64,000 nt of DNA from Octopus vulgaris (taxonomy: Eukaryota), in the NCBI GenBank assembly GCA_951406725.2, contig OX597837.1, positions 2,914,001 through 2,978,000 of the forward strand. Reading direction: 5' to 3'. A model generated the notes under the pieces. That model ran no database searches. It was not told the DNA's origin and saw only the letters and a list, made by a program, of their open reading frames with translations. A program made the translations under genes and the position numbers. Shown in pieces: positions 1 through 64,000 of this stretch (positions are counted from its first letter, which is position 1; each line of letters opens with the position of its first letter).

Positions 1-867
1 TCGTTGATATTGCGATCAGTTTCATTTGCTTTACATCTTTTTTTGATGTTGAATATCACGCTTTGACAGTTCCATTTCAGATTGTAAGAACAGTAAAAAA
101 AAAAAAATATCAATGTTAATTTATTGATTCATTTGGGTAAGCCCATGTCTGTGTTATCAGACAATTGCAAAAATATATTTTTAAAAATTTCAAACCTGCA
201 AAAATCCAATACAAATTCTTCATGGTTCAAAATGGTGCTTTTTATTCAACCTAATATACTCTTTTACTTGTTTCAGTCATTTGACTGCGGCCATGCTGGA
301 GCACCGCCTTTAGTCGAGCAAATCGACCTCAGGACTTATTCTTTGTAAGCCCAGTACTTATTCTATCGGTCTCTTTTTGCCGAACCGCTAAGTGACGGCA
401 AAATATATTATTTTATCACACAGATTTCAAAATTCTTTTACTGAAAATTTCATCTTAAATGATTGAATCACAACTAATTTTGTTCACTGTCACATAGTTA
501 TTTTTCGCTGTGAGATAGTGATTTCTAACATTACTGTTTATGCTTCAACATAATATTGCCCTGCTCCCTATCTGTGTTTTGTTATAGCTTTCTGACGAAT
601 GGATATTTTTTTAGTTGCATGTTCTATACACTAACTCTTAGTATAGATTACAATTGTTTTGTAATTAAATGTGTGGGGGACAGGTGCAAATAATTCATGC
701 ACATGGAGATTTTTTTTCTCATATGTTTTAATATAGATTAATTCAATTTAAAACCAAAAATCTATTACTCTTAAGGACTATTCCATCCTTTCTTGAAAAC
801 TGACTTAGAGGAATTTTTGTAGAAAGTTAAGTGCAATGGTAATTTGAATTACTGAATGTTCTCTCTC

Positions 868-1264
868 TTTTACTCTTTTATTTGTTTCAGTCATTTGACT
901 GCGGCCATGCTAGAGCACCGCCTTTAATCAAGCAACTCGACCCCGGGACTTATTCTTTTGTAAGCCCAGTACTTATGTTATCGGTCTCTTTTGCCGAACT
1001 GCTAAGTAACGGGGACATAAACACACCAGCATTGGTTGTCAAGCAATGCTAGGGGGGACAAACACAAACACACACACACACATATATATATACATATATA
1101 CGACGGGCTTCTTTCAGTTTTCGTCTACAAAATCCACTCACAAGTATTTGGTTGCCCCAAGGCTATAATAGAAGACACTTGCCCAAGGTCCCATGCATTG
1201 GGACTGAACCCGGAACCATGTGGTTGGTAAGCAAGCTACTTACCACACAGCCACTCCTGCGCCT
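868..1264 (-). mobile_element. tRNA-derived SINE family 1 (head GGCGCAGGAGTGGCTGTGTGGTAAG, central TA/TG tract, tail ...GAAACAAGTAAAAGAG)
   Basis: PolIII A/B-box-like head (TGGCTGTGTGG, GGTTCAGTCCC) and many dispersed copies in the window. Partial copy at 257-399. Confidence 0.85.
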
Positions 1265-2150
1265 GAAATATATATTTCATTATTTTATTGCAGTCTTAAT
1301 CTCTCTTGTTTGAAGAACTCAAAGGTAGCCCATCCTCTGTGTGGTTGTTTAGTATGCTAGAAATAGCATGGATCACAAGGGTCTCAAAAATAATTGTTTT
1401 TTTCAACATAATTGTGATGTACATCATCAAAATGCATGAGGAAATAAAGTTGAGATGCATGAAATATTCAACCCCAGCTTATTTTATTCATCACATTATA
1501 TTCCAACAGAGTCGCAGTAATCTATACCGTCTCAATATATTGGAAGAAAATTTCAGTAAAAATAGATCTATTTCAAAAAGATATAAGGAAAAGTAAGGGA
1601 AGGGGAACAATTCTGGCATTCATCATATTTTATGGACTCGACCATGTTCTAAAATAAGTCGGAAGGTAAGCTACTATAAATCAGCACAAACTTTCCGGAC
1701 AACCCAATAATATTTTCTATGGCACACCTAATTTCCATTTGAATCGTTTGTCAAATAGTCTTCACTCACTCAGTAAATATCATCATCATCATCGTTTAGT
1801 GTCCGCTTTCCATACTAGCATGGGTTGGACAGTTCAACTGGGTTCTGGGAAGCCAGAAGCCGTACCAGGCCCAGTCTGATCTGGCAATGTTTCTACGGCT
1901 GGATGCCCTTCCTAACACCAACCACTCCTTGAGTGTAGTGGGAACTTTTTACGTGCCACTGGCACAGGTGCCAGACGAGGCTGGCAAACGGCCACGATCG
2001 GATGGTGCTTTTTACGGGCCCGGCGAAGCTGGCAATGGCCACGATCGGATGGTGCTTTTTACGTGCCCATGTCCTGAATTTATTTACTGAGTGAGTGAAG
2101 ACTATTTGACAAACGATTCAAATGGAAATAAGGTGTGCCATATCAGAAAA

Positions 2151-2717
2151 TATTGGGTTGTCTGGAAAGTTCGTGCTGATTTATAGTAGCTTACCTTTCG
2201 CCTTTTTTTAGAACCTGGTTGGGTCCATAAAATAGGATTTGACTAGACCTCCATTTAGAGCACAGTTTAAGCTATCTTTTCTTGGGAGAAGGTTTACGTT
2301 CCTATAACCTGTGTTAATTCTGTAACCCTTTAAAATGGAAGATAAGAAAGTTCATTTTCAGCACTTGATGCTTTGGGAACCAGACAAAAATTGCTGCAGC
2401 TTGGCTGGGATGTGTTACCCCAGCCTCCATATTCAGCAGATATTGCTCCTTCGGATTTCCACTTGTTCAGGTCTCTGCAGATAGTCTTAATGGTAAAAAT
2501 TTCAATTCCTTGGATGACATAAAAAGATACTTTGATGAATTCTTTGCAATGAAACCCCTCAAATCTGGGAAGAGGGTATTTCCAAGTTAAAGGAAAGATG
2601 GAGACGCATTGTGCAACAAAATGGTTCATATTTGGCTGATTAAAAATGTAATGGCAAGTATTTATTGACCTTTTCTTTCCTTTAAAAATCAGCACAAACT
2701 TTTCGGACAACCCAATA
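2151..2717 (+). mobile_element. Internally deleted mariner element
   Basis: TIRs TATTGGGTTGTC(T/C)G(G/A)AAAGTT(C/T)GTGCTGATTT at both ends with TA. Internal LLQLGWDVLPQPPYSADIAPSDFHLFRSLQ. Confidence 0.85.
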
Positions 2718-2893
2718 ATTATGCAAATTGGGAGTCTAATATATAGCAATTAGCAGAAAACCGCATGAAGAGTGATCTTTCTGCATGTTTAGGATGAATC
2801 ATAACTGTTGACAGAGTTCTTAGCCTGAAAAGTGTTTTAGCTTCACCTTTTATTCAAACACATATACCTTAAGAACTTATTTTGTTAATATAT

Positions 2894-3476
2894 ATTTCTT
2901 TACTACCCACAAGGGGCTAAACACAGAGGGGACAAAGAAGGACAGACAAAGGGATTAAGTGGATTACATTGACCCCCAGTGTGTAACTGGTACTTAATTT
3001 ATCGACCCCGAAAGGATGAAAGGCAAAGTCGATCTCGGCAGAATTTGAACTCAGAACGTAGCGGCAGATGAAATACCTATTTCTTTACTACCCACAAGGG
3101 GCTAGACACAGAGGGGACAAACAAGGACAAACGGATTAAGTCGATTACATTGACCCCAGTGCGTAACTGGTACTTAATTTATCGACCTCGAAAGGATGAA
3201 AGGCAAAGTCGACCTTGGTGGAATTTGAACTCAGAACGTAGCGGCAGATGAAATACCTATTTCTTTACTACCCACAAGGGGCTAAACACAGAGGGGACAA
3301 ACGGATTAAGTCGATTACATCGACCCCAGTGCATAACTGGTACTTAATTTATCGACCCCGAAAGGATGAAAGGCAAAGTTGACCTTGGTGGAATTTGAAC
3401 TCAGAACGTAACAGCAGACGAAATATGGCTATGCATTTCACCCAGCATGCTAACGTTTCTGCCAGATCGCCACCTT
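2894..3476 (-). mobile_element. SINE family 2 (Nin/Deu-like central domain), three tandem units
   Basis: Minus strand GCCTTTCATCCTTTCGGGGTCGATAAATTAAGTACCAG core, unit about 180 bp, only one unit with a complete head. Other copies at 21565-21775 (-), 21912-22120 (+) and 22125-22320 (+). Confidence 0.8.
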
Positions 3477-4000
3477 TATTTTGTTAATATAGTTCCCTCT
3501 GAAATTAATTAAACCCCACCTGTTTGGTTTATATCTTTATTAAATATCCCAATACTACAACTATATCAGGGACTGAAATTTTGTTATATGGTGACGTTGA
3601 AAATGAAAAATAGACTCAGCTGTCACTAAATGAACTTAATCACCAAGAATGTATCAGTTGACTTGTGAACCTCTCAGTAAGTATGCTGAGGATGTAGATG
3701 GGTATAGCAGTGATGATGCTGATTTTTGACTGGTGTCTGTGTTTTCAAACGCCTTTGATAGAAAGAAAAACTGCTTGAAACAAAGGTAGGTATTATTAGA
3801 AAAAGCATCTGTCCAATCCATTCTAGTATGGACGAAACAGACATTAAATGTGTGATTGGTGAATAAACATGCGTTTGCACATCGTGATGTCTGAGTTATA
3901 AATGTGTCATAAGACAAAGATGCAGTGAGCAAAATGATGGCAAAGAGCTGAGTGAGGGATTTTGGTTGCAATTAAGTATTCATCAAGGCCTCATGTTATT

Positions 4001-4436
4001 TACTCTTTTACTTGTTTCAGTCATTTGACTGTGGCTATGCTGGAGCACCGCCTTTAGTCGAGCAAATCGACCCCAGGACTTATTCTTTGTAAGACTAGTA
4101 GTACTTATTCTATCGGTCTCTATTGTTGAACTGCTAAGTTACGGGGACGTAAACATACCATCGACTGTCAAGCGATGTTGGGGGACAAACACAGACACAA
4201 ACATATACACACATACATACATACATATATATATGTATATATACATATCTATATATGTATATGTATATATATACGACAGGCTTCTTTCAGTTTCCGTCTA
4301 CCAAATCCACTCACAAGGCTTTAGTCAGCCCGAGGCTATAGTAAAAGATATTTACCCAAGGGCCATGCAGTGGGACTGAACTTGGAACAATGTGGTTGGT
4401 TATCAAGCTACTTACCACACAGCCACTCCTACACCT
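4001..4436 (-). mobile_element. SINE family 1
   Basis: Full-length copy matching 868-1264. Confidence 0.85.
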
Positions 4437-4777
4437 ATTGTTTTTGAAGACATATCGGGTATTTAAAACCTCCAATGTTGCTGGCTTAGTTCTTATTGCA
4501 CAGATAGCGAAGGATTTAGCAAATAAATTTGTAGAAACAATTTAGATTCAAGATTTCTCTGTAGACTTAAGTGGCGGTGCTGAAAAATTCCTGGCTTTAA
4601 GGGTACCACAAAAGGCTTGGTTGGAGACACAACCTTCTGAGTTTTTTTTTTACAGGGCTTAGAAAAACTGAAGGACCACTGTAGTAAGTTTGTGAATCTG
4701 GGAGGAGAAATAACTGGTCCACCTGTATTTTCTTTTACCCAAAGCCAGGAACTTTTTAGCACCTTGTATAAAAAGGT

Positions 4778-5070
4778 ATTTGTTTGTTCCTTCTCGAGCC
4801 ATGCCTGGCTCGTAAGGGCCAGTTTCTTGGTGTATAGGTTCCCCACCTGGACAGGACGCCAGTCCATCGCAGGTGAGCTGCAAGATGCAGGAAGAAAGAG
4901 TGAGAGAAAGTTGTGAAAGAGTCAGCAGAAGTTTCACCATTACCTTCTGCCAGAGCCGCGTGGAGCTTATGTTTCGCTCATAAACACACATATCGTCCAG
5001 TCTGAGATTTGAACCTGCGATTCCTCGACCGCAAGGCCACTGCTCTAACCACTAGGCCATGTGCCTCCAC
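4778..5070 (-). mobile_element. tRNA-derived SINE family 3 (V/Meta-SINE-like core CCTGCGATGGACTGGCGTCCTGTCCAGG)
   Basis: tRNA-like head GTGGAGGCACATGGCCTAGTGGTTAGAGCA..GGTTCAAATC. Relatives at 37365-37602 (-), 46109-46385 (+), 50160-50377 (-) and 23900-23990 (+). Confidence 0.75.
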
Positions 5071-5876
5071 TTTAAAAAAGGTATAGCTTTAGTAACTATA
5101 AATGAAGACAGAATTCTGATATCATCAGGGAAAATGGTGATGCTTATTGTGTAGAGATGAAGTAGATAAGAATTTTGTTGAGTATATTCAGTATAATCTG
5201 CTGGTGCACAGATGTAGTGGAATCAAAGATATGCTAAAATTTGAATAAAATGTTCAATATTTCTCTTGTAAAAAGAATAATTAATTTGGTTGTATCTGGG
5301 GAGAATCATTTTTTTTGTGCCTTATTATTTAACACACTCACCGGTAAAATTTCTACTCATTACTTATTTTTATTTTCCTAAAATTTTCGTTGCGTCTTGA
5401 AACCTTTTCAATAGTCTTGACTCTGTCCGTTATTTACACTGCATTCCTTGTTGTTTGTTTGTGCGTGGGTCAGTGTGTGTGTGTGTGTGTGTTTGTGTGT
5501 GTGCATATGCTAAAATTTGAATAAAAAGTTCGATTGTGGCCGATACACATTAGTAGTCAGCACTCAGAGTACCAGTAAAATGAACTGCTTGCAATACTGA
5601 AATGGGATTATACAAGTGGTTGATAGTATCTGTGTGGTAACTTGATCAGCTGTGGAAGAAGGAGTTTTGAAAGCATAGTAACCAGAAGAAGAATAAGGCA
5701 AAAATAATCACGAGATATTTCTATCTAATGCCCTAACAGTTCTGTCTGTTAACTAACCTGAAGATTTGCATCATAATTTTCAAATTTCTGAGAATAGGTT
5801 TTCAACTGATGCAATCTCAGGTCAAATACATTAACTGCAGACATGCACTATTTCTCACATCTCTTTAAATGTTTGA

Positions 5877-6271
5877 CCATCCGAACGTGGCCGTAGCCAG
5901 TACCGCATTGACTGGCCTCCGTGCTGTGGGCACGTAACAAACACCATCCGATCGTGGCCGTTCGTCAGCCTCATCTGGCACCTGTGTCGGTGGCACATAA
6001 AAACACCATCGAGCGTGGCCGTCTGCCAGCCTCGTCTGGCACCTGTGTCGGTGGCACATAAAAACACCATCCGAGCGGGGCCGTCTGCCAGCCTCGTCTG
6101 GCACCTGTGTCGGTGGCACATAAAATCACCCACTACACTCTCGGAGTGGTTGGCGTTAGGAAGGGCATCCAGCTGTCTGGCCTGGTGCAGCCTTCGGGCT
6201 CCCCAGACCCCAGTTGAACCGTCCAACCCATGCTAGCATGGAAAGCGGACGTTAAATGATGATGATGATGA

Positions 6272-6275
<4 letters not shown>
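5877..6275 (+). mobile_element. RTE-type 3' tail element with an internal about 61-bp tandem unit and a (GAT)n end
   Basis: ...CCATGCTAGCATGGAAAGCGGACGTTAAATGATGATG. Copies at 1780-2070, 23600-23860, 36500-36750, 38045-38325 and 46699-46842 (all -) and 41527-41815 (+). Older copies are shared by the ZNF-A/B/C introns. Confidence 0.75.
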
Positions 6276-6314
<39 letters not shown>

Positions 6315-6318
6315 CATA

Positions 6319-6354
<36 letters not shown>

Positions 6355-6365
6355 CAAATATATAC

Positions 6366-6424
<59 letters not shown>

Positions 6425-8201
6425 CACTAGCAGTATCGCCCGGCGTTGCTCGGGTTTGTTTCGACCCGCTGGAATTGTAATTTTGAAAAGTAAAAATTTT
6501 GTGAACATTTTTCTGGTCGAAATACACCGAAAAGTGGCGACACAGCAGTGAAAAAATCGTAAAAAATAGGGATTTTCATAGAAAAAAGCATCTTTTTGAT
6601 GTAAATAATTTTTGGTGTTAACATGGTCCGATTTGAATTTTATGTTCTACGGAAGGAAGAGCAACCCTTCTACCATACTCTCAATTTTGGTCAACTTGCG
6701 CCGCAGGGTCTCGGAGGAGATAGTGTTAGTTGAAGGTTACCATTCTAGGTGCCTGAGTAAGAACCTCGCGGATTTACAGATAAATGAATTAATTACTATT
6801 TTACAGAATAAAATTAAATAATTCTTGAAAATCAATTAATATTAATATTTTTTGAACAAAGTAAATAATTTTTAAAACTTAAATAATAATTTTTTTTTAC
6901 ACAAACGCGAACGGGGAAAAGGGGGGTGAATTCGATTTACATACCTAAATTTTTTTCTTTTTCATGACATTGTAGCAAAATAGTAGTGAATTATATAAAT
7001 ACCAGCAGTACATTTTTTTTTCTGGGTATTTTTTTCAACCTCGTCACATATTTGCCCCTTTCAATTTAAACAAAGTCTTAATTAAGCAATTACAGCAGCT
7101 TAGCAATGGTTTCAGTACAGGCGTGACATGTGTATCTTAATTGTTCAAAACCCTTCGAATTTTTTCGCACGTGATGATATCATAGTGAAAACTTTCAATT
7201 ACGCGCGCTTAGAAGTACGCTCGCAAATTAATACTACCAAAATTTTGAAGGTCGTGCTCCGCTTGTGTGTGTGTGTGTGCACGTGCTTTAGGTGTACGTA
7301 GGTATGTGTTTTTGTGTGTGTGTGTCACTGAAGCCATACATACATATATACATACATAACCTCTCTCTCTTTTTCTCTCTCAGTCACTCACTACAAAAAG
7401 TGAATAAAAAAAGTTGTTATTTCTGTCTTTCACTCTGTCTGTCTCTTTACACACACTAACAAAAGCACTTCACTTACACACCACACTTTCTGTGTCTCAC
7501 AACCCATCAAACACACACACACACACACACTCACGCACGCACACATGTACATCAATGCTTTCGGAGTGAAATGTTAAAATATTGAGTTTTCTCGAATTTT
7601 GTCTTAATTGGGGGTGAAATTGAAAGAAATATATTATGGCATGACCGAATGGAGTACTTTGAAAAATCTTAGGTAAACTCTAATTGAAGAAATTGTGTGA
7701 GGAGTAAATCGTTATGTATTTATTTGTTTCTGTTTGCTGTGTTTTTTTATTTTTTGAGTAGTGGTTTAAATACTTTCAGTTTAGTCTTCCTCAAATCACT
7801 CTGTCGCTATTTACTTTCATTTTATTCGTTGCACACTGTGTGTGTGCGTGTGCGTGTGGTGTAAACCACATTAAGAAAAGCATTTGACATACACACCAGA
7901 ATGTGAGTTTTCTGTAAATTTTGCTTAATTGGAGTTTAAATTTTAAAAACTGGACCTGGCATGACCCGATGCAGTCTACTCTTAAAAATGCTAGGTAAAT
8001 TGTAATTGAAGAAATCCTATATTGTAGATTTCTATAAGTTACAAAGGGAGGCAGATAAAATCTGCCTTTTATAATAAGACTAGCAGAATTGCCCGGCGTT
8101 GCTCGGGGCTGAATTGCTTGAAAGTACTGTTAATGATTGCACTGAATTATGATGATTATTCAGGCAAATATTGAAATAAGCTTACGGTGGGAGATAAGGA
8201 C

Positions 8202-8690
8202 TTAACGCCAAACGTGTGCCATTGCATTGTTTGGGGGAACCAAATTTCTGATGAGCATTATAGGGGCACTAACTTTAAGTTTGAGAAAGTGTGGTGGTAG
8301 TCCGGGGTGCTCAAAGGAATTGAGTACCTCTATTGGATAGTTGATGACGTCCTCTGGGTCAGGAGTTGTATCGATAGACTGATATACATCGACTTCCCCA
8401 GGAATGAGTTTTAGCATTTCATATGGTGAACAGTTTTATTCCTCGGGGCCAGTATAGCCTTTTTGCCAATCCAATCCATATTCTGATAATTAGCTTGTAA
8501 ATCTGGGAACACTGCATCTCTGAGATCAGAAGGTGTCTTAACAATGGTACAAATGGAATCGATGGCAATATTACCATTTTCATCCCCTGGTATTTTGCCT
8601 TCGCCAAGTGCAAGGAGGGTGTGAGGAAATGCTGGTGATGTGATATTACGTCGCATATGAGCACGCATATTGGTGTGAAGTTTGAGAGTT
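8202..8690 (-). pseudogene. Helitron PIF1-like helicase fragment
   Basis: [53 protein letters not shown] motifs, frameshifted. Confidence 0.85.
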
Positions 8691-10080
8691 ACTTCCGTTT
8701 ATTTTAAAAAATATGCATTAAAATGGAAAAAAATGATGGTAAATTATTTGTAAAATCATAGACTCATCGTAGACGCGCGCTAATACCCAGAAGGGCTCGA
8801 TATGAATCATGACTATAAGATACCCGGTTTTGGTTAAACTGCATCGCAAAATGTGGGAGTAGTTAGGAATCTAAATCGGAGTAGACAGACACACAACCTT
8901 TCTTTTATATATAAATACATACATACACACACACATACATACACACACACACACACACATACATGCATACATACATATACACATAAACCGAGTAAAAAAT
9001 TTCAGTTATCTCTCTCTTTCACACATTACTCTCTCTGTCTCTTCACACACACTAACAGAAGCACTTCACTTACACAACATACTGTCTGTCTCCCACACTC
9101 CATCAAACACACACACACACACACATGTACATCAATGAGTCCCATGCACGGTAACTTCAAAGGAACTTCCCTCGTCATACAATCGCTTTCTCTTAGTCTC
9201 TTTCGCTCTCATTACTTATGTAAAAAAATAAAAGTTTTTTCTATGTGTGTAAAGAGGAAGTGGGAGGCAGAGTGAAAGAATCACTTACTACAGTAAGTGA
9301 ATTACTTTCATTTTATTCCTTGCCCACTGTGTGTGTGCGTTTGCGTGTGGTGTAAACCAGACTAAGAAAAGCATTTGACACACACACCAGAATGTGAGTT
9401 TTCTGTAAATTTTGCTTAATTGGAGTTTAAATTTTAAAAACTGGACCTGGCATGACGCGATGCATTGTACTCTCAAAAATGCTAGGTAAATTGTAATTGA
9501 AGAAATCCTATATTGTAGATTTGTATAACTCCCAAAGGGAGGCAGATAAAATCTGCCTTTTATAATAAGACTAGCAGTATTGCCCGGCGTTGCTCGGGTT
9601 TGTAAGGGAAATAACTATATAAGCATTTTTGGAGAGTTATAGCCAAAAAATAGCAAAAAAATGCATTAAAAATTGAAAAAAAATTAAGGTAATTTTTATT
9701 TTAAATCGTTGACACATCGTAGATATTTTTAGAGAGTTAATTCCCTTATATAATAACGAAAAATAGGCATTAAAATGGAAAAATATGATGGTAAATTTTT
9801 TTAAAATCGTAGACTCATCGTAGACGCGCGCTAATACCCAGAAGGGCTCGATATGAATCACGACTATAAGATACCCGCTTTTGGTTAAACTACACCGCAA
9901 AATGTGGGAGTAGTTACGAATCTAAATCGTAGGAGACAGACACACAACTTCACTCTTATATATAAAGATATAAGCCACGTAGTTATATACACATACTTTG
10001 TTATATACACATTCTTAAAAGAAAATGTTATTTTGAACACAACATTTACAAAGAATAAAATATTTTTTGGTTTTTCTTAA

Positions 10081-10901
10081 CCCTTTCGTTACTATATTTC
10101 TGACCAAAATACACCCCTTATGTGTTTCAATTAATTTCTAACGTAATCATAAATTTAGTCTGGTTTCATTAAACAACTATAACTTTTTTATTTATGAATA
10201 TATTAATCTGATTTTTGGAAGATAATTTAGTGAAATGTTCTCAACCAATTCTATACTATAATTTTTGTCACAAAGTGACTCTAATTGCAGGTAGATACAG
10301 GTAAATTCAACAATATATAAAATTATTAAAATTTTGTTCAAACATCGCTATAGAAAATGGGTTATTAGCTAATATTCAATTGGGTATACAACAAAATTTT
10401 ACGATAGAATTTGTTATTCTGGGTAACTTTCTAATACCCATAATAATATTTATGGCAAAATAGGCCTTAATTTCATTTAAGGTTGTGGGAAATAACAAAC
10501 TATCGTTTCTTTCGCTTTGCTTAGGTTGAGATCAAATACCACATGCTCTTTTTTTCAGTCATAGAGTTAGATTTATGAAGGTCTTCAGTAGAAAATCCTT
10601 CGAATTCTGACTCGCTGCTTGATATAATGAAATTCGTATCCATTTTTTGTCAGAATTACAAATTTTGAAAACACAATAGGAACAAATTTCGGAAAAAAAT
10701 CTCCCATAATTCACGGAATTAAAATTACACTTCGATTTTTGTACAAAACTGTAGTTGAACTGTTTACGAAGTATAATACGTGTTTTCACAAATGTTCTAA
10801 AGAGATTTACTCTGATATTCTCATTTAAATATGAATAGGTACATTCGGGCGGCTTGGTCACATTAACCAAAATTTTTTCAGGCGGTTTGGTAACGAAAGG
10901 G
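10081..10901. mobile_element. piggyBac-like MITE
   Basis: TIR CCCTTTCGTTAC / GTAACGAAAGGG flanked by TTAA on both sides. Confidence 0.8.
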
Positions 10902-11754
10902 TTAAACGGATGCATACATTTATTAATAACTATATATAAGTGTCGTCTGTTTATACATAAACACTGTTTCATACTGCAATTATATATACATATATCTATA
11001 TATAATATTATATACTAAAATATATACAGAGTAAAATAAAAACCAATTTACCTTTTCTGTATTGTTATTCGACCGTCCGTGTGTCTTTGCAAATGTGTTG
11101 GAATGATAAGTGAGTTGTGTTTTGGCGCCTTTTTTTACTAATAACAAACACACATGTGTTTGTATGTAGTTGTTTGAAACGTTTGTGTTTGCCATTCTCA
11201 TATATGTATGTGTATGCGTGAGGAATGACACACACACACTCACGCACGCACACATGTACATCAATGCTTTTATGAGCATCATAGAGAGAAACAAATATTA
11301 CATCGCCATCGCCATAGCCATCGCCATCGCATTCTATTTTCTACTTGTCAACACACAGTGATTTAGTTTTAGTTTATTCATTGCACACTGTGTGTGTGCA
11401 TTTGCGTGTGCTGTAAACCAGACTAAGAAAAGCATTTGACACACACACCAGAATGTGAGTTTTCTGTAAATTTTGCTTAATTGGAGTTTAAATTTTAAAA
11501 ACTGGACCTGGCATGACGCGATGCATTGTACTCTTAAAAATGCTAGGTAAATTGTAATTGAAGAAATCCTATATTTTAGATTTGTATAACTCCCAAAGGG
11601 AGGCAGATAAAATCTGCCTTTTATAATAAGACTAGCAGAATTGCCCGGCGTTGCTCGGAGCTGAATTGCTTGAAAGTACTGTTAATGATTGCACTGAATT
11701 ATGATGATTATTCAGGCAAATATTGAAATAAGCTTACGGTGGGAGATAAGGACT

Positions 11755-12250
11755 TAACGCCAAACGTGTGCCATTGCATTGTTTTGGGGGAACCAAATTT
11801 CTGATGAGCATTATAGGGGCACTAACTTTAAGTTTGAGAAAGTGTGGTGGTAGTCCGGGTGCTCAAAGGAATTGAGTACCTCTATTGGATAGTTGATGAC
11901 GTCCTCTGGGTCAGGAGTTGTATCGATAGACTGATATACATCGACTTCCCCAGGAATGAGTTTTAGCATTTCATCATTAATATGGTGAACAGTTTTATTC
12001 CTCGGGGCCAGTATAGCCTTTTTGCCAATCCAATCCATATTCTGATAATTAGCTTGTAAATCTGGGAACACTGCATCTCTGAGATCAGAAGGCGTCTTAA
12101 CAATGGTACAAATGGAATCGATGGCAATATTACCATTTTCATCCCCTGGTATTTTGCCTTCGCCAAGTGCAAGGAGAGTGTGAGGAAATGCTGGTGATGT
12201 GATATTACGTCGCATATGAGCACGCATATTGGTGTGAAGTTTGAGAGTTA
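11755..12250 (-). pseudogene. Helitron PIF1-like helicase fragment (duplicate)
   Basis: Near-identical to 8202-8690 but with a different indel. Confidence 0.85.
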
Positions 12251-13130
12251 CTTCCGTTTATTTTTAAAAATATGCATTAAAATGGAAAAAAATGATGGTA
12301 AATTATTTGTAAAATCATAGACTCATCGTAGACGCGGGCTAATACCCAGAAGGGCTCGATATGAATCACGACTATAAGATACCCGGTTTTGGTTAAACTG
12401 CATCGCAAAATGTGGGAGTAGTTAGGAATCTAAATCGGAGTAGACAGACACACAACCTTTCTTTTATATATAAATACATACATACACACACACATACATA
12501 CACACACACACACACACACATACATGCATACATACATATACACATAAACCGAGTAAAAAATTTCAGTTATCTCTCTCTTTCACACATTACTCTCTCTGTC
12601 TCTTCACACACACTAACAGAAGCACTTCACTTACACAACATACTGTCTGTCTCCCACACTCCATCAAACACACACACACACACACACATGTACATCAATG
12701 AGTCCCATGCACGGTAACTTGAAAGGAACTTCCCTCGTCATACAATCGCTTTCTCTTAATCTCTTTCGCTCTCATTACTTATGTAAAAAAATAAAAGTTT
12801 TTTCTATGTGTGTAAAGAGGAAGTGGGAAGCAGAGTGAAAGAATCATTCACTACAGTAAGTGAATTACTTTCATTTTATTCCTTGCCCACTGTGTGTGTG
12901 CGTTTGCGTGTGGTGTAAACCAGACTAAGAAAAGCATTTGACACACACACCAGAATGTGAGTTTTCTGTAAATTTTGCTTAATTGGAGTTTAAATTTTAA
13001 AAACTGGACCTGGCATGACGCGATGCATTGTACTCTTAAAACTGCTAGGTAAATTGTAATTGAAGAAATCCTATATTGTAGATTTGTATAACTCCCAAAG
13101 GGAGGCAGATAAAATCTGCCTTTTATAATA

Positions 13131-13167
<37 letters not shown>

Positions 13168-13256
13168 CATACATATATATATATATACATATATATATAC
13201 ATATATATACATATATATATACATATATATATACATATATATATATACATATATAT

Positions 13257-13299
<43 letters not shown>

Positions 13300-13662
13300 G
13301 TTATATCGGAGTAAACACATAAATGTGAAACAAGGTGGAAAAAATAGTACTCAAATACCAGTGGAAGAGTAATATGCTTTATTTAAAGCAGCAGAAAATT
13401 CAACAAAACCTGTTACGACAACGGGAAATTCAGAGTAAAAGGTTTTGTTGAATTTTCTGCTGCTTTAAATAAAGTATATAGTTATATCTGTAAATGGCGA
13501 AGTTATCTTACTTTAGTTATCTTACCGTTTTTATCAATATACATAATTATATATATATATATCAAATTAGAAAAAAAAACACCTTTTATCAATTCAAAAT
13601 TTGATTTAGTATTTCTAAATTGATTTTTTTCCCTCAATTAATAAACATTATATATATATATA

Positions 13663-13895
13663 TGCAAGGGAACGTTACCGTTGAGTTTGTTCTATTCGAG
13701 ATCGAAAGTGCGGCTGTAGACATTGAGCCAGCTTCACTCTAGATTCTATTGTTGAGCTTGTTTGGAGCTTTGCGTCGCCGAGAAAGGAATCCTTGGACAA
13801 TTCTCTCGTTTCCAGCAATCAGAATATTTACTGGCGGAGTTCGACGACAACGCAGAACACCATTCATTCGTTGTTTACATCTACCAACGGTAAGT
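13663..13895 (+). promoter_or_regulatory. Putative promoter / non-coding first exon of ZNF-A, ending in splice donor CG|GTAAGT (intron about 13890-16822)
   Basis: Relatively CpG-rich 230 bp module present upstream of, and co-oriented with, ZNF-A, B and C. Consensus donor, with a polypyrimidine-TTTCAG acceptor downstream. Confidence 0.65.
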
Positions 13896-14199
13896 TGATA
13901 AATGTTTGTTTTAATGCTGTAGTAATATCATTTAAATAATAGAATTGTGTCCCACTTGTCTGATAAGGTAATCATGGTAATTGTATGAATGGGAACAAAA
14001 TATATAAACGGCATTGGTAAAAGATGTTTTCTTCAAGAATACAGGAATTATACTGAACTGAAAATATTAATAATGTGAAGTATATTTGTCGTGCAGTTAT
14101 TGTCTATACCTCGTTCAGAGATTTATTATTAAAATAATAACAATTTGGGGGAAAATATTTCCATATTCTTTTCTATAGATGATAAAACTTCCGTCTTAT

Positions 14200-14760
14200 G
14201 ATCAAAGCAAAAAAATTGTGCAATAGGTGTAAAACAACTTGCTCTAAACGAATATGAAAAAAAAAAAAACGCGCGCTCGCGAAAGGGGTGGGGGGGGGAG
14301 AGGACTCGGTAAAAAATAACATCGTGAATGTTTCGAGCCGCTTCACCGGGGCCAAGAAACAAAATAAAAATAAAAATAGCGTAATATGTGTAAAACTACT
14401 TGCTGTATACGAAGACGACAAAAAAAAAAATAATAATAAAACGATCGTGAAAGTGTGAGGGAGAGGGGGTGAGAGGACTCGGAAAATTCACATCGTCAAA
14501 CTATGGCCTTTAAATTATAGTGTTTGACTCGAGCCGGGAAAAAAATAGTGTGATTGGTGTAAAACTATTTGCGCTATACGAATATGACAAAAAAAAAACA
14601 AAAAAATGCGCGCTTACGAAGGGGGGTGGGGCTCGGAACCATCACGGTGAGAATTTTCCGAGTCCTCTCCCCCACCCCCTTTCGCGAGCGCGCATTTTTT
14701 TCATATTCGTTTAGAGCAAGTTGTTTTACACGTATTACACTATTTTTATTTTGTTCTTTT
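14200..14760. repeat. Composite repeat in the ZNF-A intron: three direct about 170-bp units plus an inverted unit
   Basis: gtgtaaaac(a/t)acttgc..tacgaatatga..A-tract..gcgcgct..cgaa.gggg recurs at about 14227, 14388 and 14558, and inverted at 14650-14745. Absent from the ZNF-B and ZNF-C introns. Confidence 0.7.
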
Positions 14761-17063
14761 GCTCGGGTAACAATCCTGCTTAGATGCTGTAGATTCAGAG
14801 TCCATAGAGATTTATTGGATACAACATCCCAAACGGTTGGGGAGAGGAGTTTCGGAAAATTCACGCGATCTGACTTTTTTCCCACATAACTTTCAGGAAA
14901 ATGGATATCTTTTAATGAAAATCTATACAAATACTTTTCGAACGACACAGATTATGAATTTGTGGGGAAATTTTCTTCCTAGTGGGGAGGAAGAGGAGTA
15001 TCAGGAAAATGGAGTTTCGGATGAAGACCACGGAATTTCTCAACAAACCCTCGGTTGTTTCCGTGAAAACTCGACAATTCACTTCGGGTATCTTCGTCAC
15101 AGTTGTCTGTCTGTGCGTGCTTACACTCACACACACACAGACAAGAACAAGCATGCACACACACACATAAACGCACAAGCACGCACGCAAACACACACAG
15201 ACAAGAACAAGCATGCACGCACACACAGACAAGAACAAGCACGCACACACACACAACCCATTTGCTTCTTCTCTCATTTTAGCAGCTGTTTGTATAAAAA
15301 CTACCCTAAGGTTACTGTGGCTATTTTAGCAGGGATTTTATGGCTGGATGCTCTTGCTAACCTCAATCCTTCCACAGAGTGGGCTCTGTGCTTGTTACGT
15401 GACACTAGCACTGGTGAGGTTAGTTTTGGCATGGTTTTTACAACTGGATGCCCTTCCAAATACCAACCACATTAGTGTGGAGTGGATGCTTTTGACTTGG
15501 CAGCAGCCATGTATATCAATACAAAATTGTTAAGTTTCAATGTTGAATGTCTACACTTAGTCTGGCCTTGTCTCACGTATCACTCCACCACTACGTCACC
15601 CTAGGTCTGGTTGGGACTTTGCACCAGCCCTAAATTTGGTCTGTGATACCCAGTAAACTATTCTTGTTGGGTTTTTTTTTTCTGCAATTTCAACCAATCA
15701 GTGACGTCTATTGAAGTAAAAAGCATTCTGTGCCTCGTTTAAGAAACAGATTGGGTTTATTTACATTTGTGAAGAAAATAAAGATACCCTTCCCTCCACC
15801 CCTAACCCTAAAACATATTGAAATGCAATAGATCGATACTAGGGTTATAATTATGGGTGACAATTTCATATGACACTGCTAGAAAAACTGCCGTTCAAAC
15901 CGAAAAGTTCCCTATCCTTTAATACGAATAATATTAAGAATGACTGTTAAAGTTTTGGCTAGCCATCAACGGATTATAGCTGAAACTTTGATGTCGCCGT
16001 CAATATTTTCCTTGTTAAAGAATAATTAATTTGGTTGTGTCTGGGGAGAGTCATTTTCTTTTTGTGCCTTATAATGTAACACACGCACCGGTAAAATTTC
16101 CACTTATTTCTTATTTTTATTTTCCTAAAATTTCCGTTGCGTCTTGCAACCTTTTCAATAGTCTTGACTCTGTCCGTTATTTACACTGCATTCCTTTTTG
16201 TTTGTTTGTGCGCTTTTGTGTGGGTCAGTGTGTGTGTGTGTAGCTATATACCATGCAAGTTTTGGCTAGATAGCCATCAACGGATTGTGGCTGAAACTTT
16301 GATGTCGCTGTCAATATTTTTCTTGTTAAAGAATAATAAATTTGTACTCTACCAAATGTACATTAATATATATATATACTACTGAACACTACTTGGTAAA
16401 ATTATTAATTAATTTTACCCTTTTATTATTGACTATATATATATATATAAATATATATATTTATTTATTTACGGAGATGCACTTGCATAGCGAGTGAATT
16501 GATCTGAGATCGTGTGCTGAAACGAAAACAATTGCAGCGTGGAAGATGTTTATAAGCCATTTAAGAAACACCCAAAAACCGTTAGATTCACTTCAACATT
16601 TAAATTTAAGAGATGGAGCACGGAGTTTTGTCAGTGAACAGGTCGCGGTCTCAAAGCGACAAAAGTATTTTGACAAATTAAATTTAAATATTGAAGTGTG
16701 TTTCTTAAATGGCTCATAAACACCTTCCACGCTGCAATTGTTCATATATATATATATTTTAATGTTGAATGTTTACTCTTTAAATATCCTTAATATCTTA
16801 TACTATTTCTATCTCATTTCAGAATATTGGATGGCAATGGCATTTAAGGGATATACCATCAATATTTATCACTTCTAGATAAAAGGAAGATTTTATACAG
16901 ACGTGAAATATTTCTAGAGTGAGACATTGCTCTTCTACATTGTCTGGAATTTGTAGATTCCTTTTTATTCTAATAAAATTTGGACAGATTTTCAAAGGAG
17001 TTTGCCACCGTTTCAATCAATCCAGGAATATATAAAAAGCAGTAAAAATATCCTTACAGAAGT

Positions 17064-19508
17064 ATGGATTTTTCTGAAGAATTACCAAAGGAGACAGAAG
17101 AATCATCGTTCTCTTTAGAATGTACCCTTGCTACTCAAAAGGATATGGATACAGAAGAGAAATTATATCAATGTGATATTTGTGGTAAATCATACTCTAA
17201 AAAACATATTTTAACTAATCACAGACGCATTCATTCCAGGAAAAAGTCACTTGAATGTAATATCTGTGGTAAATTATTCTATTACAAAAGTTATTTAGTT
17301 GATCACTTGCGTATTCATACAGGTGAAAAACCACATCACTGTGATATCTGTGGTAAATCATTCGCGCGTGCTAATGGCTTAACTCGCCATGTACGTATTC
17401 ATACAGGTGAGAAACCATATCAGTGTAATATTTGTGGGGAATCATTCTCTGACAGAGGTAACTTAGATAAACACAGAAATATTCATACTGGCGAGAAATC
17501 ATATCACTGCGATATCTGTGGAAAATCATTCTTTCAAAAGGTTCATTTAATTTCTCACAGACGTATTCATACTGGAGAGAGACCATATCGCTGTGATGTT
17601 TGCGGTAGGTCGTTCTGTAATGGAAGTGCAGTAGCTCTTCACAAAGGTATTCATAGAGACGACAAACCATATCATTGTGATATCTGTGGTAAATCGTTTC
17701 GTCGTAGGAATACATTAAATGTCCACAATCTTGTTCACACAGGGGAAAAACCTTATTGCTGTGATATCTGTGGTAAATCATTCTCTCGGACAAGCCAATT
17801 AAAAATACACAAGAGACACATTCATACAAAAGAAAGACCGTTTGACTGTAATATCTGTGGTAAATCACTTACTCGTAGAAGTGCATTAACTGTTCACAAA
17901 CGTATTCATACCGGGGAAAAACCATATCACTGTGATATCTGTAGTAAATCATTCTCTCACGCAAATGCTTTAACTGTACACAAACGTATTCATACAGGGG
18001 AAAAACCTTATTGCTGTGATATCTGTGGTAAATCATTCCCTGTAAGTAATGCTTTAACTGTCCACAAACGTACTCATTCGGGAGGAAAAGGATATGAATG
18101 TGATATCTGTGGTAAAATATTCTCTTTTAGAAGTACATTAATTATTCATAAGCGTGTTCATTCAGGGGAAAAACCGTATCGTTGTGTCATCTGTGGTAAG
18201 ACTTTCAGCCAAACAAGTCAGTTAACAGTTCACAGACGTACTCATACAGGGGAAAGACCATATCGCTGTAATATCTGTGATAAATCATTCACCTATGGAA
18301 GTACACTGAAGTTTCACAAGCGTATTCATACCGAGGAAAAACCATATCACTCTGATATTTGTGATAAATCATTCTCTGGAACTAGTGACTTAGCGATACA
18401 CAGCAGACGTATTCACATAAAAGAGAAAACCTATACCTGTAATATCTGTGGAAAATCATTCTCTACTGGAAGTGCATTAACTACTCACAAACGTATTCAT
18501 ATAGGGGAAAGGCCATATCATTGTAGTGTCTGTGGTAAATCCTTCTCTCGAAATTCTGGCTTAATTAAACACATGTGTTTTCATACAGGTGATAAGCCAT
18601 TTCACTGCGATATCTGTGGTAAATCATACACTCGTAGAAATGCATTAACTGTTCATAAACGTGTTCATACAGGAGAAAAACCTTACCACTGTAATATCTG
18701 TGGTAAATCATTCTCAAAAAAATATCTCTTAACTGTACATAGAAACACTCATACGGGAGAGAAATCATATGATTGTAAGATCTTTGGTAAATCCTTATCT
18801 CAGACAAGTCATTTAACTGTTCATAGTCGTACTCATACAGGTGAGAAACCATTCCATTGTGATATCTGTGGGAAATCTTTCTCTTACAGTAAGGCTCTAA
18901 CAAAGCATGTGCATCTTCATACTGGTGAGAAGGGATATCACTGCGATATCTGTGGTAAATCATACGCTAGTATATATACACTAACTACTCATAAACGTGT
19001 TCATACAGGAGAAAAACCTTACCACTGTGATATCTGTGGTAAATCGTTCACCAAAAAAAACCTCTTAACTGTACATAAAAACACTCATACAGGAGAGAAA
19101 TCATATGATTGTAAGATCTGTGGCAAATCTTTATCTCAGCCATATCATTTAACTGTTCATCGTCGTATTCATACAGGCGAGAAACCATTTCACTGTGAGA
19201 TATGTGATAAATCATTCGCTCAAACAGCTCATTTAACAATTCACAGACGTAGTCATACAGGAGATAAACCCTATAAGTGTGATATCTGTGGTAAATGTTT
19301 CTCTCAAAAGAATGATTTAACTAAGCACAAGCGTGTTCATACAGGAGAAAAGCCGTATCAGTGTAATATATGTGGTCAATCATTCTCTGTAAATAATGCT
19401 TTAACTGGCCACAAACGTATTCATACAGGAGAGAAACCTTATCGCTGTGAGATCTGTGGTAAATCATTTCCTCGCAGTTCTGACTTAACTGCACACAAAT
19501 GTGTTTGA
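17064..19508 (+). CDS. Poly-C2H2 zinc-finger protein (ZNF-A), 814 aa, about 28 finger units, single coding exon
   Basis: Long ORF of tandem CxxC-x12-HxxxH units with TGEKPY linkers. Short acidic N-terminus [13 protein letters not shown]. Two fingers lack a Cys (YHSDIC, CKIFGK). Putative splice acceptor TTTCAG ends at 16822. Confidence 0.95.
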   Translation: MDFSEELPKETEESSFSLECTLATQKDMDTEEKLYQCDICGKSYSKKHILTNHRRIHSRKKSLECNICGKLFYYKSYLVDHLRIHTGEKPHHCDICGKSFARANGLTRHVRIHTGEKPYQCNICGESFSDRGNLDKHRNIHTGEKSYHCDICGKSFFQKVHLISHRRIHTGERPYRCDVCGRSFCNGSAVALHKGIHRDDKPYHCDICGKSFRRRNTLNVHNLVHTGEKPYCCDICGKSFSRTSQLKIHKRHIHTKERPFDCNICGKSLTRRSALTVHKRIHTGEKPYHCDICSKSFSHANALTVHKRIHTGEKPYCCDICGKSFPVSNALTVHKRTHSGGKGYECDICGKIFSFRSTLIIHKRVHSGEKPYRCVICGKTFSQTSQLTVHRRTHTGERPYRCNICDKSFTYGSTLKFHKRIHTEEKPYHSDICDKSFSGTSDLAIHSRRIHIKEKTYTCNICGKSFSTGSALTTHKRIHIGERPYHCSVCGKSFSRNSGLIKHMCFHTGDKPFHCDICGKSYTRRNALTVHKRVHTGEKPYHCNICGKSFSKKYLLTVHRNTHTGEKSYDCKIFGKSLSQTSHLTVHSRTHTGEKPFHCDICGKSFSYSKALTKHVHLHTGEKGYHCDICGKSYASIYTLTTHKRVHTGEKPYHCDICGKSFTKKNLLTVHKNTHTGEKSYDCKICGKSLSQPYHLTVHRRIHTGEKPFHCEICDKSFAQTAHLTIHRRSHTGDKPYKCDICGKCFSQKNDLTKHKRVHTGEKPYQCNICGQSFSVNNALTGHKRIHTGEKPYRCEICGKSFPRSSDLTAHKCV

Positions 19509-19804
19509 TCTAATGAAGAACTTTATAACAGTGATATTTGTAATAAATAACTCATTTACTCAAAAATGTCCTTTGTGGAGTGAGTGAGAAATGGACAGAC
19601 ACATCAGCACTCTAATGTTGTCAGCAACACGACAGCCTCTCTAGTGCTGGCTCCAAAGTAAAATACATCCTGTACATTGTGAAATTGATGGTGATACGTA
19701 GGGCAGCCAGCCACAAAAACCATATTCCCTGAAGCAAACCATACATATGACTTTGTTTAAAACATGAAGTAGAGGTTTTTTTCTTTTTGTTTTCACTTCG
19801 ATAG

Positions 19805-19975
19805 TAACAAACTTATTCACACAAATGTTGAAAGGATTTTACTATGATGTCTGGTAAATCATTCCCTCATGGAAACACCTTAACTACTCACAGGTATGAT
19901 TGTACAGGTGAGAAACCATTTCACTCCAATATCAGTGGTAAGTCATTCACTTCAAAATACACATTAGTAAACAAG
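19805..19975 (+). pseudogene. Degenerate fingers in the ZNF-A 3' region (homologues at about 25920-26095 minus and 49960-50090)
   Basis: ORF 19844-20038 SGKSFPHGNTLTTHRYDCTGEKPFHSNISGKSFTS is a finger pattern without Cys ligands. Confidence 0.75.
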
Positions 19976-20408
19976 ACAAGAATGAGCTCTGAGGTGTCTT
20001 CACGCATGCAAATGGACATTTGGACTATTGGAATGTAAGCATTACACAATACTAATAAAGGAGCAACCAAAATCCCCAAAATGAATGAAAACTAACTAAA
20101 TACTTCTATGTAGACAATGTACTCAATATAACAGGTAGCAGACTCTTGCAGTGGGACTGAACCTAAAACAATGTTTTTGGGATGCAGATATCTTACCACA
20201 GCCACATCTATGCCTAAAAATGCAGTTTTAGTTTGGGACTTCAATTCTAAAATGATTTTTTTGTAATTTATCTTTGGCTTGCAATTATCATAACCACATC
20301 CTAGTAACCAGTGTATTGTGAGTTAATTTTTTTATTTTCATTTATTAATGTTTATATATTTTTTTCTAAACAGTCACTTATATTATCCAACATATTCCAT
20401 TACTTTTG

Positions 20409-20948
20409 ATTGACTCCTTGTTCAATCAGCTTCAAATCTTTATCTGATTATTTACCAAATAATGGTCATCACTGCACCATTTATAGAACATTGTGCTTTT
20501 CCAGAAGTTTTCTTTTCTCTGTGATGATTGGTTACATGAAACTTGGAGTAAAATTTTTTCAGTTTCAATAAAACACTCTATTATATTCTATCTTTGGTCT
20601 TTGAGTTCTGTTTTCTCCAGCTTCTTTTGCACCTGAATACATTCACACATCTCTCACTCTCAGCTGGTTTGTCTGTCTGTCTGTCTATTTATTTATTTGC
20701 AGTTTCACTCATATTTCAGTAGCAAATACGCAGTGTGTACTTGACCAAAAAATGGTGGTGACACCCACCCCCCCTAAAATAGTTACATAAAGACAACATA
20801 CACATCTGCCTAACTTAACAAGAGCCATTCCAATGTCTGTGCAATGTGTGGGCATGGGGGAAAGTCCTTGCATCCTCTACAAAACCAGACTTGGAGAATT
20901 TTCAGTGATCTGAATATGTAAATGCTTGACCCATTAGCATTTATCTCT
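20409..20948 (+). repeat. About 540 bp segment duplicated downstream of ZNF-D (50377-50935)
   Basis: Near-identical from ttgactccttgttcaatcagc to ccattagcatttatctctg. Confidence 0.88.
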
Positions 20949-21039
20949 GATGCATTTTGAAATCAAGTCAGTACCTGTCAGCTAATTGGAAGCAAACAAG
21001 CAGGTTTGTGAGGCTTTTACACCTTTCTTCTATTGCCAA

Positions 21040-21332
21040 GTCTCACACAATCTAGATGTTCACGCTGAGAGTTGCTGAAGTATGGAACAAACTGCCGGCA
21101 TCAGTTGTTAGTTGTCGGAGCACTGCATCCTTCAAAACTTCCATGCTTCCTGAGATTCGCCAACACTACACCTGATTTTCTCCCCTCCATACACACGCAA
21201 GCGTGTATCTGACTCATACACTGTTCACTTCCCAGACATTTGTACATTACTGCATACACTTTATACACACTTTCTGACAAGTTGTGGTGCACCTGAGCAC
21301 TGTATACAATAATTTCATTATTATTATTATTA
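21040..21332 (+). mobile_element. CR1/L2-like LINE 3' tail
   Basis: LRVAEVWNKLPASVV..SFK motif followed by a UTR ending in (ATT)n. Confidence 0.6.
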
Positions 21333-21564
21333 TGTGCATGCAAAATGCCATTGCAATCACCCACTAGCAACCAGGTGAGTTAGACTTTCACCTGTAATCC
21401 GTTTCTTCTTCCTTTCACAGGTATTGCTGTGGCTCTTGTTGTTTTTGCACTGATTCAAATAGATTTTGCCAGGTGTAAAATGAAGTATGATTTGGGTTTT
21501 CAACTCTTGTAGTATCAAAATGAAGCATACTGCAACAATATATACATCATCTGCTTTCTTAAAC

Positions 21565-22320
21565 CTATTTCTTTACTACCTACAAGGGGCTAAACACAGA
21601 GGAGACAAACGGATTAAGTTGATTACATCGACCCTAGTGCGTAACTGGTACTTAATTTATGGACCCCGAAATGATGAAAGGCAAAGTCGACTTCGGTGGA
21701 ATTTGAACTCAGAACGTAACGGCAGATGAAACACTGCTAAGCATTTCTCCTGGCGCGCTAACGTTTCTGCCAGCTTTCTTAAACCTGAGAGAGAGAGAGA
21801 GAGTTAACATATCAAGCCACCTGAGACAACACTTAGTTTTGTGATACAAATTCACTGTCTTAGATCTAAATTGAAACCTGACATCAGAATTTGTTAATTT
21901 ATGATCTAGAAAAGGTGGTGAGCTGGCAGAAACGTTAGCACGCCGGGCAAAATGCTTAGCGGATCGTTCTGAGTTCAAATTCCGCCGAGGTCAACTTTGC
22001 CTTTCATCCTTTCAGGGTCATTAAATAAAGTACCAGTTACGCACTGGGGTCGATGTAAACGACTTAAGTCTTTGTTTGTCCCCTCTATGTTTAGACCCTT
22101 GTGGGCAATACAGAAATAAGAATTGCTAGCACAGTGAGCAAAATCTTTTGCAGTATTTTGTCCATCTGTATTTTTTGAGTTCAAATTTCACCAAGGTCAA
22201 CTTTGCTTTCCATCGTTTTGGGTTGATAAAATAAGTATCAGTTGAACACTGGGATTCATGTAATTGACTTTAACCTTTCCCCAAAACCTGCAGGCCTTGT
22301 GCCAGAACTTGAAACCAATT
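21565..22320. mobile_element. Cluster of SINE family 2 copies in both orientations
   Basis: Same core as 2894-3476. Confidence 0.75.
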
Positions 22321-22342
22321 TAGGTTTCAAATACCAGCTTAA

Positions 22343-22562
22343 CCCTTTCATTACTGTATTTATTTTGAGATGCTGTGTTTCTTTCAATTAAGTTTAAATA
22401 TAACAAAGAATTTAGTAAAATAACTTGGTTATCATTCAGCTTAGTGTTAGGAACATAAATTGTGACTAAGGTTTGGTGGAAGATTTTACTTCAAAACTTA
22501 TGAAAACAAGACATTTGTACTCAGAGCCAGAGCCAGTTTCAGCTGGGTTGGTAATGAAAGGG
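22343..22562. mobile_element. piggyBac-like 220 bp MITE
   Basis: CCCTTTC..TAC TIRs and TTAA TSD. Copies at 24127-24347 and 54358-54576. Confidence 0.8.
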
Positions 22563-22743
22563 TTAATAACGACAAGATTATTTTAACATTTAAATCTGTC
22601 ATATCCAGCCCAAATGGTCTACCTGTTTTATGTTCAAACTGACCAGATCCAGTCTCTCCCACCTGCTCTACAATGTCATTCTAAAATTAAATGATTACAT
22701 CTTCAAAATCAAGATAATACGTGATTAATTTTTTAAAATATGG

Positions 22744-22909
22744 AGGCACAGGAGTGGCTGTGTGGTAAGTAGCTTGCTAACCAACCACATGGTTCCGGGT
22801 TCAGTCCCACTGCGTGGCATCTTGGGCAAGTGTCTTCTGCTATAGCCCCGGGCCGACCAATGCCTTGTGAGTGGATTTGGTAGACGGAAACTGAAAGAAG
22901 CCTGTCGTA

Positions 22910-22952
<43 letters not shown>

Positions 22953-23140
22953 TTGTCCCCCTAGCATTGCTTGACAACCGATGCTGGTGTGTTTATGTCC
23001 CCGTTACTTAGCGCTTCGGCAAAAGAGACCGACAGAATAAGTACTGGGCTTACAAAAGAATAAGTCCCAAGGTCGAGTTGCTCGACTAAAGGCTGTGCTC
23101 CAGCATGGCCATAGTCAAATGACTGAAACAAGTAAAAGAG
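22744..23140 (+). mobile_element. SINE family 1
   Basis: Full-length copy. Degenerate relatives at 24747-24900 and 25222-25460. Confidence 0.85.
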
Positions 23141-24126
23141 ACATGAACATTACATTTGATTAATTAATCTGAATGCTAAAAGGTTAATAAAGCCTTCGTT
23201 ATTAAAGAAATAGATTAAAATAAAAGTAGAAAATTTCACAATTTACAAAAGAATGTTTAGCAGGGAGACCAAACTGATAGATTGGTAACCTGCTAAAATA
23301 AACATTGAAAATCGAAAGGAGAAAGTAAAGAGCTTTGCAAGTTTAACTCAGTGTTTATTGAACAAGAGAGGTGCAAAATTGAAGTGACTTGTTAGAATAT
23401 ACATGTCTGTAAGAATAGCAAAAGTCTACAATACCAAAAGAATTGGGAATACATTACAAGTGTTCTACGAAGTGAACATATGATTGCTGTATAATTCAAC
23501 ATGAATGTGAAATAACATTAAACATCGTATAAGGTAAATGAAGGTTTCTGTGTGAAAGCTAAAATTTGTATTCACTTGGTGAGTTTACATACGCGAGGAT
23601 CATCATCATTTAACGTCCGCTTTCCATGCTAGCATGGGTTGGATGGTTTGACTGGGGTCTGGTAAGCCATGGAGGCTGCACTAGGCTTTAGTCTGATTTG
23701 GCAGTGTTTCTACAGCTGGATGCCCTTCCTAACGCCAACCACTCCGTGAGTGTAGTGGGTGCTTTTTACGTGACACCGGCACAGGGGCCAGAGCAGGCTG
23801 GCAAACGGCCACGATCGGTTGGTGCTTTTACGTGTCACCGACATGGACGCCAGTCAAACAGCTAAATTAATAATTATATATATTTGTATATAATCATATA
23901 CAGTGGTTAGAGCGTCGAGCTTACGATCATGAGGTTGTGATCTTGACTCCCGGACCGGACCGCGCGCTGCGTTCCCCAGCAAGACACTCTACTAGTATCA
24001 GAGCAGGTAGCGATGATATCTATGGTGATGAATTTCATTGTATAGTAATGCAGAGAAAGCAAGCAATAGCTCCCTGTTGCATAAGCAAATTAGACTCCCG
24101 AAGCGGAGGAAAATTAATCTATTTAA

Positions 24127-24347
24127 CCCTTTCGTTACCGTATTTATTTTGAGAAGCTCTATGTTTCTTTCAACTATTTTAAATATAACAGAGAATTTAG
24201 TAAAATAACTTAGTTATCATTCAGCTAGTGTTAGGAACATAAATTGTGACTAAGGTTTGGTGGAAGATTTTTATTCAGAATGTATGAAAACAAGACATTT
24301 GTACTACAGAGCCAGAGGCGGTTTCAGCCGGGTTGGTAACGAAAGGG
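24127..24347. mobile_element. piggyBac-like 220 bp MITE
   Basis: TTAA|CCCTTTCGTTACC...GGTAACGAAAGGG|TTAA. Confidence 0.82.
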
Positions 24348-25604
24348 TTAAGGAAATTGTTGGGCTCCACAGAGATGTGAAATGCTTTTCTGCTAAGAGA
24401 ACATGTGATCCATTTGAATGTGTCTGATTGGTTGTCTGGGTGATTTAGCTTGATTGTTTAGGGGACAAATTGCACCTGAAAAACTAATTAATAAGAGCAA
24501 ATGGCTAAAACACAAGCTTTATAGCTAAGTGTTTTCTGCCATATCCAAACAACAACTATAAATAAAAGGGAGAGAGAATGGTCAGTCATTTATGCTTTTG
24601 TCAATCCATTCTGCTACAGGCTTAGATAGTCATATCCAGCCCAAATATTCTACATCTTTTAGGTTCAAATCAACCATCTAAAAAAAAAAAGAAAGTCACA
24701 TCTTTGAAATTTTGAAGTTTGAGATAATGCATGAATAATTAAAAATGGGCATGGCTGTGTGGTTAGGGAGCTTGCTTCCTAACTGCATGGTTTCGGGTTG
24801 TCCCACTGGTTGGCACTTTGGGTAGGTGTCTTCCGCTATAGCACCGAGCCGACCGGAGCTTTGTGATTGAATTCGGTAGCCGGAGTTACTGCCGTGTGCG
24901 TATGTGTGCGTATAGCTGCTCAGTGCCTCTCCAAAAGAGAGAGAGGGAATGTGAATAAATAAGTATGTCATTTGGAAGAGGAATTTGAATACTAAAGGGT
25001 CAAAAGTCGTTCTCTTTCGATTGATGAATAGCCTATTGTTTTGAAGTTATTCATTTCTTTGCTACCCACAAGGGGCTAAACATAGAGGGCAATTGTTTTG
25101 AAGTTATTATGCTAGCATCAGGGAAAGGAAAGCATTTCTTTTAATGTATATATGCATGTGTATACACACCCAAACCCATGCACACACACACACACGTATG
25201 TGTGTGTGTATATACACACACACAGTGTGGTAAGTAGTTTGCCCCACGACCACATGGTCCTGAGTTCAGTCCCACTGCATGGCCAAGTAAGTGTCTTCTG
25301 CTTTAGCCTTGGGAGAGGATTTGGTAAATGGAAACTGAAAGAAGCCTGTCCTGTGTATACATCTCTGTGCGTCTCCTTGTTTGATATCTTGTTGTAGTGG
25401 TGAATGATTGTCACTGCCTCAAAAACTCTGTTTGACCCATGGAAAAATGGGGGTTAAAACGATGATTATATACCAATGTCTAACAACTTATTGTAGGCAC
25501 AGGCATCGCATACAGACTATTGTGTAAGTCAGCATCTGAGAACTGAGAATAAACCTGGTGTCCACCCGGATAACATATCCCTGCAAACTCACTGACACAC
25601 ACAA

Positions 25605-25660
<56 letters not shown>

Positions 25661-26387
25661 TAATTCATATAAAAATCTTGTAATGTACATTTAAGGGCTC
25701 GTATGTTTCATGCGATGAAACACCTGTACATAAACTCAGTAACTTGAAGCTAGTGTGCTGTAGAGAAATAAAAGGTTATGATCTACTATGAAAGCCTGAT
25801 ATCCTCCATCGTCATGTTATATTATTCTTGTAGAATATATGCTGGTCACCCATGGGCGTTCCGAAATAGAGTCTGTACGCCATCTCCTTGCGTGAAGACA
25901 CCTCAGAGTTCATTCTTTTCTCGTTTGCTAATTTGTATTTTGAAGTGAATGACTTACCACTGATATAGGAGAGAAATGGTTTCTCACCTGTACAATCATA
26001 CCTGTGATTATTTAAGGTGTTTTCATGAGGGAATGATTTACCAGACATCATAGTAAAATCCTTTCAACATTTGTGTGAATAAGTTTGTTACTATCAAAGT
26101 GAAAACAAAAAGAAAAAAAACCTCTACTTCATGTTTTAAACAAAGTCATATGTATGGTTTGCTTCAGGGAATATGGTTTTTGTGGCTGGCTGCCCTACGT
26201 ATCACCATCAATTTCACAATGTATAGGATGTATTTTACTTTGGAGCCAGCACTAGAGAGGCTGTCGTGTTGCTGACAACATTAGAGTGCTGATGTGTCTG
26301 TCCATTTCTTACTCACTTCACAAAGGAAGTTTTTGAGTAAATGAGTTATTTATTACAAATACCACTGTGATAAAGTTCTTCATTAGA

Positions 26388-28640
26388 TCAAACACATTTG
26401 TGTCTCGTTAAAGCAGAACTGTGAGAAAATGATTTACCACAGATCTCACAGCGATAAGGTTTCTCTCCTGTATGAATACGTTTGTGGCCAGTTAAAGCAT
26501 TATTTACAGGGAATGATTTGCCACAGATATTACACTGATACGGCTTTTCTCCTGTATGAACACGCTTGTGCTTGGTTAAATCATTCTTTTGAGAGAAACA
26601 TTTACCACAGATATCACACTTATAGGGTTTATCTCCTGTATGAGTACGTCTGTGAATTGTTAAATGAGCTGTTTGAGAGAATGATTTATCACATATCTCA
26701 CAGTGAAATGGTTTCTCACCTGTATGAATACGACTATGAACAGTTAAATGATATGGCTGAGATAAAGATTTGCCACAGATCTTACAATCATATGATTTCT
26801 CTCCTGTATGAGTGTTTCTATGTACAGTTAAGAGATATTGTTTTGAGAATGATTTACCACAGATATTACAGTGGTAAGGTTTTTCTCCTGTATGAACACG
26901 TTTATGTGCAGTTAATGTATATCTACTAGCATATGATTTACCACAGATATCGCAGTGATATGGCTTCTCACCACTATGAAGATGCATATGTTTTGTTAGA
27001 GCTTGACTGCGAGAGAAAGATTTCCCACAGATATCACAATGGTATGGTTTCTCTCCTGTATGAGTACGACTATGAACAGTTAATTGATAATTTCTTGAGA
27101 AAGATTTACCACAGATATTACAGTGATATCCCTTCTCACCAGTATGAAGATGCACATGCTTTGTTAGAGCCTTACTGTAAGAGAAAGATTTACCACAGAT
27201 ATCACAGTGATATGGCTTATCACCTGTATGAAAACACAGGTGTCTAATTAAGCCAGAATTTCGAGAGAAGGATTTACCACAGACACTACAATGATATGGC
27301 CTTTCCCCTGTATGAATACGTTTGTGAGTAGTTAATGCACTTCCAGTAGAGAATGATTTTCCACAGATATTACAGGTATAGGTTTTCTCTTTTGTGTGAA
27401 TACGTCTGCTGTGTATCGCTAAGTCACTAGTTCCAGAGAATGATTTATCACAAATATCAGAGTGACATGGTTTTTCCTCGGTATGAATACGTTTGTGAAA
27501 CTTCAGTGTACTTCCATAGGTGAATGATTTATCACAGATATTACAGCAATATGGTCTTTCCCCTGTATGAGTACGTCTGTGAACTGTTAACTGACTTGTT
27601 TGGCTGAACGTCTTACCACAGATGACACAACGATACGGTTTTTCCCCTGAATGAACACGCTTATGAACAGTTAATGTACTTCCAGAAGCGAATACTTTAC
27701 CACAGATATCACAGTCATATCCTTTTCCTCCCGAATGAATACGTTTGTGGACAGTTAAAGCACTTGCATAAGAGAATGATTTACCGCAGGTATCACACGG
27801 ATATGCATTTTTCCCTGTATGAATACGTTTGTGAACAGTTAATGTACTTCTACCAGCAAATGATTTACCACAGATATTACAGTGAAACGGTCTCTCTTTT
27901 GTATGAATGTATCTCTTGTGTATTTTTAATTGGCTTGTCTGGGAGAATGATTTACCACAGATATCACAGTGATATGGTTTTTCCCCTGTGTGAATACGTT
28001 TGTGGACAGTTAATGTATTCCTACGACGAAACGATTTACCACAGATATCACAATGATATGGTTTGTCGTCTCTATGAATACGTTTGTGAAGAGTTACTGC
28101 ACTTCCATTACTGAACGACCTACCGCAAACATCACAGTCATATGGTTTCTCTCCAGTATGAATACGTTTGTGAGAAATTAAATGAACCTTTTGAAAGAAT
28201 GATTTTCCACAGATATCGCAGTGATATGATTTCTCGCCAGTATGAATATTTCTGTGTTTATCTAAGTTACCTCTTTCAGAGAAAGATTCTCCACAAATAT
28301 TACACTGATATGGTTTCTCGCCTGTATGCATACGTACATGGCGAGTTAAGCCATTAGCACGAGAGAATGATTTACCACAGATATCACAGTGATGTGGTTT
28401 TTCACCTGTATGAGTACGTAAGTGATCAACTAAATAACTTTTGTAATAGAATAATCTACCACAGATATTACATTCCTGTGACTTTTTCCTGGAATGAATG
28501 CGTTTGTGAGTAGTTAAAGTACGTTTTTCAGAGTACGATTTACCACAAATATCACATTGATATAATTTCTCTTCTGTATCCATATCCTTTTGAAACGGTG
28601 ATTCTTCTGTCTCCTTTGGTAATTCTTCAGAAAAATCCAT
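26388..28640 (-). CDS. Poly-C2H2 zinc-finger protein (ZNF-B), 750 aa, about 26 finger units; close paralogue of ZNF-A
   Basis: Tandem C2H2 ORF with the same N-terminus and the same C-terminal HKCV* as ZNF-A. UTRs are near-identical to ZNF-A and ZNF-C. Confidence 0.95.
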
Positions 28641-29165
28641 ACTTCTGTAAGGATATTTTTACCGCTTTTTATATATTCCTGGATTGATCAAAACATTTAT
28701 ACTGCAATGTTTCCATGGTGGCAAACTCCATTGTAAATCTGTCCAAATTTTATTAGAATAAAAAGGAATCTACAAATTCCAGACAATGTAGAAGAGCAAT
28801 GTCTCACTCTAGAAATATTTCACTTCTGGATAAAATCTTCCTTTTATCTAGAAGTGATCAATATTGATGGTATATCCCTTAAATGCCAATGCTATCCAAT
28901 ATTCTGAAATGAGATAGAAAATAGTATAAGATATTAAAGATATTTAAGGAGTAGACATTCAACATTGAAACTTAACAATTTTATATTGATATATTGCTGC
29001 TTGCATGTTGAAAGCATCCAGTCCACACTGTAATGTGGTTGGTATTTGGAAGGGCATCCAGTTGTAAAAACCATGCCAAAACTAACCTCACCAGTGCTAG
29101 TGTCACATAACAAGTACATATGGGGTACATATCTGTAGTTATGGCGGAAGTTTTATCATCTATAG

Positions 29166-29355
29166 CAGTGCTTTTCAAACTTTTTGCTGGGGCGGAACCC
29201 CAAGGAAACATTACACTGGCACGATGAATAATTTAATAGTCTTATGCACACATATCTGCACAGGAGAATTAAAAATTACTGGCGATTTTAGCAGTTTTGT
29301 AACTTCTTGCGGAAACCCTGGACTGTACTGGCGGAACTCTGGTTGAAAACCGCTA
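29166..29355. mobile_element. hAT (Charlie-like) MITE in the ZNF-B intron
   Basis: CAGTGCTTTTCAA / TTGAAAACCGCTA termini. 8-bp TSD ATCTATAG / ATTTATAG. The site is empty in the ZNF-A and ZNF-C introns (about 14175 and 31308). Confidence 0.8.
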
Positions 29356-29570
29356 ATTTATAGAAAAGAATATGGTAATATTTTCCCCAAAATTGTTATT
29401 AGTTTCAGTTCAGTATAATTCCTGTATTCTTGAAGAAAACATCTTTTACCAATGCCGTTTATATATTTTGTTCCCATTCATACAATTACCATGATTACCT
29501 TATCAGACAAGTGGGACACAATTCTATTATTTAAATGATATTACTACAGCATTAAAACAAACATTTATCA

Positions 29571-29803
29571 ACTTACCGTTGGTAGATGTAAACAACGAAT
29601 GAATGGTGTTCTGCGTTGTCGTCGAACTCCGCCAGTAAATATTCTGATTGCTGGAAACGAGAGAATTGTCCAAGGATTCCTTTCTCGGCGACGCAAAGCT
29701 CCAAACAAGCTCAACATTAGAATCTAGAGTGAAGCTGGCTCAATGTCTACAGCCGCACTTTCGATCTCGAATAGAACAAACTCAACGATAACGTTCCCTT
29801 GCA
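29571..29803 (-). promoter_or_regulatory. Putative promoter / first exon of ZNF-B (intron about 29576-28904)
   Basis: Near-identical reverse complement of 13663-13895, with the donor retained. Confidence 0.65.
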
Positions 29804-29884
29804 TATGTCATAAGGTCACAAGGGGACGTTGAATATTTCAAGAAGTATCAAACACTTTCAATAAATTATTTTAATCTCTAAAAT

Positions 29885-30825
29885 ATGAATAGGACGTGGT
29901 GACGCAAATTCCGATGATAAACCACCGAGCAAACCTCGGTGTTCTATAGAGAGCTGGTAGAGGGAAAAAATGACGTTCTCGGAGGGGCTCAGGGGTTCGA
30001 CGAGAATCAACTCTCCAACCTGTTTAAGAAAACCTTCAGGCCGGGGTATTTAGACAATTACCAAAAATCCCTGGCTTGGCAGTGCTATAGGAATGCATTA
30101 GCTGTTCGCGATAAGTTATTTAGGCACGGAATGTCAGTGCCACCGACGTGTCCAAGATGTGGGTTGGACGATGAAACCGTTCAACACGCTTTTGTACGTT
30201 GTCAGGAGCTGTCAAGCTTTTATAAGTTACGTCGAACATGGGTTGTCGCATCTGGGACGAGTACAGCTGTCGGTTGGATCCATGATTAAGATGATACCGC
30301 CAACTGGACTCTCAAAGGAAGGTGAAGCTTGTTTTTTTCTGTACGATGGCAGTACTGAAAGTGTGTGTGTGTGTGTGGAGAACCAGAATGGAAGGTTTTG
30401 TGACAGTCCCTTGTCTCTGGCCCAGGTTTGTTAAACTTCTTCAGATGGGGTTGGAGAAGAGGAACCTGTCACAGAAAGAGTATGTGAAACGTTGGAAGGA
30501 TGTGACGAGAAAGGTGGGTGTTAGTAACCCAGCTTAATCATAAAAGAAAGGAAAAAATTAGTTGCTGGGCCTTATAGGCTGCCGGGTTCAAAATTTGGAA
30601 CCTGCATTTCCCCCTTTTTCGTTTTAACATATGTTGTTTTCTATTTTTATTAAAACAAAAAACGCACAAAAGTTCTCGTTTAAAGGCAAAAGTAAGCCAA
30701 GTTTTCGTTTATGTCATATTACAACTAAATTTTTAAGTCTCATTCGAACTTATATAACATTCTTTGTATTTGTCTGTCTTGTTATGTCCCTATCTATGTA
30801 AGATCGCATGATTATAATAAAGATT
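29885..30825 (+). mobile_element. 5'-truncated L1/Tx1-like LINE (ORF2 C-terminal CCHC zf-RVT domain + 3' UTR)
   Basis: LAWQCYRNALAVRDKL..CPRCGLDDETVQHAFVRC. Ends in ATAATAAAGATT. Confidence 0.8.
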
Positions 30826-31028
30826 TATTTGAGATCGAAAGTGCGGCTGTAGACATTGAGCCAGCTTCACTCTAGATTCTATTGTTGAGCTTGTTTGGAG
30901 CTTTGCGTCGCCGAGAAAGGAATCCTTGGACAATTCTCTCGTTTCCAGCAATCAGAATATTTACTGGCGGAGTTCGACGACAACGCAGAACACAATTCAT
31001 TCGTTGTTTACATCTGCCAACGGTAAGT
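30826..31028 (+). promoter_or_regulatory. Putative first exon of ZNF-C (intron about 31023-32649)
   Basis: Near-identical to 13694-13895. The upstream about 30 bp of the module is replaced by a LINE 3' end. Confidence 0.65.
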
Positions 31029-32912
31029 TGATAAATGTTTGTTTTAATGCTGTAGTAATATCATTTAAATAATAGAATTGTGTCCCACTTGTCTGATAAG
31101 GTAATCATGGTAATTGTATGAATGGGAACAAAATATATAAACGGCATTGGTAAAAGATGTTTTCTTCAAGAATACAGGAATTATACTGAACTGGAAATAT
31201 TAATAATGTGAAGTATATTTGTCGTGCAGTTATTGTCTATACCTCGTTCAGAGATTTATTATTAAAATAATAACAATTTGGGGGAAAATATTTCCATATT
31301 CTTTTCTATAGATGATAAAACTTTCGCCATAACTACAGATATGTACCCCACCCTCACGACTTTGTTGCCTCGTAACTCCCAGAAAAATTGATACTTTTTC
31401 ACAAATGTTTGAACAAATCCTACTTAGATACTGTAGATTCAGAGTATATAGAGATTGGCATAGTTTCGGTTGTAGTAGCACAGATTTCCGTCGCGCCAGA
31501 TTGGCATAGTTCCTAGAGATTTATTGGATAGAATTTCCCAAAGGGTTGGGGAGTGGGGTTTCGGAAAATTCACGCGATCTGATATGTTTCCCTCATAACT
31601 TTCAGGAAAATGGATTTCTTTTAATGAAAATCTATACAAATACCTTTCGAATGGCACAGATTATGATTATAAAGAAATATGTGGGGAAAATGTTTTTCGA
31701 GTGGGTTGGAAGAGGAGTATCGGAAAAATTGAGTTTCGGATGAATATGACCACATAAGTTGGAATTCCTCCGTTCTGACGGGGGATTTTTTTCAATTTTT
31801 AATGTTTTTTTCACTAGCATTCGAAATGATCTTTTTTTTTTTTCACCCCTCTTCCACCCCTTGCCCACCTCACCTGCACTATTCTCATACATGCACACAC
31901 AAACACTGATTGAAGTGTAACAAACTAGTGGCATCACAAGAAGTAGAATAAATAATTAGAACATCCCTGGTGTGGATAATGGAATGAAAACAATGTACAC
32001 TTGCAGATTTAATAAAAGGTTCAGTTCCAAATTCTGAGAACATTATTGAATATGAGAAGCAGCTGAAGAGGTCTTGAAGATACAACAACTGAAGGCATTA
32101 GTCCAGATATAACGTATACTCACTGTTTTTTTTTGTTTTTTTTTGTAAATAGGTAATGTTACACAATCTGAAGGTGTAAATATGTAAACTTCAACACAAC
32201 TTTGTTTGATGTAATTTAAATAGCAAATTAAAATGTAAAGTTTGGTGGGTAAGGTAAGTGTTTATTGTTTCATCATCATCATTTAATGTCCATCTTACCT
32301 GCATGCATGGGTAGGACAGTTGACCAGAGCTGGTCTAGTATAAAAACTACCATGGGTTACTGTGGCTATTTTAGCTGGGACTTTATGGCTGGATGCTCTT
32401 CCTAACCTCAATCACTCCACAGAGTGGGCTCTGTGCTTGTTACGTGACACTAGCACTGGTGAGGGTAGTTTTGGCATGGTTTTTACAACTGGATGCCCTT
32501 CCAAGTACCAACCACATTACAGTGTGGACTTGATGCTTTCAACATGGCAGCAGCAATTGTATATCAATACAAAATTGTTAAGTTTCAATATTGAATGTCT
32601 ACTCCTTAAATATCTTTAATATTTTATACTATTTTCTATCTCATTTCAGAATATTGGATGGCATTGGCATTTAAGGGATATACCATCAATATTGATCACT
32701 TCTAGATAAAAGGAAGATTTTATCCAGAAGTGAAATATTTCTAGAGTGAGACATTGCTCTTCTACATTGTCTGGAATTTGTAGATTCCTTTTTATTCTAA
32801 TAAAATTTGGACAGATTTACAATGGAGTTTGCCACCATGGAAACATTGCAGTATAAATGTTTTGATCAATCCAGGAATATATAAAAAGTGGTAAAAATAT
32901 CCTTACAGAAGT

Positions 32913-34289
32913 ATGGATTTTTCTGAAGAATTGCCAAAGGAGACAGAAGAATCACCGTTTTCTTTAGAATGTACCCTTGCTACTCAAAAGGATATGGATA
33001 CAAAAGAGAAATTATATCAATGTGATATTTGTGGTAAATCATTCTCTGAAAAACATACTTTAACTGCTCACAAACGCATCCATTCCAGGAAAAAGTCTCA
33101 GGAATGTAATATTTGTGGTAGATTATTCTATTACAAAAGTTATTTAGTTGATCACTTGCGTATTCATACAGGTGAAAAACCACATCACTGTGATATCTGT
33201 GGTAAATCATTCTCTCGTGCTAATGGCTTAACTCGCCATGTACGTATTCATACAGGTGAGAAACCATATCAGTGTAATATTTGTGGGGAATCTTTCTCTG
33301 AAAGAGGTAACTTAGCTAAACACAAATACATTCATACAGGAGAGAAATCATATCACTGTGATATCTGTGGAAAATCATTCTTTCAAAAAGTTCATTTAAT
33401 TTCTCACAAACGTATTCATACTGGAGAGAAACCATATGACTGTGATGTTTGCGGTAGGTCATTCACTAATGGAAGTGCAGTAACTTCTCATAAACGTATT
33501 CATGCAAGAGAGAAGCCATATCATTGTAATATTTGTAGTAAATCATTCACTGATAGAAGTAATTTGACTGTTCACAAACGTATTCATGGAGACGAAAAAC
33601 CATATCATTGTGATATCTGTGGTAAATCATTTCTTCATAGGAGTAAATTAACTATCCACAAACGTATTCACACAGGGGAAAAACCGTATTGCTGTGATAT
33701 CTGTGGTAAATCATTCTCTCGGACAAGCCAGTTAACAATACACAATAGATACATTCATACAAAAGAGAAACCATATCATTGTAATATCTGCGGTAAATCT
33801 TTTGCTGATGGAAGTGCATTGACTGTTCATAAACGTATTCACACAGGGGAAAAACCATATCACTGTGATATCTGTGGTAAATCATTCTCTTATGCAAGTG
33901 CTTTGACTGTTCACAAACGTACTCATTCAGGAGGAAAACCATACGACTGTGATACCTGTGGTAAATTATTCTCCTCTGGAAGTACGTTAACTGTTCATAA
34001 ACGTGTTCATTCAGGGGAAAAGCCACATTGTTGTGTCATCTGTGGTAAGACGTTCAGCCAAACAAGTCAGTTAACGATACACACGCGACGCAGTCATACA
34101 AGAGAGAAACCATATCGCTGCGATACCTGTGGTAAATCATTCCCTGTTGGAAGTCAATTAACAGTTCACAGACGTACTCATACAGGGGAAAGACCATATC
34201 ACTGTAATATCTGTGGAAAATCCTTCACCTATGGAAGCACATTAAAGTTTCACAAACGTATTCATACAGAGGAAAAACCATATCTCTGA
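32913..34289 (+). CDS. Poly-C2H2 zinc-finger protein (ZNF-C), 458 aa, about 15 fingers, truncated by a premature stop
   Basis: Tandem C2H2 ORF. The stop TGA falls at a finger's first Cys position (tat ctc tga gat atc tgt). Decayed fingers continue downstream. Confidence 0.9.
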
Positions 34290-35130
34290 GATATCTGTGT
34301 ATTTCATTCAAAATAAAAACCATATCACTGGTATCTTTGGTAAACCATTCTCTTGAACAAGTTATTTAACAATACATAAGAGACGTATTAATACAAGAGA
34401 GTCTGTATCACTGGGATAACTGTATTAAACCATTCACTGATGCAAGTACATTAACTCCTCACAAATGTATTCATACAAAAAAAAACCCATATAACAAAGG
34501 ATCTGTGGTGTATTTTTCTCTCTAAGTTCTGGCCTAATTAGCCACATATATTTTCATGCAGGAGATAAGCCCTATCATTGTAATATTTGTGTTAAATCTA
34601 TCTTAATGCACTCAGAACAGAAGAGATGCTATATTACTGGTGATATTTGTGGTCCCCAAAGTCTATCTCCTCCTCACCGTGGTGCGAACGCTGGCAACGG
34701 ATAGTGTCAGAGCTATGTCGTTGGGAACTTCGGTTCTTGGTAGGGCCACCCAAGGCAGATTGGTCTGACACCAAGTGGTGTTAGGGCCACAACCTGGCAG
34801 ACGGGGCTCTGGTGAAAATCCTTGGAGTGTCTGTTTCAGCAACCGGTGGCTCCTCGGTCATTCTGTCCCTGTGTCTGCGGACAATCTGCGGCAAACAGGA
34901 TGTCTCCACATTCGGGATTGTTGGGGACCGCTTGTGAAATCCACATATTCCCACGAAACTTCTTCCATGAGTAGAAGCCGACTCAACCCGCCCAGGGTGA
35001 ATGTTGCCACAAGTACAAGATATTTGTGGTAAATCTTTTTGTCAATCATTTCATTTGACTGTTCCGTCATATTCCTACAGTCAAGAAGCTTTATGCTGGA
35101 AATTATTTCATCAAGTAGAACCAAATTTTG
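34290..35130 (+). pseudogene. Decayed zinc-finger tail of ZNF-C, interrupted by an RTE-derived insert
   Basis: Frameshifted finger remnants ([43 protein letters not shown]) collinear with ZNF-A fingers 15-17 onward. Confidence 0.8.
34654..35018 (+). mobile_element. RTE 5'-UTR-like non-autonomous insert inside a decayed finger, flanked by the 12-bp direct repeat GATATTTGTGGT
   Basis: gagctatg...tagggccacccaagg resembles RTE/BovB 5' UTRs. Second copy at 39275-39597. Direct repeats at 34642-34653 and 35019-35030. Confidence 0.6.
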
Positions 35131-35474
35131 TATTAGTAGTATTTCCAACTACTAACAACGATGTTGTATTCATATTAAATAGATTTTCTTGTGGGAAGTG
35201 AAGCATATTCTTAGATATATGATGGCAGTGTTGTGACTGGAATGTGTTTGATCATAGGTCTGCTTAATAAGAAATGGCCATGGCTTATGTAACAGGGATA
35301 AAAGATGTTTCTAAGGAGAGAAGAATGTTATTGTATACTATTCCGAAGCATAGATTAAGTGTTAAATGTTAAATGTAATAGTTTATGTTGTGATAGTAAC
35401 TTCAATTCCTGAGTAAGTCAGCATATATAGGTTGTTTTTTTTTTCGGTGATTTAAATAAGGGTTTTGACTGTTA

Positions 35475-36125
35475 GTCCCGGGTTCAGTCCTACTGTGTGG
35501 TACCTTGGGCAAGTGTCTTCTACTATAGCCTCAGGCTGACCAAAGCCTTGTGAGTGGATTTGGTAGATGGAAACTGGAAGAAGCCTGTCGTATATGTGTG
35601 TATATATATATGTATGGGTGTCTGTGTTTGTCCCCTAAATATCGCTTGACAACTGATGCTGTTTTGTCTCAGAGGGGAACTTTCTCTGTGCAGTCCCATG
35701 GTCATTCATGACCAAAGGGGTCTTTACTCTTTACCCTTTTATACCCATGGCTGTGTAGTAAGTAGCTTGCTTACCAACCACATGGTTCTAGGTTCAATCA
35801 CACTGCATGGCACCTTGGGCAAGTGTCTTCTACTATAGCCTCGGGCTGACCAAACCCTTGTGAGTGGGATTTGGTAGACAGAAACTGAAAGAAGCCCGTC
35901 GTATATATATGTGTGTGTATATGTTTGTGTGTCTGTGTTTGTCCCCCAAACATCGCTTGACAACTAATGCTGTTTGTTTATGTCCCTGTAACTTAGCAGT
36001 TCAGCAAAAGAGACTGATAGAATAAGTACTAGGCTTACAAAGAATAAGCTCTGGGGTCGATTTGCTTGACTAAAGGTGGTGCTCCAGCATGGCCGCAGTC
36101 AAATGAGTAAAACAAGTAAAAGAGT
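35475..36125 (+). mobile_element. Two SINE family 1 copies (partial 35475-35660, near-full 35746-36125)
   Basis: Sequence similarity to the other copies. Confidence 0.8.
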
Positions 36126-36164
36126 ATATGCTTTCCACACACACACACACTCACATATACTGTC

Positions 36165-37975
36165 CGATTTCACTCACCTCTCATATCATTAAAGTATTTG
36201 AGAGGGTAGCGAGATCGCGAATAACTCACTGCCTCGAATCAACAGTCTGCTGAAGCCCAGCCAGGTAGGTTTCCGTGATGGCAAGGACTGCCTGTTACAG
36301 CTTCTGCAACATTTTGATGACATCTTAAGTGTTGGGAGTAGGCTCCAACACCGACTTCATATACCTTGATTTCAGCAAGGCATTTGACAGAGTGGACCAC
36401 GAAATCCTGCTGAAGAAATTGTCCAACATTAGAGTCCATAGCTGTTGGGCCCTCTCTTCTTCATTATCTACATCTATGACGTAGATGTCATCAAACATTC
36501 ATCATCATCATTGTTTAGCGTCCACTTTCCATGCTAGCGTGGGTTGGACAGTTCAACTGGGGTCTGGGAAGCCAGAAGGCTGCACCAGGCCCAGTCTGAT
36601 CTGGCAGTGTTTCTATGGCCGGATGCCCTTCCTAACGCCAACCACTCCATGAGTGTAGTGGGTGCTTTTTACGTGCCAGACGAGGCTGGCAAACGGCCAC
36701 GGTCGGATGGTGCTTTTTACGTGCCACCGGCACAGAGGCCAGGCAAGGCTGTACACTGAAAATTTTTGCAGATGATTCCAAACTCCAGAAAGCCATAAAC
36801 TGTATGGGAGACTAACATGCCTTCAGTCGGATCTGTTTGCTTTTGTCCGATGGGCACAAGGCAACAGTATGCTTCTAAATGAAGTTAAGTTTGATTTGAT
36901 CCACTTTGGGAAAGAGGATACTCTGAAATTACCACACGCTCTTCCCTCGGTTGACTCCCTAGTGTCATCCAACAACACCAGAGACCTTAGAGTAATTGTT
37001 GATAGTTCTAAGTTGGAGTTTCCACATAAACAGCAAGGTTGACTTGGCCCACAAGATGTGCTCCTTGATTCTGAGAACTTTCTAGAGATGCCCACACCAT
37101 CATCCTTCTCTACTCTGCTTTTGCCCGATCCCACCTTGAATACTGTTTTCCACTGTGGTCTCCCCATACGAAGCAACTCATTATGAAAGTGGAAGCACCC
37201 CAGAGGTCAATAACAAGAAAGATAGACGGCATGAGAGGCATTGACTGTTGGGGTCGACTAAAAAACCCTCAATCTCTACTCTGCAACACCACTGGGAGTG
37301 CTACATCATTTGTGTGATGTGGAAAATATTCCATCAATATTGCACAAATGATAATAAAATAAATGCGCCTTTTTAGAGCCTAGCGAGGCTCATGGGCCCG
37401 GTTTCACAAGTGTATGTGTTCCCCAGCTGGACAGGATGCCAGTCCATTATAGTGTTACTCATTTTTGTCAGCTGAGTGGACTGGAGCAATGTGAAATGAA
37501 GTGTCTTGCTCAAGAACACAACGCGTCGCCCGGTCCAGGAATCAAAACCACATTCTTACAATCATGATGCTGACACCCTAACCACTAAGCCATGCACCTC
37601 CATATTGCACAGATGATGTTGGCAACAATTTTAAAATCCATCCAAGATTTAGCCCCTGTGCTATCTGACCACTAAGAAAATTTAACTTAGGACATATAGC
37701 AACTTAACATCACAACTACTTTACCTCAAGCGGTCCAGCTCTCTTTAATACCATACCAAAATATATCAAAATGGAAACAGATCCCATAAAATTCTAAAGT
37801 TCACTGGACCAAAAAAATCCCTGACAGACCAACCTCTTACACCCAGATATGTCTCCAACAATAATAACTCTTTGCTAGAGTAGGCCATTGTGTCCCATTT
37901 ATCACTAAAAGACTTCACCAGGTGGTGCTATTAAGTTAGACAGGGCCTGGGCCTATAATGGCCAAAACCTATCAA
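36165..37975 (+). mobile_element. Decayed CR1-like LINE RT region with nested repeats (36500-36750, 37365-37602)
   Basis: Q.GFR.G..CL.QLL, IYLDFSKAFDRVDHEILLKKL, GPLLFIIYI, IFADDSKL, with many stops. Confidence 0.8.
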
Positions 37976-38351
37976 AGCTATATATATATATATACACATA
38001 CATACACACACATATATATATACGCATACATACACACACACATATCATCATTGTCGTTTAGTGTCCGCTTTCCATGCTAGCATGGGTTGGACAGTTCAAC
38101 TGGGGTCTGGGAAGCCAGAAGGCTGCACCAGGCCCAGTCTGATTTGGCAATGCTTCTACAGCTGGATGCCCTTCCTAACGCCAACCACTCCGTGAGTGTA
38201 GTGGGTGCTTTTTACGTGCCACTGACACAGGTGCCAGACGAGGCTGGCAAACGGCCATGATTGGATGGTGCTTTTTACCTGCCACCGGCACAGAGGTCAG
38301 TCGGGGCGGCGCTGGCAACGGCCACGTATATATATATATATATATATAGAT

Positions 38352-38382
<31 letters not shown>

Positions 38383-38453
38383 CACACACGCACACATGTC
38401 CAGATGTTTTGTCGCCTGTTACGTTCTTGTTCCATATTTGTTTTCTTTTTTTA

Positions 38454-38826
38454 TCTCTCTCTATATAAACGGCAGTTTGTCTGTGTGTGTTTCTGTGTGT
38501 CTGTTAGCTTGTACCCTCACCCTGACCACGGCTTTCAACCGATTCTGATGAAACTTAACACACACATAGCCCAATGTCATAATTCAAAACTAACGCAGAG
38601 AAAATTTTGAAAAGTTTCCCTAGTTCTGAAAAAAATCGATAAATTCAACATGGGGTCGAGAATCAGAAACAAACCACAGACTGTCTAGGGGACGCAACAC
38701 GACCGTTTTAACTCTCAAAAAAAAATTTACCATAATTTTTTTTCCATTTTTTTGGCTATAACTCTCTAAAAATGCTTTATAGTTATTTCCCTTACAAACC
38801 CGAGCAACGCCGGGCGATACTGCTAG
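38454..38826 (+). mobile_element. Short non-autonomous Helitron
   Basis: A|TCTCTCTCTATATAAA start and cgagcaacgccgggcgatactgCTAG|T end, with no TSD. Confidence 0.8.
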
Positions 38827-39089
38827 TATATACATATAGCGGCGTACATACACTTTTGGTCTCCTGTATGTAAGTATATGCATATATCTAAATTCTGTAC
38901 GACTCTTACTCTTTCATTTAGCTTCTTTCACACTTCCTTCCTTCTTTCCACTTTTCTTTTTCTCACTTGCATTTCTTGGCCTTCCCTTCATTCTCATCAC
39001 TTACCCTCCTGTTTTAACTCCCTTGTACCTCACTCTGTCCCTTTCCTTTCTTTTTCTCTCTTTCTTCTTCCTCTGCCCCAGACAAAGTT

Positions 39090-39275
39090 CACATCACTAA
39101 TATTTGTGGTACATCATTCTCTGTAATGCCTTACCTACTCACAAATGCATTATTACTGCAGAAAGACCCTATGGTTTTGTTATGTGGTACATTCTTTTCT
39201 CAAAATAGGGATTTAACTAAACACAGATTCATTCATTCTAAAGAAAAACCTGTATTACAATGATATTCACAGTAA
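39090..39275 (+). pseudogene. Further decayed C2H2 finger remnants, probably the distal ZNF-C array
   Basis: aatatttgtggtacatcattctct...ttctcaaaatagggatttaactaaacacagattcattcattctaaagaaaaacc reads as NICGTSFS...SQNRDLTKHRFIHSKEK. Confidence 0.7.
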
Positions 39276-39765
39276 GTGTCAGAGCTATACCGTCGGGAAC
39301 TTTGGTTCCTGGTACGGCCACCCAAGGCGGATTGGTCTGACACCAAGTGGTATTAGGGCCACAACCCGGCAGACGGGGCTCAGGTGAAAATCCTCGGAGT
39401 GTCTAATTTGGCAACCGGCGGTTCCTCGGTCATTCTGTCCCTGCGTCTGAGGACAATCTGTGGCAAACAGGATGTCTCTACATGCGGGATTGTTGGAGAC
39501 CGCTTGTGAAATCCACATATTCCCACGAAACTTCTTCCATGAGTAGAAGAAGCCGACTCAACCCGTCCAGGGTGAATGTCACCGCAAGTACAAGTAAAGT
39601 AAGTATAAAGAACAGGACATCAGCATACAAATCCTGCCAACAACATAACAGCCTCTCCAATGCTGACTCCATGATGAAATACATCCAGTACACTGTCAAA
39701 GTGACAGTGATAGGTTGGCCGCCAACCATAAAAAGCATTCCCCCCGAAATGGAGCATAGAAGTGA
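39275..39765 (+). mobile_element. Second copy of the RTE-derived element, continuing into an old RTE-type tail
   Basis: Aligns to 34704-35018. The 39618-39750 part resembles the insert in the ZNF-A/B/D 3' UTRs (19600-19740). Confidence 0.55.
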
Positions 39766-39970
39766 AGTGTTTTCCCTGATTCATCAAAGACATGAAACAA
39801 CCGAATTTTAACATTTTTTCCCCCTCTTTTCTGGTAGTAGTAATAATTTATTATATGTATTGTATTGGTTACTGATTGATTTCGGTTTATGAAAATAAAT
39901 TGTGTTTTAGAACGATCAAGTTGTTCGTTTTTGTTTGTCTGTTTCATGGCATTTGTTAAAGCTGTACATA

Positions 39971-40613
39971 AGGCGCAGGAGTGGCTGTGTGGTAAGTAGC
40001 TTGTTTACCAACCACATGGTTCCGAGTTCAGTCCCACTGTGTGGCATCTTGGGCAAGTGTCTTCTACTATAGCCTCGGGCTGACCAAAGCCTTGTGAGTG
40101 GATTTGGGAGACGGAAACTGAAAAGAAGCCTGTCGTATATATATATGTATATATATATATATATATACAAAATAAGAAAATGGAGAAATGCACCATAATC
40201 AATAATCAACTACCAGATAATACCCAGGTAAAACATTTTACCTTTGCCCATATAATTCAATAAATGAATTAATTGCATCGCAGTTCTTAGCATTTATGTA
40301 TTAACTTTGTTGGGTGCTTTACTGGCAGTATATTGGATATATGTTATCCCATGGTGGGTTGCACTCACAACCCCTATCTCAATTTATATATATATATATG
40401 CGTGTGGGTGTTTGTGTGTCTGTGTTTGTCCCCCTAGCATTGCTTGACAACTGATGCTGGTGTGTTTATGTCCCCGTTACTTAGCGGTTCGGCAAAAGAG
40501 ACTGATAGAATAAGTACTGGGCTTGCAAAAGAATAAGTCCCGGGGTCGAGTTGCTCGATTAAAGGTGGTGCTCCAGCATGGCCACAGTCAAATGACTGAA
40601 ACAAGTAAAAGAG
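39971..40613 (+). mobile_element. SINE family 1 split by a 220 bp insert in its (TA)n tract
   Basis: Head 39971-40165 and tail 40400-40613. The insert start resembles the Penelope terminus at 55726. Confidence 0.78.
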
Positions 40614-40822
40614 TGTAATATAATTTGGTTATTCTTTTACTTTGCGAGTTTGATTCATTCCAGGTTTTGCCTAAAATATGCTTAATTCAACATAAACAGA
40701 GCTAAGATATTTAGCTGCAGGTCAGCTGCCATCATCATCTAATGTCCATTTTCCATGCTGGTATGAGTTGGATGGTTTGACAGGAGCTGCCAAGTCAGAA
40801 AACTGCATCAAGCTCTACTATT

Positions 40823-41343
40823 GGATCTTTTCCTTTTGAATGGCAGATGTCAACACAATTTCTAGTTAACTAAACACTTTTAAACTTCGTATACTGGTAG
40901 AATGTGTTTATAAAACATCATTTTTTCTTGACTTTATTGAGAAAATTCTATAGTTTGTAAGATATTTCGTCTGAAAATCCGAGCATTTCAGCAATTTAAA
41001 CCAATTGATTACCTCCATTCAACTAAAATCATTTGCTGCGTCTAAAACTGAGACAACATCCTGTAACTAACCGTAACCCTAATTTTTTTCTTTCTTAATT
41101 GTATACTGAAAGTGTGTGTATGATGATGTCTCAGTTTTAGACACAGCAAATGATTTTAGCTCAAAAGAGAGCATAGGATTGGTTAAAATTCGAAAAATTA
41201 AACTACGTTAAACAAACAAATTACAATTTTCTCAAGAAAGCCAAGAGAAAAAAATGTTTTATTTTGACACATTCTACCAGTATACGAAGTTTTAAAGTGT
41301 TTAGTTAACTAGAAATTGTCTGCCGTTCAAAAGGAAAAGATCC
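40823..41343. mobile_element. Foldback MITE with GGATCTTTTC termini and 8-bp TSD (Merlin-like, tentative)
   Basis: Long imperfect inverted arms. TSD CTACTATT / CTACTATC. Confidence 0.75.
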
Positions 41344-42271
41344 CTACTATCAGAGAAAAAAAAGGAAGCTCAAAAGCATTTCAGCTATTTCCAGACTTGG
41401 CCTAGAAAATATGAATAATAGGCGCAGGAGTGGCTGTGTGGTAAGTAGCCTAGTACTTATTCTGTCGGTCTCTTTTGCCGAACTGCTAAGTTACGGGGAC
41501 GTAAACACACCAGCATCAGTTGTCATAAAAGGCACCATTCGAGCATGATCGCTACCAGTGTCGCCTTACTGGCACTTGTGCCCCGTGCTAGTAGGGTGCC
41601 AAGAACACCATCCGAGTGTGATTGTTGCCAGAGCGGCTAACTGGCTTCCGTGCCGGTGCCACGTAAACGGCACCATTCGAGCGTGATCGTTACCAGCGTC
41701 ACCTTACTGGCACCTGTGCCGGTGGCATGTGTAAAAAGATTCGAGCAAGGTCGTTGCCAGTGTCACCTGACTAGCCCCTGTGCCAGTGGCACGTAAAAAG
41801 CACCCACTACACTCTCTCTCTCTATATATATATATGTGTGTGTGTGTGGTTCAAATGTACAGAAAACAACAGACAAGGGAACAACAAGTAGGCCCATTAG
41901 TTTGACGCTCGGGAAGAATGGAAAAGTTTTCATACACTCTTCGACAGAAAAGGATGAGGTGGGAAAATGGTGAGAGAGAGAAAAGTGTGTCGGGATTAAC
42001 GATTTATATATAAGCATATGTACGCGTGTGTCAAAAGAAGGAATGATTATAATACGCTAAAGCGGTGGTTATCAAATTTTTGCTGATAAGCATCTTCTTT
42101 CTCCAAAATATGGCATCCACCCTAGGTTTGGCAATCATATTTGAGGGGAGAGACGGATAAACAGTAATTATTAAATCATATTTGATGAAATAATTACCGT
42201 GTTTTCCAACTCACAATATACTGTCAAATTCTAAAAATTCTAAAACTTAAATAAATTTTCTTTAAAATGTT

Positions 42272-42684
42272 GGATCTTTTCAGTTTGACCGGCAGTCTTT
42301 TCTAGTGGTGTCATATGAAATTGTCACTCATAATTATGACCCTAGTATCGATCTATTGCATTTCAATCTGTTTTAGGGTTAGGGGTGGGGAGAAGGGTAT
42401 CTTTTTTTTCTTCAGAAATGTAAATAAACCCAATCTGTTTCTTAAACGAGGGACATATTCATACGGCACAGAATGTTTTTTTACCTCAATAGACGTCATT
42501 GATTGGTTGAAATTTCAGAAATTGAAGAAAAAAACAACAAATATCTTACAAATTATATAATTTTCTCAATAAAGCCAAGAGAAAAATATGTTTTATAAAC
42601 ACATTGTACCAGTATACGAAGTTTAACATTTTTTAGTTACGTGGAAATTATTTTAAAAAACTGCCGTTCAAACCGAAAAGATCC
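42272..42684. mobile_element. Related GGATCTTTTC-TIR MITE (partial copy at about 15665-15912)
   Basis: TIR GGATCTTTTC.GTTTGA.CGGCAG. TSD AAAATGTT / AAAATGAT. Confidence 0.75.
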
Positions 42685-42792
42685 AAAATGATTTTAAAAT
42701 GTAAGTATCGCATGAGATCTAAATATTTTATCGCTATGAAAAAATTACATTTCACCAGAAACACTCAGCACCAACTTCTGCAATTCTCTAAG

Positions 42793-43762
42793 GAGACGTT
42801 ACCGTTATAATATTTGACATCGAAACTGCGGCTGGTGACATAAAGTCAGCTTCACTCGTTCATTTCAGTTAAATTTAAATTTTACGGTTGATGAAAGGAA
42901 AAGCAATTTGAATGTTGGCCGAGAATGAAGTCGACAAATCATTGGTGAACCTCATTTTAATCAGATTTACAGCTGTCAGCTGAATCTATAATAAAGAAGA
43001 TACCGCCAACTTGACTCACAAAGGAAGGTAAGGCATGTTTTTAACTGTACAGGTGGAATTACTGAAAGAGTGTGTGTGGAGGACGAGAACGGAAGGTTCG
43101 GTGAAAGGGGCCTTCACCTCTGGCCCCGGGAGAGTTTCTACCTACGCCCCTACACTACAGATTGAGCAGGGCCATCTACCTGAAGGGATTTGTGGTTTGC
43201 CTGCCTTCTACTTATTAGGACTTTGGTTTTAGCTAGGTTGACTCTAAGGCCCTTCGTTTCTAATCCTTGTTTCCACAACTGAAACTTCTCCTCCAGTTCT
43301 GATAGTGACTCAGCAATTAGAGCAAGATGGGGTTGGAGAGGAGGACCCTGCCACCGAGAGAATACGAGAAACGATGGAAGGATGTGATGAGAAAGGTGGG
43401 TGTTAGTAACCCAGCTTAATCATTGACGAAAGGAAAAGATCGTTGCTGGGCCTTTTAGGCTGCCGGGTTCGATCTTTTAATCTTTTTATTCGTTTTCTTG
43501 CTTTGTTTTCTTATGTATTAAAAAAAAAAACTTCTATTCTAAGGTTAAATTAATGAATTATATAAAATATATTTTGGTAAATTTTTAAGTGATATCATAC
43601 GAACTCCTATAACATTTTTGTTTTTTGTTTGTCCCGCGTTGTCCCATTCTGTACAAGATCGTTTTTCGATCATAATAAAGATTCCATTTTAACAATCAGA
43701 TATTTAGTTTGGTGATAACATATAACACGTTGATCCACTGTTTACATCTGAAAATGGTAAGC
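42793..43762 (+). promoter_or_regulatory. Diverged first-exon module of ZNF-D, split by a LINE insertion (donor ATG|GTAAGC; intron about 43757-46668)
   Basis: acgttaccgtt...catcgaaactgcggctg...cagcttcactc (42796-42857) and tgtttacatctgaaaatggtaagctgataaacgtttgttttaatgctgta (43739-43788) align to the two ends of the ZNF-A module. Confidence 0.55.
42996..43683 (+). mobile_element. Second, shorter copy of the same L1/Tx1-like LINE 3' end, with a nested RTE piece at 43131-43326
   Basis: Aligns to 30290-30825 (gataccgccaact...gagaaaggtgggtgttagtaacccagcttaatca...ataataaagatt). Confidence 0.8.
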
Positions 43763-44081
43763 TGATAAACGTTTGTTTTAATGCTGTAAATAATGTATAT
43801 GAATAATAGAATTTCTTCACTTGGAGGATAAGGTAATTATATTGGAGCGAGAATATATAACAATAGGAACAGGTATAGCTTTCAGATGTAGTAATTACAT
43901 AAATGTGGAAACAAATGTTTCCATATCTACACAAATGTACCCCTCCCCTCATAAAAACGGTTTCCCCACAACTTTCTGAAAAATGTGTTTTTTAATGAAA
44001 TTTTCTGCAAATGTCTTTGATATGTGATTAAGTTACGTGTAGCTTACGATTGATTATATCGGAAATTAATGTTGCAAAACA

Positions 44082-44364
44082 ATGTTGGCATTCCTTCGAT
44101 ATAACTCGACAAAATCAAAACATTTCATTTCGGGTATTTCCGTGGAAGCAAATGACAGTCCGATTCTGTTTTCTGCTTGCAAATTGGCGGATTTTACATA
44201 CACACATGAAACAGTTAAGAACAAATATGCAAGGCTCTTTTTCTTCGAGTTTAAAAGGAGACATTTGTGGCATAATTTCGTTATATCTATACTTCACAAC
44301 CCACGGAAATATCCGAAGTGAAATGTTTTGATTTTGTCGAGTTATATCGAAGGAATGCTACAAT
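44082..44364. mobile_element. MITE-like element with about 60-bp inverted termini
   Basis: gcattccttcgatataactcgacaaaatcaaaacatttca... is mirrored at 44301-44360. Confidence 0.65.
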
Positions 44365-44621
44365 GTGAATGTTGTATATTTTATGCACCTTAACTTTCTC
44401 TCCTCATGTTTTTATCCAAATTATATCTATGTCGAAAAAAAAAATCACTTTTGAGGACCATCCTTTACCTTCAGGAATTTGTTAAATGAAATTTTTCAGA
44501 GTTACAGGCATAATTTCAAAAAAAAAAAAAATGGTAGGGTGGAATCTAGAGGCGAATTTGTTCGTATGGTTGTTTGTTATGCAATGTGCCCTGAAAATTT
44601 CATTACACTGGGTACATCTTA

Positions 44622-45506
44622 TAGAGTTTCTACCTATGCCTTTTCCACAGATTGAGCAAGGCCATCTACCTGAAGGGATTTGTGGTTTGCCTGCCTTCTA
44701 CTTATTAGGACTTTGGTTTTAGCTAGGTTGACTCTAAGGCCTTTCGATTCTAATCCTTGTTTCCACAACTGAAACTTCTCTAGTTCTGATAATGACTCAG
44801 CAATTAGAGCAAGGTCATCAGCATAGAGGAGCTCCTAGGGGCATCCTGTCTTGAATTCCTCCGTTATTGCCTGGAGGACTATGATAAATAGGAGGGGGCT
44901 GAGGACTGAACCTTGGTGGACCCCTACCTCTACCCTGAATTCTTCAGTGTACTCGTTGCCAACCCTTACCTTACTTACAGCGTACCTGTGCATGGCTTGC
45001 ACAGCTCTCACTAACCACTCATCTATCCCTAGTTTCCTCATTGACCACCAGATAAGGGATCGGGGGACCCTGTCAAAGGCTTTCTCCATGTCAACGAAAG
45101 CCAGGTACAGGGCCTTATCTTTGGCTAGATATTTCTCCTGCAGCTGTCTTACCAGAAATATGGCATCAGTGGTGCTTTTCCCTGGCATGAAACCAAACTG
45201 CATCTCATCCAATCTGACTCTTTCCCTAATAAGTTGGGCTATGACCCTCTCCGTAACCTTCATTACCTGATCCAACAGCTTGATACCTCTGTAATTATTT
45301 GTAATTAGAGCGTCACCTTTACCTTTGTAGCAGTTGACAATTATGCTGCTACACCAGTCATTGGGTATAACTCCTTCGTGTATCACCTGGTTAACTATAT
45401 GGGTGACTAGGCTATAGCCGACACTGCCAGATATTTTGAGCATCTCTGCAGTAATTCCTGATGAGCCTGGGGCTTTCCCTGTCTTCATACTTCTAATTGC
45501 CTTATC
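44622..45506 (-). mobile_element. RTE-clade LINE reverse transcriptase fragment
   Basis: MKTGKAPG, NYRGIKLL, QFGFMPGKSTTDAIF, FVDMEKAFDRVPR, GVHQGSVLSPLLF, then LLYADDL after an in-frame stop. Confidence 0.9.
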
Positions 45507-45513
45507 TATATAT

Positions 45514-45555
<42 letters not shown>

Positions 45556-45557
<2 letters not shown>

Positions 45558-45726
45558 TGCAGGAGTGGCTGTGTGGTAAGTAGCTTGTTTACCAATCACA
45601 TGGCTCCGGGTTCAGTCCCACTGCGTGGCACCTTAGGCAAGTGTCTTCTACTATAGCCTCGGGCCAACCAAAGCCTTGTGAGTGGATTTGGTAGACAGAA
45701 ACTGAAAGAAGCTTGTTGTATATATG

Positions 45727-45757
<31 letters not shown>

Positions 45758-45882
45758 TTGTGTGTCTGAGACCGATAGAATAAGTACTGGGCTTACAAAA
45801 GAATAAGTCCCGGGGTCGAGTTGCTCGATTAAAGGTGGTGCTCCAGCATGGCCGCAGTCAAATAACTGAAACAAGTAAAAGA

Positions 45883-45920
<38 letters not shown>

Positions 45921-46080
45921 CAGACTTCTTTCAGTTTCCATCTACCAAATCCACTCACAAAGCTTTGGTTAGCCCAAGGCTATAGTAGAAGACACTTGCC
46001 CAAGGTGCCATGCAGTGGGACTGAACCCTGAACCACGTGGTTGGTAAGCAAGCTACTTACATACAGCCACTCCTCTACCT
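45556..46080. mobile_element. Two SINE family 1 copies in opposite orientation (45556-45885 +, 45919-46080 -)
   Basis: Sequence similarity, with a (TA)n between them. Confidence 0.8.
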
Positions 46081-47137
46081 AGAATAACTAATGAGTTAAA
46101 TAATGGAATTGTGGAGACGCGGTTGGAGGATCGCAGTTTCGATTCCCAGACCGGGCGTTGTGTGTGTTTATTGAACAAAAAAACCTAAATCTTCAAGAGG
46201 CTCCGGAAGGGGGTGGTGATGACCCCTGTTATACTCTTTCGCCCCAACATTCTTTCACTCTTTCTTCCTGTTTCTGGAGTAATGCTACAATGGACTGGCG
46301 TCCTGTCCAGCTGGGGGGACACACATATGCCATAGAAACCGGGAAACTGGGCCCATGAGCCTGGTTAGGCTTGAAAAGGGTACATAAAAAAAAAAATAAT
46401 GGAATTCCAAGAGCTGGGAACATTACTAAATATGTGACTGGTCCAGGTATAATACATAATCACTATTCTGAAGATGTAGATGTAGTCTAAATGAGCAAAC
46501 TTCACACAACTTTGTATAATGTAATTTAAATAGTAAAGCAAAATGTAAAGTTTCTTTGTTGGGGTAAAAGTTTATAGTTTATCAATATAGATTTGTAAAT
46601 TTTCACTGTTGAATCTCTGCTTTTTAATTGTCTTTTAATTATCTTAAACTACTTCTCTGTCATTTCAGGATATCAGAGACATTGACTTTAAAGATATATC
46701 ATCATCATCATTTAATGTCTGCTTTCCATGCTAGCATGGGTTTGACAATTTTGACTGAGGGCTGACGAACCAGATAGCAGCACCAGGCCCCCAATCTTGA
46801 TCTGGCAGTTTTTCTACAGCTGGATGCCCTTCCTAATGCCAATATTTATAATCCTTAAAGAATTACAGAAAAAGGTTACACAGAAAACAGAAACATTTCC
46901 TCTGTGTGTAACATTTCTCTCTATCATTGCCCGGAATATATACAAGGTGATACTGAGTTCAAATTAAATTTGCTAAAATTATAAAAGGTCATTGCAATCC
47001 TGTTCTGATAATAACAGAAATAAAAGTTGGTGGAAATATTGCAGTTCATGGAAAGGCTTTGAATAACTCAGGAAGAAAGAAAAAAATTTTTTAAATATAC
47101 TTATATTGTTGTGGGGAAATTAAAGAATTATAGCAGT

Positions 47138-49750
47138 ATGGATTTGCCTGAAGAATTGCCAAAAGAGACGGGGGAATCCTCATATTCCTGTGATATCTGT
47201 AAAAAGTCGTTCTCTCTGGAAGGTAAGCTTGCTACCCATAAATGTATTGACGAAAAAGAGAAAGCAGAAAAACGATATCATTGTGATATCTGTAGTAAAT
47301 CTTTCTCTGTAAAATTTAACTTAACAGAACATAGACATATTCATACAGGGGAGAAACCATACAACTGTGAGACCTGTGGAAAATCGTTCTCACGAATACA
47401 TACCTTAACTATGCACAAACGCATTCATACAGGAGAAAAACCATATGAATGTGATATCTGCGGTAAATCTTTCTCTCGAATACACACTTTAATTACTCAC
47501 AAGCGCTTCCATACTGGAGAAAAACCATTTAAATGTGATACCTGTGGTAAATCATTCTCTCTAAAAGGTCATTTAGTTGATCACTTACGTATTCATACAG
47601 GTGAAAAACCACATCACTGTGATACCTGTGGTAAATCATTCTCTCTAAGAAGTCATTTAGTTGGTCACATACGTATTCATACAGGTGAAAAACCATATCA
47701 TTGTGATATCTGTGGTAAATCATTCTCTCAAACTAATAGCCTAACTAACCATATACGTATTCATACAGGAGAGAAGCCATATCAGTGTAACATTTGTGGG
47801 GAATCATTCTCTGAAACAGGAAATTTAACTAAACACAAATACATTCATACAGGTGAGAAGTCATATCACTGTGATATCTGTGGAAAATCATTCTTTCAAA
47901 AAGTTCATTTGCATTCTCACAAACGTGTTCATACCGGAGAGAGACCTTATCGCTGTGATGTCTGTAGTAAGTCATTCATTGACAAAAATACCTTAAATAT
48001 TCACAAACACATTCATTCAGGAGAGAAACCTTATCAGTGTGACATCTGCAGTAAATCGTTCACAGATCGAAGTACATTAACAGTTCATACACGTATTCAT
48101 ACAGGAAATAAACCATATCACTGTGACATCTGTGGTAAATCATTCTCTCAAACAAGTCAATTAACACTACACACGAGACGTGTTCATACAGGAGAGAGAC
48201 CATATCGCTGCGATATCTGTGGTAAAGCATTCATTGTTGGAAGTGCATTAACTGTTCACAAGCGTGTTCACACAGGAGAAAAACCATATCAGTGTGATAT
48301 CTGTGATAAATCATTTGCTTATGCAACAGTATTAACTGGCCACAAACGTATTCATACAGGGGAAAAACCATATCACTGTGTTATTTGTGGTCAATCATTC
48401 ACTAGAACTAGTGACTTAGCGATACACAGCAGACGTATTCACACAAAAGAGAAACCCTATACCTGTGATATCTGCAGTAAAGCATTCGCTTATGGAAGTG
48501 CATTAAATGTTCACAAACGTATTCATACAGGGGAAAAGCCATATCATTGTAGTGTCTGTGGTAAATCCTTCTCTCGAAATTCTGACTTAATTAGACACAT
48601 GTGTTTTCATACAGGGGATAAGCCATATCCCTGTGATATCTGTGGTAAATCATACACTAGTAGAAATGCATTAACTTATCATAAACGTATTCACACAGGA
48701 GAAAAGCCATACCAATGTGATATCTGTGGGAGATCATTCTCTCGAAAGAATCATGTAAGTAATCATAGACTAACTCATACAGGAGAGAAACCATTCCATT
48801 GTGATATTTGTGGGAAATCTTTCTCTTACGGTAAGGCTCTAACAAAGCATATGCATCTTCATAGTGGTGATAAGGGATATCACTGCGATATCTGTGGTAA
48901 GTCATTCACTGATGAAAGTGCATTAACTGCACACAAACGTATTCATACAGGAGAGAAGCCTTATCACTGTGATACCTGCGGTAAATCGTTTTCTCGAAAC
49001 TTTGGCCTAGCAAGGCACATGCTTTTTCATACAGGTGATAAGCCATATCACTGTGATATCTGTGGTAAATCATTCTATGAAATAGGTAATTTGACTAAAC
49101 ATAAATTCACTCATACTGTAGAGAAGCTGTATTCCTGCAATATCTGTGGTGAATCATATGCTACTAGAAATGCATTGACTGCTCATAAACGTGTTCATAC
49201 AGGAGAAAAACCTTACCACTGTGATATCTGTGGTAAATCGTTCTCAGAGAAATATCACTTAACTAAACATAGATACACTCATACAGGAGAGAAACCATAT
49301 GATTGTAAGATCTGTGGTAAATCTTTCTCCCAGGCAGCTCATTTAACTGTTCACAGTCGTACTCATACAGGTGAGAAACCATTTCACTGTGAGTTTTGTG
49401 ATAAATCATTCTCTCAAACAGCTCATTTAACAATCCATAGACGTATTCATACAGGAGATAGACCCTATAAGTGTGATATTTGTGGCAAATCTTTCTCTCA
49501 AAATAGTGATTTGACTAAGCACAACCGCATTCATTCTGGAGAAAAGCCGTATCAGTGTAATATATGTGGTAAATCATTCTCTGTAAGTACTGCATTAACT
49601 AGTCACAAATACATTCATACAGGAGAAAGACCATATCACTGTGAGATCTGTGGTAAATCATTTTCTCACAGTTCTGCTTTAACTACACACAAATGTGTTT
49701 GTTCCAATGAAAACCTTTATACTCAAAAATTTCCTTTGTGGAGTGAGTGA
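47138..49750 (+). CDS. Poly-C2H2 zinc-finger protein (ZNF-D), about 870 aa, about 30 finger units
   Basis: The ORF track starts at GTG 47111, but the ATG at 47138 ([11 protein letters not shown]) matches the paralogue starts. Tandem C2H2 units with TGEKP linkers. Confidence 0.95.
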
Positions 49751-51129
49751 GAAATGGACAGGCACATCAGCACTGTAATGTTGTCAGCAACACGACAGCC
49801 TCTCTAGTGCTGGCTCCAAAGTAAAATACATCCTGTACACTGTGAAATTGATGGTGATACGTAGGGCAGCCAGCCACAAAAACCATATTCCCTGAAGCAA
49901 ACCATACATATGACTGTTTAAAACATGAAGTAGAGGTTTTTTTCTTTTTGTTTTCACTTTGATAGTAACAAACATATTCACACAAGTGTTGAAAGGATTT
50001 TACCATGAACTCTGGTAAATTATTCCCTCATGAAAACACCTTAAATAATCACAGGTATGATTGTACAGGTGAGAAACCATTTCATTCTTGCATGGACAGA
50101 AATAACTTCACTGCTGTGAAACATATTCATACAAAATGAAAACCATAATGCTGTTATATTGTTGTTGTTTGTTTCTTCTTGAGCCATGCGTGGTTTCATT
50201 GGCCAGTCTGTCGCAGGAGGAAAGAGTGAGAGAAAGTTGTGGTGAGTCAGCAGAAGTTTGCCCCTACCATCTGTTAGAGCCACGTGGAGCTTAAGTGTTT
50301 TGCTCATAAACGTACACATTGCCTGGTCTGAGATTTGAACCTGCAATCCCTTGATCATGAGTTCGCTGCTCTAACCATTGACTCCTTGTTCAATCAGCTT
50401 CAAATCTTTATCTGATTATTTACCAAATAATGGTCATCACTGCACCATTTATAGAACATTGTGCTTTTTCCAGAAGTTTTCTTTACTCTGTGATGATTGG
50501 TTACATGAAACTTGGAGTAAAATTTTTTCAGCTTCAATAAAACACTCTATTATATTCTATCTTTGGTCTTTGAGTTCTGTTTTCTCCAGCTTGTTTTGCA
50601 CCTGAATACATTCACACATCTCTCACTCTCTGCTGGTTTGTCTGTCTGTCTGTCTATTTATTTATTTGCAGTTTCACTCATATTTCAGTAGCAAATACGC
50701 AGTGTGTACTTGACCAAAAAATGGTGGTGACACAGAAAAAACCCCCCAAAAACCATAAAACACCTGCATGAAGACAACATACACATCTGCCTAACTTAAC
50801 AAGAACCATACCAATGTCTGTCTGTGCAATGTTTGGGCATGGGGGTAAGTCCTTGCATCCTCTACAAAACCAGGCTTGGAGAATTTTCAGTGATCTGAAT
50901 ATGTAAATGCTTGACCCATTAGCATTTATCTCTGCATTCCATATCTCAAAAGTAACTTATTCTCAGGGTTCAGAGTGTTTTGGAGCAAACACCTGGAAGA
51001 GGCAGACCCAGGAGGATGTAGGACAAGATGGTACAATATGATCTTCAGATGTCAAGTCTCACAGAGGCAATGACAAGTGACAGACTTTTGGTGATTTGCT
51101 GTACTTGAGAAGACATGTGAAATTGTAGT

Positions 51130-51985
51130 TTTTCAAGTGCCAGTAAGGCAACACTAGTAATGATCACGCTCAAATGGTGCTTTTTATGTGCCCCAGCATC
51201 AAAGCCAGTTAGCCGTTCTGGCAATGATAACGCTCCGATGATGCTCTTAGCGCTCCACTAGTACGGATGCCAGTCATCAAATTTGATTTCGATTTCACTT
51301 GCATCAACAAGCAGAGTTTAGTGTCCAATGAAGGAAAGGTATTCATAAGTGGGCTGGTTACACCCCTGGCATAGGCCACGAGGTTATGGTCTCACTTGGC
51401 TTGCTGGGTCTTCTCAAGCACAGCATATTTCCAAAAGTCTCGGTCACTAGTCATTTCCTTGGTGAGGCCTAATGTTTGAAGGTCGTGCTTCACCACTTCA
51501 TCCCAGGTCTACCTCTTCCACTGGTTCCCTCAACTGTTAGGGTGTGGCACTTTTTCACACAGCTATCCTCATCCATTCTCGCCACATGGCCATACCAGCA
51601 CAGTTGTCTCTCTTGCACAGTACATCTGATGCTTCTTAGGTCCAACTTTTCTCTCAAGGCACTTACACTCTGTCAAGTATGCACACTGACATTACACATC
51701 CATCGGATCATACTGGCTTCATTCCTTGTGAGCTTACACATGTCCTCAGCCGTCACAGCCCATGTAGCATGGCTTTTCGTACACATGCGTCATACAGTCT
51801 GCCTTTTACTCTGAGCGAGAGGCCCTTTGTCACCAGTAGAGGTAACATCTCTCTGAACTTTGCCCAGGTTATTCTTATTCTAGCAACTACACTTTCAGCA
51901 CACCCTCCCCTGCTACTGACTTGGTCACCTATGTAATGGAAGCTACCAACTACTTCTAGTTTTTCTCCCTGGAATGTGGCAGAAG
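51130..51985 (-). mobile_element. RTE LINE 3' end of ORF plus 3' UTR
   Basis: Minus-strand translation gives ..ARIRITWAKFREMLPLL..WYGHVARMDE..GRGRP. The UTR resembles 41527-41815. Confidence 0.78.
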
Positions 51986-52000
51986 TTGTTCTCTCTCTCT

Positions 52001-52033
<33 letters not shown>

Positions 52034-52034
<1 letters not shown>

Positions 52035-52308
52035 TAGCAGTATTGCCCGGTGTTGCTCGAAACATTTTTAGAGAGTTATTTCCCTTATATAATAGCGAAA
52101 AAAATGCATCAAAATGGAAAAAAGTGATGGTAAATTTTTTTTTAAATCATAGACTCATCGTAGACGCACGCTAATACCCAGAAGGGCTTAATATGAATCA
52201 CGACTATAAGATACCCGCTTTTGGTTACACTGCACCTCAAAATGTGGGAGTAGTTAGGAATTTAAATCGTAGGAGACAGACACACAACTTCACTTTTATA
52301 TATAAAGA
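52034..52308 (-). mobile_element. Short non-autonomous Helitron, same family as 9571-9968
   Basis: CTAG plus hairpin at the left end and TCTTTATATATAAAAGTG 5' end at the right. Body matches 9571-9968. Confidence 0.8.
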
Positions 52309-52310
52309 TA

Positions 52311-52608
52311 TGTATATTTGAAGGGCAAAAACCACTATGTGGTCGGCCATATGCTAGAAGTAGATCACCAGCGATCAAACTACAAAGAAAAGAATGTTCT
52401 CTAGAGAGAACCAGAACAATATGCGGGCAAGACAGATGAAAATTACATAAAAAAACAGAATTAATTTTCATCTGTCTTGCCTGCTTAATTGTTCTGGTGT
52501 CCACTGAATTTTCCTCTAGAGAACATTCTTTTCTTTGTAGTTTGATCGCAGGTGATCTACTTCTAGCATACGGCTGACCACATAGTGGCTCTGCCCTTCA
52601 AATACACA
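52311..52608. repeat. About 300 bp near-perfect foldback palindrome
   Basis: tttgaagggca...gacagatgaaaatt, a short loop, then aattttcatctgtc...tgcccttcaaa. Confidence 0.85.
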
Positions 52609-52706
52609 CATGTATTAGAATTTTCTCTGATTTTTGTATGCTAGGCTACTGGTTTTAAATTGATATTTATTAAATTAATATTCAATTTATCTCCCTCATT
52701 ATTTAA

Positions 52707-52709
<3 letters not shown>

Positions 52710-52747
<38 letters not shown>

Positions 52748-52968
52748 CATACATATATATACATATACATATATACATACACATATATACATACATATAT
52801 ATATATACATATACACATATACATACATATATACATATACACATATACATACACACATATACATACATATATATATATATACATACATATATATATATAC
52901 ATATACACATATACATACATATATACATATATATATATAAATATATATATATATACATATATATATAC

Positions 52969-53003
<35 letters not shown>

Positions 53004-53103
53004 CATATATATACATATACATATATATATACATACATACACATATATATATACATACATATACATATATATATACATACATATACATATATATATACAT
53101 ACA

Positions 53104-53149
<46 letters not shown>

Positions 53150-53202
53150 CATATATATGTATATATATGTATATATATATATATATATATACACATATAT
53201 AT
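52710..53202. repeat. Long compound (TA)/(CA) microsatellite
   Basis: About 490 bp of AT/AC dinucleotide variants. Similar tracts at 6275-6425, 13136-13298 and 61109-61170. Confidence 0.95.
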
Positions 53203-53264
53203 ACTGTTGTGTCTGGGGAGAGTCACTCTCTTCTGGCGCCCTACAAGGCACCAAAAGAGAATGA

Positions 53265-53695
53265 CTCTACCCCTCTGGCTAATCAAACATGTCACGTAAT
53301 GTTATGCATTGGTCCTACCCCTCTGGCTAATATCAGATTTGCCAGAAAGGCAAAACTAATCCATAACATTACATCACGTGTCAGATTAGCCAGAGGGGTA
53401 GCATCAATGTATAACATTACGTGACATGTCAGATTAGCCAGAGGGGTAGCATCAATGTATAACATTACGTGACATGTCATATTAGCCAGAGGGGTAGCAC
53501 CAATGTATAACATTACGTAACATGTTAGATTAGCTAGAGGGGCAGTACCAATGCATAACATTACATGACATGTCAGGCATTCGCCAGAGGGGCAGACCGA
53601 ATTCATAACATTACCCGTTGTCAATTAGCCAGAGGAGTAAGTCCAATCCATAACATTACATGACATAGATTCGCCAGACTCAATCCATAACATAT
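53265..53695. repeat. 48-bp minisatellite (about 7 forward units preceded by about 2 inverted units)
   Basis: Unit AACATTACGTGACATGTCAGATTAGCCAGAGGGGTAGCATCAATGTAT recurs at 53413, 53461 and 53509. Confidence 0.9.
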
Positions 53696-53838
53696 ATATG
53701 ACTTGTAGGCATATGGTATTTTGTTGTTATTTGTGTAACATTATATACAACTGCAAATAGATGTTTGTATATGCAATCATTTTAAATGTATTTAACACTT
53801 TCAGAATAAGGATGCCTTTGATTTTGTTTCCCTATAGT

Positions 53839-54232
53839 TACTCTTTTACTTGTTTCAGTCATTAGACTGCAGCCATGCTGGAGCACCACCTTTAGTCGAG
53901 CAAATCGACCCCAGGACTTATTCTTTGTAAGCCCAGTACTTATTCTATCGGTCTCTTTTGCCGAACCGCTAAGTGACGGGGACGTAAACACACCAGCATC
54001 GGTTGTCAAGCAATGCTAGGGGGACAAACACAGACACACAACCATATACACACACATACATATATATATGACAGGCTTCTTTCAGTTTCCGTCTACCAAA
54101 TCCACTCACAAGGCTTTGGTCGGCCCGAGGCTATAGCAGAAGACACTTGCCCAAGATGCCACGCAGTGGGACTGAACCCAGAACCATATGGTTGGTTAGC
54201 AAGCTACTTACCACACAGCCACTCCTGCGCCT
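53839..54232 (-). mobile_element. SINE family 1
   Basis: Full-length copy. Confidence 0.85.
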
Positions 54233-54357
54233 AGAGTTAGTTGACTTTGACCAGCAAAAATTTTTATGATTGATGGATTCGCAACTCTACTGAGAGCAAC
54301 TTGCAACCAACCACATGTGAACACATTTGTAGTATTATAAAGAAATTATATAATTAA

Positions 54358-54576
54358 CCTTTTCATTACTGCATTTATTTTGAGATGCTCTGTTTCTTTC
54401 AATTATTTTAGACATAATAAAGAATTTAGTAAAATAACTTAGTTACCATTCAGCTGGTGTTAGGAACATAAATTGTGACTAAGTTTTGGTGGAAGATTTT
54501 AATTCAAAACTTATGACAACAAGGCATTTGTACTACAGAGCCAGAGGCAGTTTCAGCCGGGTTGGTATCAAGATGG
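54358..54576. mobile_element. piggyBac-like 220 bp MITE (diverged)
   Basis: Same body as 24127-24347 with TTAA flanks. Confidence 0.75.
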
Positions 54577-54732
54577 TTAAACAGGCCATATCTGGCCCAA
54601 ATATTCTATTATTTTATGATCAAACTGAAGATTTGGCCTCTGACACCTCTGTTACAATGTCATTCTAAAAATATACAATCATATCATTAAAATCAAAATT
54701 AGGCCATTTTTTTCCGGAACGATGAATACAAC

Positions 54733-55655
54733 ATGGACAAAAAGCAAATTCACACAATTTTCTTATTCCAGTTCAAGCTAGGCTGAAAAGCTGCTGAAAC
54801 AGCTCACGATATCAACGATGCATTTGGTCCAGGAACCACTAATGAATGTACAACTCAATGATGGTTCAAGAAATTTTGTAGTGGTGATGAGAGTCTTGAA
54901 GATGATAAGCATAGTGGTCGGCCGTCGGATATTGACAACGATCAACTAAGAACCTTAGTAGAAGCCAATCCATGCACAACTGTTCAAGAGCTTGCTTCTG
55001 AATTAGACATAACTTATATGACAATTTCCAACCACAAAAATTCATGAGAAATGGGTGTTGCACGAATTGAACGAGAACCCCCAAAAAACGCCATGTTGAA
55101 GTGTTGTCTTCCTTTCTTTTACGCAACAAGAACAACTCGTTTCTCGACCGGATTGTGACTTGTGATGAAAAGTGGATTCTTTATGACAACTGGCAATGCT
55201 CAGCTCAGTGGTTGGACACCGACAAAGCTCCACGGCACTTCCTGAAGCCAAAGTTGCACCAAAAGAAGGTCATGGTGACTATTTGGTGGTCTGCAGCCAG
55301 TCTCATCCATCACAGCTTTTTGGATCCAGGCGAAAACATTGCGGCGAAGTACTGTCAGCAAATGGATGAAATGCATAAGAAACTCCAACAACAGCCAGCA
55401 TTGGTTAATAGAAAAGGACCAATTCTTCTCCACGACAACGCTCGGCCATACGTCACACAACAGACCCTGCAGAAGTTGAATGAATTGGGCTAAGAAACTC
55501 TGCCTCATCTGCCATACTCACGAGACCTCTCGCCTACCACTTCTTCAAGCATCTCGACAACTTCCTGCGTGAGAATTGCTTCAAAAACCAAGACGATGCC
55601 AAACATGCCTTCAACGACTTCAACGCCACCAGAATGCAGGATATTTACGCTATCT
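54733..55655 (+). pseudogene. Mariner (Hsmar1/cecropia-like) transposase relic
   Basis: [66 protein letters not shown] motifs with stops and a deletion. Confidence 0.88.
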
Positions 55656-55724
55656 GAATTTAAAGGTTAAAAATCACAAGAACTTTCTTGACAGCCTAAT
55701 ATATATATATATATATATATATAT

Positions 55725-58700
55725 ACAAAATGAGAAAATGGAGAAACATACCTAAATCAATCATCAACCATCAGATAATACCCACTCAATACTTTATTAA
55801 ACCATTACACAACAGCAATGACATTATACATAATAAATTACAAATATAACTAGACATAGAAATAGAAATAGAAAATACAATTACATTGTAGCTGACAGCT
55901 GTTTCGGCCGTGAAGACAGGTATGTCCCATTTAACCTATTAGCCATATAAAGCAGGTATAAATGAGACATTAACAAGAATGTCTCACGGCCTCTTCAGAG
56001 AATTTAATGTAAGTATGAAAAAAATTGACATATAAATAAATAAATATATAAATATAAAAATGTGTGCATAGACACTCATAATTCTACACATATATATATA
56101 CACAATAATACAATATAAACAATATATATCAATATACATTAACAAACACAATAATGTTCCATATTGAACTCATAGTTCTATATCCAACATCAAGGAAATA
56201 CATGTACACTCATATTTAAATTTAAAGCAGGCATATATATTTAACAGTCCAGTCTATTAAAATGTATAACCACACAAAAAGTCAATAAAATTAATATTAA
56301 TATTAATAATAATAATAACAAACATGATTGTACCATGTAAAGCAAGCAGACATCCACATATATACTCAATAAGTCGAATTCATCTGTCCGCTTGGTATTG
56401 ATTTTCATAGATAGATTCGATTGGCTTATAGTTTTAAATTTGAATCACAATGGAAATTTTACGGTTAGTTAGCCAAGAAACACACATACGCACATGCACA
56501 TCCACAGATCATGCGCACATACATACATAGTTATATGTATACACACACACACACATACACAGCCAAATCATAAATAAATAAATAAATAATATAAGAAGTA
56601 GAATCGCAACTATACACATGCAAAACAGAGGAACCCAACCGATTGCACATACATGCATGCAGACATCAAGCCACCCCAAACTACACCATGGATGTGGTAT
56701 TAACTAAGTAGATCCACTCACATATTTCCATAAAACAGTAAATGCAAACATACATATAATTATATCCAGATAGAGAATGTAATTTTTTATAAGGTACATA
56801 ATTCATATTACACCGTATTTTTTGTAAACATAGTATTTTATAACTAAAAAGTCCGCAAACTTAACCGCTATGCTTTATTCAAACAATCGCTAAATTATAA
56901 AGTATAGAATACCCAATATCTGTTTGACTATCAAGAGACATAAATATATATATACTAAGTTAACAACGGTTTATAATAATTAAATAAGAGATTAATTGTA
57001 AGAAGTCAAAATACGCTAATATTCTAAGATATATAATCAAAATAACTCCTTATAGCATAAACAGATATCCCTACGTAATAAATTACAATACTAATATTTT
57101 TCTATTTAAACCCTCACCAACGAACTAATAGAATTACACTCACATCTACATGTCCATATGTATACTCATGTGTAACAACAGACATACACACCATATATTT
57201 TCACATATGATGTGCGTGTAAACATTCATAGTACTTATATATATATATATATTTTTAAGCAACAGTGGACACATAAATACATATATAATAATTAACAGGA
57301 TTTAGCATTAAATAATATCAGTGGAGGACTTACCAATAAATAGTATATAAGTAAATAACAAAAATTAAATTAATTATAAGTTAATAATTGTAATTACTTA
57401 AAATTAAAATGTAATAAGATAGAATAAGATGAAATAATTAAAATTAAAATGAAAATATAAGTAAAAGCTTGTATACATATATATATATTATTATAATAAA
57501 TAATGGATATGTATGTATATATCTACATATAAATAAATAGATAAATACCATAGAAAACAAATTAAGATAAATACAAAGGTACACCTAATATATAGTACTG
57601 CTAATATGTATATATCCACATATGCATAAATGAATAGATAGATAGATAAATAACATAAAATAAAATGAAAATATACATTGAAAAGAGTACATATATAAAC
57701 TTAGTATACAGGCTACTATTATGTAAATATTTACCTATAGATAAATGAATAAATAAATAGATAAATAACATAAAGTACAAATAAAGATGAGTACAAATAT
57801 AGACTAAATATATAAGACTGCTAATATGTATAAAGCCAAATGTAAGTAAATGAATAGATTTATTAATAAATAACTTAAGATACAAATTAAGATGAGTACA
57901 AAGATACACTAAATATACAATATAGAAGACTGCCAAATAAATACCTGCAAAAACCCATATACTCATCCAAAACAAACAATATTCAATATAGACTCTCATT
58001 TATTACATATTAGTATTACAGTATCTAAAACCAGGTTCTCTAACTATGATACTTATACACACTCTGCAATTTTGGAAATCCCCAATAATATCCTATTTCT
58101 GTGTATATACCAAAATGTATATATTCTTTCATGCCACAGTGTATTTCCCTTATAAACCAGGACAAAAAACCAAAAACCAAAAACAATTAATACAGAACAT
58201 ATATATTTATATATATGTGTAACTACAAAATTATAAAATTATAAATATATAAGTTACATGTTTCAAAATTGTAAAAGACTACTAGTATAATTAGATATAG
58301 AGGAAAGTTAAAATATTACTAGTAGAAAAGCTAAGTTCTATTAAATCTAGAGAAAGTGTACGGTAGTTTATGAATGCAAAAAAAATTTTTTTCATTAATA
58401 TTATTAATAATAGGCCTACCAGCTTTGATAATGAAAAAAATTTCATTAATACATAGAGAGCATTTAAAAAATTTTTTCTATTATATACAGGTGCAGAAGT
58501 TAGTATTTTCCAATTTAATTTAAAATCTAAGTTCTTACTTTTGAGTTCCCAAATATACGCACTTAACCCCGTAGAGTACATCCTATTTTTATTTCTAAAA
58601 GTATATCTATGATAATTAAGTCTCTGTTTCATGCTATTCATAGTTGCTCCGATGTATACCCTACTGCTAAATTATGTATCCACAGTGCATTGATAAACTA

Positions 58701-61105
58701 CCTCTTTCTTGAGGCATTGATTACCAAACACACATTTATTTCTGTTTCTGCAATTACAGTTATCAACCGGTTGGGGTAATCTAACATTGGCCAAAATTTC
58801 TGTAACACTATTCCCATTAATAGTGTTACAATTATTTTTACTATCCAATCTCAAATTCAACAAATGATTTATCATTATTGGCGATATTCCTATCAATAGT
58901 AATAGTATTGGTGGTAGTGGTATCATCTATTACATTAATATTTTTCCTTACAGGTACGGTACCATCATAATTTGCAAGAGGGTTGTTCGCGTTAGCTCCA
59001 AAAGATATATTGTTCCTACGATTATAGAGGCAAATTACTATTATCTAAATTCAACTTTCTATCATTATAGAAGCAATCCAGTTTCCTGTTATTAAATGAG
59101 GAGATGGTGGCTAAATTATGTGTAATGCTATATCCTATTCTAACAGTTCCATTATTAATTAATTGACCAAATTTATTCTTACCCTTACCAAAGTGCCTAA
59201 ATATTACATTGTGCAAAGCTCTAACTATGTCTGTTTTTATCTGCAATGCATATGGGATTATCAGCCATAGTGTATCCTTATCAGTATTAGGGTTGCCTAT
59301 CAAATTGTTATTTTTAGTAAAAACCTTGTTTCTCCTCCATCCCATGTTTACTATCCTTAACAATGTCATTGTTATGCCTATCATTATCAATATTACCATA
59401 ATTATTGCGTAAATAAACTTTACTATTATCATACCTACCATTAGTTTTGATATGCATATTATTGATATTACTACCATCACTTATGTGCGCTAATTTATTT
59501 AAACTAACGTCAACAGCTCCGAGATTAACAACACCTCTATAATTATCATATGCGTTTTTATATATCCTATTTTTCCTAATCCTAGTTATTATTGTTTGTC
59601 CTAAATTTATTGGTGTTGTTCTTAATAGTTCCACCTGTATTTGAAGGATTATCCTTTGGTATATACCATATTTTACTTTTGTAGCCTGCTTTCAGCAATG
59701 CTGTACTATATCTATCACAATGCTTATTAAAAATGTCCCCGTTTGAGGATAGATAAAAGATTCTCTGACTAATGCTACACACTAGTGATCTTTTAATTTG
59801 AGGGGGTGATTGCTAGAACGGTTTATATATACTAAGTTAGAATTGGGTTTAATATAAGGTTCATGTATCCCATTAGTAAGGTTGCAATTGACATCCAAAT
59901 AATTGGCAGAATAGTTTTCATTTTCAATAATTATGGATAGGCCAAAACTTTTAAAAAATTTATTTAGTCTTTTTTTCAGTAGATCCAGTCTCCTATTTGA
60001 TGTATTATTTACCAAAAATAAAGTGTCATCCCTATATAGTCCTCCTTTTAATTCAGGGAATTCCCTACTAAGGTTATCGAGTAAATACATCCCAACCAGA
60101 TCAGTCACTTCCGCTGAATCTGGCGATCCCATGGTGATGTCAAACAAGTTGGGTGTGTCTTTTCTAGCCCAAAGTTTGTTATCAAACTCTATTAATGTTT
60201 TTGTAGCTATTAAGATAACCTTAATCTCCCCCATACTTAATTTAGTGTGTGTCCTAGCAAAAATTAAAGCCTTATTTAATATAATAGGGTTTATGGATGT
60301 GTAGTAATTTTGTATATCAAATTGGATGAATTTACTTCTATTATTATCACTGACCTTAATGGCAGAAAACCAATCTAGTGCACCTTGAGTATTCTTCCAA
60401 AGGCTAAGTTTAATTTTGTTACGTATAGTTGGTAAATATTTATCCAGAATAAGTTTACTCAGTCTGCCTAAGTCAGATTTGGTAGGGCAAATCAATCTGA
60501 CCTGCGTGTTTCCAAGAAAGTTTTCCTTATGGTCCTTGAGTGTGATTCTCGGTCTAGTGGGGGTATAAGGTTCAGTTTTTTCTTCCAGGTAATAATCCAA
60601 CATTATTTCTCTAACCTCAAGGTTTAGTTCCCTAAGTGTATTAAAAGGTACAATTTTATATTTTTTAGTAATTTCTTTGTGTAGTAATTCATGGTATGTA
60701 AGGATGTCAATATTATAAATGTTACTGGTTTTGTCAGAATGGGTTAGAATACCATTCTTACCCATAAGAGTTCTTATTAGTTCCTTTAACTTTCTTTGGT
60801 GCGGGTTATACCTCAATGGGGGATTTTTAAATTTGATGTTTTTGATAGTCTCTCGTAATTCCTGTTCAAAGTTATCGAGATGTTTATTTGGTGGAGGAGA
60901 TTTCCTAGATTTAAATGTGGTTCCGGTTAGTTTGATTATTTCCTCATAGGTACTTCCTGTTCCATTACGGTTAGTTTCTCCAGTATGTTGTTGGTTCATT
61001 TTGTTGTTATTGTTTTCATGGTGGAAAATCCTCCATCTTATCCTGTGGATGAACTCATTAATTCTATAGATTAGCTCTTTAGTGTAATGGTCTTTAGTAG
61101 GAATG

Positions 61106-61108
<3 letters not shown>
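55725..61108 (-). mobile_element. Decayed Penelope-like retroelement (RT + C-terminal GIY-YIG), Naiad-like, flanked by (TA)n on both sides
   Basis: N-terminal IPIPTKDHY..EFIHRIRW (about 61030-61108). RT motifs FDIQNYYTSI, TMGSPDSAEVTDLVG, GGLYRDD (59782-60999). Thumb YINRSSNHP / LSSN..Y..AL.KAGY. Linker CNCRNRNKCVFGNQC. VVY...YIG...KQRLNYH and STGLSAYIWELK (58291-58760). Frameshifts and stops present. Confidence 0.88.
55881..56012 (-). ncRNA. Type I hammerhead ribozyme in the 3' terminal region of the Penelope-like element
   Basis: Minus strand reads TTACATT-aaatt-CT-CTGAAGA-GGCCGTGA-[about 70 nt]-TCACGGCC-GAAAC-AGCT-GTC-AG-ctac-AATGTAA. Canonical CUGANGA and GAAA boxes, 8-bp stem II, short palindromic stem III, GUC triplet, stem I with an internal loop. 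Confidence 0.82.
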
Positions 61109-61167
<59 letters not shown>

Positions 61168-61174
61168 TACATAT

Positions 61175-61460
61175 AAAAAATTAGAAAAAAATCACCTTTT
61201 ATCAATTCATTACCTAGAAAATTACATATAATAGAAATATTAACATTAAAATTTATATATATATATAAAAATTCACCTCTTTATCAATTGAAAAAAAATT
61301 ATACCATTTAGAAAATTACATATAATAGAAATATTAACATTAAAATTTATATATATATATATATAAATTAGAAAAAACCCCACCTTTTATCAATTCAATA
61401 ATGAAAAATTAAATTATACCATTTAGAAAAATTACATATTATAGAAAGATTAACATTAAA

Positions 61461-61498
<38 letters not shown>

Positions 61499-61590
61499 CA
61501 GAAAAAAACCCCACCTTTTATGAATTCAATAATGAAAAATTAAATTATACCATTTAGAAAAATTACATATTATAGAAAGATTAAAAATAA
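61175..61590. repeat. Tandem about 100-130 bp AT-rich units separated by (TA)n
   Basis: aaattagaaaaaa(a/c)ccaccttttatcaattca...tagaaaaattacata..atagaaa occurs about 4 times. A solo relative is at 13565-13600. Confidence 0.8.
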
Positions 61591-61943
61591 GATAAAACAT
61601 ATAACAATGATTAAGTATTGTGCAAAAATATATATATATGAGCAGGACTCTATTATTTCATGTTGCTCCTGCTCCCTTAGCTGTAAAAATGAGCTGCAAT
61701 ATCACTGGTGCCAAGCTGAATCAGTCTTTGCTTTTTTCCTTTGGATACTTGAGAAATTGGTGATGTGGAGTATGGACGCTGGTATGCATGGGCGACTACT
61801 GGTCTTCCATAAACAAACTTGCCCAGATTTGTGCCTTGAGGGGAATGCTCTAGGTGCAATCCCATGGTCAGTCATGACTGAAGGAGGTCTTTATCCTTTA
61901 CCATATATATATATAGATACATATATATATATACTATATATAC

Positions 61944-62110
61944 GGAATGGTTAGTGGCAAGAGAGGAAGAGGCCGACCAAGAACCCGCTGGCTTGACACC
62001 ATCAGGAGTGATACCGGAATGGACATGGCCAATCTGAAGGAAGCGGCCCAGGATAGAACTGACTGGAGGACACTGATCCAACGAGTAACCGAGAGTCGAC
62101 TTTGACTGAG
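61944..62110 (+). mobile_element. RTE/BovB-like LINE C-terminal fragment
   Basis: MVSGKRGRGRPRTRWLDTI..LKEAAQDRTDWR motif. Confidence 0.75.
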
Positions 62111-62243
62111 CAGATAGAGAGAGTGTGTGTGTGTATACAGACAGACATACACACACATGCTTGAATGGAAAGACAAAAAAAAAAGGCCCTTAACACAGTA
62201 GGAACTACACATAGTATTTATAACTGTTTGATTCGGTCCCATG

Positions 62244-63839
62244 CTAAGGGACCTCAACTACTTCAGGCTTTGGGAATGCCGAATGGAGTAATTCAGGAAA
62301 TGTATCTTTATACAGACATGAGTCATTCGCTGCAGAGAATGATTTGCCATACATATTAATGTGATATGGTTTGTCTCTGGAGTGAATACGCTTGTGCTTA
62401 GACAAAGCACCACTTTGAGAAAATGATTTTCCACAGACCATGCAGTGATATGGTTTCTCTCCAGAATGAACATATTTGTGTTTAGTCAAAACACTGTTTT
62501 GAGAAAATGATTTACCACAGATATCACACTGATAAGGTCTCTCTCCTGTATGACTATATTTGTGAGTAGTCAAGGTGCTATATCTAGTGAATGATTCACC
62601 ACAGATATCACACTGATATGGTTTTTCTCCTGTGTGAATGTATTTGTGCTTGGTTACATCACTATTTTGGGAGAATGATTTACCACAGATATCACACTGG
62701 TAAGGTTTATCACCGGAATGCATACGTTTATGGATAGTTAAATGTGATGTTTGCGAAAATGATTTACCACAGATATCACAGCGATATGGTTTCTCTCCTG
62801 TGTGTGTGTGTTTGTGAGTGGTCAAGTGACCTGATTGAGAGAATGATTTACCACAGATATCACATTGGTATGGTTTCTCCCCTGTATGGATATGGATATG
62901 TTCGTTCAACTTACACTTGTCAGAGAATGATTTACCACAGGTATCACAATGATATCGTCTCTCTCCTGTATGCGCGTGTCTGTGTCTCGTTAACTGACCT
63001 GCTTGAGAGAAAAATTTACCACAGATATCACACTGGTAAGGTTTCTCCCCTGTATGAATGCGTTTGTGAGCGGTTAAGTTACTTTTCATAGAGAAAGATT
63101 TACCGCAGACATTACAGCAATATGCCTGCTCTTCTTCATGACTACATCTGTTGTGTGTCCTTAACTGAATAGTTTGAGAGAATGATTTACCGCAGATATC
63201 ACAGTGATATGGTTTTTCCCCAGTATGAATACGTTTGTGCTTAGTTAAGGTACCCACTTCCTTGAATGATTTACCACAGATCTGACATTGGTATGGTTTC
63301 TCCCCAGTATGAACACGTTTGTGAGTAGTTAAGTGAACTTTCTGAAAGAATGATTTTCCACAGATATCACAGTGATAGGGTTTCTCTCCTGTATGAATAT
63401 ATTTGTGCTTGGTCAAATTACCCCTTTCAGAGAACGATTTACTGCAGATATCACAGTGATAAGGCTTCTCTCCTGTATGAATACGTTTGTGTTTATTTAA
63501 ATTACATCCTTCAGAAAATGATTTACCACAGATATCACAGTGATAAGGCTTCTCTCCTGTATGAATATACCTGTGTTTATTTAATGAACTTTTTTTAGAG
63601 TATGATTTATCACATATATTACAATGATATGGCTTATCATCTGTCTGGGTACCTTTGTGATTAGTCAAATGATCAGTTTGAGAGAATGTTTCATCAGGGA
63701 CATCAGAGTGATATAGTGTCTTGCTTACATTAATATCTTTGTGAGCAGTGAAGTTAACTTTTTGGGAAAATGATTTATCACCACAGTGCTGTAATAATTC
63801 CCCTATGGCTTTATGTGTCATCTTATCAGCAAAATCCAT
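62244..63839 (-). CDS. Poly-C2H2 zinc-finger protein (ZNF-E), 531 aa, about 15 canonical fingers plus degenerate terminal fingers
   Basis: Tandem C2H2 ORF starting MDFADK. Shares the ERGNLTKH / FFQKVHL finger pair with the other paralogues. Confidence 0.92.
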
Positions 63840-64000
63840 AGTTTTAGACTGTCATATATTTAATCTGCTTCTTAGAATTTTTCTTAATAATTCTTCTCTT
63901 CCACATAATTTTATTTTTTTATTTTTTGTCTTAATATTCTGTTCTTAATAATTACATCTCCTTCAATATTTCCAGCCACAGTGATCTTTGTCGATATTTA

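What the first reader, a model, noticed from the sequence alone, without database searches (positions are those of the whole stretch)
17064..49750. ZNF-A and ZNF-B look like recombinant chimeras: ZNF-C-type 5' half plus ZNF-D-type 3' half
Seen: the first exon, 5' UTR and most fingers up to [18 protein letters not shown] in A and B closely match ZNF-C. From the next finger on (actagtgacttagcgatacacagcagacgtattcac, [12 protein letters not shown]) they closely match ZNF-D, through [13 protein letters not shown], the HKCV end and the 3' UTR. ZNF-A also shares a 540 bp downstream flank with ZNF-D (20409-20948 = 50377-50935). The switch falls in a broken finger (HSDIC) at exactly the position where ZNF-C has its stop. 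Inference: unequal crossover between tandem C and D replaced the dead C tail and created new finger combinations, a mechanism for shuffling DNA-binding specificity.
Basis: partly seen in the sequence, partly recalled or inferred. Interest (0 to 1): 0.7.

Follow-up and report, generated by a model that had tools for sequence, protein, structure and literature searches.

The report
Hybrid zinc-finger genes from two neighbours
Two intact zinc-finger genes in a tandem cluster (probably of an octopus) have a front half related to one neighbouring gene and a back half related to another, most likely because recombination gave an older duplicate a new tail, which is a known way for clustered genes to be reshuffled.

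Summary
The mosaic is real. In A and B, 27 of 27 fingers before the junction match C better than D, and 25 of 25 scored after it match D better. With outgroup paralogs, shared-derived sites favour A+B+C in the 5' part (30 vs 0) and A+B+D in the 3' part (33 vs 2). The junction lies at 18335-18383 and is bridged by contigs in 4 of 4 runs under two organism labels. D, and more weakly C, look unrecombined, so A/B are the hybrids. With C upstream of D, such a fusion is the deletion product. The C-type fingers next to the junction are old (pS about 0.31), while the D-type ones are young (0.045). More likely an older C duplicate acquired D's 3' half, was then duplicated in inverted orientation, and was patched by conversion. 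C is not dead, only its tail. A/B evolve faster at the amino-acid level than their parents (dN/dS about 0.9 vs 0.3). Neighbouring paralog pairs are mosaic too. The scan noted a within-gene finger fusion in another genome. Verdict: a well-documented new case of a known process.

The parts
13660..13889 (+). ZNF-A promoter and predicted non-coding exon 1 (GTAAGT donor after 13889); 5' boundary of the A/B unit at about 13660
   Evidence: A vs C differ at 5 of 501 bases over 13693-14193; the donor motif is conserved in D; A and B share about 30 bases upstream that C lacks. The donor is predicted from sequence only.
16822..17063 (+). ZNF-A splice acceptor and 5' UTR of the coding exon (C-type)
   Evidence: Contigs of X6, X19 and X20 start at 16822, two of them with extra unaligned letters; 95% to C, 69% to D
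17064..18334 (+). ZNF-A C-derived coding half, fingers 1-14 (lacks C7; finger 13 is a C13/C14 fusion)
18335..18383 (+). C-to-D junction interval in A (linker and first half of the Cys-to-Ser finger 15)
   Evidence: Informative sites; bridged by contigs in X1, X6, X19, X20
18384..19508 (+). ZNF-A D-derived coding half, fingers 15-28, to the stop
19557..19923 (+). ZNF-A D-type 3' UTR
   Evidence: 14 of 365 differences to D; only A, B and D matched above 90% among the scored candidates of a genome search
20409..20949 (+). Downstream flank shared by A and D only
   Evidence: 17 of 541 differences; 19923-20409 between the two tracts does not align to D
26388..28640 (-). ZNF-B ORF, 750 aa, inverted sister of A with the same junction at about 27477-27429
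29577..29806 (-). ZNF-B promoter and predicted exon 1, head-to-head with C
30813..31022 (+). ZNF-C promoter and predicted exon 1; C keeps upstream sequence homologous to D's (30262-30825 vs 42968-43683)
32913..34289 (+). ZNF-C ORF, 15 fingers, truncated but under purifying selection
   Evidence: 6 nonsynonymous vs 15 synonymous lineage-specific changes, p=2e-6
34290..39900 (+). Decayed former tail of C in pieces (34290-34700, 35022-35087, 39098-39275, UTR remnant 39612-39900), split by repeat insertions
47138..49750 (+). ZNF-D ORF, 870 aa, 29 fingers; fingers 14-29 are the donor type
49720..50934 (+). ZNF-D 3' UTR (49720-50084) and flank (50377-50934) shared with A

Best explanation
A and B are sister copies of one hybrid zinc-finger gene with a C-type front half and a D-type back half, likely formed when an older duplicate of C took over D's 3' half by non-allelic recombination at 18335-18383. 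Inferred order of events: (1) C's tail was cut off by a stop and began to decay. (2) At about that time C was duplicated. (3) Later the duplicate's tail was replaced, in frame and in register, by D sequence running from finger 15 to at least 1.4 kb past the stop, either by deletion between C' and D' in a duplicated C-D block or by one long non-reciprocal tract. (4) The hybrid was duplicated in inverted orientation, giving A and B. (5) Conversion re-homogenised the promoter, exon 1 and 5' UTR with C, fingers were gained and lost, and amino-acid change sped up, more so at DNA-contact positions. Shown: the mosaic, the junction, its presence in independent data, uneven ages, intact frames. Well supported: that A/B rather than C and D are the recombinants. 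Inferred: the order of events, crossover versus long conversion, tail rescue, new binding specificity.
For: Polarised shared-derived sites, ABC:ABD:CD. 5' non-coding 20:0:0 and core fingers 10:0:0 (13 outgroups each); fingers 15-17 1:12:1 (5 outgroups); last two fingers 1:9:2 (6); UTR 0:12:1 (8). AU tests reject ABD in the 5' region (p 3e-37) and core (0.025), and reject AB+C-tail in the UTR (9e-5), end (1e-3) and fingers 15-17 (0.014). Direction: D groups with three paralogs 30 Mb away at its 5' end (94/95) and in its tail (100/99), and the A/B tails fall in that clade next to D (85/94), whereas an ABCD clade in the 5' region is rejected (p 1.7e-4). C's UTR remnant has an ordinary branch length (0.21 vs 0.17-0.41 for five unpaired outgroups) and keeps an ancestral segment that A, B and D lack. 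No closer donor than C or D was found among the scored candidates of four genome searches. Ages: synonymous changes are symmetric between lineages (C side 19 vs 15, D side 9 vs 10), but the A/B stem is longer on the C side (14 of about 222 sites vs 4 of about 200, p=0.03). A-C divergence ranges from 0.01 to 0.31 along the gene (p 5e-23; synonymous only, p 0.002), while A-B outside exon 1 is even (p 0.26). The junction is bridged in 4 of 4 runs from four studies and two organism labels.
Against: The D side is not uniform either: shared synonymous differences are 17 of about 200 in fingers against 9 of 364 in the UTR (p=0.002), and 490 bases between the UTR and the flank do not align to D. Several D tracts of different age would fit as well. 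Half of the synonymous A/B-vs-C differences (16 of 32) have a 13-mer match in another finger, so finger-to-finger copying inflates apparent age. Placing ABC outside the D clade in the 5' tree is marginal (p 0.045), and the core-finger tree is mostly unresolved. One 66-base piece of C's tail is closer to A24/B22 than to D25 (2 vs 1 derived sites). The date of tail death is rough, and the dead tail's branch could not be placed in the trees. Polarisation used the five nearest fingers as stand-ins for orthologs.
Confidence: 0.6

Rival explanations
1. One recent unequal crossover between today's C and D made the hybrid. The uneven divergence came later, from finger-to-finger copying and fast evolution.
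For: There is one sharp switch. Non-coding identity is similar at both ends, 95-99% to C and 96-97% to D. Many synonymous differences have templates in other fingers.
Against: Order C-D makes this the deletion product, so a further duplication is needed anyway. In fingers 9-14, 10 of about 19 shared synonymous differences are untemplated, including five in finger 14 right at the junction. An intron patch at 14791-15031 differs from C at 28 of 241 bases. Synonymous change is symmetric between A/B and C.
Confidence: 0.15
2. There was no single long exchange. An old C-type gene had its tail overwritten piece by piece by several shorter gene conversions from D.
For: D-like tracts differ in age (fingers 15-17 pS 0.045, fingers 22-28 0.19, UTR 0.038, flank 0.031; p 7e-12) and are separated by non-aligning sequence. 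Other pairs in the cluster are patchy as well.
Against: No clearly C-type stretch survives anywhere 3' of 18383: derived sites favour ABD 33 to 2 over three segments. All D-like tracts start at one point and are collinear.
Confidence: 0.15
3. A/B keep the ancestral layout, and C and D are the recombinants: C is an A/B front plus a foreign dead tail, D is a foreign front plus an A/B tail.
For: With four genes the patterns are symmetric, and support for keeping ABC out of D's clade at the 5' end is only p 0.045.
Against: It needs two events. D's front and tail both group with the same three distant paralogs. C keeps upstream sequence homologous to D's, which A lacks and B shares only by facing C across the same spacer. 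A/B carry derived finger losses relative to both C and D.
Confidence: 0.06
4. No recombination: all four genes descend from one ancestor, and the pattern comes from fast decay of C's tail and fast change of D's front.
For: The unrooted four-gene tree is AB|CD on both sides, and C's tail is homologous to A15-18.
Against: Rooted tests reject it in five of five segments. C's UTR branch is not long. A vs D is 69% in 5' and 96% in 3' non-coding DNA.
Confidence: 0.02
5. The hybrids are assembly chimeras.
For: The region is highly repetitive.
Against: A and B differ from each other and from C and D throughout. Contigs from four runs bridge the junction with 1-6 differences.
Confidence: 0.005

Closest known systems
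Lepore-type fusion genes from non-allelic recombination between tandem paralogs (haemoglobin Lepore, glycophorin and opsin hybrids; recalled, not looked up)
   Same: In-frame, in-register fusion of the 5' part of the upstream paralog type to the 3' part and flank of the downstream paralog
   Different: Both parent types survive on the same chromosome, the hybrid has been duplicated again, the two halves differ in age, and the parts exchanged are arrays of DNA-binding repeats
Poly-zinc-finger / KRAB-ZNF cluster evolution (PMC2604467, passages read; PMC5363842, passages read; PMC3126818, passages read)
   Same: Tandem paralogs, finger gain and loss, conversion between paralogs, and excess change at helix positions -1, 2, 3 and 6
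   Different: No KRAB or other effector domain (Pfam finds only zinc-finger-type matches in the N-termini). The passages read report short conversion tracts and finger gain or loss, not the replacement of half a gene plus UTR and flank by a neighbour.
Coleoid cephalopod C2H2 expansion (PMC9068888 and PMC12513265, passages read)
   Same: Large clustered family of many-fingered C2H2 genes; the same genome holds finger arrays on many contigs
   Different: PMC12513265 has no occurrence of 'recombination', 'chimer' or 'gene conversion' in its main text. PMC9068888 invokes conversion only for protocadherins.
PRDM9 finger-array turnover (search listings only)
   Same: Recombination among 84-nt finger repeats changes contact residues
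   Different: That is shuffling within one gene among near-identical fingers. Here the exchange is between two genes whose fingers are about 75-85% alike.

Membership tests
Classical poly-C2H2 zinc-finger gene | Tandem CxxC-x12-H-x3/4-H units with TGEKP-type linkers in one ORF | tested here: met
Classical poly-C2H2 zinc-finger gene | Transcribed and spliced | tested here: inconclusive
   Contigs start exactly at the predicted acceptor with extra letters, but no run is on record as RNA and no exon 1 to exon 2 joint was among the rows shown
Classical poly-C2H2 zinc-finger gene | Sequence-specific DNA binding | not testable with these tools
   No binding data
KRAB-ZNF | N-terminal KRAB domain | tested here: not met
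   Pfam scan of the N-termini of A and D found no KRAB
Chimeric gene from two paralogs | Rooted tree changes across a breakpoint, also at non-coding sites | tested here: met
Chimeric gene from two paralogs | Parents are themselves unrecombined at that point | tested here: met
   D. C: weaker, (p 0.045 for the wider clade)
Chimeric gene from two paralogs | Junction exists outside the assembly | tested here: met
   4 of 4 runs laid bridge it
Lepore-type single unequal crossover | Both halves are equally distant from their parents | tested here: not met
   pS 24/76 vs 3/56 on the two sides of the junction, p 1.6e-4; stem 14/222 vs 4/200, p 0.03
Lepore-type single unequal crossover | The hybrid replaces its parents on the chromosome (for order C-D) | tested here: not met
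   C and D are both present downstream of A and B
Lepore-type single unequal crossover | Reciprocal D5'/C3' product | tested here: inconclusive
   None in the window. Genome searches were made with A-type probes only.

The most novel reading that the evidence does not exclude
In cephalopod C2H2 clusters, whole half-arrays are swapped between neighbouring genes as a regular route to new factors: a duplicate with a dead tail is rescued by a neighbour's tail, and the hybrid then re-tunes its DNA-contact residues under positive selection. At least three other pairs in this cluster show discordant ages along the gene, so gene-level trees and duplication dates for the cephalopod C2H2 expansion would be systematically misleading.
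Probability: 0.3. Interest if true: 0.55.

Novelty: new member of a known kind. Interest (0 to 1): 0.35.

Why it matters
The case gives a well-dated example of two zinc-finger arrays joined into a new, intact and probably expressed gene, with both parent types still next door for comparison. It shows that genes of the cephalopod-type C2H2 expansion cannot be treated as single units in trees. It also offers a ready test of whether a hybrid array binds the union of its parents' targets or new ones. The mechanism itself is textbook, which caps the interest.

Tried and rejected
Orthologs in protein collections: two searches returned only generic C2H2 proteins, at most 58% identical among the 121 rows listed and none from a cephalopod. 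An exact look-up of the five ORFs found 0 of 5. No call names the organism; 'octopus' is my inference from genome size, contig numbering, repeats and finger clusters. No relative genomes were available. Expression: no RNA holder listed on record, so contig depth was not used. I first read the 99%-identical inverted segments at 29392-31207 as transposon ends and rejected that: they are the promoter and exon 1 region, homologous to D's upstream DNA. I first took a contig end at 30994 as a splice donor and rejected that too: the donor is at 31022 and a DNA contig breaks at the same place; my notebook entry 3 is wrong on this point. An early reading that the A/B stem was accelerated at synonymous sites (seven fingers) did not hold over all 23 finger triples. 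Positive selection is not shown: A's 5' half has 40 nonsynonymous to 4 synonymous changes (p 0.02), but p is 0.09 without the probably mis-paired finger 11, and the D-half stem gives p 0.14. Fingers without a clear partner (A10, A13, A18, A20, A23, B18, B19) were left out of the lineage counts. The script stopped before its last totals, so the block sums used were added by hand from its per-finger table. Literature: eight searches showed no paper on half-gene fusion between zinc-finger paralogs in cephalopods. I read listings and keyword passages only, no supplements, and most subscription papers are not in the library.
Full report
Setting. The window is G000:C24:2914001-2978000 of a 2.8-Gb genome in 227 contigs. 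It is probably an octopus; that is my inference, and no call names it. The window holds five poly-C2H2 ORFs: A (+, 17064-19508), B (-, 28640-26388), C (+, 32913-34289), D (+, 47138-49750) and E (-, 63839-62244). In A-D the whole ORF lies in one exon behind a conserved acceptor (A 16822, B 28904, C 32649, D 46668), with a predicted non-coding first exon upstream (donors at 13889, 29577, 31022, 43756). Pfam finds no KRAB domain in the N-termini of A and D.

Observation. Finger by finger, A1-14 and B1-13 are closer to C than to D (27 of 27), and A15-27 and B14-25 are closer to D (25 of 25). Non-coding DNA agrees. In the 5' part, A, B and C are 95-99% identical and D is 69%. In the 3' UTR, A, B and D are 96-97% identical and C's remnant is 67%. 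Across the junction the best split of 86 informative sites is 18352|18359, and 0 of 500 permutations reach it. Because decay in C mimics D-type sites, the safe interval is 18335-18383. Contigs bridge this interval in 4 of 4 runs laid, from four studies and two organism labels, with 1-6 differences. It is therefore not an assembly error, and it likely predates the split of those two organisms, whose contigs differ from the window by up to about 3% and mostly 1-2%.

Is it recombination? C's tail still exists as decayed, interrupted pieces homologous to A15-18, to a later finger, to the last two fingers and to the UTR. The unrooted four-gene tree is AB|CD on both sides, so the four genes alone cannot exclude simple decay. 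I fetched 18 stretches of the same contig; they gave 13 further paralogs with a start codon plus pieces. Shared-derived sites (ABC:ABD:CD) are 20:0:0 in the 5' non-coding region, 10:0:0 in the core fingers, 1:12:1 in fingers 15-17, 1:9:2 in the last two fingers and 0:12:1 in the UTR. AU tests reject the wrong clade in all five segments (p 3e-37 to 0.025). C's UTR is an ordinary old paralog branch and keeps an ancestral segment that A, B and D lack. A sixth, 66-base piece was uninformative and leaned slightly the other way (2:1:0).

Which genes are the hybrids? D groups with three paralogs at C24:32.72-32.77 Mb both at its 5' end (94/95) and in its tail (100/99). The A/B tails sit beside D in that clade, but an ABCD clade at the 5' end is rejected (p 1.7e-4); a wider clade of ABCD plus those three gives p 0.045. 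C retains upstream DNA homologous to D's, while A's similarity to B and C begins abruptly at about 13660. A and B also carry derived losses: they have no counterpart of C7/D10, and C13 and C14 are fused. Four genome searches found no closer donor than C or D among the scored candidates. So A/B are the recombinants.

How it happened. One crossover between today's C and D predicts equal ages on both sides and, for the order C-D, loss of both parents. Neither holds. A-C divergence is 0.010 at exon 1, 0.116 and 0.061 in intron patches, 0.047 in the 5' UTR, then pS 0.12, 0.15 and 0.31 in fingers 1-5, 6-8 and 9-14. A-D is pS 0.045 in fingers 15-17, 0.19 in fingers 22-28, 0.038 in the UTR and 0.031 in the flank. 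A-B is even outside exon 1 (p 0.26). Lineage-assigned synonymous changes are symmetric (C side 19 vs 15; D side 9 vs 10), and the A/B stem is longer on the C side (14 of about 222 vs 4 of about 200 sites, p 0.03). Finger-to-finger copying explains part of this: 16 of 32 synonymous differences to C have a template in another finger. But 10 untemplated ones remain in fingers 9-14. The simplest reading is that an older C duplicate later acquired D's 3' half, was duplicated in inverted orientation, and was re-homogenised with C at its 5' end, most strongly B, which faces C across a 1-kb spacer (3 of 322 differences). Whether the D half came in one tract or several is open, since the finger and UTR ages differ (p 0.002) and 490 bases between UTR and flank do not align.

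Tail rescue. C's tail shows pS about 0.29 and pN about 0.20 from the outgroup consensus, against pN/pS of roughly 0.25-0.65 in live outgroups. Taking about one third for the live phase, I estimate that it died about 0.15 substitutions per site ago. That is near the C/C' split and well before the D half arrived (about 0.05 per lineage). Rescue of a dead tail is therefore plausible but not shown. C's stop sits in a 40-nt remnant finger absent from A and B. C itself is a constrained 15-finger gene (6 nonsynonymous vs 15 synonymous changes, p 2e-6).

Consequences. The A/B lineage shows 123 nonsynonymous to 38 synonymous changes against 26 to 25 in the parents (p 8e-4; dN/dS about 0.9 vs 0.3). Both frames stay open; the chance of no stop in 161 random substitutions is 9e-5. 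Differences from the parents are enriched at helix positions -1, 2, 3 and 6 (14 of 48 vs 42 of 288, p 0.02; 16 of 40 vs 41 of 240, p 0.002), though the comparison class includes invariant structural residues. Positive selection is not separately demonstrated. Contigs that start exactly at the acceptor suggest spliced transcripts, but no run is on record as RNA. New binding specificity is likely on structural grounds and is untested.

Comparison with what is known. Fusion between tandem paralogs is textbook (Lepore-type; recalled). For poly-zinc-finger genes, PMC2604467 (keyword passages) reports short conversions among paralogs, finger gain and loss, and selection at contact residues; PMC5363842 and PMC3126818 (passages) describe recombination, duplication and finger-number change; PMC12575710 (passages) describes non-allelic recombination in young clusters. 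Cephalopod papers describe the C2H2 expansion but, in the passages searched, not recombination between its genes (PMC9068888; PMC12513265). Eight searches showed no report of this kind of half-gene fusion in cephalopods; supplements were not read. Three other pairs in the cluster are also discordant along the gene, so A/B are not an exception. An earlier scan note (e1-7804402) concerns a within-gene finger fusion in another genome and supplied two of the papers.

Verdict. It is a new member of a known kind, interest 0.35.

Noticed in passing
L021 (two paralogs, ORFs at 1303-2994 and 7599-9095): The three core fingers are 100% identical and the first 250 codons nearly so (pS 0.057, pN 0.003), while the 5' non-coding DNA is only 79% identical. 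This looks like a conversion tract inside the coding region.
   Followed up: partly
L025 and L026; L028 and L029: More discordant pairs. L025/L026: UTR 91% but 5' region 72% and core pS 0.28. L028/L029: 5' region 97% but core pS 0.165.
   Followed up: partly
window 49693-49750: D lacks a 29-nt segment that A, B and the L035 paralog share and reads on for 15 more codons where A and B stop after HKCV.
   Followed up: partly
window 28640-32913: B and C are head-to-head with 98-99% identical promoter and exon 1 arms around a 1-kb spacer. The spacer holds a zf-RVT fragment at 29921-30289.
   Followed up: partly
window 15555-16765: A 1.2-kb insertion in A's intron, made of common repeats, with a short duplicated sequence at its ends.
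   Followed up: no
window 29166-29355: A roughly 190-bp insert with short inverted ends in B's intron; a similar sequence lies upstream of the L024 paralog.
   Followed up: no
window 7809-9570 and 11361-13133: A 1.77-kb direct duplication at 97.5% identity. An open frame at 11811-12257 recalls a Helitron-type helicase (from memory); Pfam gave no hit.
   Followed up: no
window 44835-45611, 55071-55493, 59782-61191: Mobile-element remnants: a reverse transcriptase fragment (RVT_1), a transposase fragment (Transposase_1), and a 469-aa frame that recalls a Penelope-like reverse transcriptase (from memory; no Pfam hit).
   Followed up: no
window 62244-63839: A fifth gene, E (minus strand, 531 aa, 15 fingers), is distant from A-D except for its QKVHL finger, which is 88-93% identical to those of A-D.
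   Followed up: no
L023 near 3000; window 18345-18431: The finger at the junction position is also broken in the L023 paralog, which has lost both cysteines, and it is dead in C. It may be a dispensable finger.
   Followed up: no
window 34295: A DNA-run contig (X18) has a 2-base insertion in C's dead tail just after the stop, probably a polymorphism.
   Followed up: no

Follow-up and report, generated by a model that had tools for sequence, protein, structure and literature searches.

Two truncated copies of one LINE lie in the window (the whole 64-kb stretch of octopus DNA analysed in this study), each in sense to an exon-1-like module of a zinc-finger (ZNF) gene, which raises the question of whether the family prefers the 5' ends of ZNF genes. 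Module A (13660..14193, plus strand, donor GT at 13890) and the exon-1-like module B (29392..29806, minus strand, donor GT at 29576, inverted relative to C) both carry the empty form of the site occupied by copy C. Module C, which extends into the start of intron 1 (30826..31326, plus strand, donor GT at 31023), is 99% identical to module A, minus a 33-bp upstream part, while the 5' part of module D lies upstream of the second insertion (42811..42953, plus strand). A conserved GT donor, followed after 1-3 kb by a C2H2 open reading frame in a single exon, suggests that the module is a putative first exon; the reading frames of ZNF-C (32895..34286, plus strand) and ZNF-D (47063..49747, plus strand) contain 15 and 28-29 C2H2 fingers, respectively. 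At the B/C locus, neither a spliced joint nor a contig joining the LINE to the exon was found among the matches listed for contigs of two presumed RNA runs, and read data at the 3' junction of copy C, with 29 letters on the LINE side, fell below the threshold and were left out of the counts.

Both copies end in AATAAAGATT (at 30825 in copy C and 43683 in copy D), and no further 3' end of the family was found in the 64-kb window; sequence comparison agrees in this with the sequence-only reading, which had noticed only these two same-family copies, with identical ends and in sense in the ZNF module. Copy C (29933..30825, plus strand) consists of a 5'-truncated, decayed ORF2 end with a zf-RVT domain (E 3.8e-10) and the 3' UTR; a target-site duplication (TSD) was looked for at this insertion and not found. 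The spacer upstream of module B (29807..29932) is not LINE, and LINE homology begins at 29933 rather than at 29885 as first proposed, the 3' ends proposed for both copies being correct. Copy C had also been thought to abut the start of its module; the homology shared by modules A, B and D extends 33 bp further upstream of the junction. Modules B (minus) and C (plus) are arranged head to head with copy C between them, which makes the copy sense to module C and antisense to module B. Copy D (42968..43685, plus strand), a 5'-truncated member of the CC-tail subfamily, lies within the exon, with 73 bp separating it from the donor, and starts at approximately 42968, not 42996. It contains a 196-bp foreign insert (43131..43326) that is 92% identical to 44623-44813, a segment adjoining a reverse transcriptase (RT)-coding element on the minus strand (44838-45611). 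The target site with the left TSD copy (42951..42969, plus strand) starts with CTCATTTTAA, and the right TSD copy (43686-43706) opens the rest of the ZNF-D exon (43686..43757, plus strand), which runs up to the donor GT at 43757. The TSD-like repeat noticed here is real and imperfect (42954-42969 versus 43686-43706, with two small indels), and the insertion interrupts the ZNF-D exon by 718 bp, with possible effects on ZNF regulation.

Copies C and D are independent insertions, as had been suggested, because they are 75% identical over 345 aligned columns, belong to different subfamilies on opposite sides of a 100/100 tree branch, occupy module sites approximately 125 bp apart and are differently truncated. 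The alternative raised at the outset, that both descend from a single insertion duplicated along with its gene, retains virtually no probability: other ZNF-proximal insertions have been copied 3-5 times along with their genes, but no support was found for such an origin of C and D, and the tree rules it out for this pair, as do the differences in identity, subfamily, site and truncation. The proposed assignment to a Tx1/L1-type element is borne out, and the family is a member of the L1/Tx1 group of non-LTR retrotransposons, with an APE endonuclease, an RT, TSDs, a fixed 3' end and 5' truncation. In a full-length copy (L063), ORF2 contains Exo_endo_phos (E 1e-11) and RVT_1 (E 2e-29) domains in broken frames; among PDB entries the RT is nearer to L1 ORF2p (E 1e-41 to 5e-42) than to R2 (E 2e-22 or weaker), and ORF1 has a zf-CCHC match (E 1e-4, above the curated cut-off). 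A CCHC zinc knuckle in ORF1 is a feature of the Tx1 clade; no named Tx1 reference occurred among the best 120 of 544 homologues or in six clusters. TSD-like matches were present at 51 of 133 3' ends compared to 1 of 133 control probes, and in 45 of 113 mapped copies; TSDs of 12-18 bp, together with the fixed 3' end and variable 5' truncation, show that insertion occurs by target priming. Family members are dispersed over many contigs and include TT-tail and CC-tail subfamilies.

Genome-wide, 123 pattern-defined 3' ends were sampled in two sets (36 and 87), which are biased toward copies that are close to C and D or match exact patterns. Thirty-three of these ends (27%; 11/36 and 22/87 by set) share a single position in retrozyme-like repeats, lying 27-35 nt upstream of a type I hammerhead, and 11 (0/36 and 11/87) fall at one position in a MITE-like repeat, while the majority (72/123) lie at neither preferred site. 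A criterion of target preference used for Tx1 elements, that a single sequence type should account for over 20% of the flanks (PMC4494074), is exceeded by the retrozyme share but not by ZNF exon 1 (7/123 copies, three events). The MITE-like repeat, which has inverted ends, also occurs without an insertion in ZNF-D intron 1 (44085..44365, minus strand). The type I hammerhead descriptor was matched 27-35 nt downstream of 29 of 133 independent 3' ends, compared to 0 of 2128 control flank windows and 1 of 2660 shuffles. On the starred branches of an 80-row tree, retrozyme-site copies require 10 or more label changes, and MITE-site copies require label changes in 5/5. Several of these copies retain both a TSD and the upstream target half, among them a full-length one (5444 bp) with a 17-bp TSD; approximately seven family-A copies without the upstream target half and without a TSD may have moved as LINE-repeat composites.

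The main target is an AT-rich monomer of approximately 365 bp, dispersed or in short tandems, with a period of 364-366 bp at one locus (L087) and with flanks upstream of the LINE that repeat the downstream monomer. Its hammerhead comprises the core, stem II, GAAAC, NUH and stem I, and the paired hexamers differ among 20 distinct forms, although the descriptor itself selects for pairing. An Rfam scan of nine flanks or loci returned microsatellite-driven miRNA matches and no hammerhead, and when three hammerheads were folded as single strands, the structure of lowest energy was not the hammerhead. By its hammerhead core and stems and a monomer within 150-400 bp, the repeat would be classed as non-LTR retrozyme-like, resembling in monomer and hammerhead type the retrozymes described previously (PMC7229834; bioRxiv 10.64898/2026.07.22.740005). 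Neither octopus or cephalopods nor LINE insertion into retrozymes is mentioned in the available text of those two sources, and Tx1 has no occurrences in that of the latter. A tblastn search of the window's Penelope-like ORFs against the LINE loci identified no ORF beside the hammerhead repeats, and 16 random 10-kb windows (160 kb) contained no retrozyme, MITE, LINE or module. It was also considered whether the downstream hammerhead defines the 3' end of the LINE RNA, and this was not supported; no flank among those listed stops at the cleavage triplet. When a family-B flank was used as a query, the matches were dominated by another repeat inside the query.

The family is target-preferring, as the sequence-only reading had supposed, but what it prefers are selfish repeats and not ZNF genes, and ZNF exon 1 as its main target is largely refuted. 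The seven ends located no more than 500 bp from a ZNF exon 1 represent three events, one of which is copy C; the two outside the window are both at one duplicated ZNF locus on contigs 27 and 29, where two LINE ends lie within 500 bp of the exon-1 donors of diverged modules that were detected by HMM and missed by blastn. A third LINE end, an old one, is situated within a ZNF coding remnant, 411 bp ahead of a donor. A LINE specific for ZNF exon 1 would have most of its copies at a fixed position there; the ZNF sites lie 73, 175, 197, ~400 and 411 bp before the donor and have neither position nor sequence in common. Of the 21 modules in the local cluster, two contain a LINE end, namely those of copies C and D; none of the 17 neighbouring modules beyond the window has a LINE 3' end. 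The suggested genome-wide comparison of 3' flanks left a weak residual excess near ZNF 5' ends, with one further locus (uniform expectation 0.005-0.054, taking 122 ends and assuming 500-5000 ZNF exons; P 0.005-0.05), the main enrichment being in retrozyme and MITE repeats. Such an excess is possible, but it was not distinguishable from a bias toward promoters in general or from the abundance of repeats in ZNF clusters. ZNF arrays, scored by linker count, were found within 5-6 kb of 5 of 100 LINE loci (three of them one duplicated locus) and in 0 of 16 random windows, proportions that are not distinguishable; a looser zinc-finger regex matched 2 of the 16.

Outside the preferred targets, the insertion motif is loose and follows the main target of each subfamily: the site begins with ATT in 15 of 24 CC-tail copies but 0 of 35 TT-tail copies (P 3e-8). 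The CTCATTTTAA site of copy D matches the MITE target of its subfamily at 10 of 10 bases, is the sole such match in the window and ranks in the top 0.01% under the off-target matrix; landing at a sequence mimic of that site explains copy D. Copy C, at the 29th percentile, fits neither motif and is without a TSD, and mimicry therefore does not explain it. A TATA word starts at -34..-28 in 10 of 15 retrozyme sites and in 7 of 36 other sites (6 of 35 once a TA microsatellite is set aside, P 0.003), compared to a background of 225/5320 (4%). TATA-like words lie at -34 and -28 relative to the MITE site, and no TATA was found at -31 at either ZNF site in the window. TATA words approximately 30 nt upstream suggest landing at transcription starts, and the off-target motif Y|A-Y-Y-T resembles the initiator consensus.

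There are several potential explanations for the two ZNF insertions. The best supported, with a probability of roughly 0.7, is that they are independent insertions of a repeat-targeting LINE at sites that are likely off-target, either look-alike or promoter-like. LINE subfamilies insert repeatedly at one base upstream of the hammerhead or at one base in the MITE-like repeat, and the TATA words point to this site as the transcription start of the target repeat. A full-length copy there could be transcribed from the host repeat, its RNA would extend by read-through into the start of the target, whose first bases may help to prime reverse transcription at the nicked site, in which case off-target sites would be similar to the bases with which the source copy's own target begins and would be somewhat enriched at promoter-like DNA, including the numerous ZNF 5' ends. 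A tentative extension is that the LINE inserts at the first transcribed base of pol II promoters and borrows the promoter, that the host's first bases guide it through read-through RNA, that a subfamily arising in another host repeat (from retrozyme to MITE) acquires a different target motif without a new endonuclease, and that ZNF exon 1, as the largest promoter family, is repeatedly remodelled as a by-product. A general tether to RNA polymerase II starts, in which retrozyme, MITE and ZNF sites would all be such starts and sequence likeness would reflect the initiator motif only, is possible but doubtful: the TATA excess, the initiator-like motif and the sense orientation of all ZNF-proximal ends agree with it, the last being partly automatic because of the head-to-head module pairs, but 29 of 35 other sites are without TATA, the motif varies by subfamily in a way that a host-factor tether alone does not predict, and C and D occupy different module positions, both without TATA.

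Chance survival in repeat-rich, redundant clusters, multiplied by duplication and without promoter bias, is rather unlikely. The local cluster is indeed rich in such repeats, with 11 retrozyme fragment matches and six MITE loci compared to none in 160 kb of random DNA, and duplication has multiplied ZNF-proximal insertions, but each of the two complete 3' ends in the 268-kb cluster is no more than 200 bp away from an exon-1 donor, so that they are not scattered, and TATA is in excess at non-target sites. A specific preference for ZNF 5' ends is very unlikely: two independent insertions in one window, two more events at the contig 27/29 pair, an older end near related modules and the low uniform expectation speak for it, but three events, the empty neighbouring modules, the indistinct array counts, the lack of a shared position or sequence and the mimic at D speak against it.

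Among Tx1-clade elements, Tx1L inserts in Tx1D, Tx1-Mar in Mariner-N4_AMi, Tx1-9_AMi in Harbinger elements and Keno in U2 genes (PMC4494074). The octopus family, with its APE-RT, CCHC ORF1 and fixed positions in other repeats, is a variant of this targeting, and differs from the elements described there in having hammerhead-bearing retrozyme-like and unnamed MITE-like repeats as targets, a site with an upstream TATA, and most copies off-target. In R1Bm and SART1Bm, downstream target sequence in the read-through RNA aids accurate priming (PMC7265360); these are R1-clade elements with rDNA or telomere targets and strict specificity, whereas in octopus the priming role would be a predicted one. 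RTE-2_OV is likewise a LINE in octopus but belongs to the RTE clade and has one ORF, and Tx1 has no occurrences in the available text of its description (PMC9115989). Literature listings searched outside Repbase and subscription journals contained no LINE that inserts at a fixed base upstream of hammerhead ribozymes. What is added here is the link between a subfamily's off-target motif and its main target, by which target switching, by enzyme or by RNA, becomes testable with natural subfamilies.

Copies of the L1/Tx1-group LINE were gathered across the 2.8-Gb assembly (the window being G000:C24:2914001-2978000) by two DNA searches, which gave 413 and 444 candidates with 40 of each scored, and by two exact patterns, which matched 39 and 89 times against 0 and 1 for the controls; the copies lie on most large contigs. 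Of 142 distinct 3' ends, 133 remained once duplicates were removed (5 segmental, 4 inverted or tandem), and 29 of these are followed, at a distance of 27-35 nt, by a match to a type I hammerhead descriptor, compared with none in 2128 flank windows and one in 2660 shuffles. The flanks are several diverged forms of a ~365-bp repeat, with a constant hammerhead core and stem I hexamers that differ yet remain paired, and in these respects resemble non-LTR retrozymes as described in the part of PMC7229834 consulted. One repeat form alone has 78 exact matches to the unoccupied site, while 160 kb of random DNA contained no retrozyme target, and the target is therefore rare. In two pattern-defined sets of distinct ends picked without regard to flank, this retrozyme site, a single position just upstream of the hammerhead, holds 11/36 and 22/87 ends (24 of the 33 called by the descriptor, the other 9 by a profile built from flanks that the descriptor had matched). 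A further 11/87 ends fall at one base of a MITE-like repeat, with one more found later; 4-5 of these are probably a single duplicated insertion. Seven pattern-defined ends lie near ZNF exon 1, and 72 lie elsewhere. The target preference of the LINE is thus a real feature, but the proposal of the sequence-only reading that it favors the 5' ends of ZNF genes was largely wrong.

The copies at the retrozyme and MITE sites represent repeated insertions, since an 80-row tree requires the retrozyme label to change 16 times, at least 10 of them on starred branches, and the MITE label to change 5 times, all 5 on such branches, and since many of the copies retain the upstream half of the target and a target site duplication (TSD). 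Approximately seven young copies lacking the upstream target half may have moved as composites. Further 3' flanks are held in common by L301/L315, L022/L029 and L210/L211, as minor targets or duplicated insertions. At three other loci (L065, L072, L314), LINE copies and flank occur as inverted duplicates, and insertions of this LINE may often be accompanied by fold-back duplication nearby.

The copy at locus L063 is 5444 bp long with a 17-bp TSD and encodes, in broken frames, an ORF1 with a CCHC knuckle as well as an APE endonuclease and a reverse transcriptase (RT). This RT resembles L1 ORF2p more closely than R2, and its nearest named homologues among the matches listed are from Argonauta and Acanthosepion. 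The LINE works like a Tx1 element and is a candidate member of that clade. Subfamilies (TT, TC and CC) are distinguished by the two letters 3' of AATAAAGATT: TT and TC copies account for 35/38 retrozyme matches, MITE-site copies belong to CC and TC, and off-target sites start with ATT in 15/24 CC copies versus 0/35 TT copies (P 3e-8). The LINE inserts by target priming at two preferred sites, with an off-target motif linked to subfamily. A TATA word at -34 to -28 upstream of the insertion (background 225/5320 random positions) was present at 10/15 retrozyme sites and 7/36 other sites (6/35 excluding a TA microsatellite, P 0.003), and TATA-like words also precede the MITE site, at -34 and -28; no TATA was found at the sites of the two window copies. 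Source copies positioned at the start of a transcribed repeat would be read from the repeat's promoter on into the downstream target, whose bases would then prime. In R1Bm, the model for this step, read-through downstream target bases are used to prime, according to the part of PMC7265360 consulted; for the octopus LINE we only infer such priming. The subfamily motifs could be accounted for just as well by an altered endonuclease. PMC4494074, as far as consulted, discusses co-transcription of an element with its target and describes Tx1 elements that prefer other transposons as targets, as the octopus LINE does with its retrozyme-like and MITE-like repeats. No account of this particular target was found in the portions consulted of the literature on Tx1 and hammerheads, on LINE preference and TATA or start sites, or more broadly.

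The window contains five ZNF ORFs of the C2H2 type, each with 15-28 fingers, and four exon-1-like modules, A (13660), B (minus, 29806), C and D. As the sequence-only reading held, two LINE copies ending AATAAAGATT are present, at 30825 (copy C) and 43683 (copy D), with homology beginning at 29933 and ~42968 rather than at 29885 and 42996; copy D includes a 196-bp foreign insert. The two are independent insertions, as had been proposed, because they share 75% identity and belong to different subfamilies, on opposite sides of a 100/100 branch in a 58-row tree, which speaks against one insertion duplicated with the gene. Copy D, of the CC subfamily, lies within the exon 73 bp upstream of the donor and does have the reported TSD, albeit an imperfect one. 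Its site equals the MITE site at 10/10 letters, the sole such match in the window on both strands, and ranks in the top 0.01% under an off-target matrix built from 32 sites with C and D left out. The site of copy C is at the 29th percentile under the same matrix, and sequence does not account for this insertion. This copy, between the head-to-head modules B and C, does not abut the module start as claimed, but joins 33 bp inside homology common to modules A, B and D. No TSD was found there, which suggests that DNA was deleted or inverted when the copy inserted or later. In a run from another organism (X19, organism C), one contig bridges the 5' junction with >31 letters on either side, so this assembly is probably not alone in having the insertion.

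Searches with blastn found no module near 29 other LINE loci; module profiles later showed a diverged module at three of them, duplicates of one locus (contigs 27 and 29). At this locus the 3' end of an old CC-tail copy is 175 bp upstream of one gene's donor, and nested within that copy is a younger one in the sense orientation of the opposite gene. A third LINE end, old and very short, lies 411 bp upstream of the donor in five related modules, within a ZNF coding remnant. In the 268 kb around the window, 2/21 modules have a LINE 3' end, both being copies C and D, and one further module has a tail-less fragment in intron 1. Uniform chance predicts 0.005-0.054 ZNF matches in 122 ends, assuming 500-5000 ZNF exons, and one ZNF locus beyond C and D is therefore a weak excess (P 0.005-0.05 under those exon numbers). 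From these counts, ZNF exon 1 is a minor landing place with no common position. ZNF arrays occur within 5-6 kb of 5/100 LINE loci (three being one locus) versus 0/16 random windows. Retrozyme fragments and MITEs, too, are abundant in the ZNF cluster.

The B/C arrangement, two ZNF genes head to head with LINE sequence in the spacer, is seen a second time at L024 1036-3110 (G000:C29, about 19.09 Mb) and its duplicates L025, L027 and L278; L277 is the same locus lacking the younger nested copy. The tail-less fragment at L076 5062-5628 (G000:C24, about 2.874 Mb), in intron 1 of a neighboring ZNF gene, matches copy D at 98% identity for 191 bp and at 88% upstream. The MITE-like repeat recurs near exon-1 modules of the cluster (window 44085-44365; L328, L335, L337/L338, L344) and did not occur in the 160 kb of random DNA. 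The modules of ZNF-A, B and C (13660-14193, 29392-29806, 30826-31326) share 98-99% identity, against 83-92% for the remainder of these genes, which suggests that the 5' exon alone was gene-converted or recently copied. The ORF region at 58294-61191 (minus), which we take to be Penelope-like by its motifs, gave no match in a Pfam scan, and a mariner-type transposase fragment lies at 55071-55490 on the plus strand (Transposase_1, E 1.5e-22).
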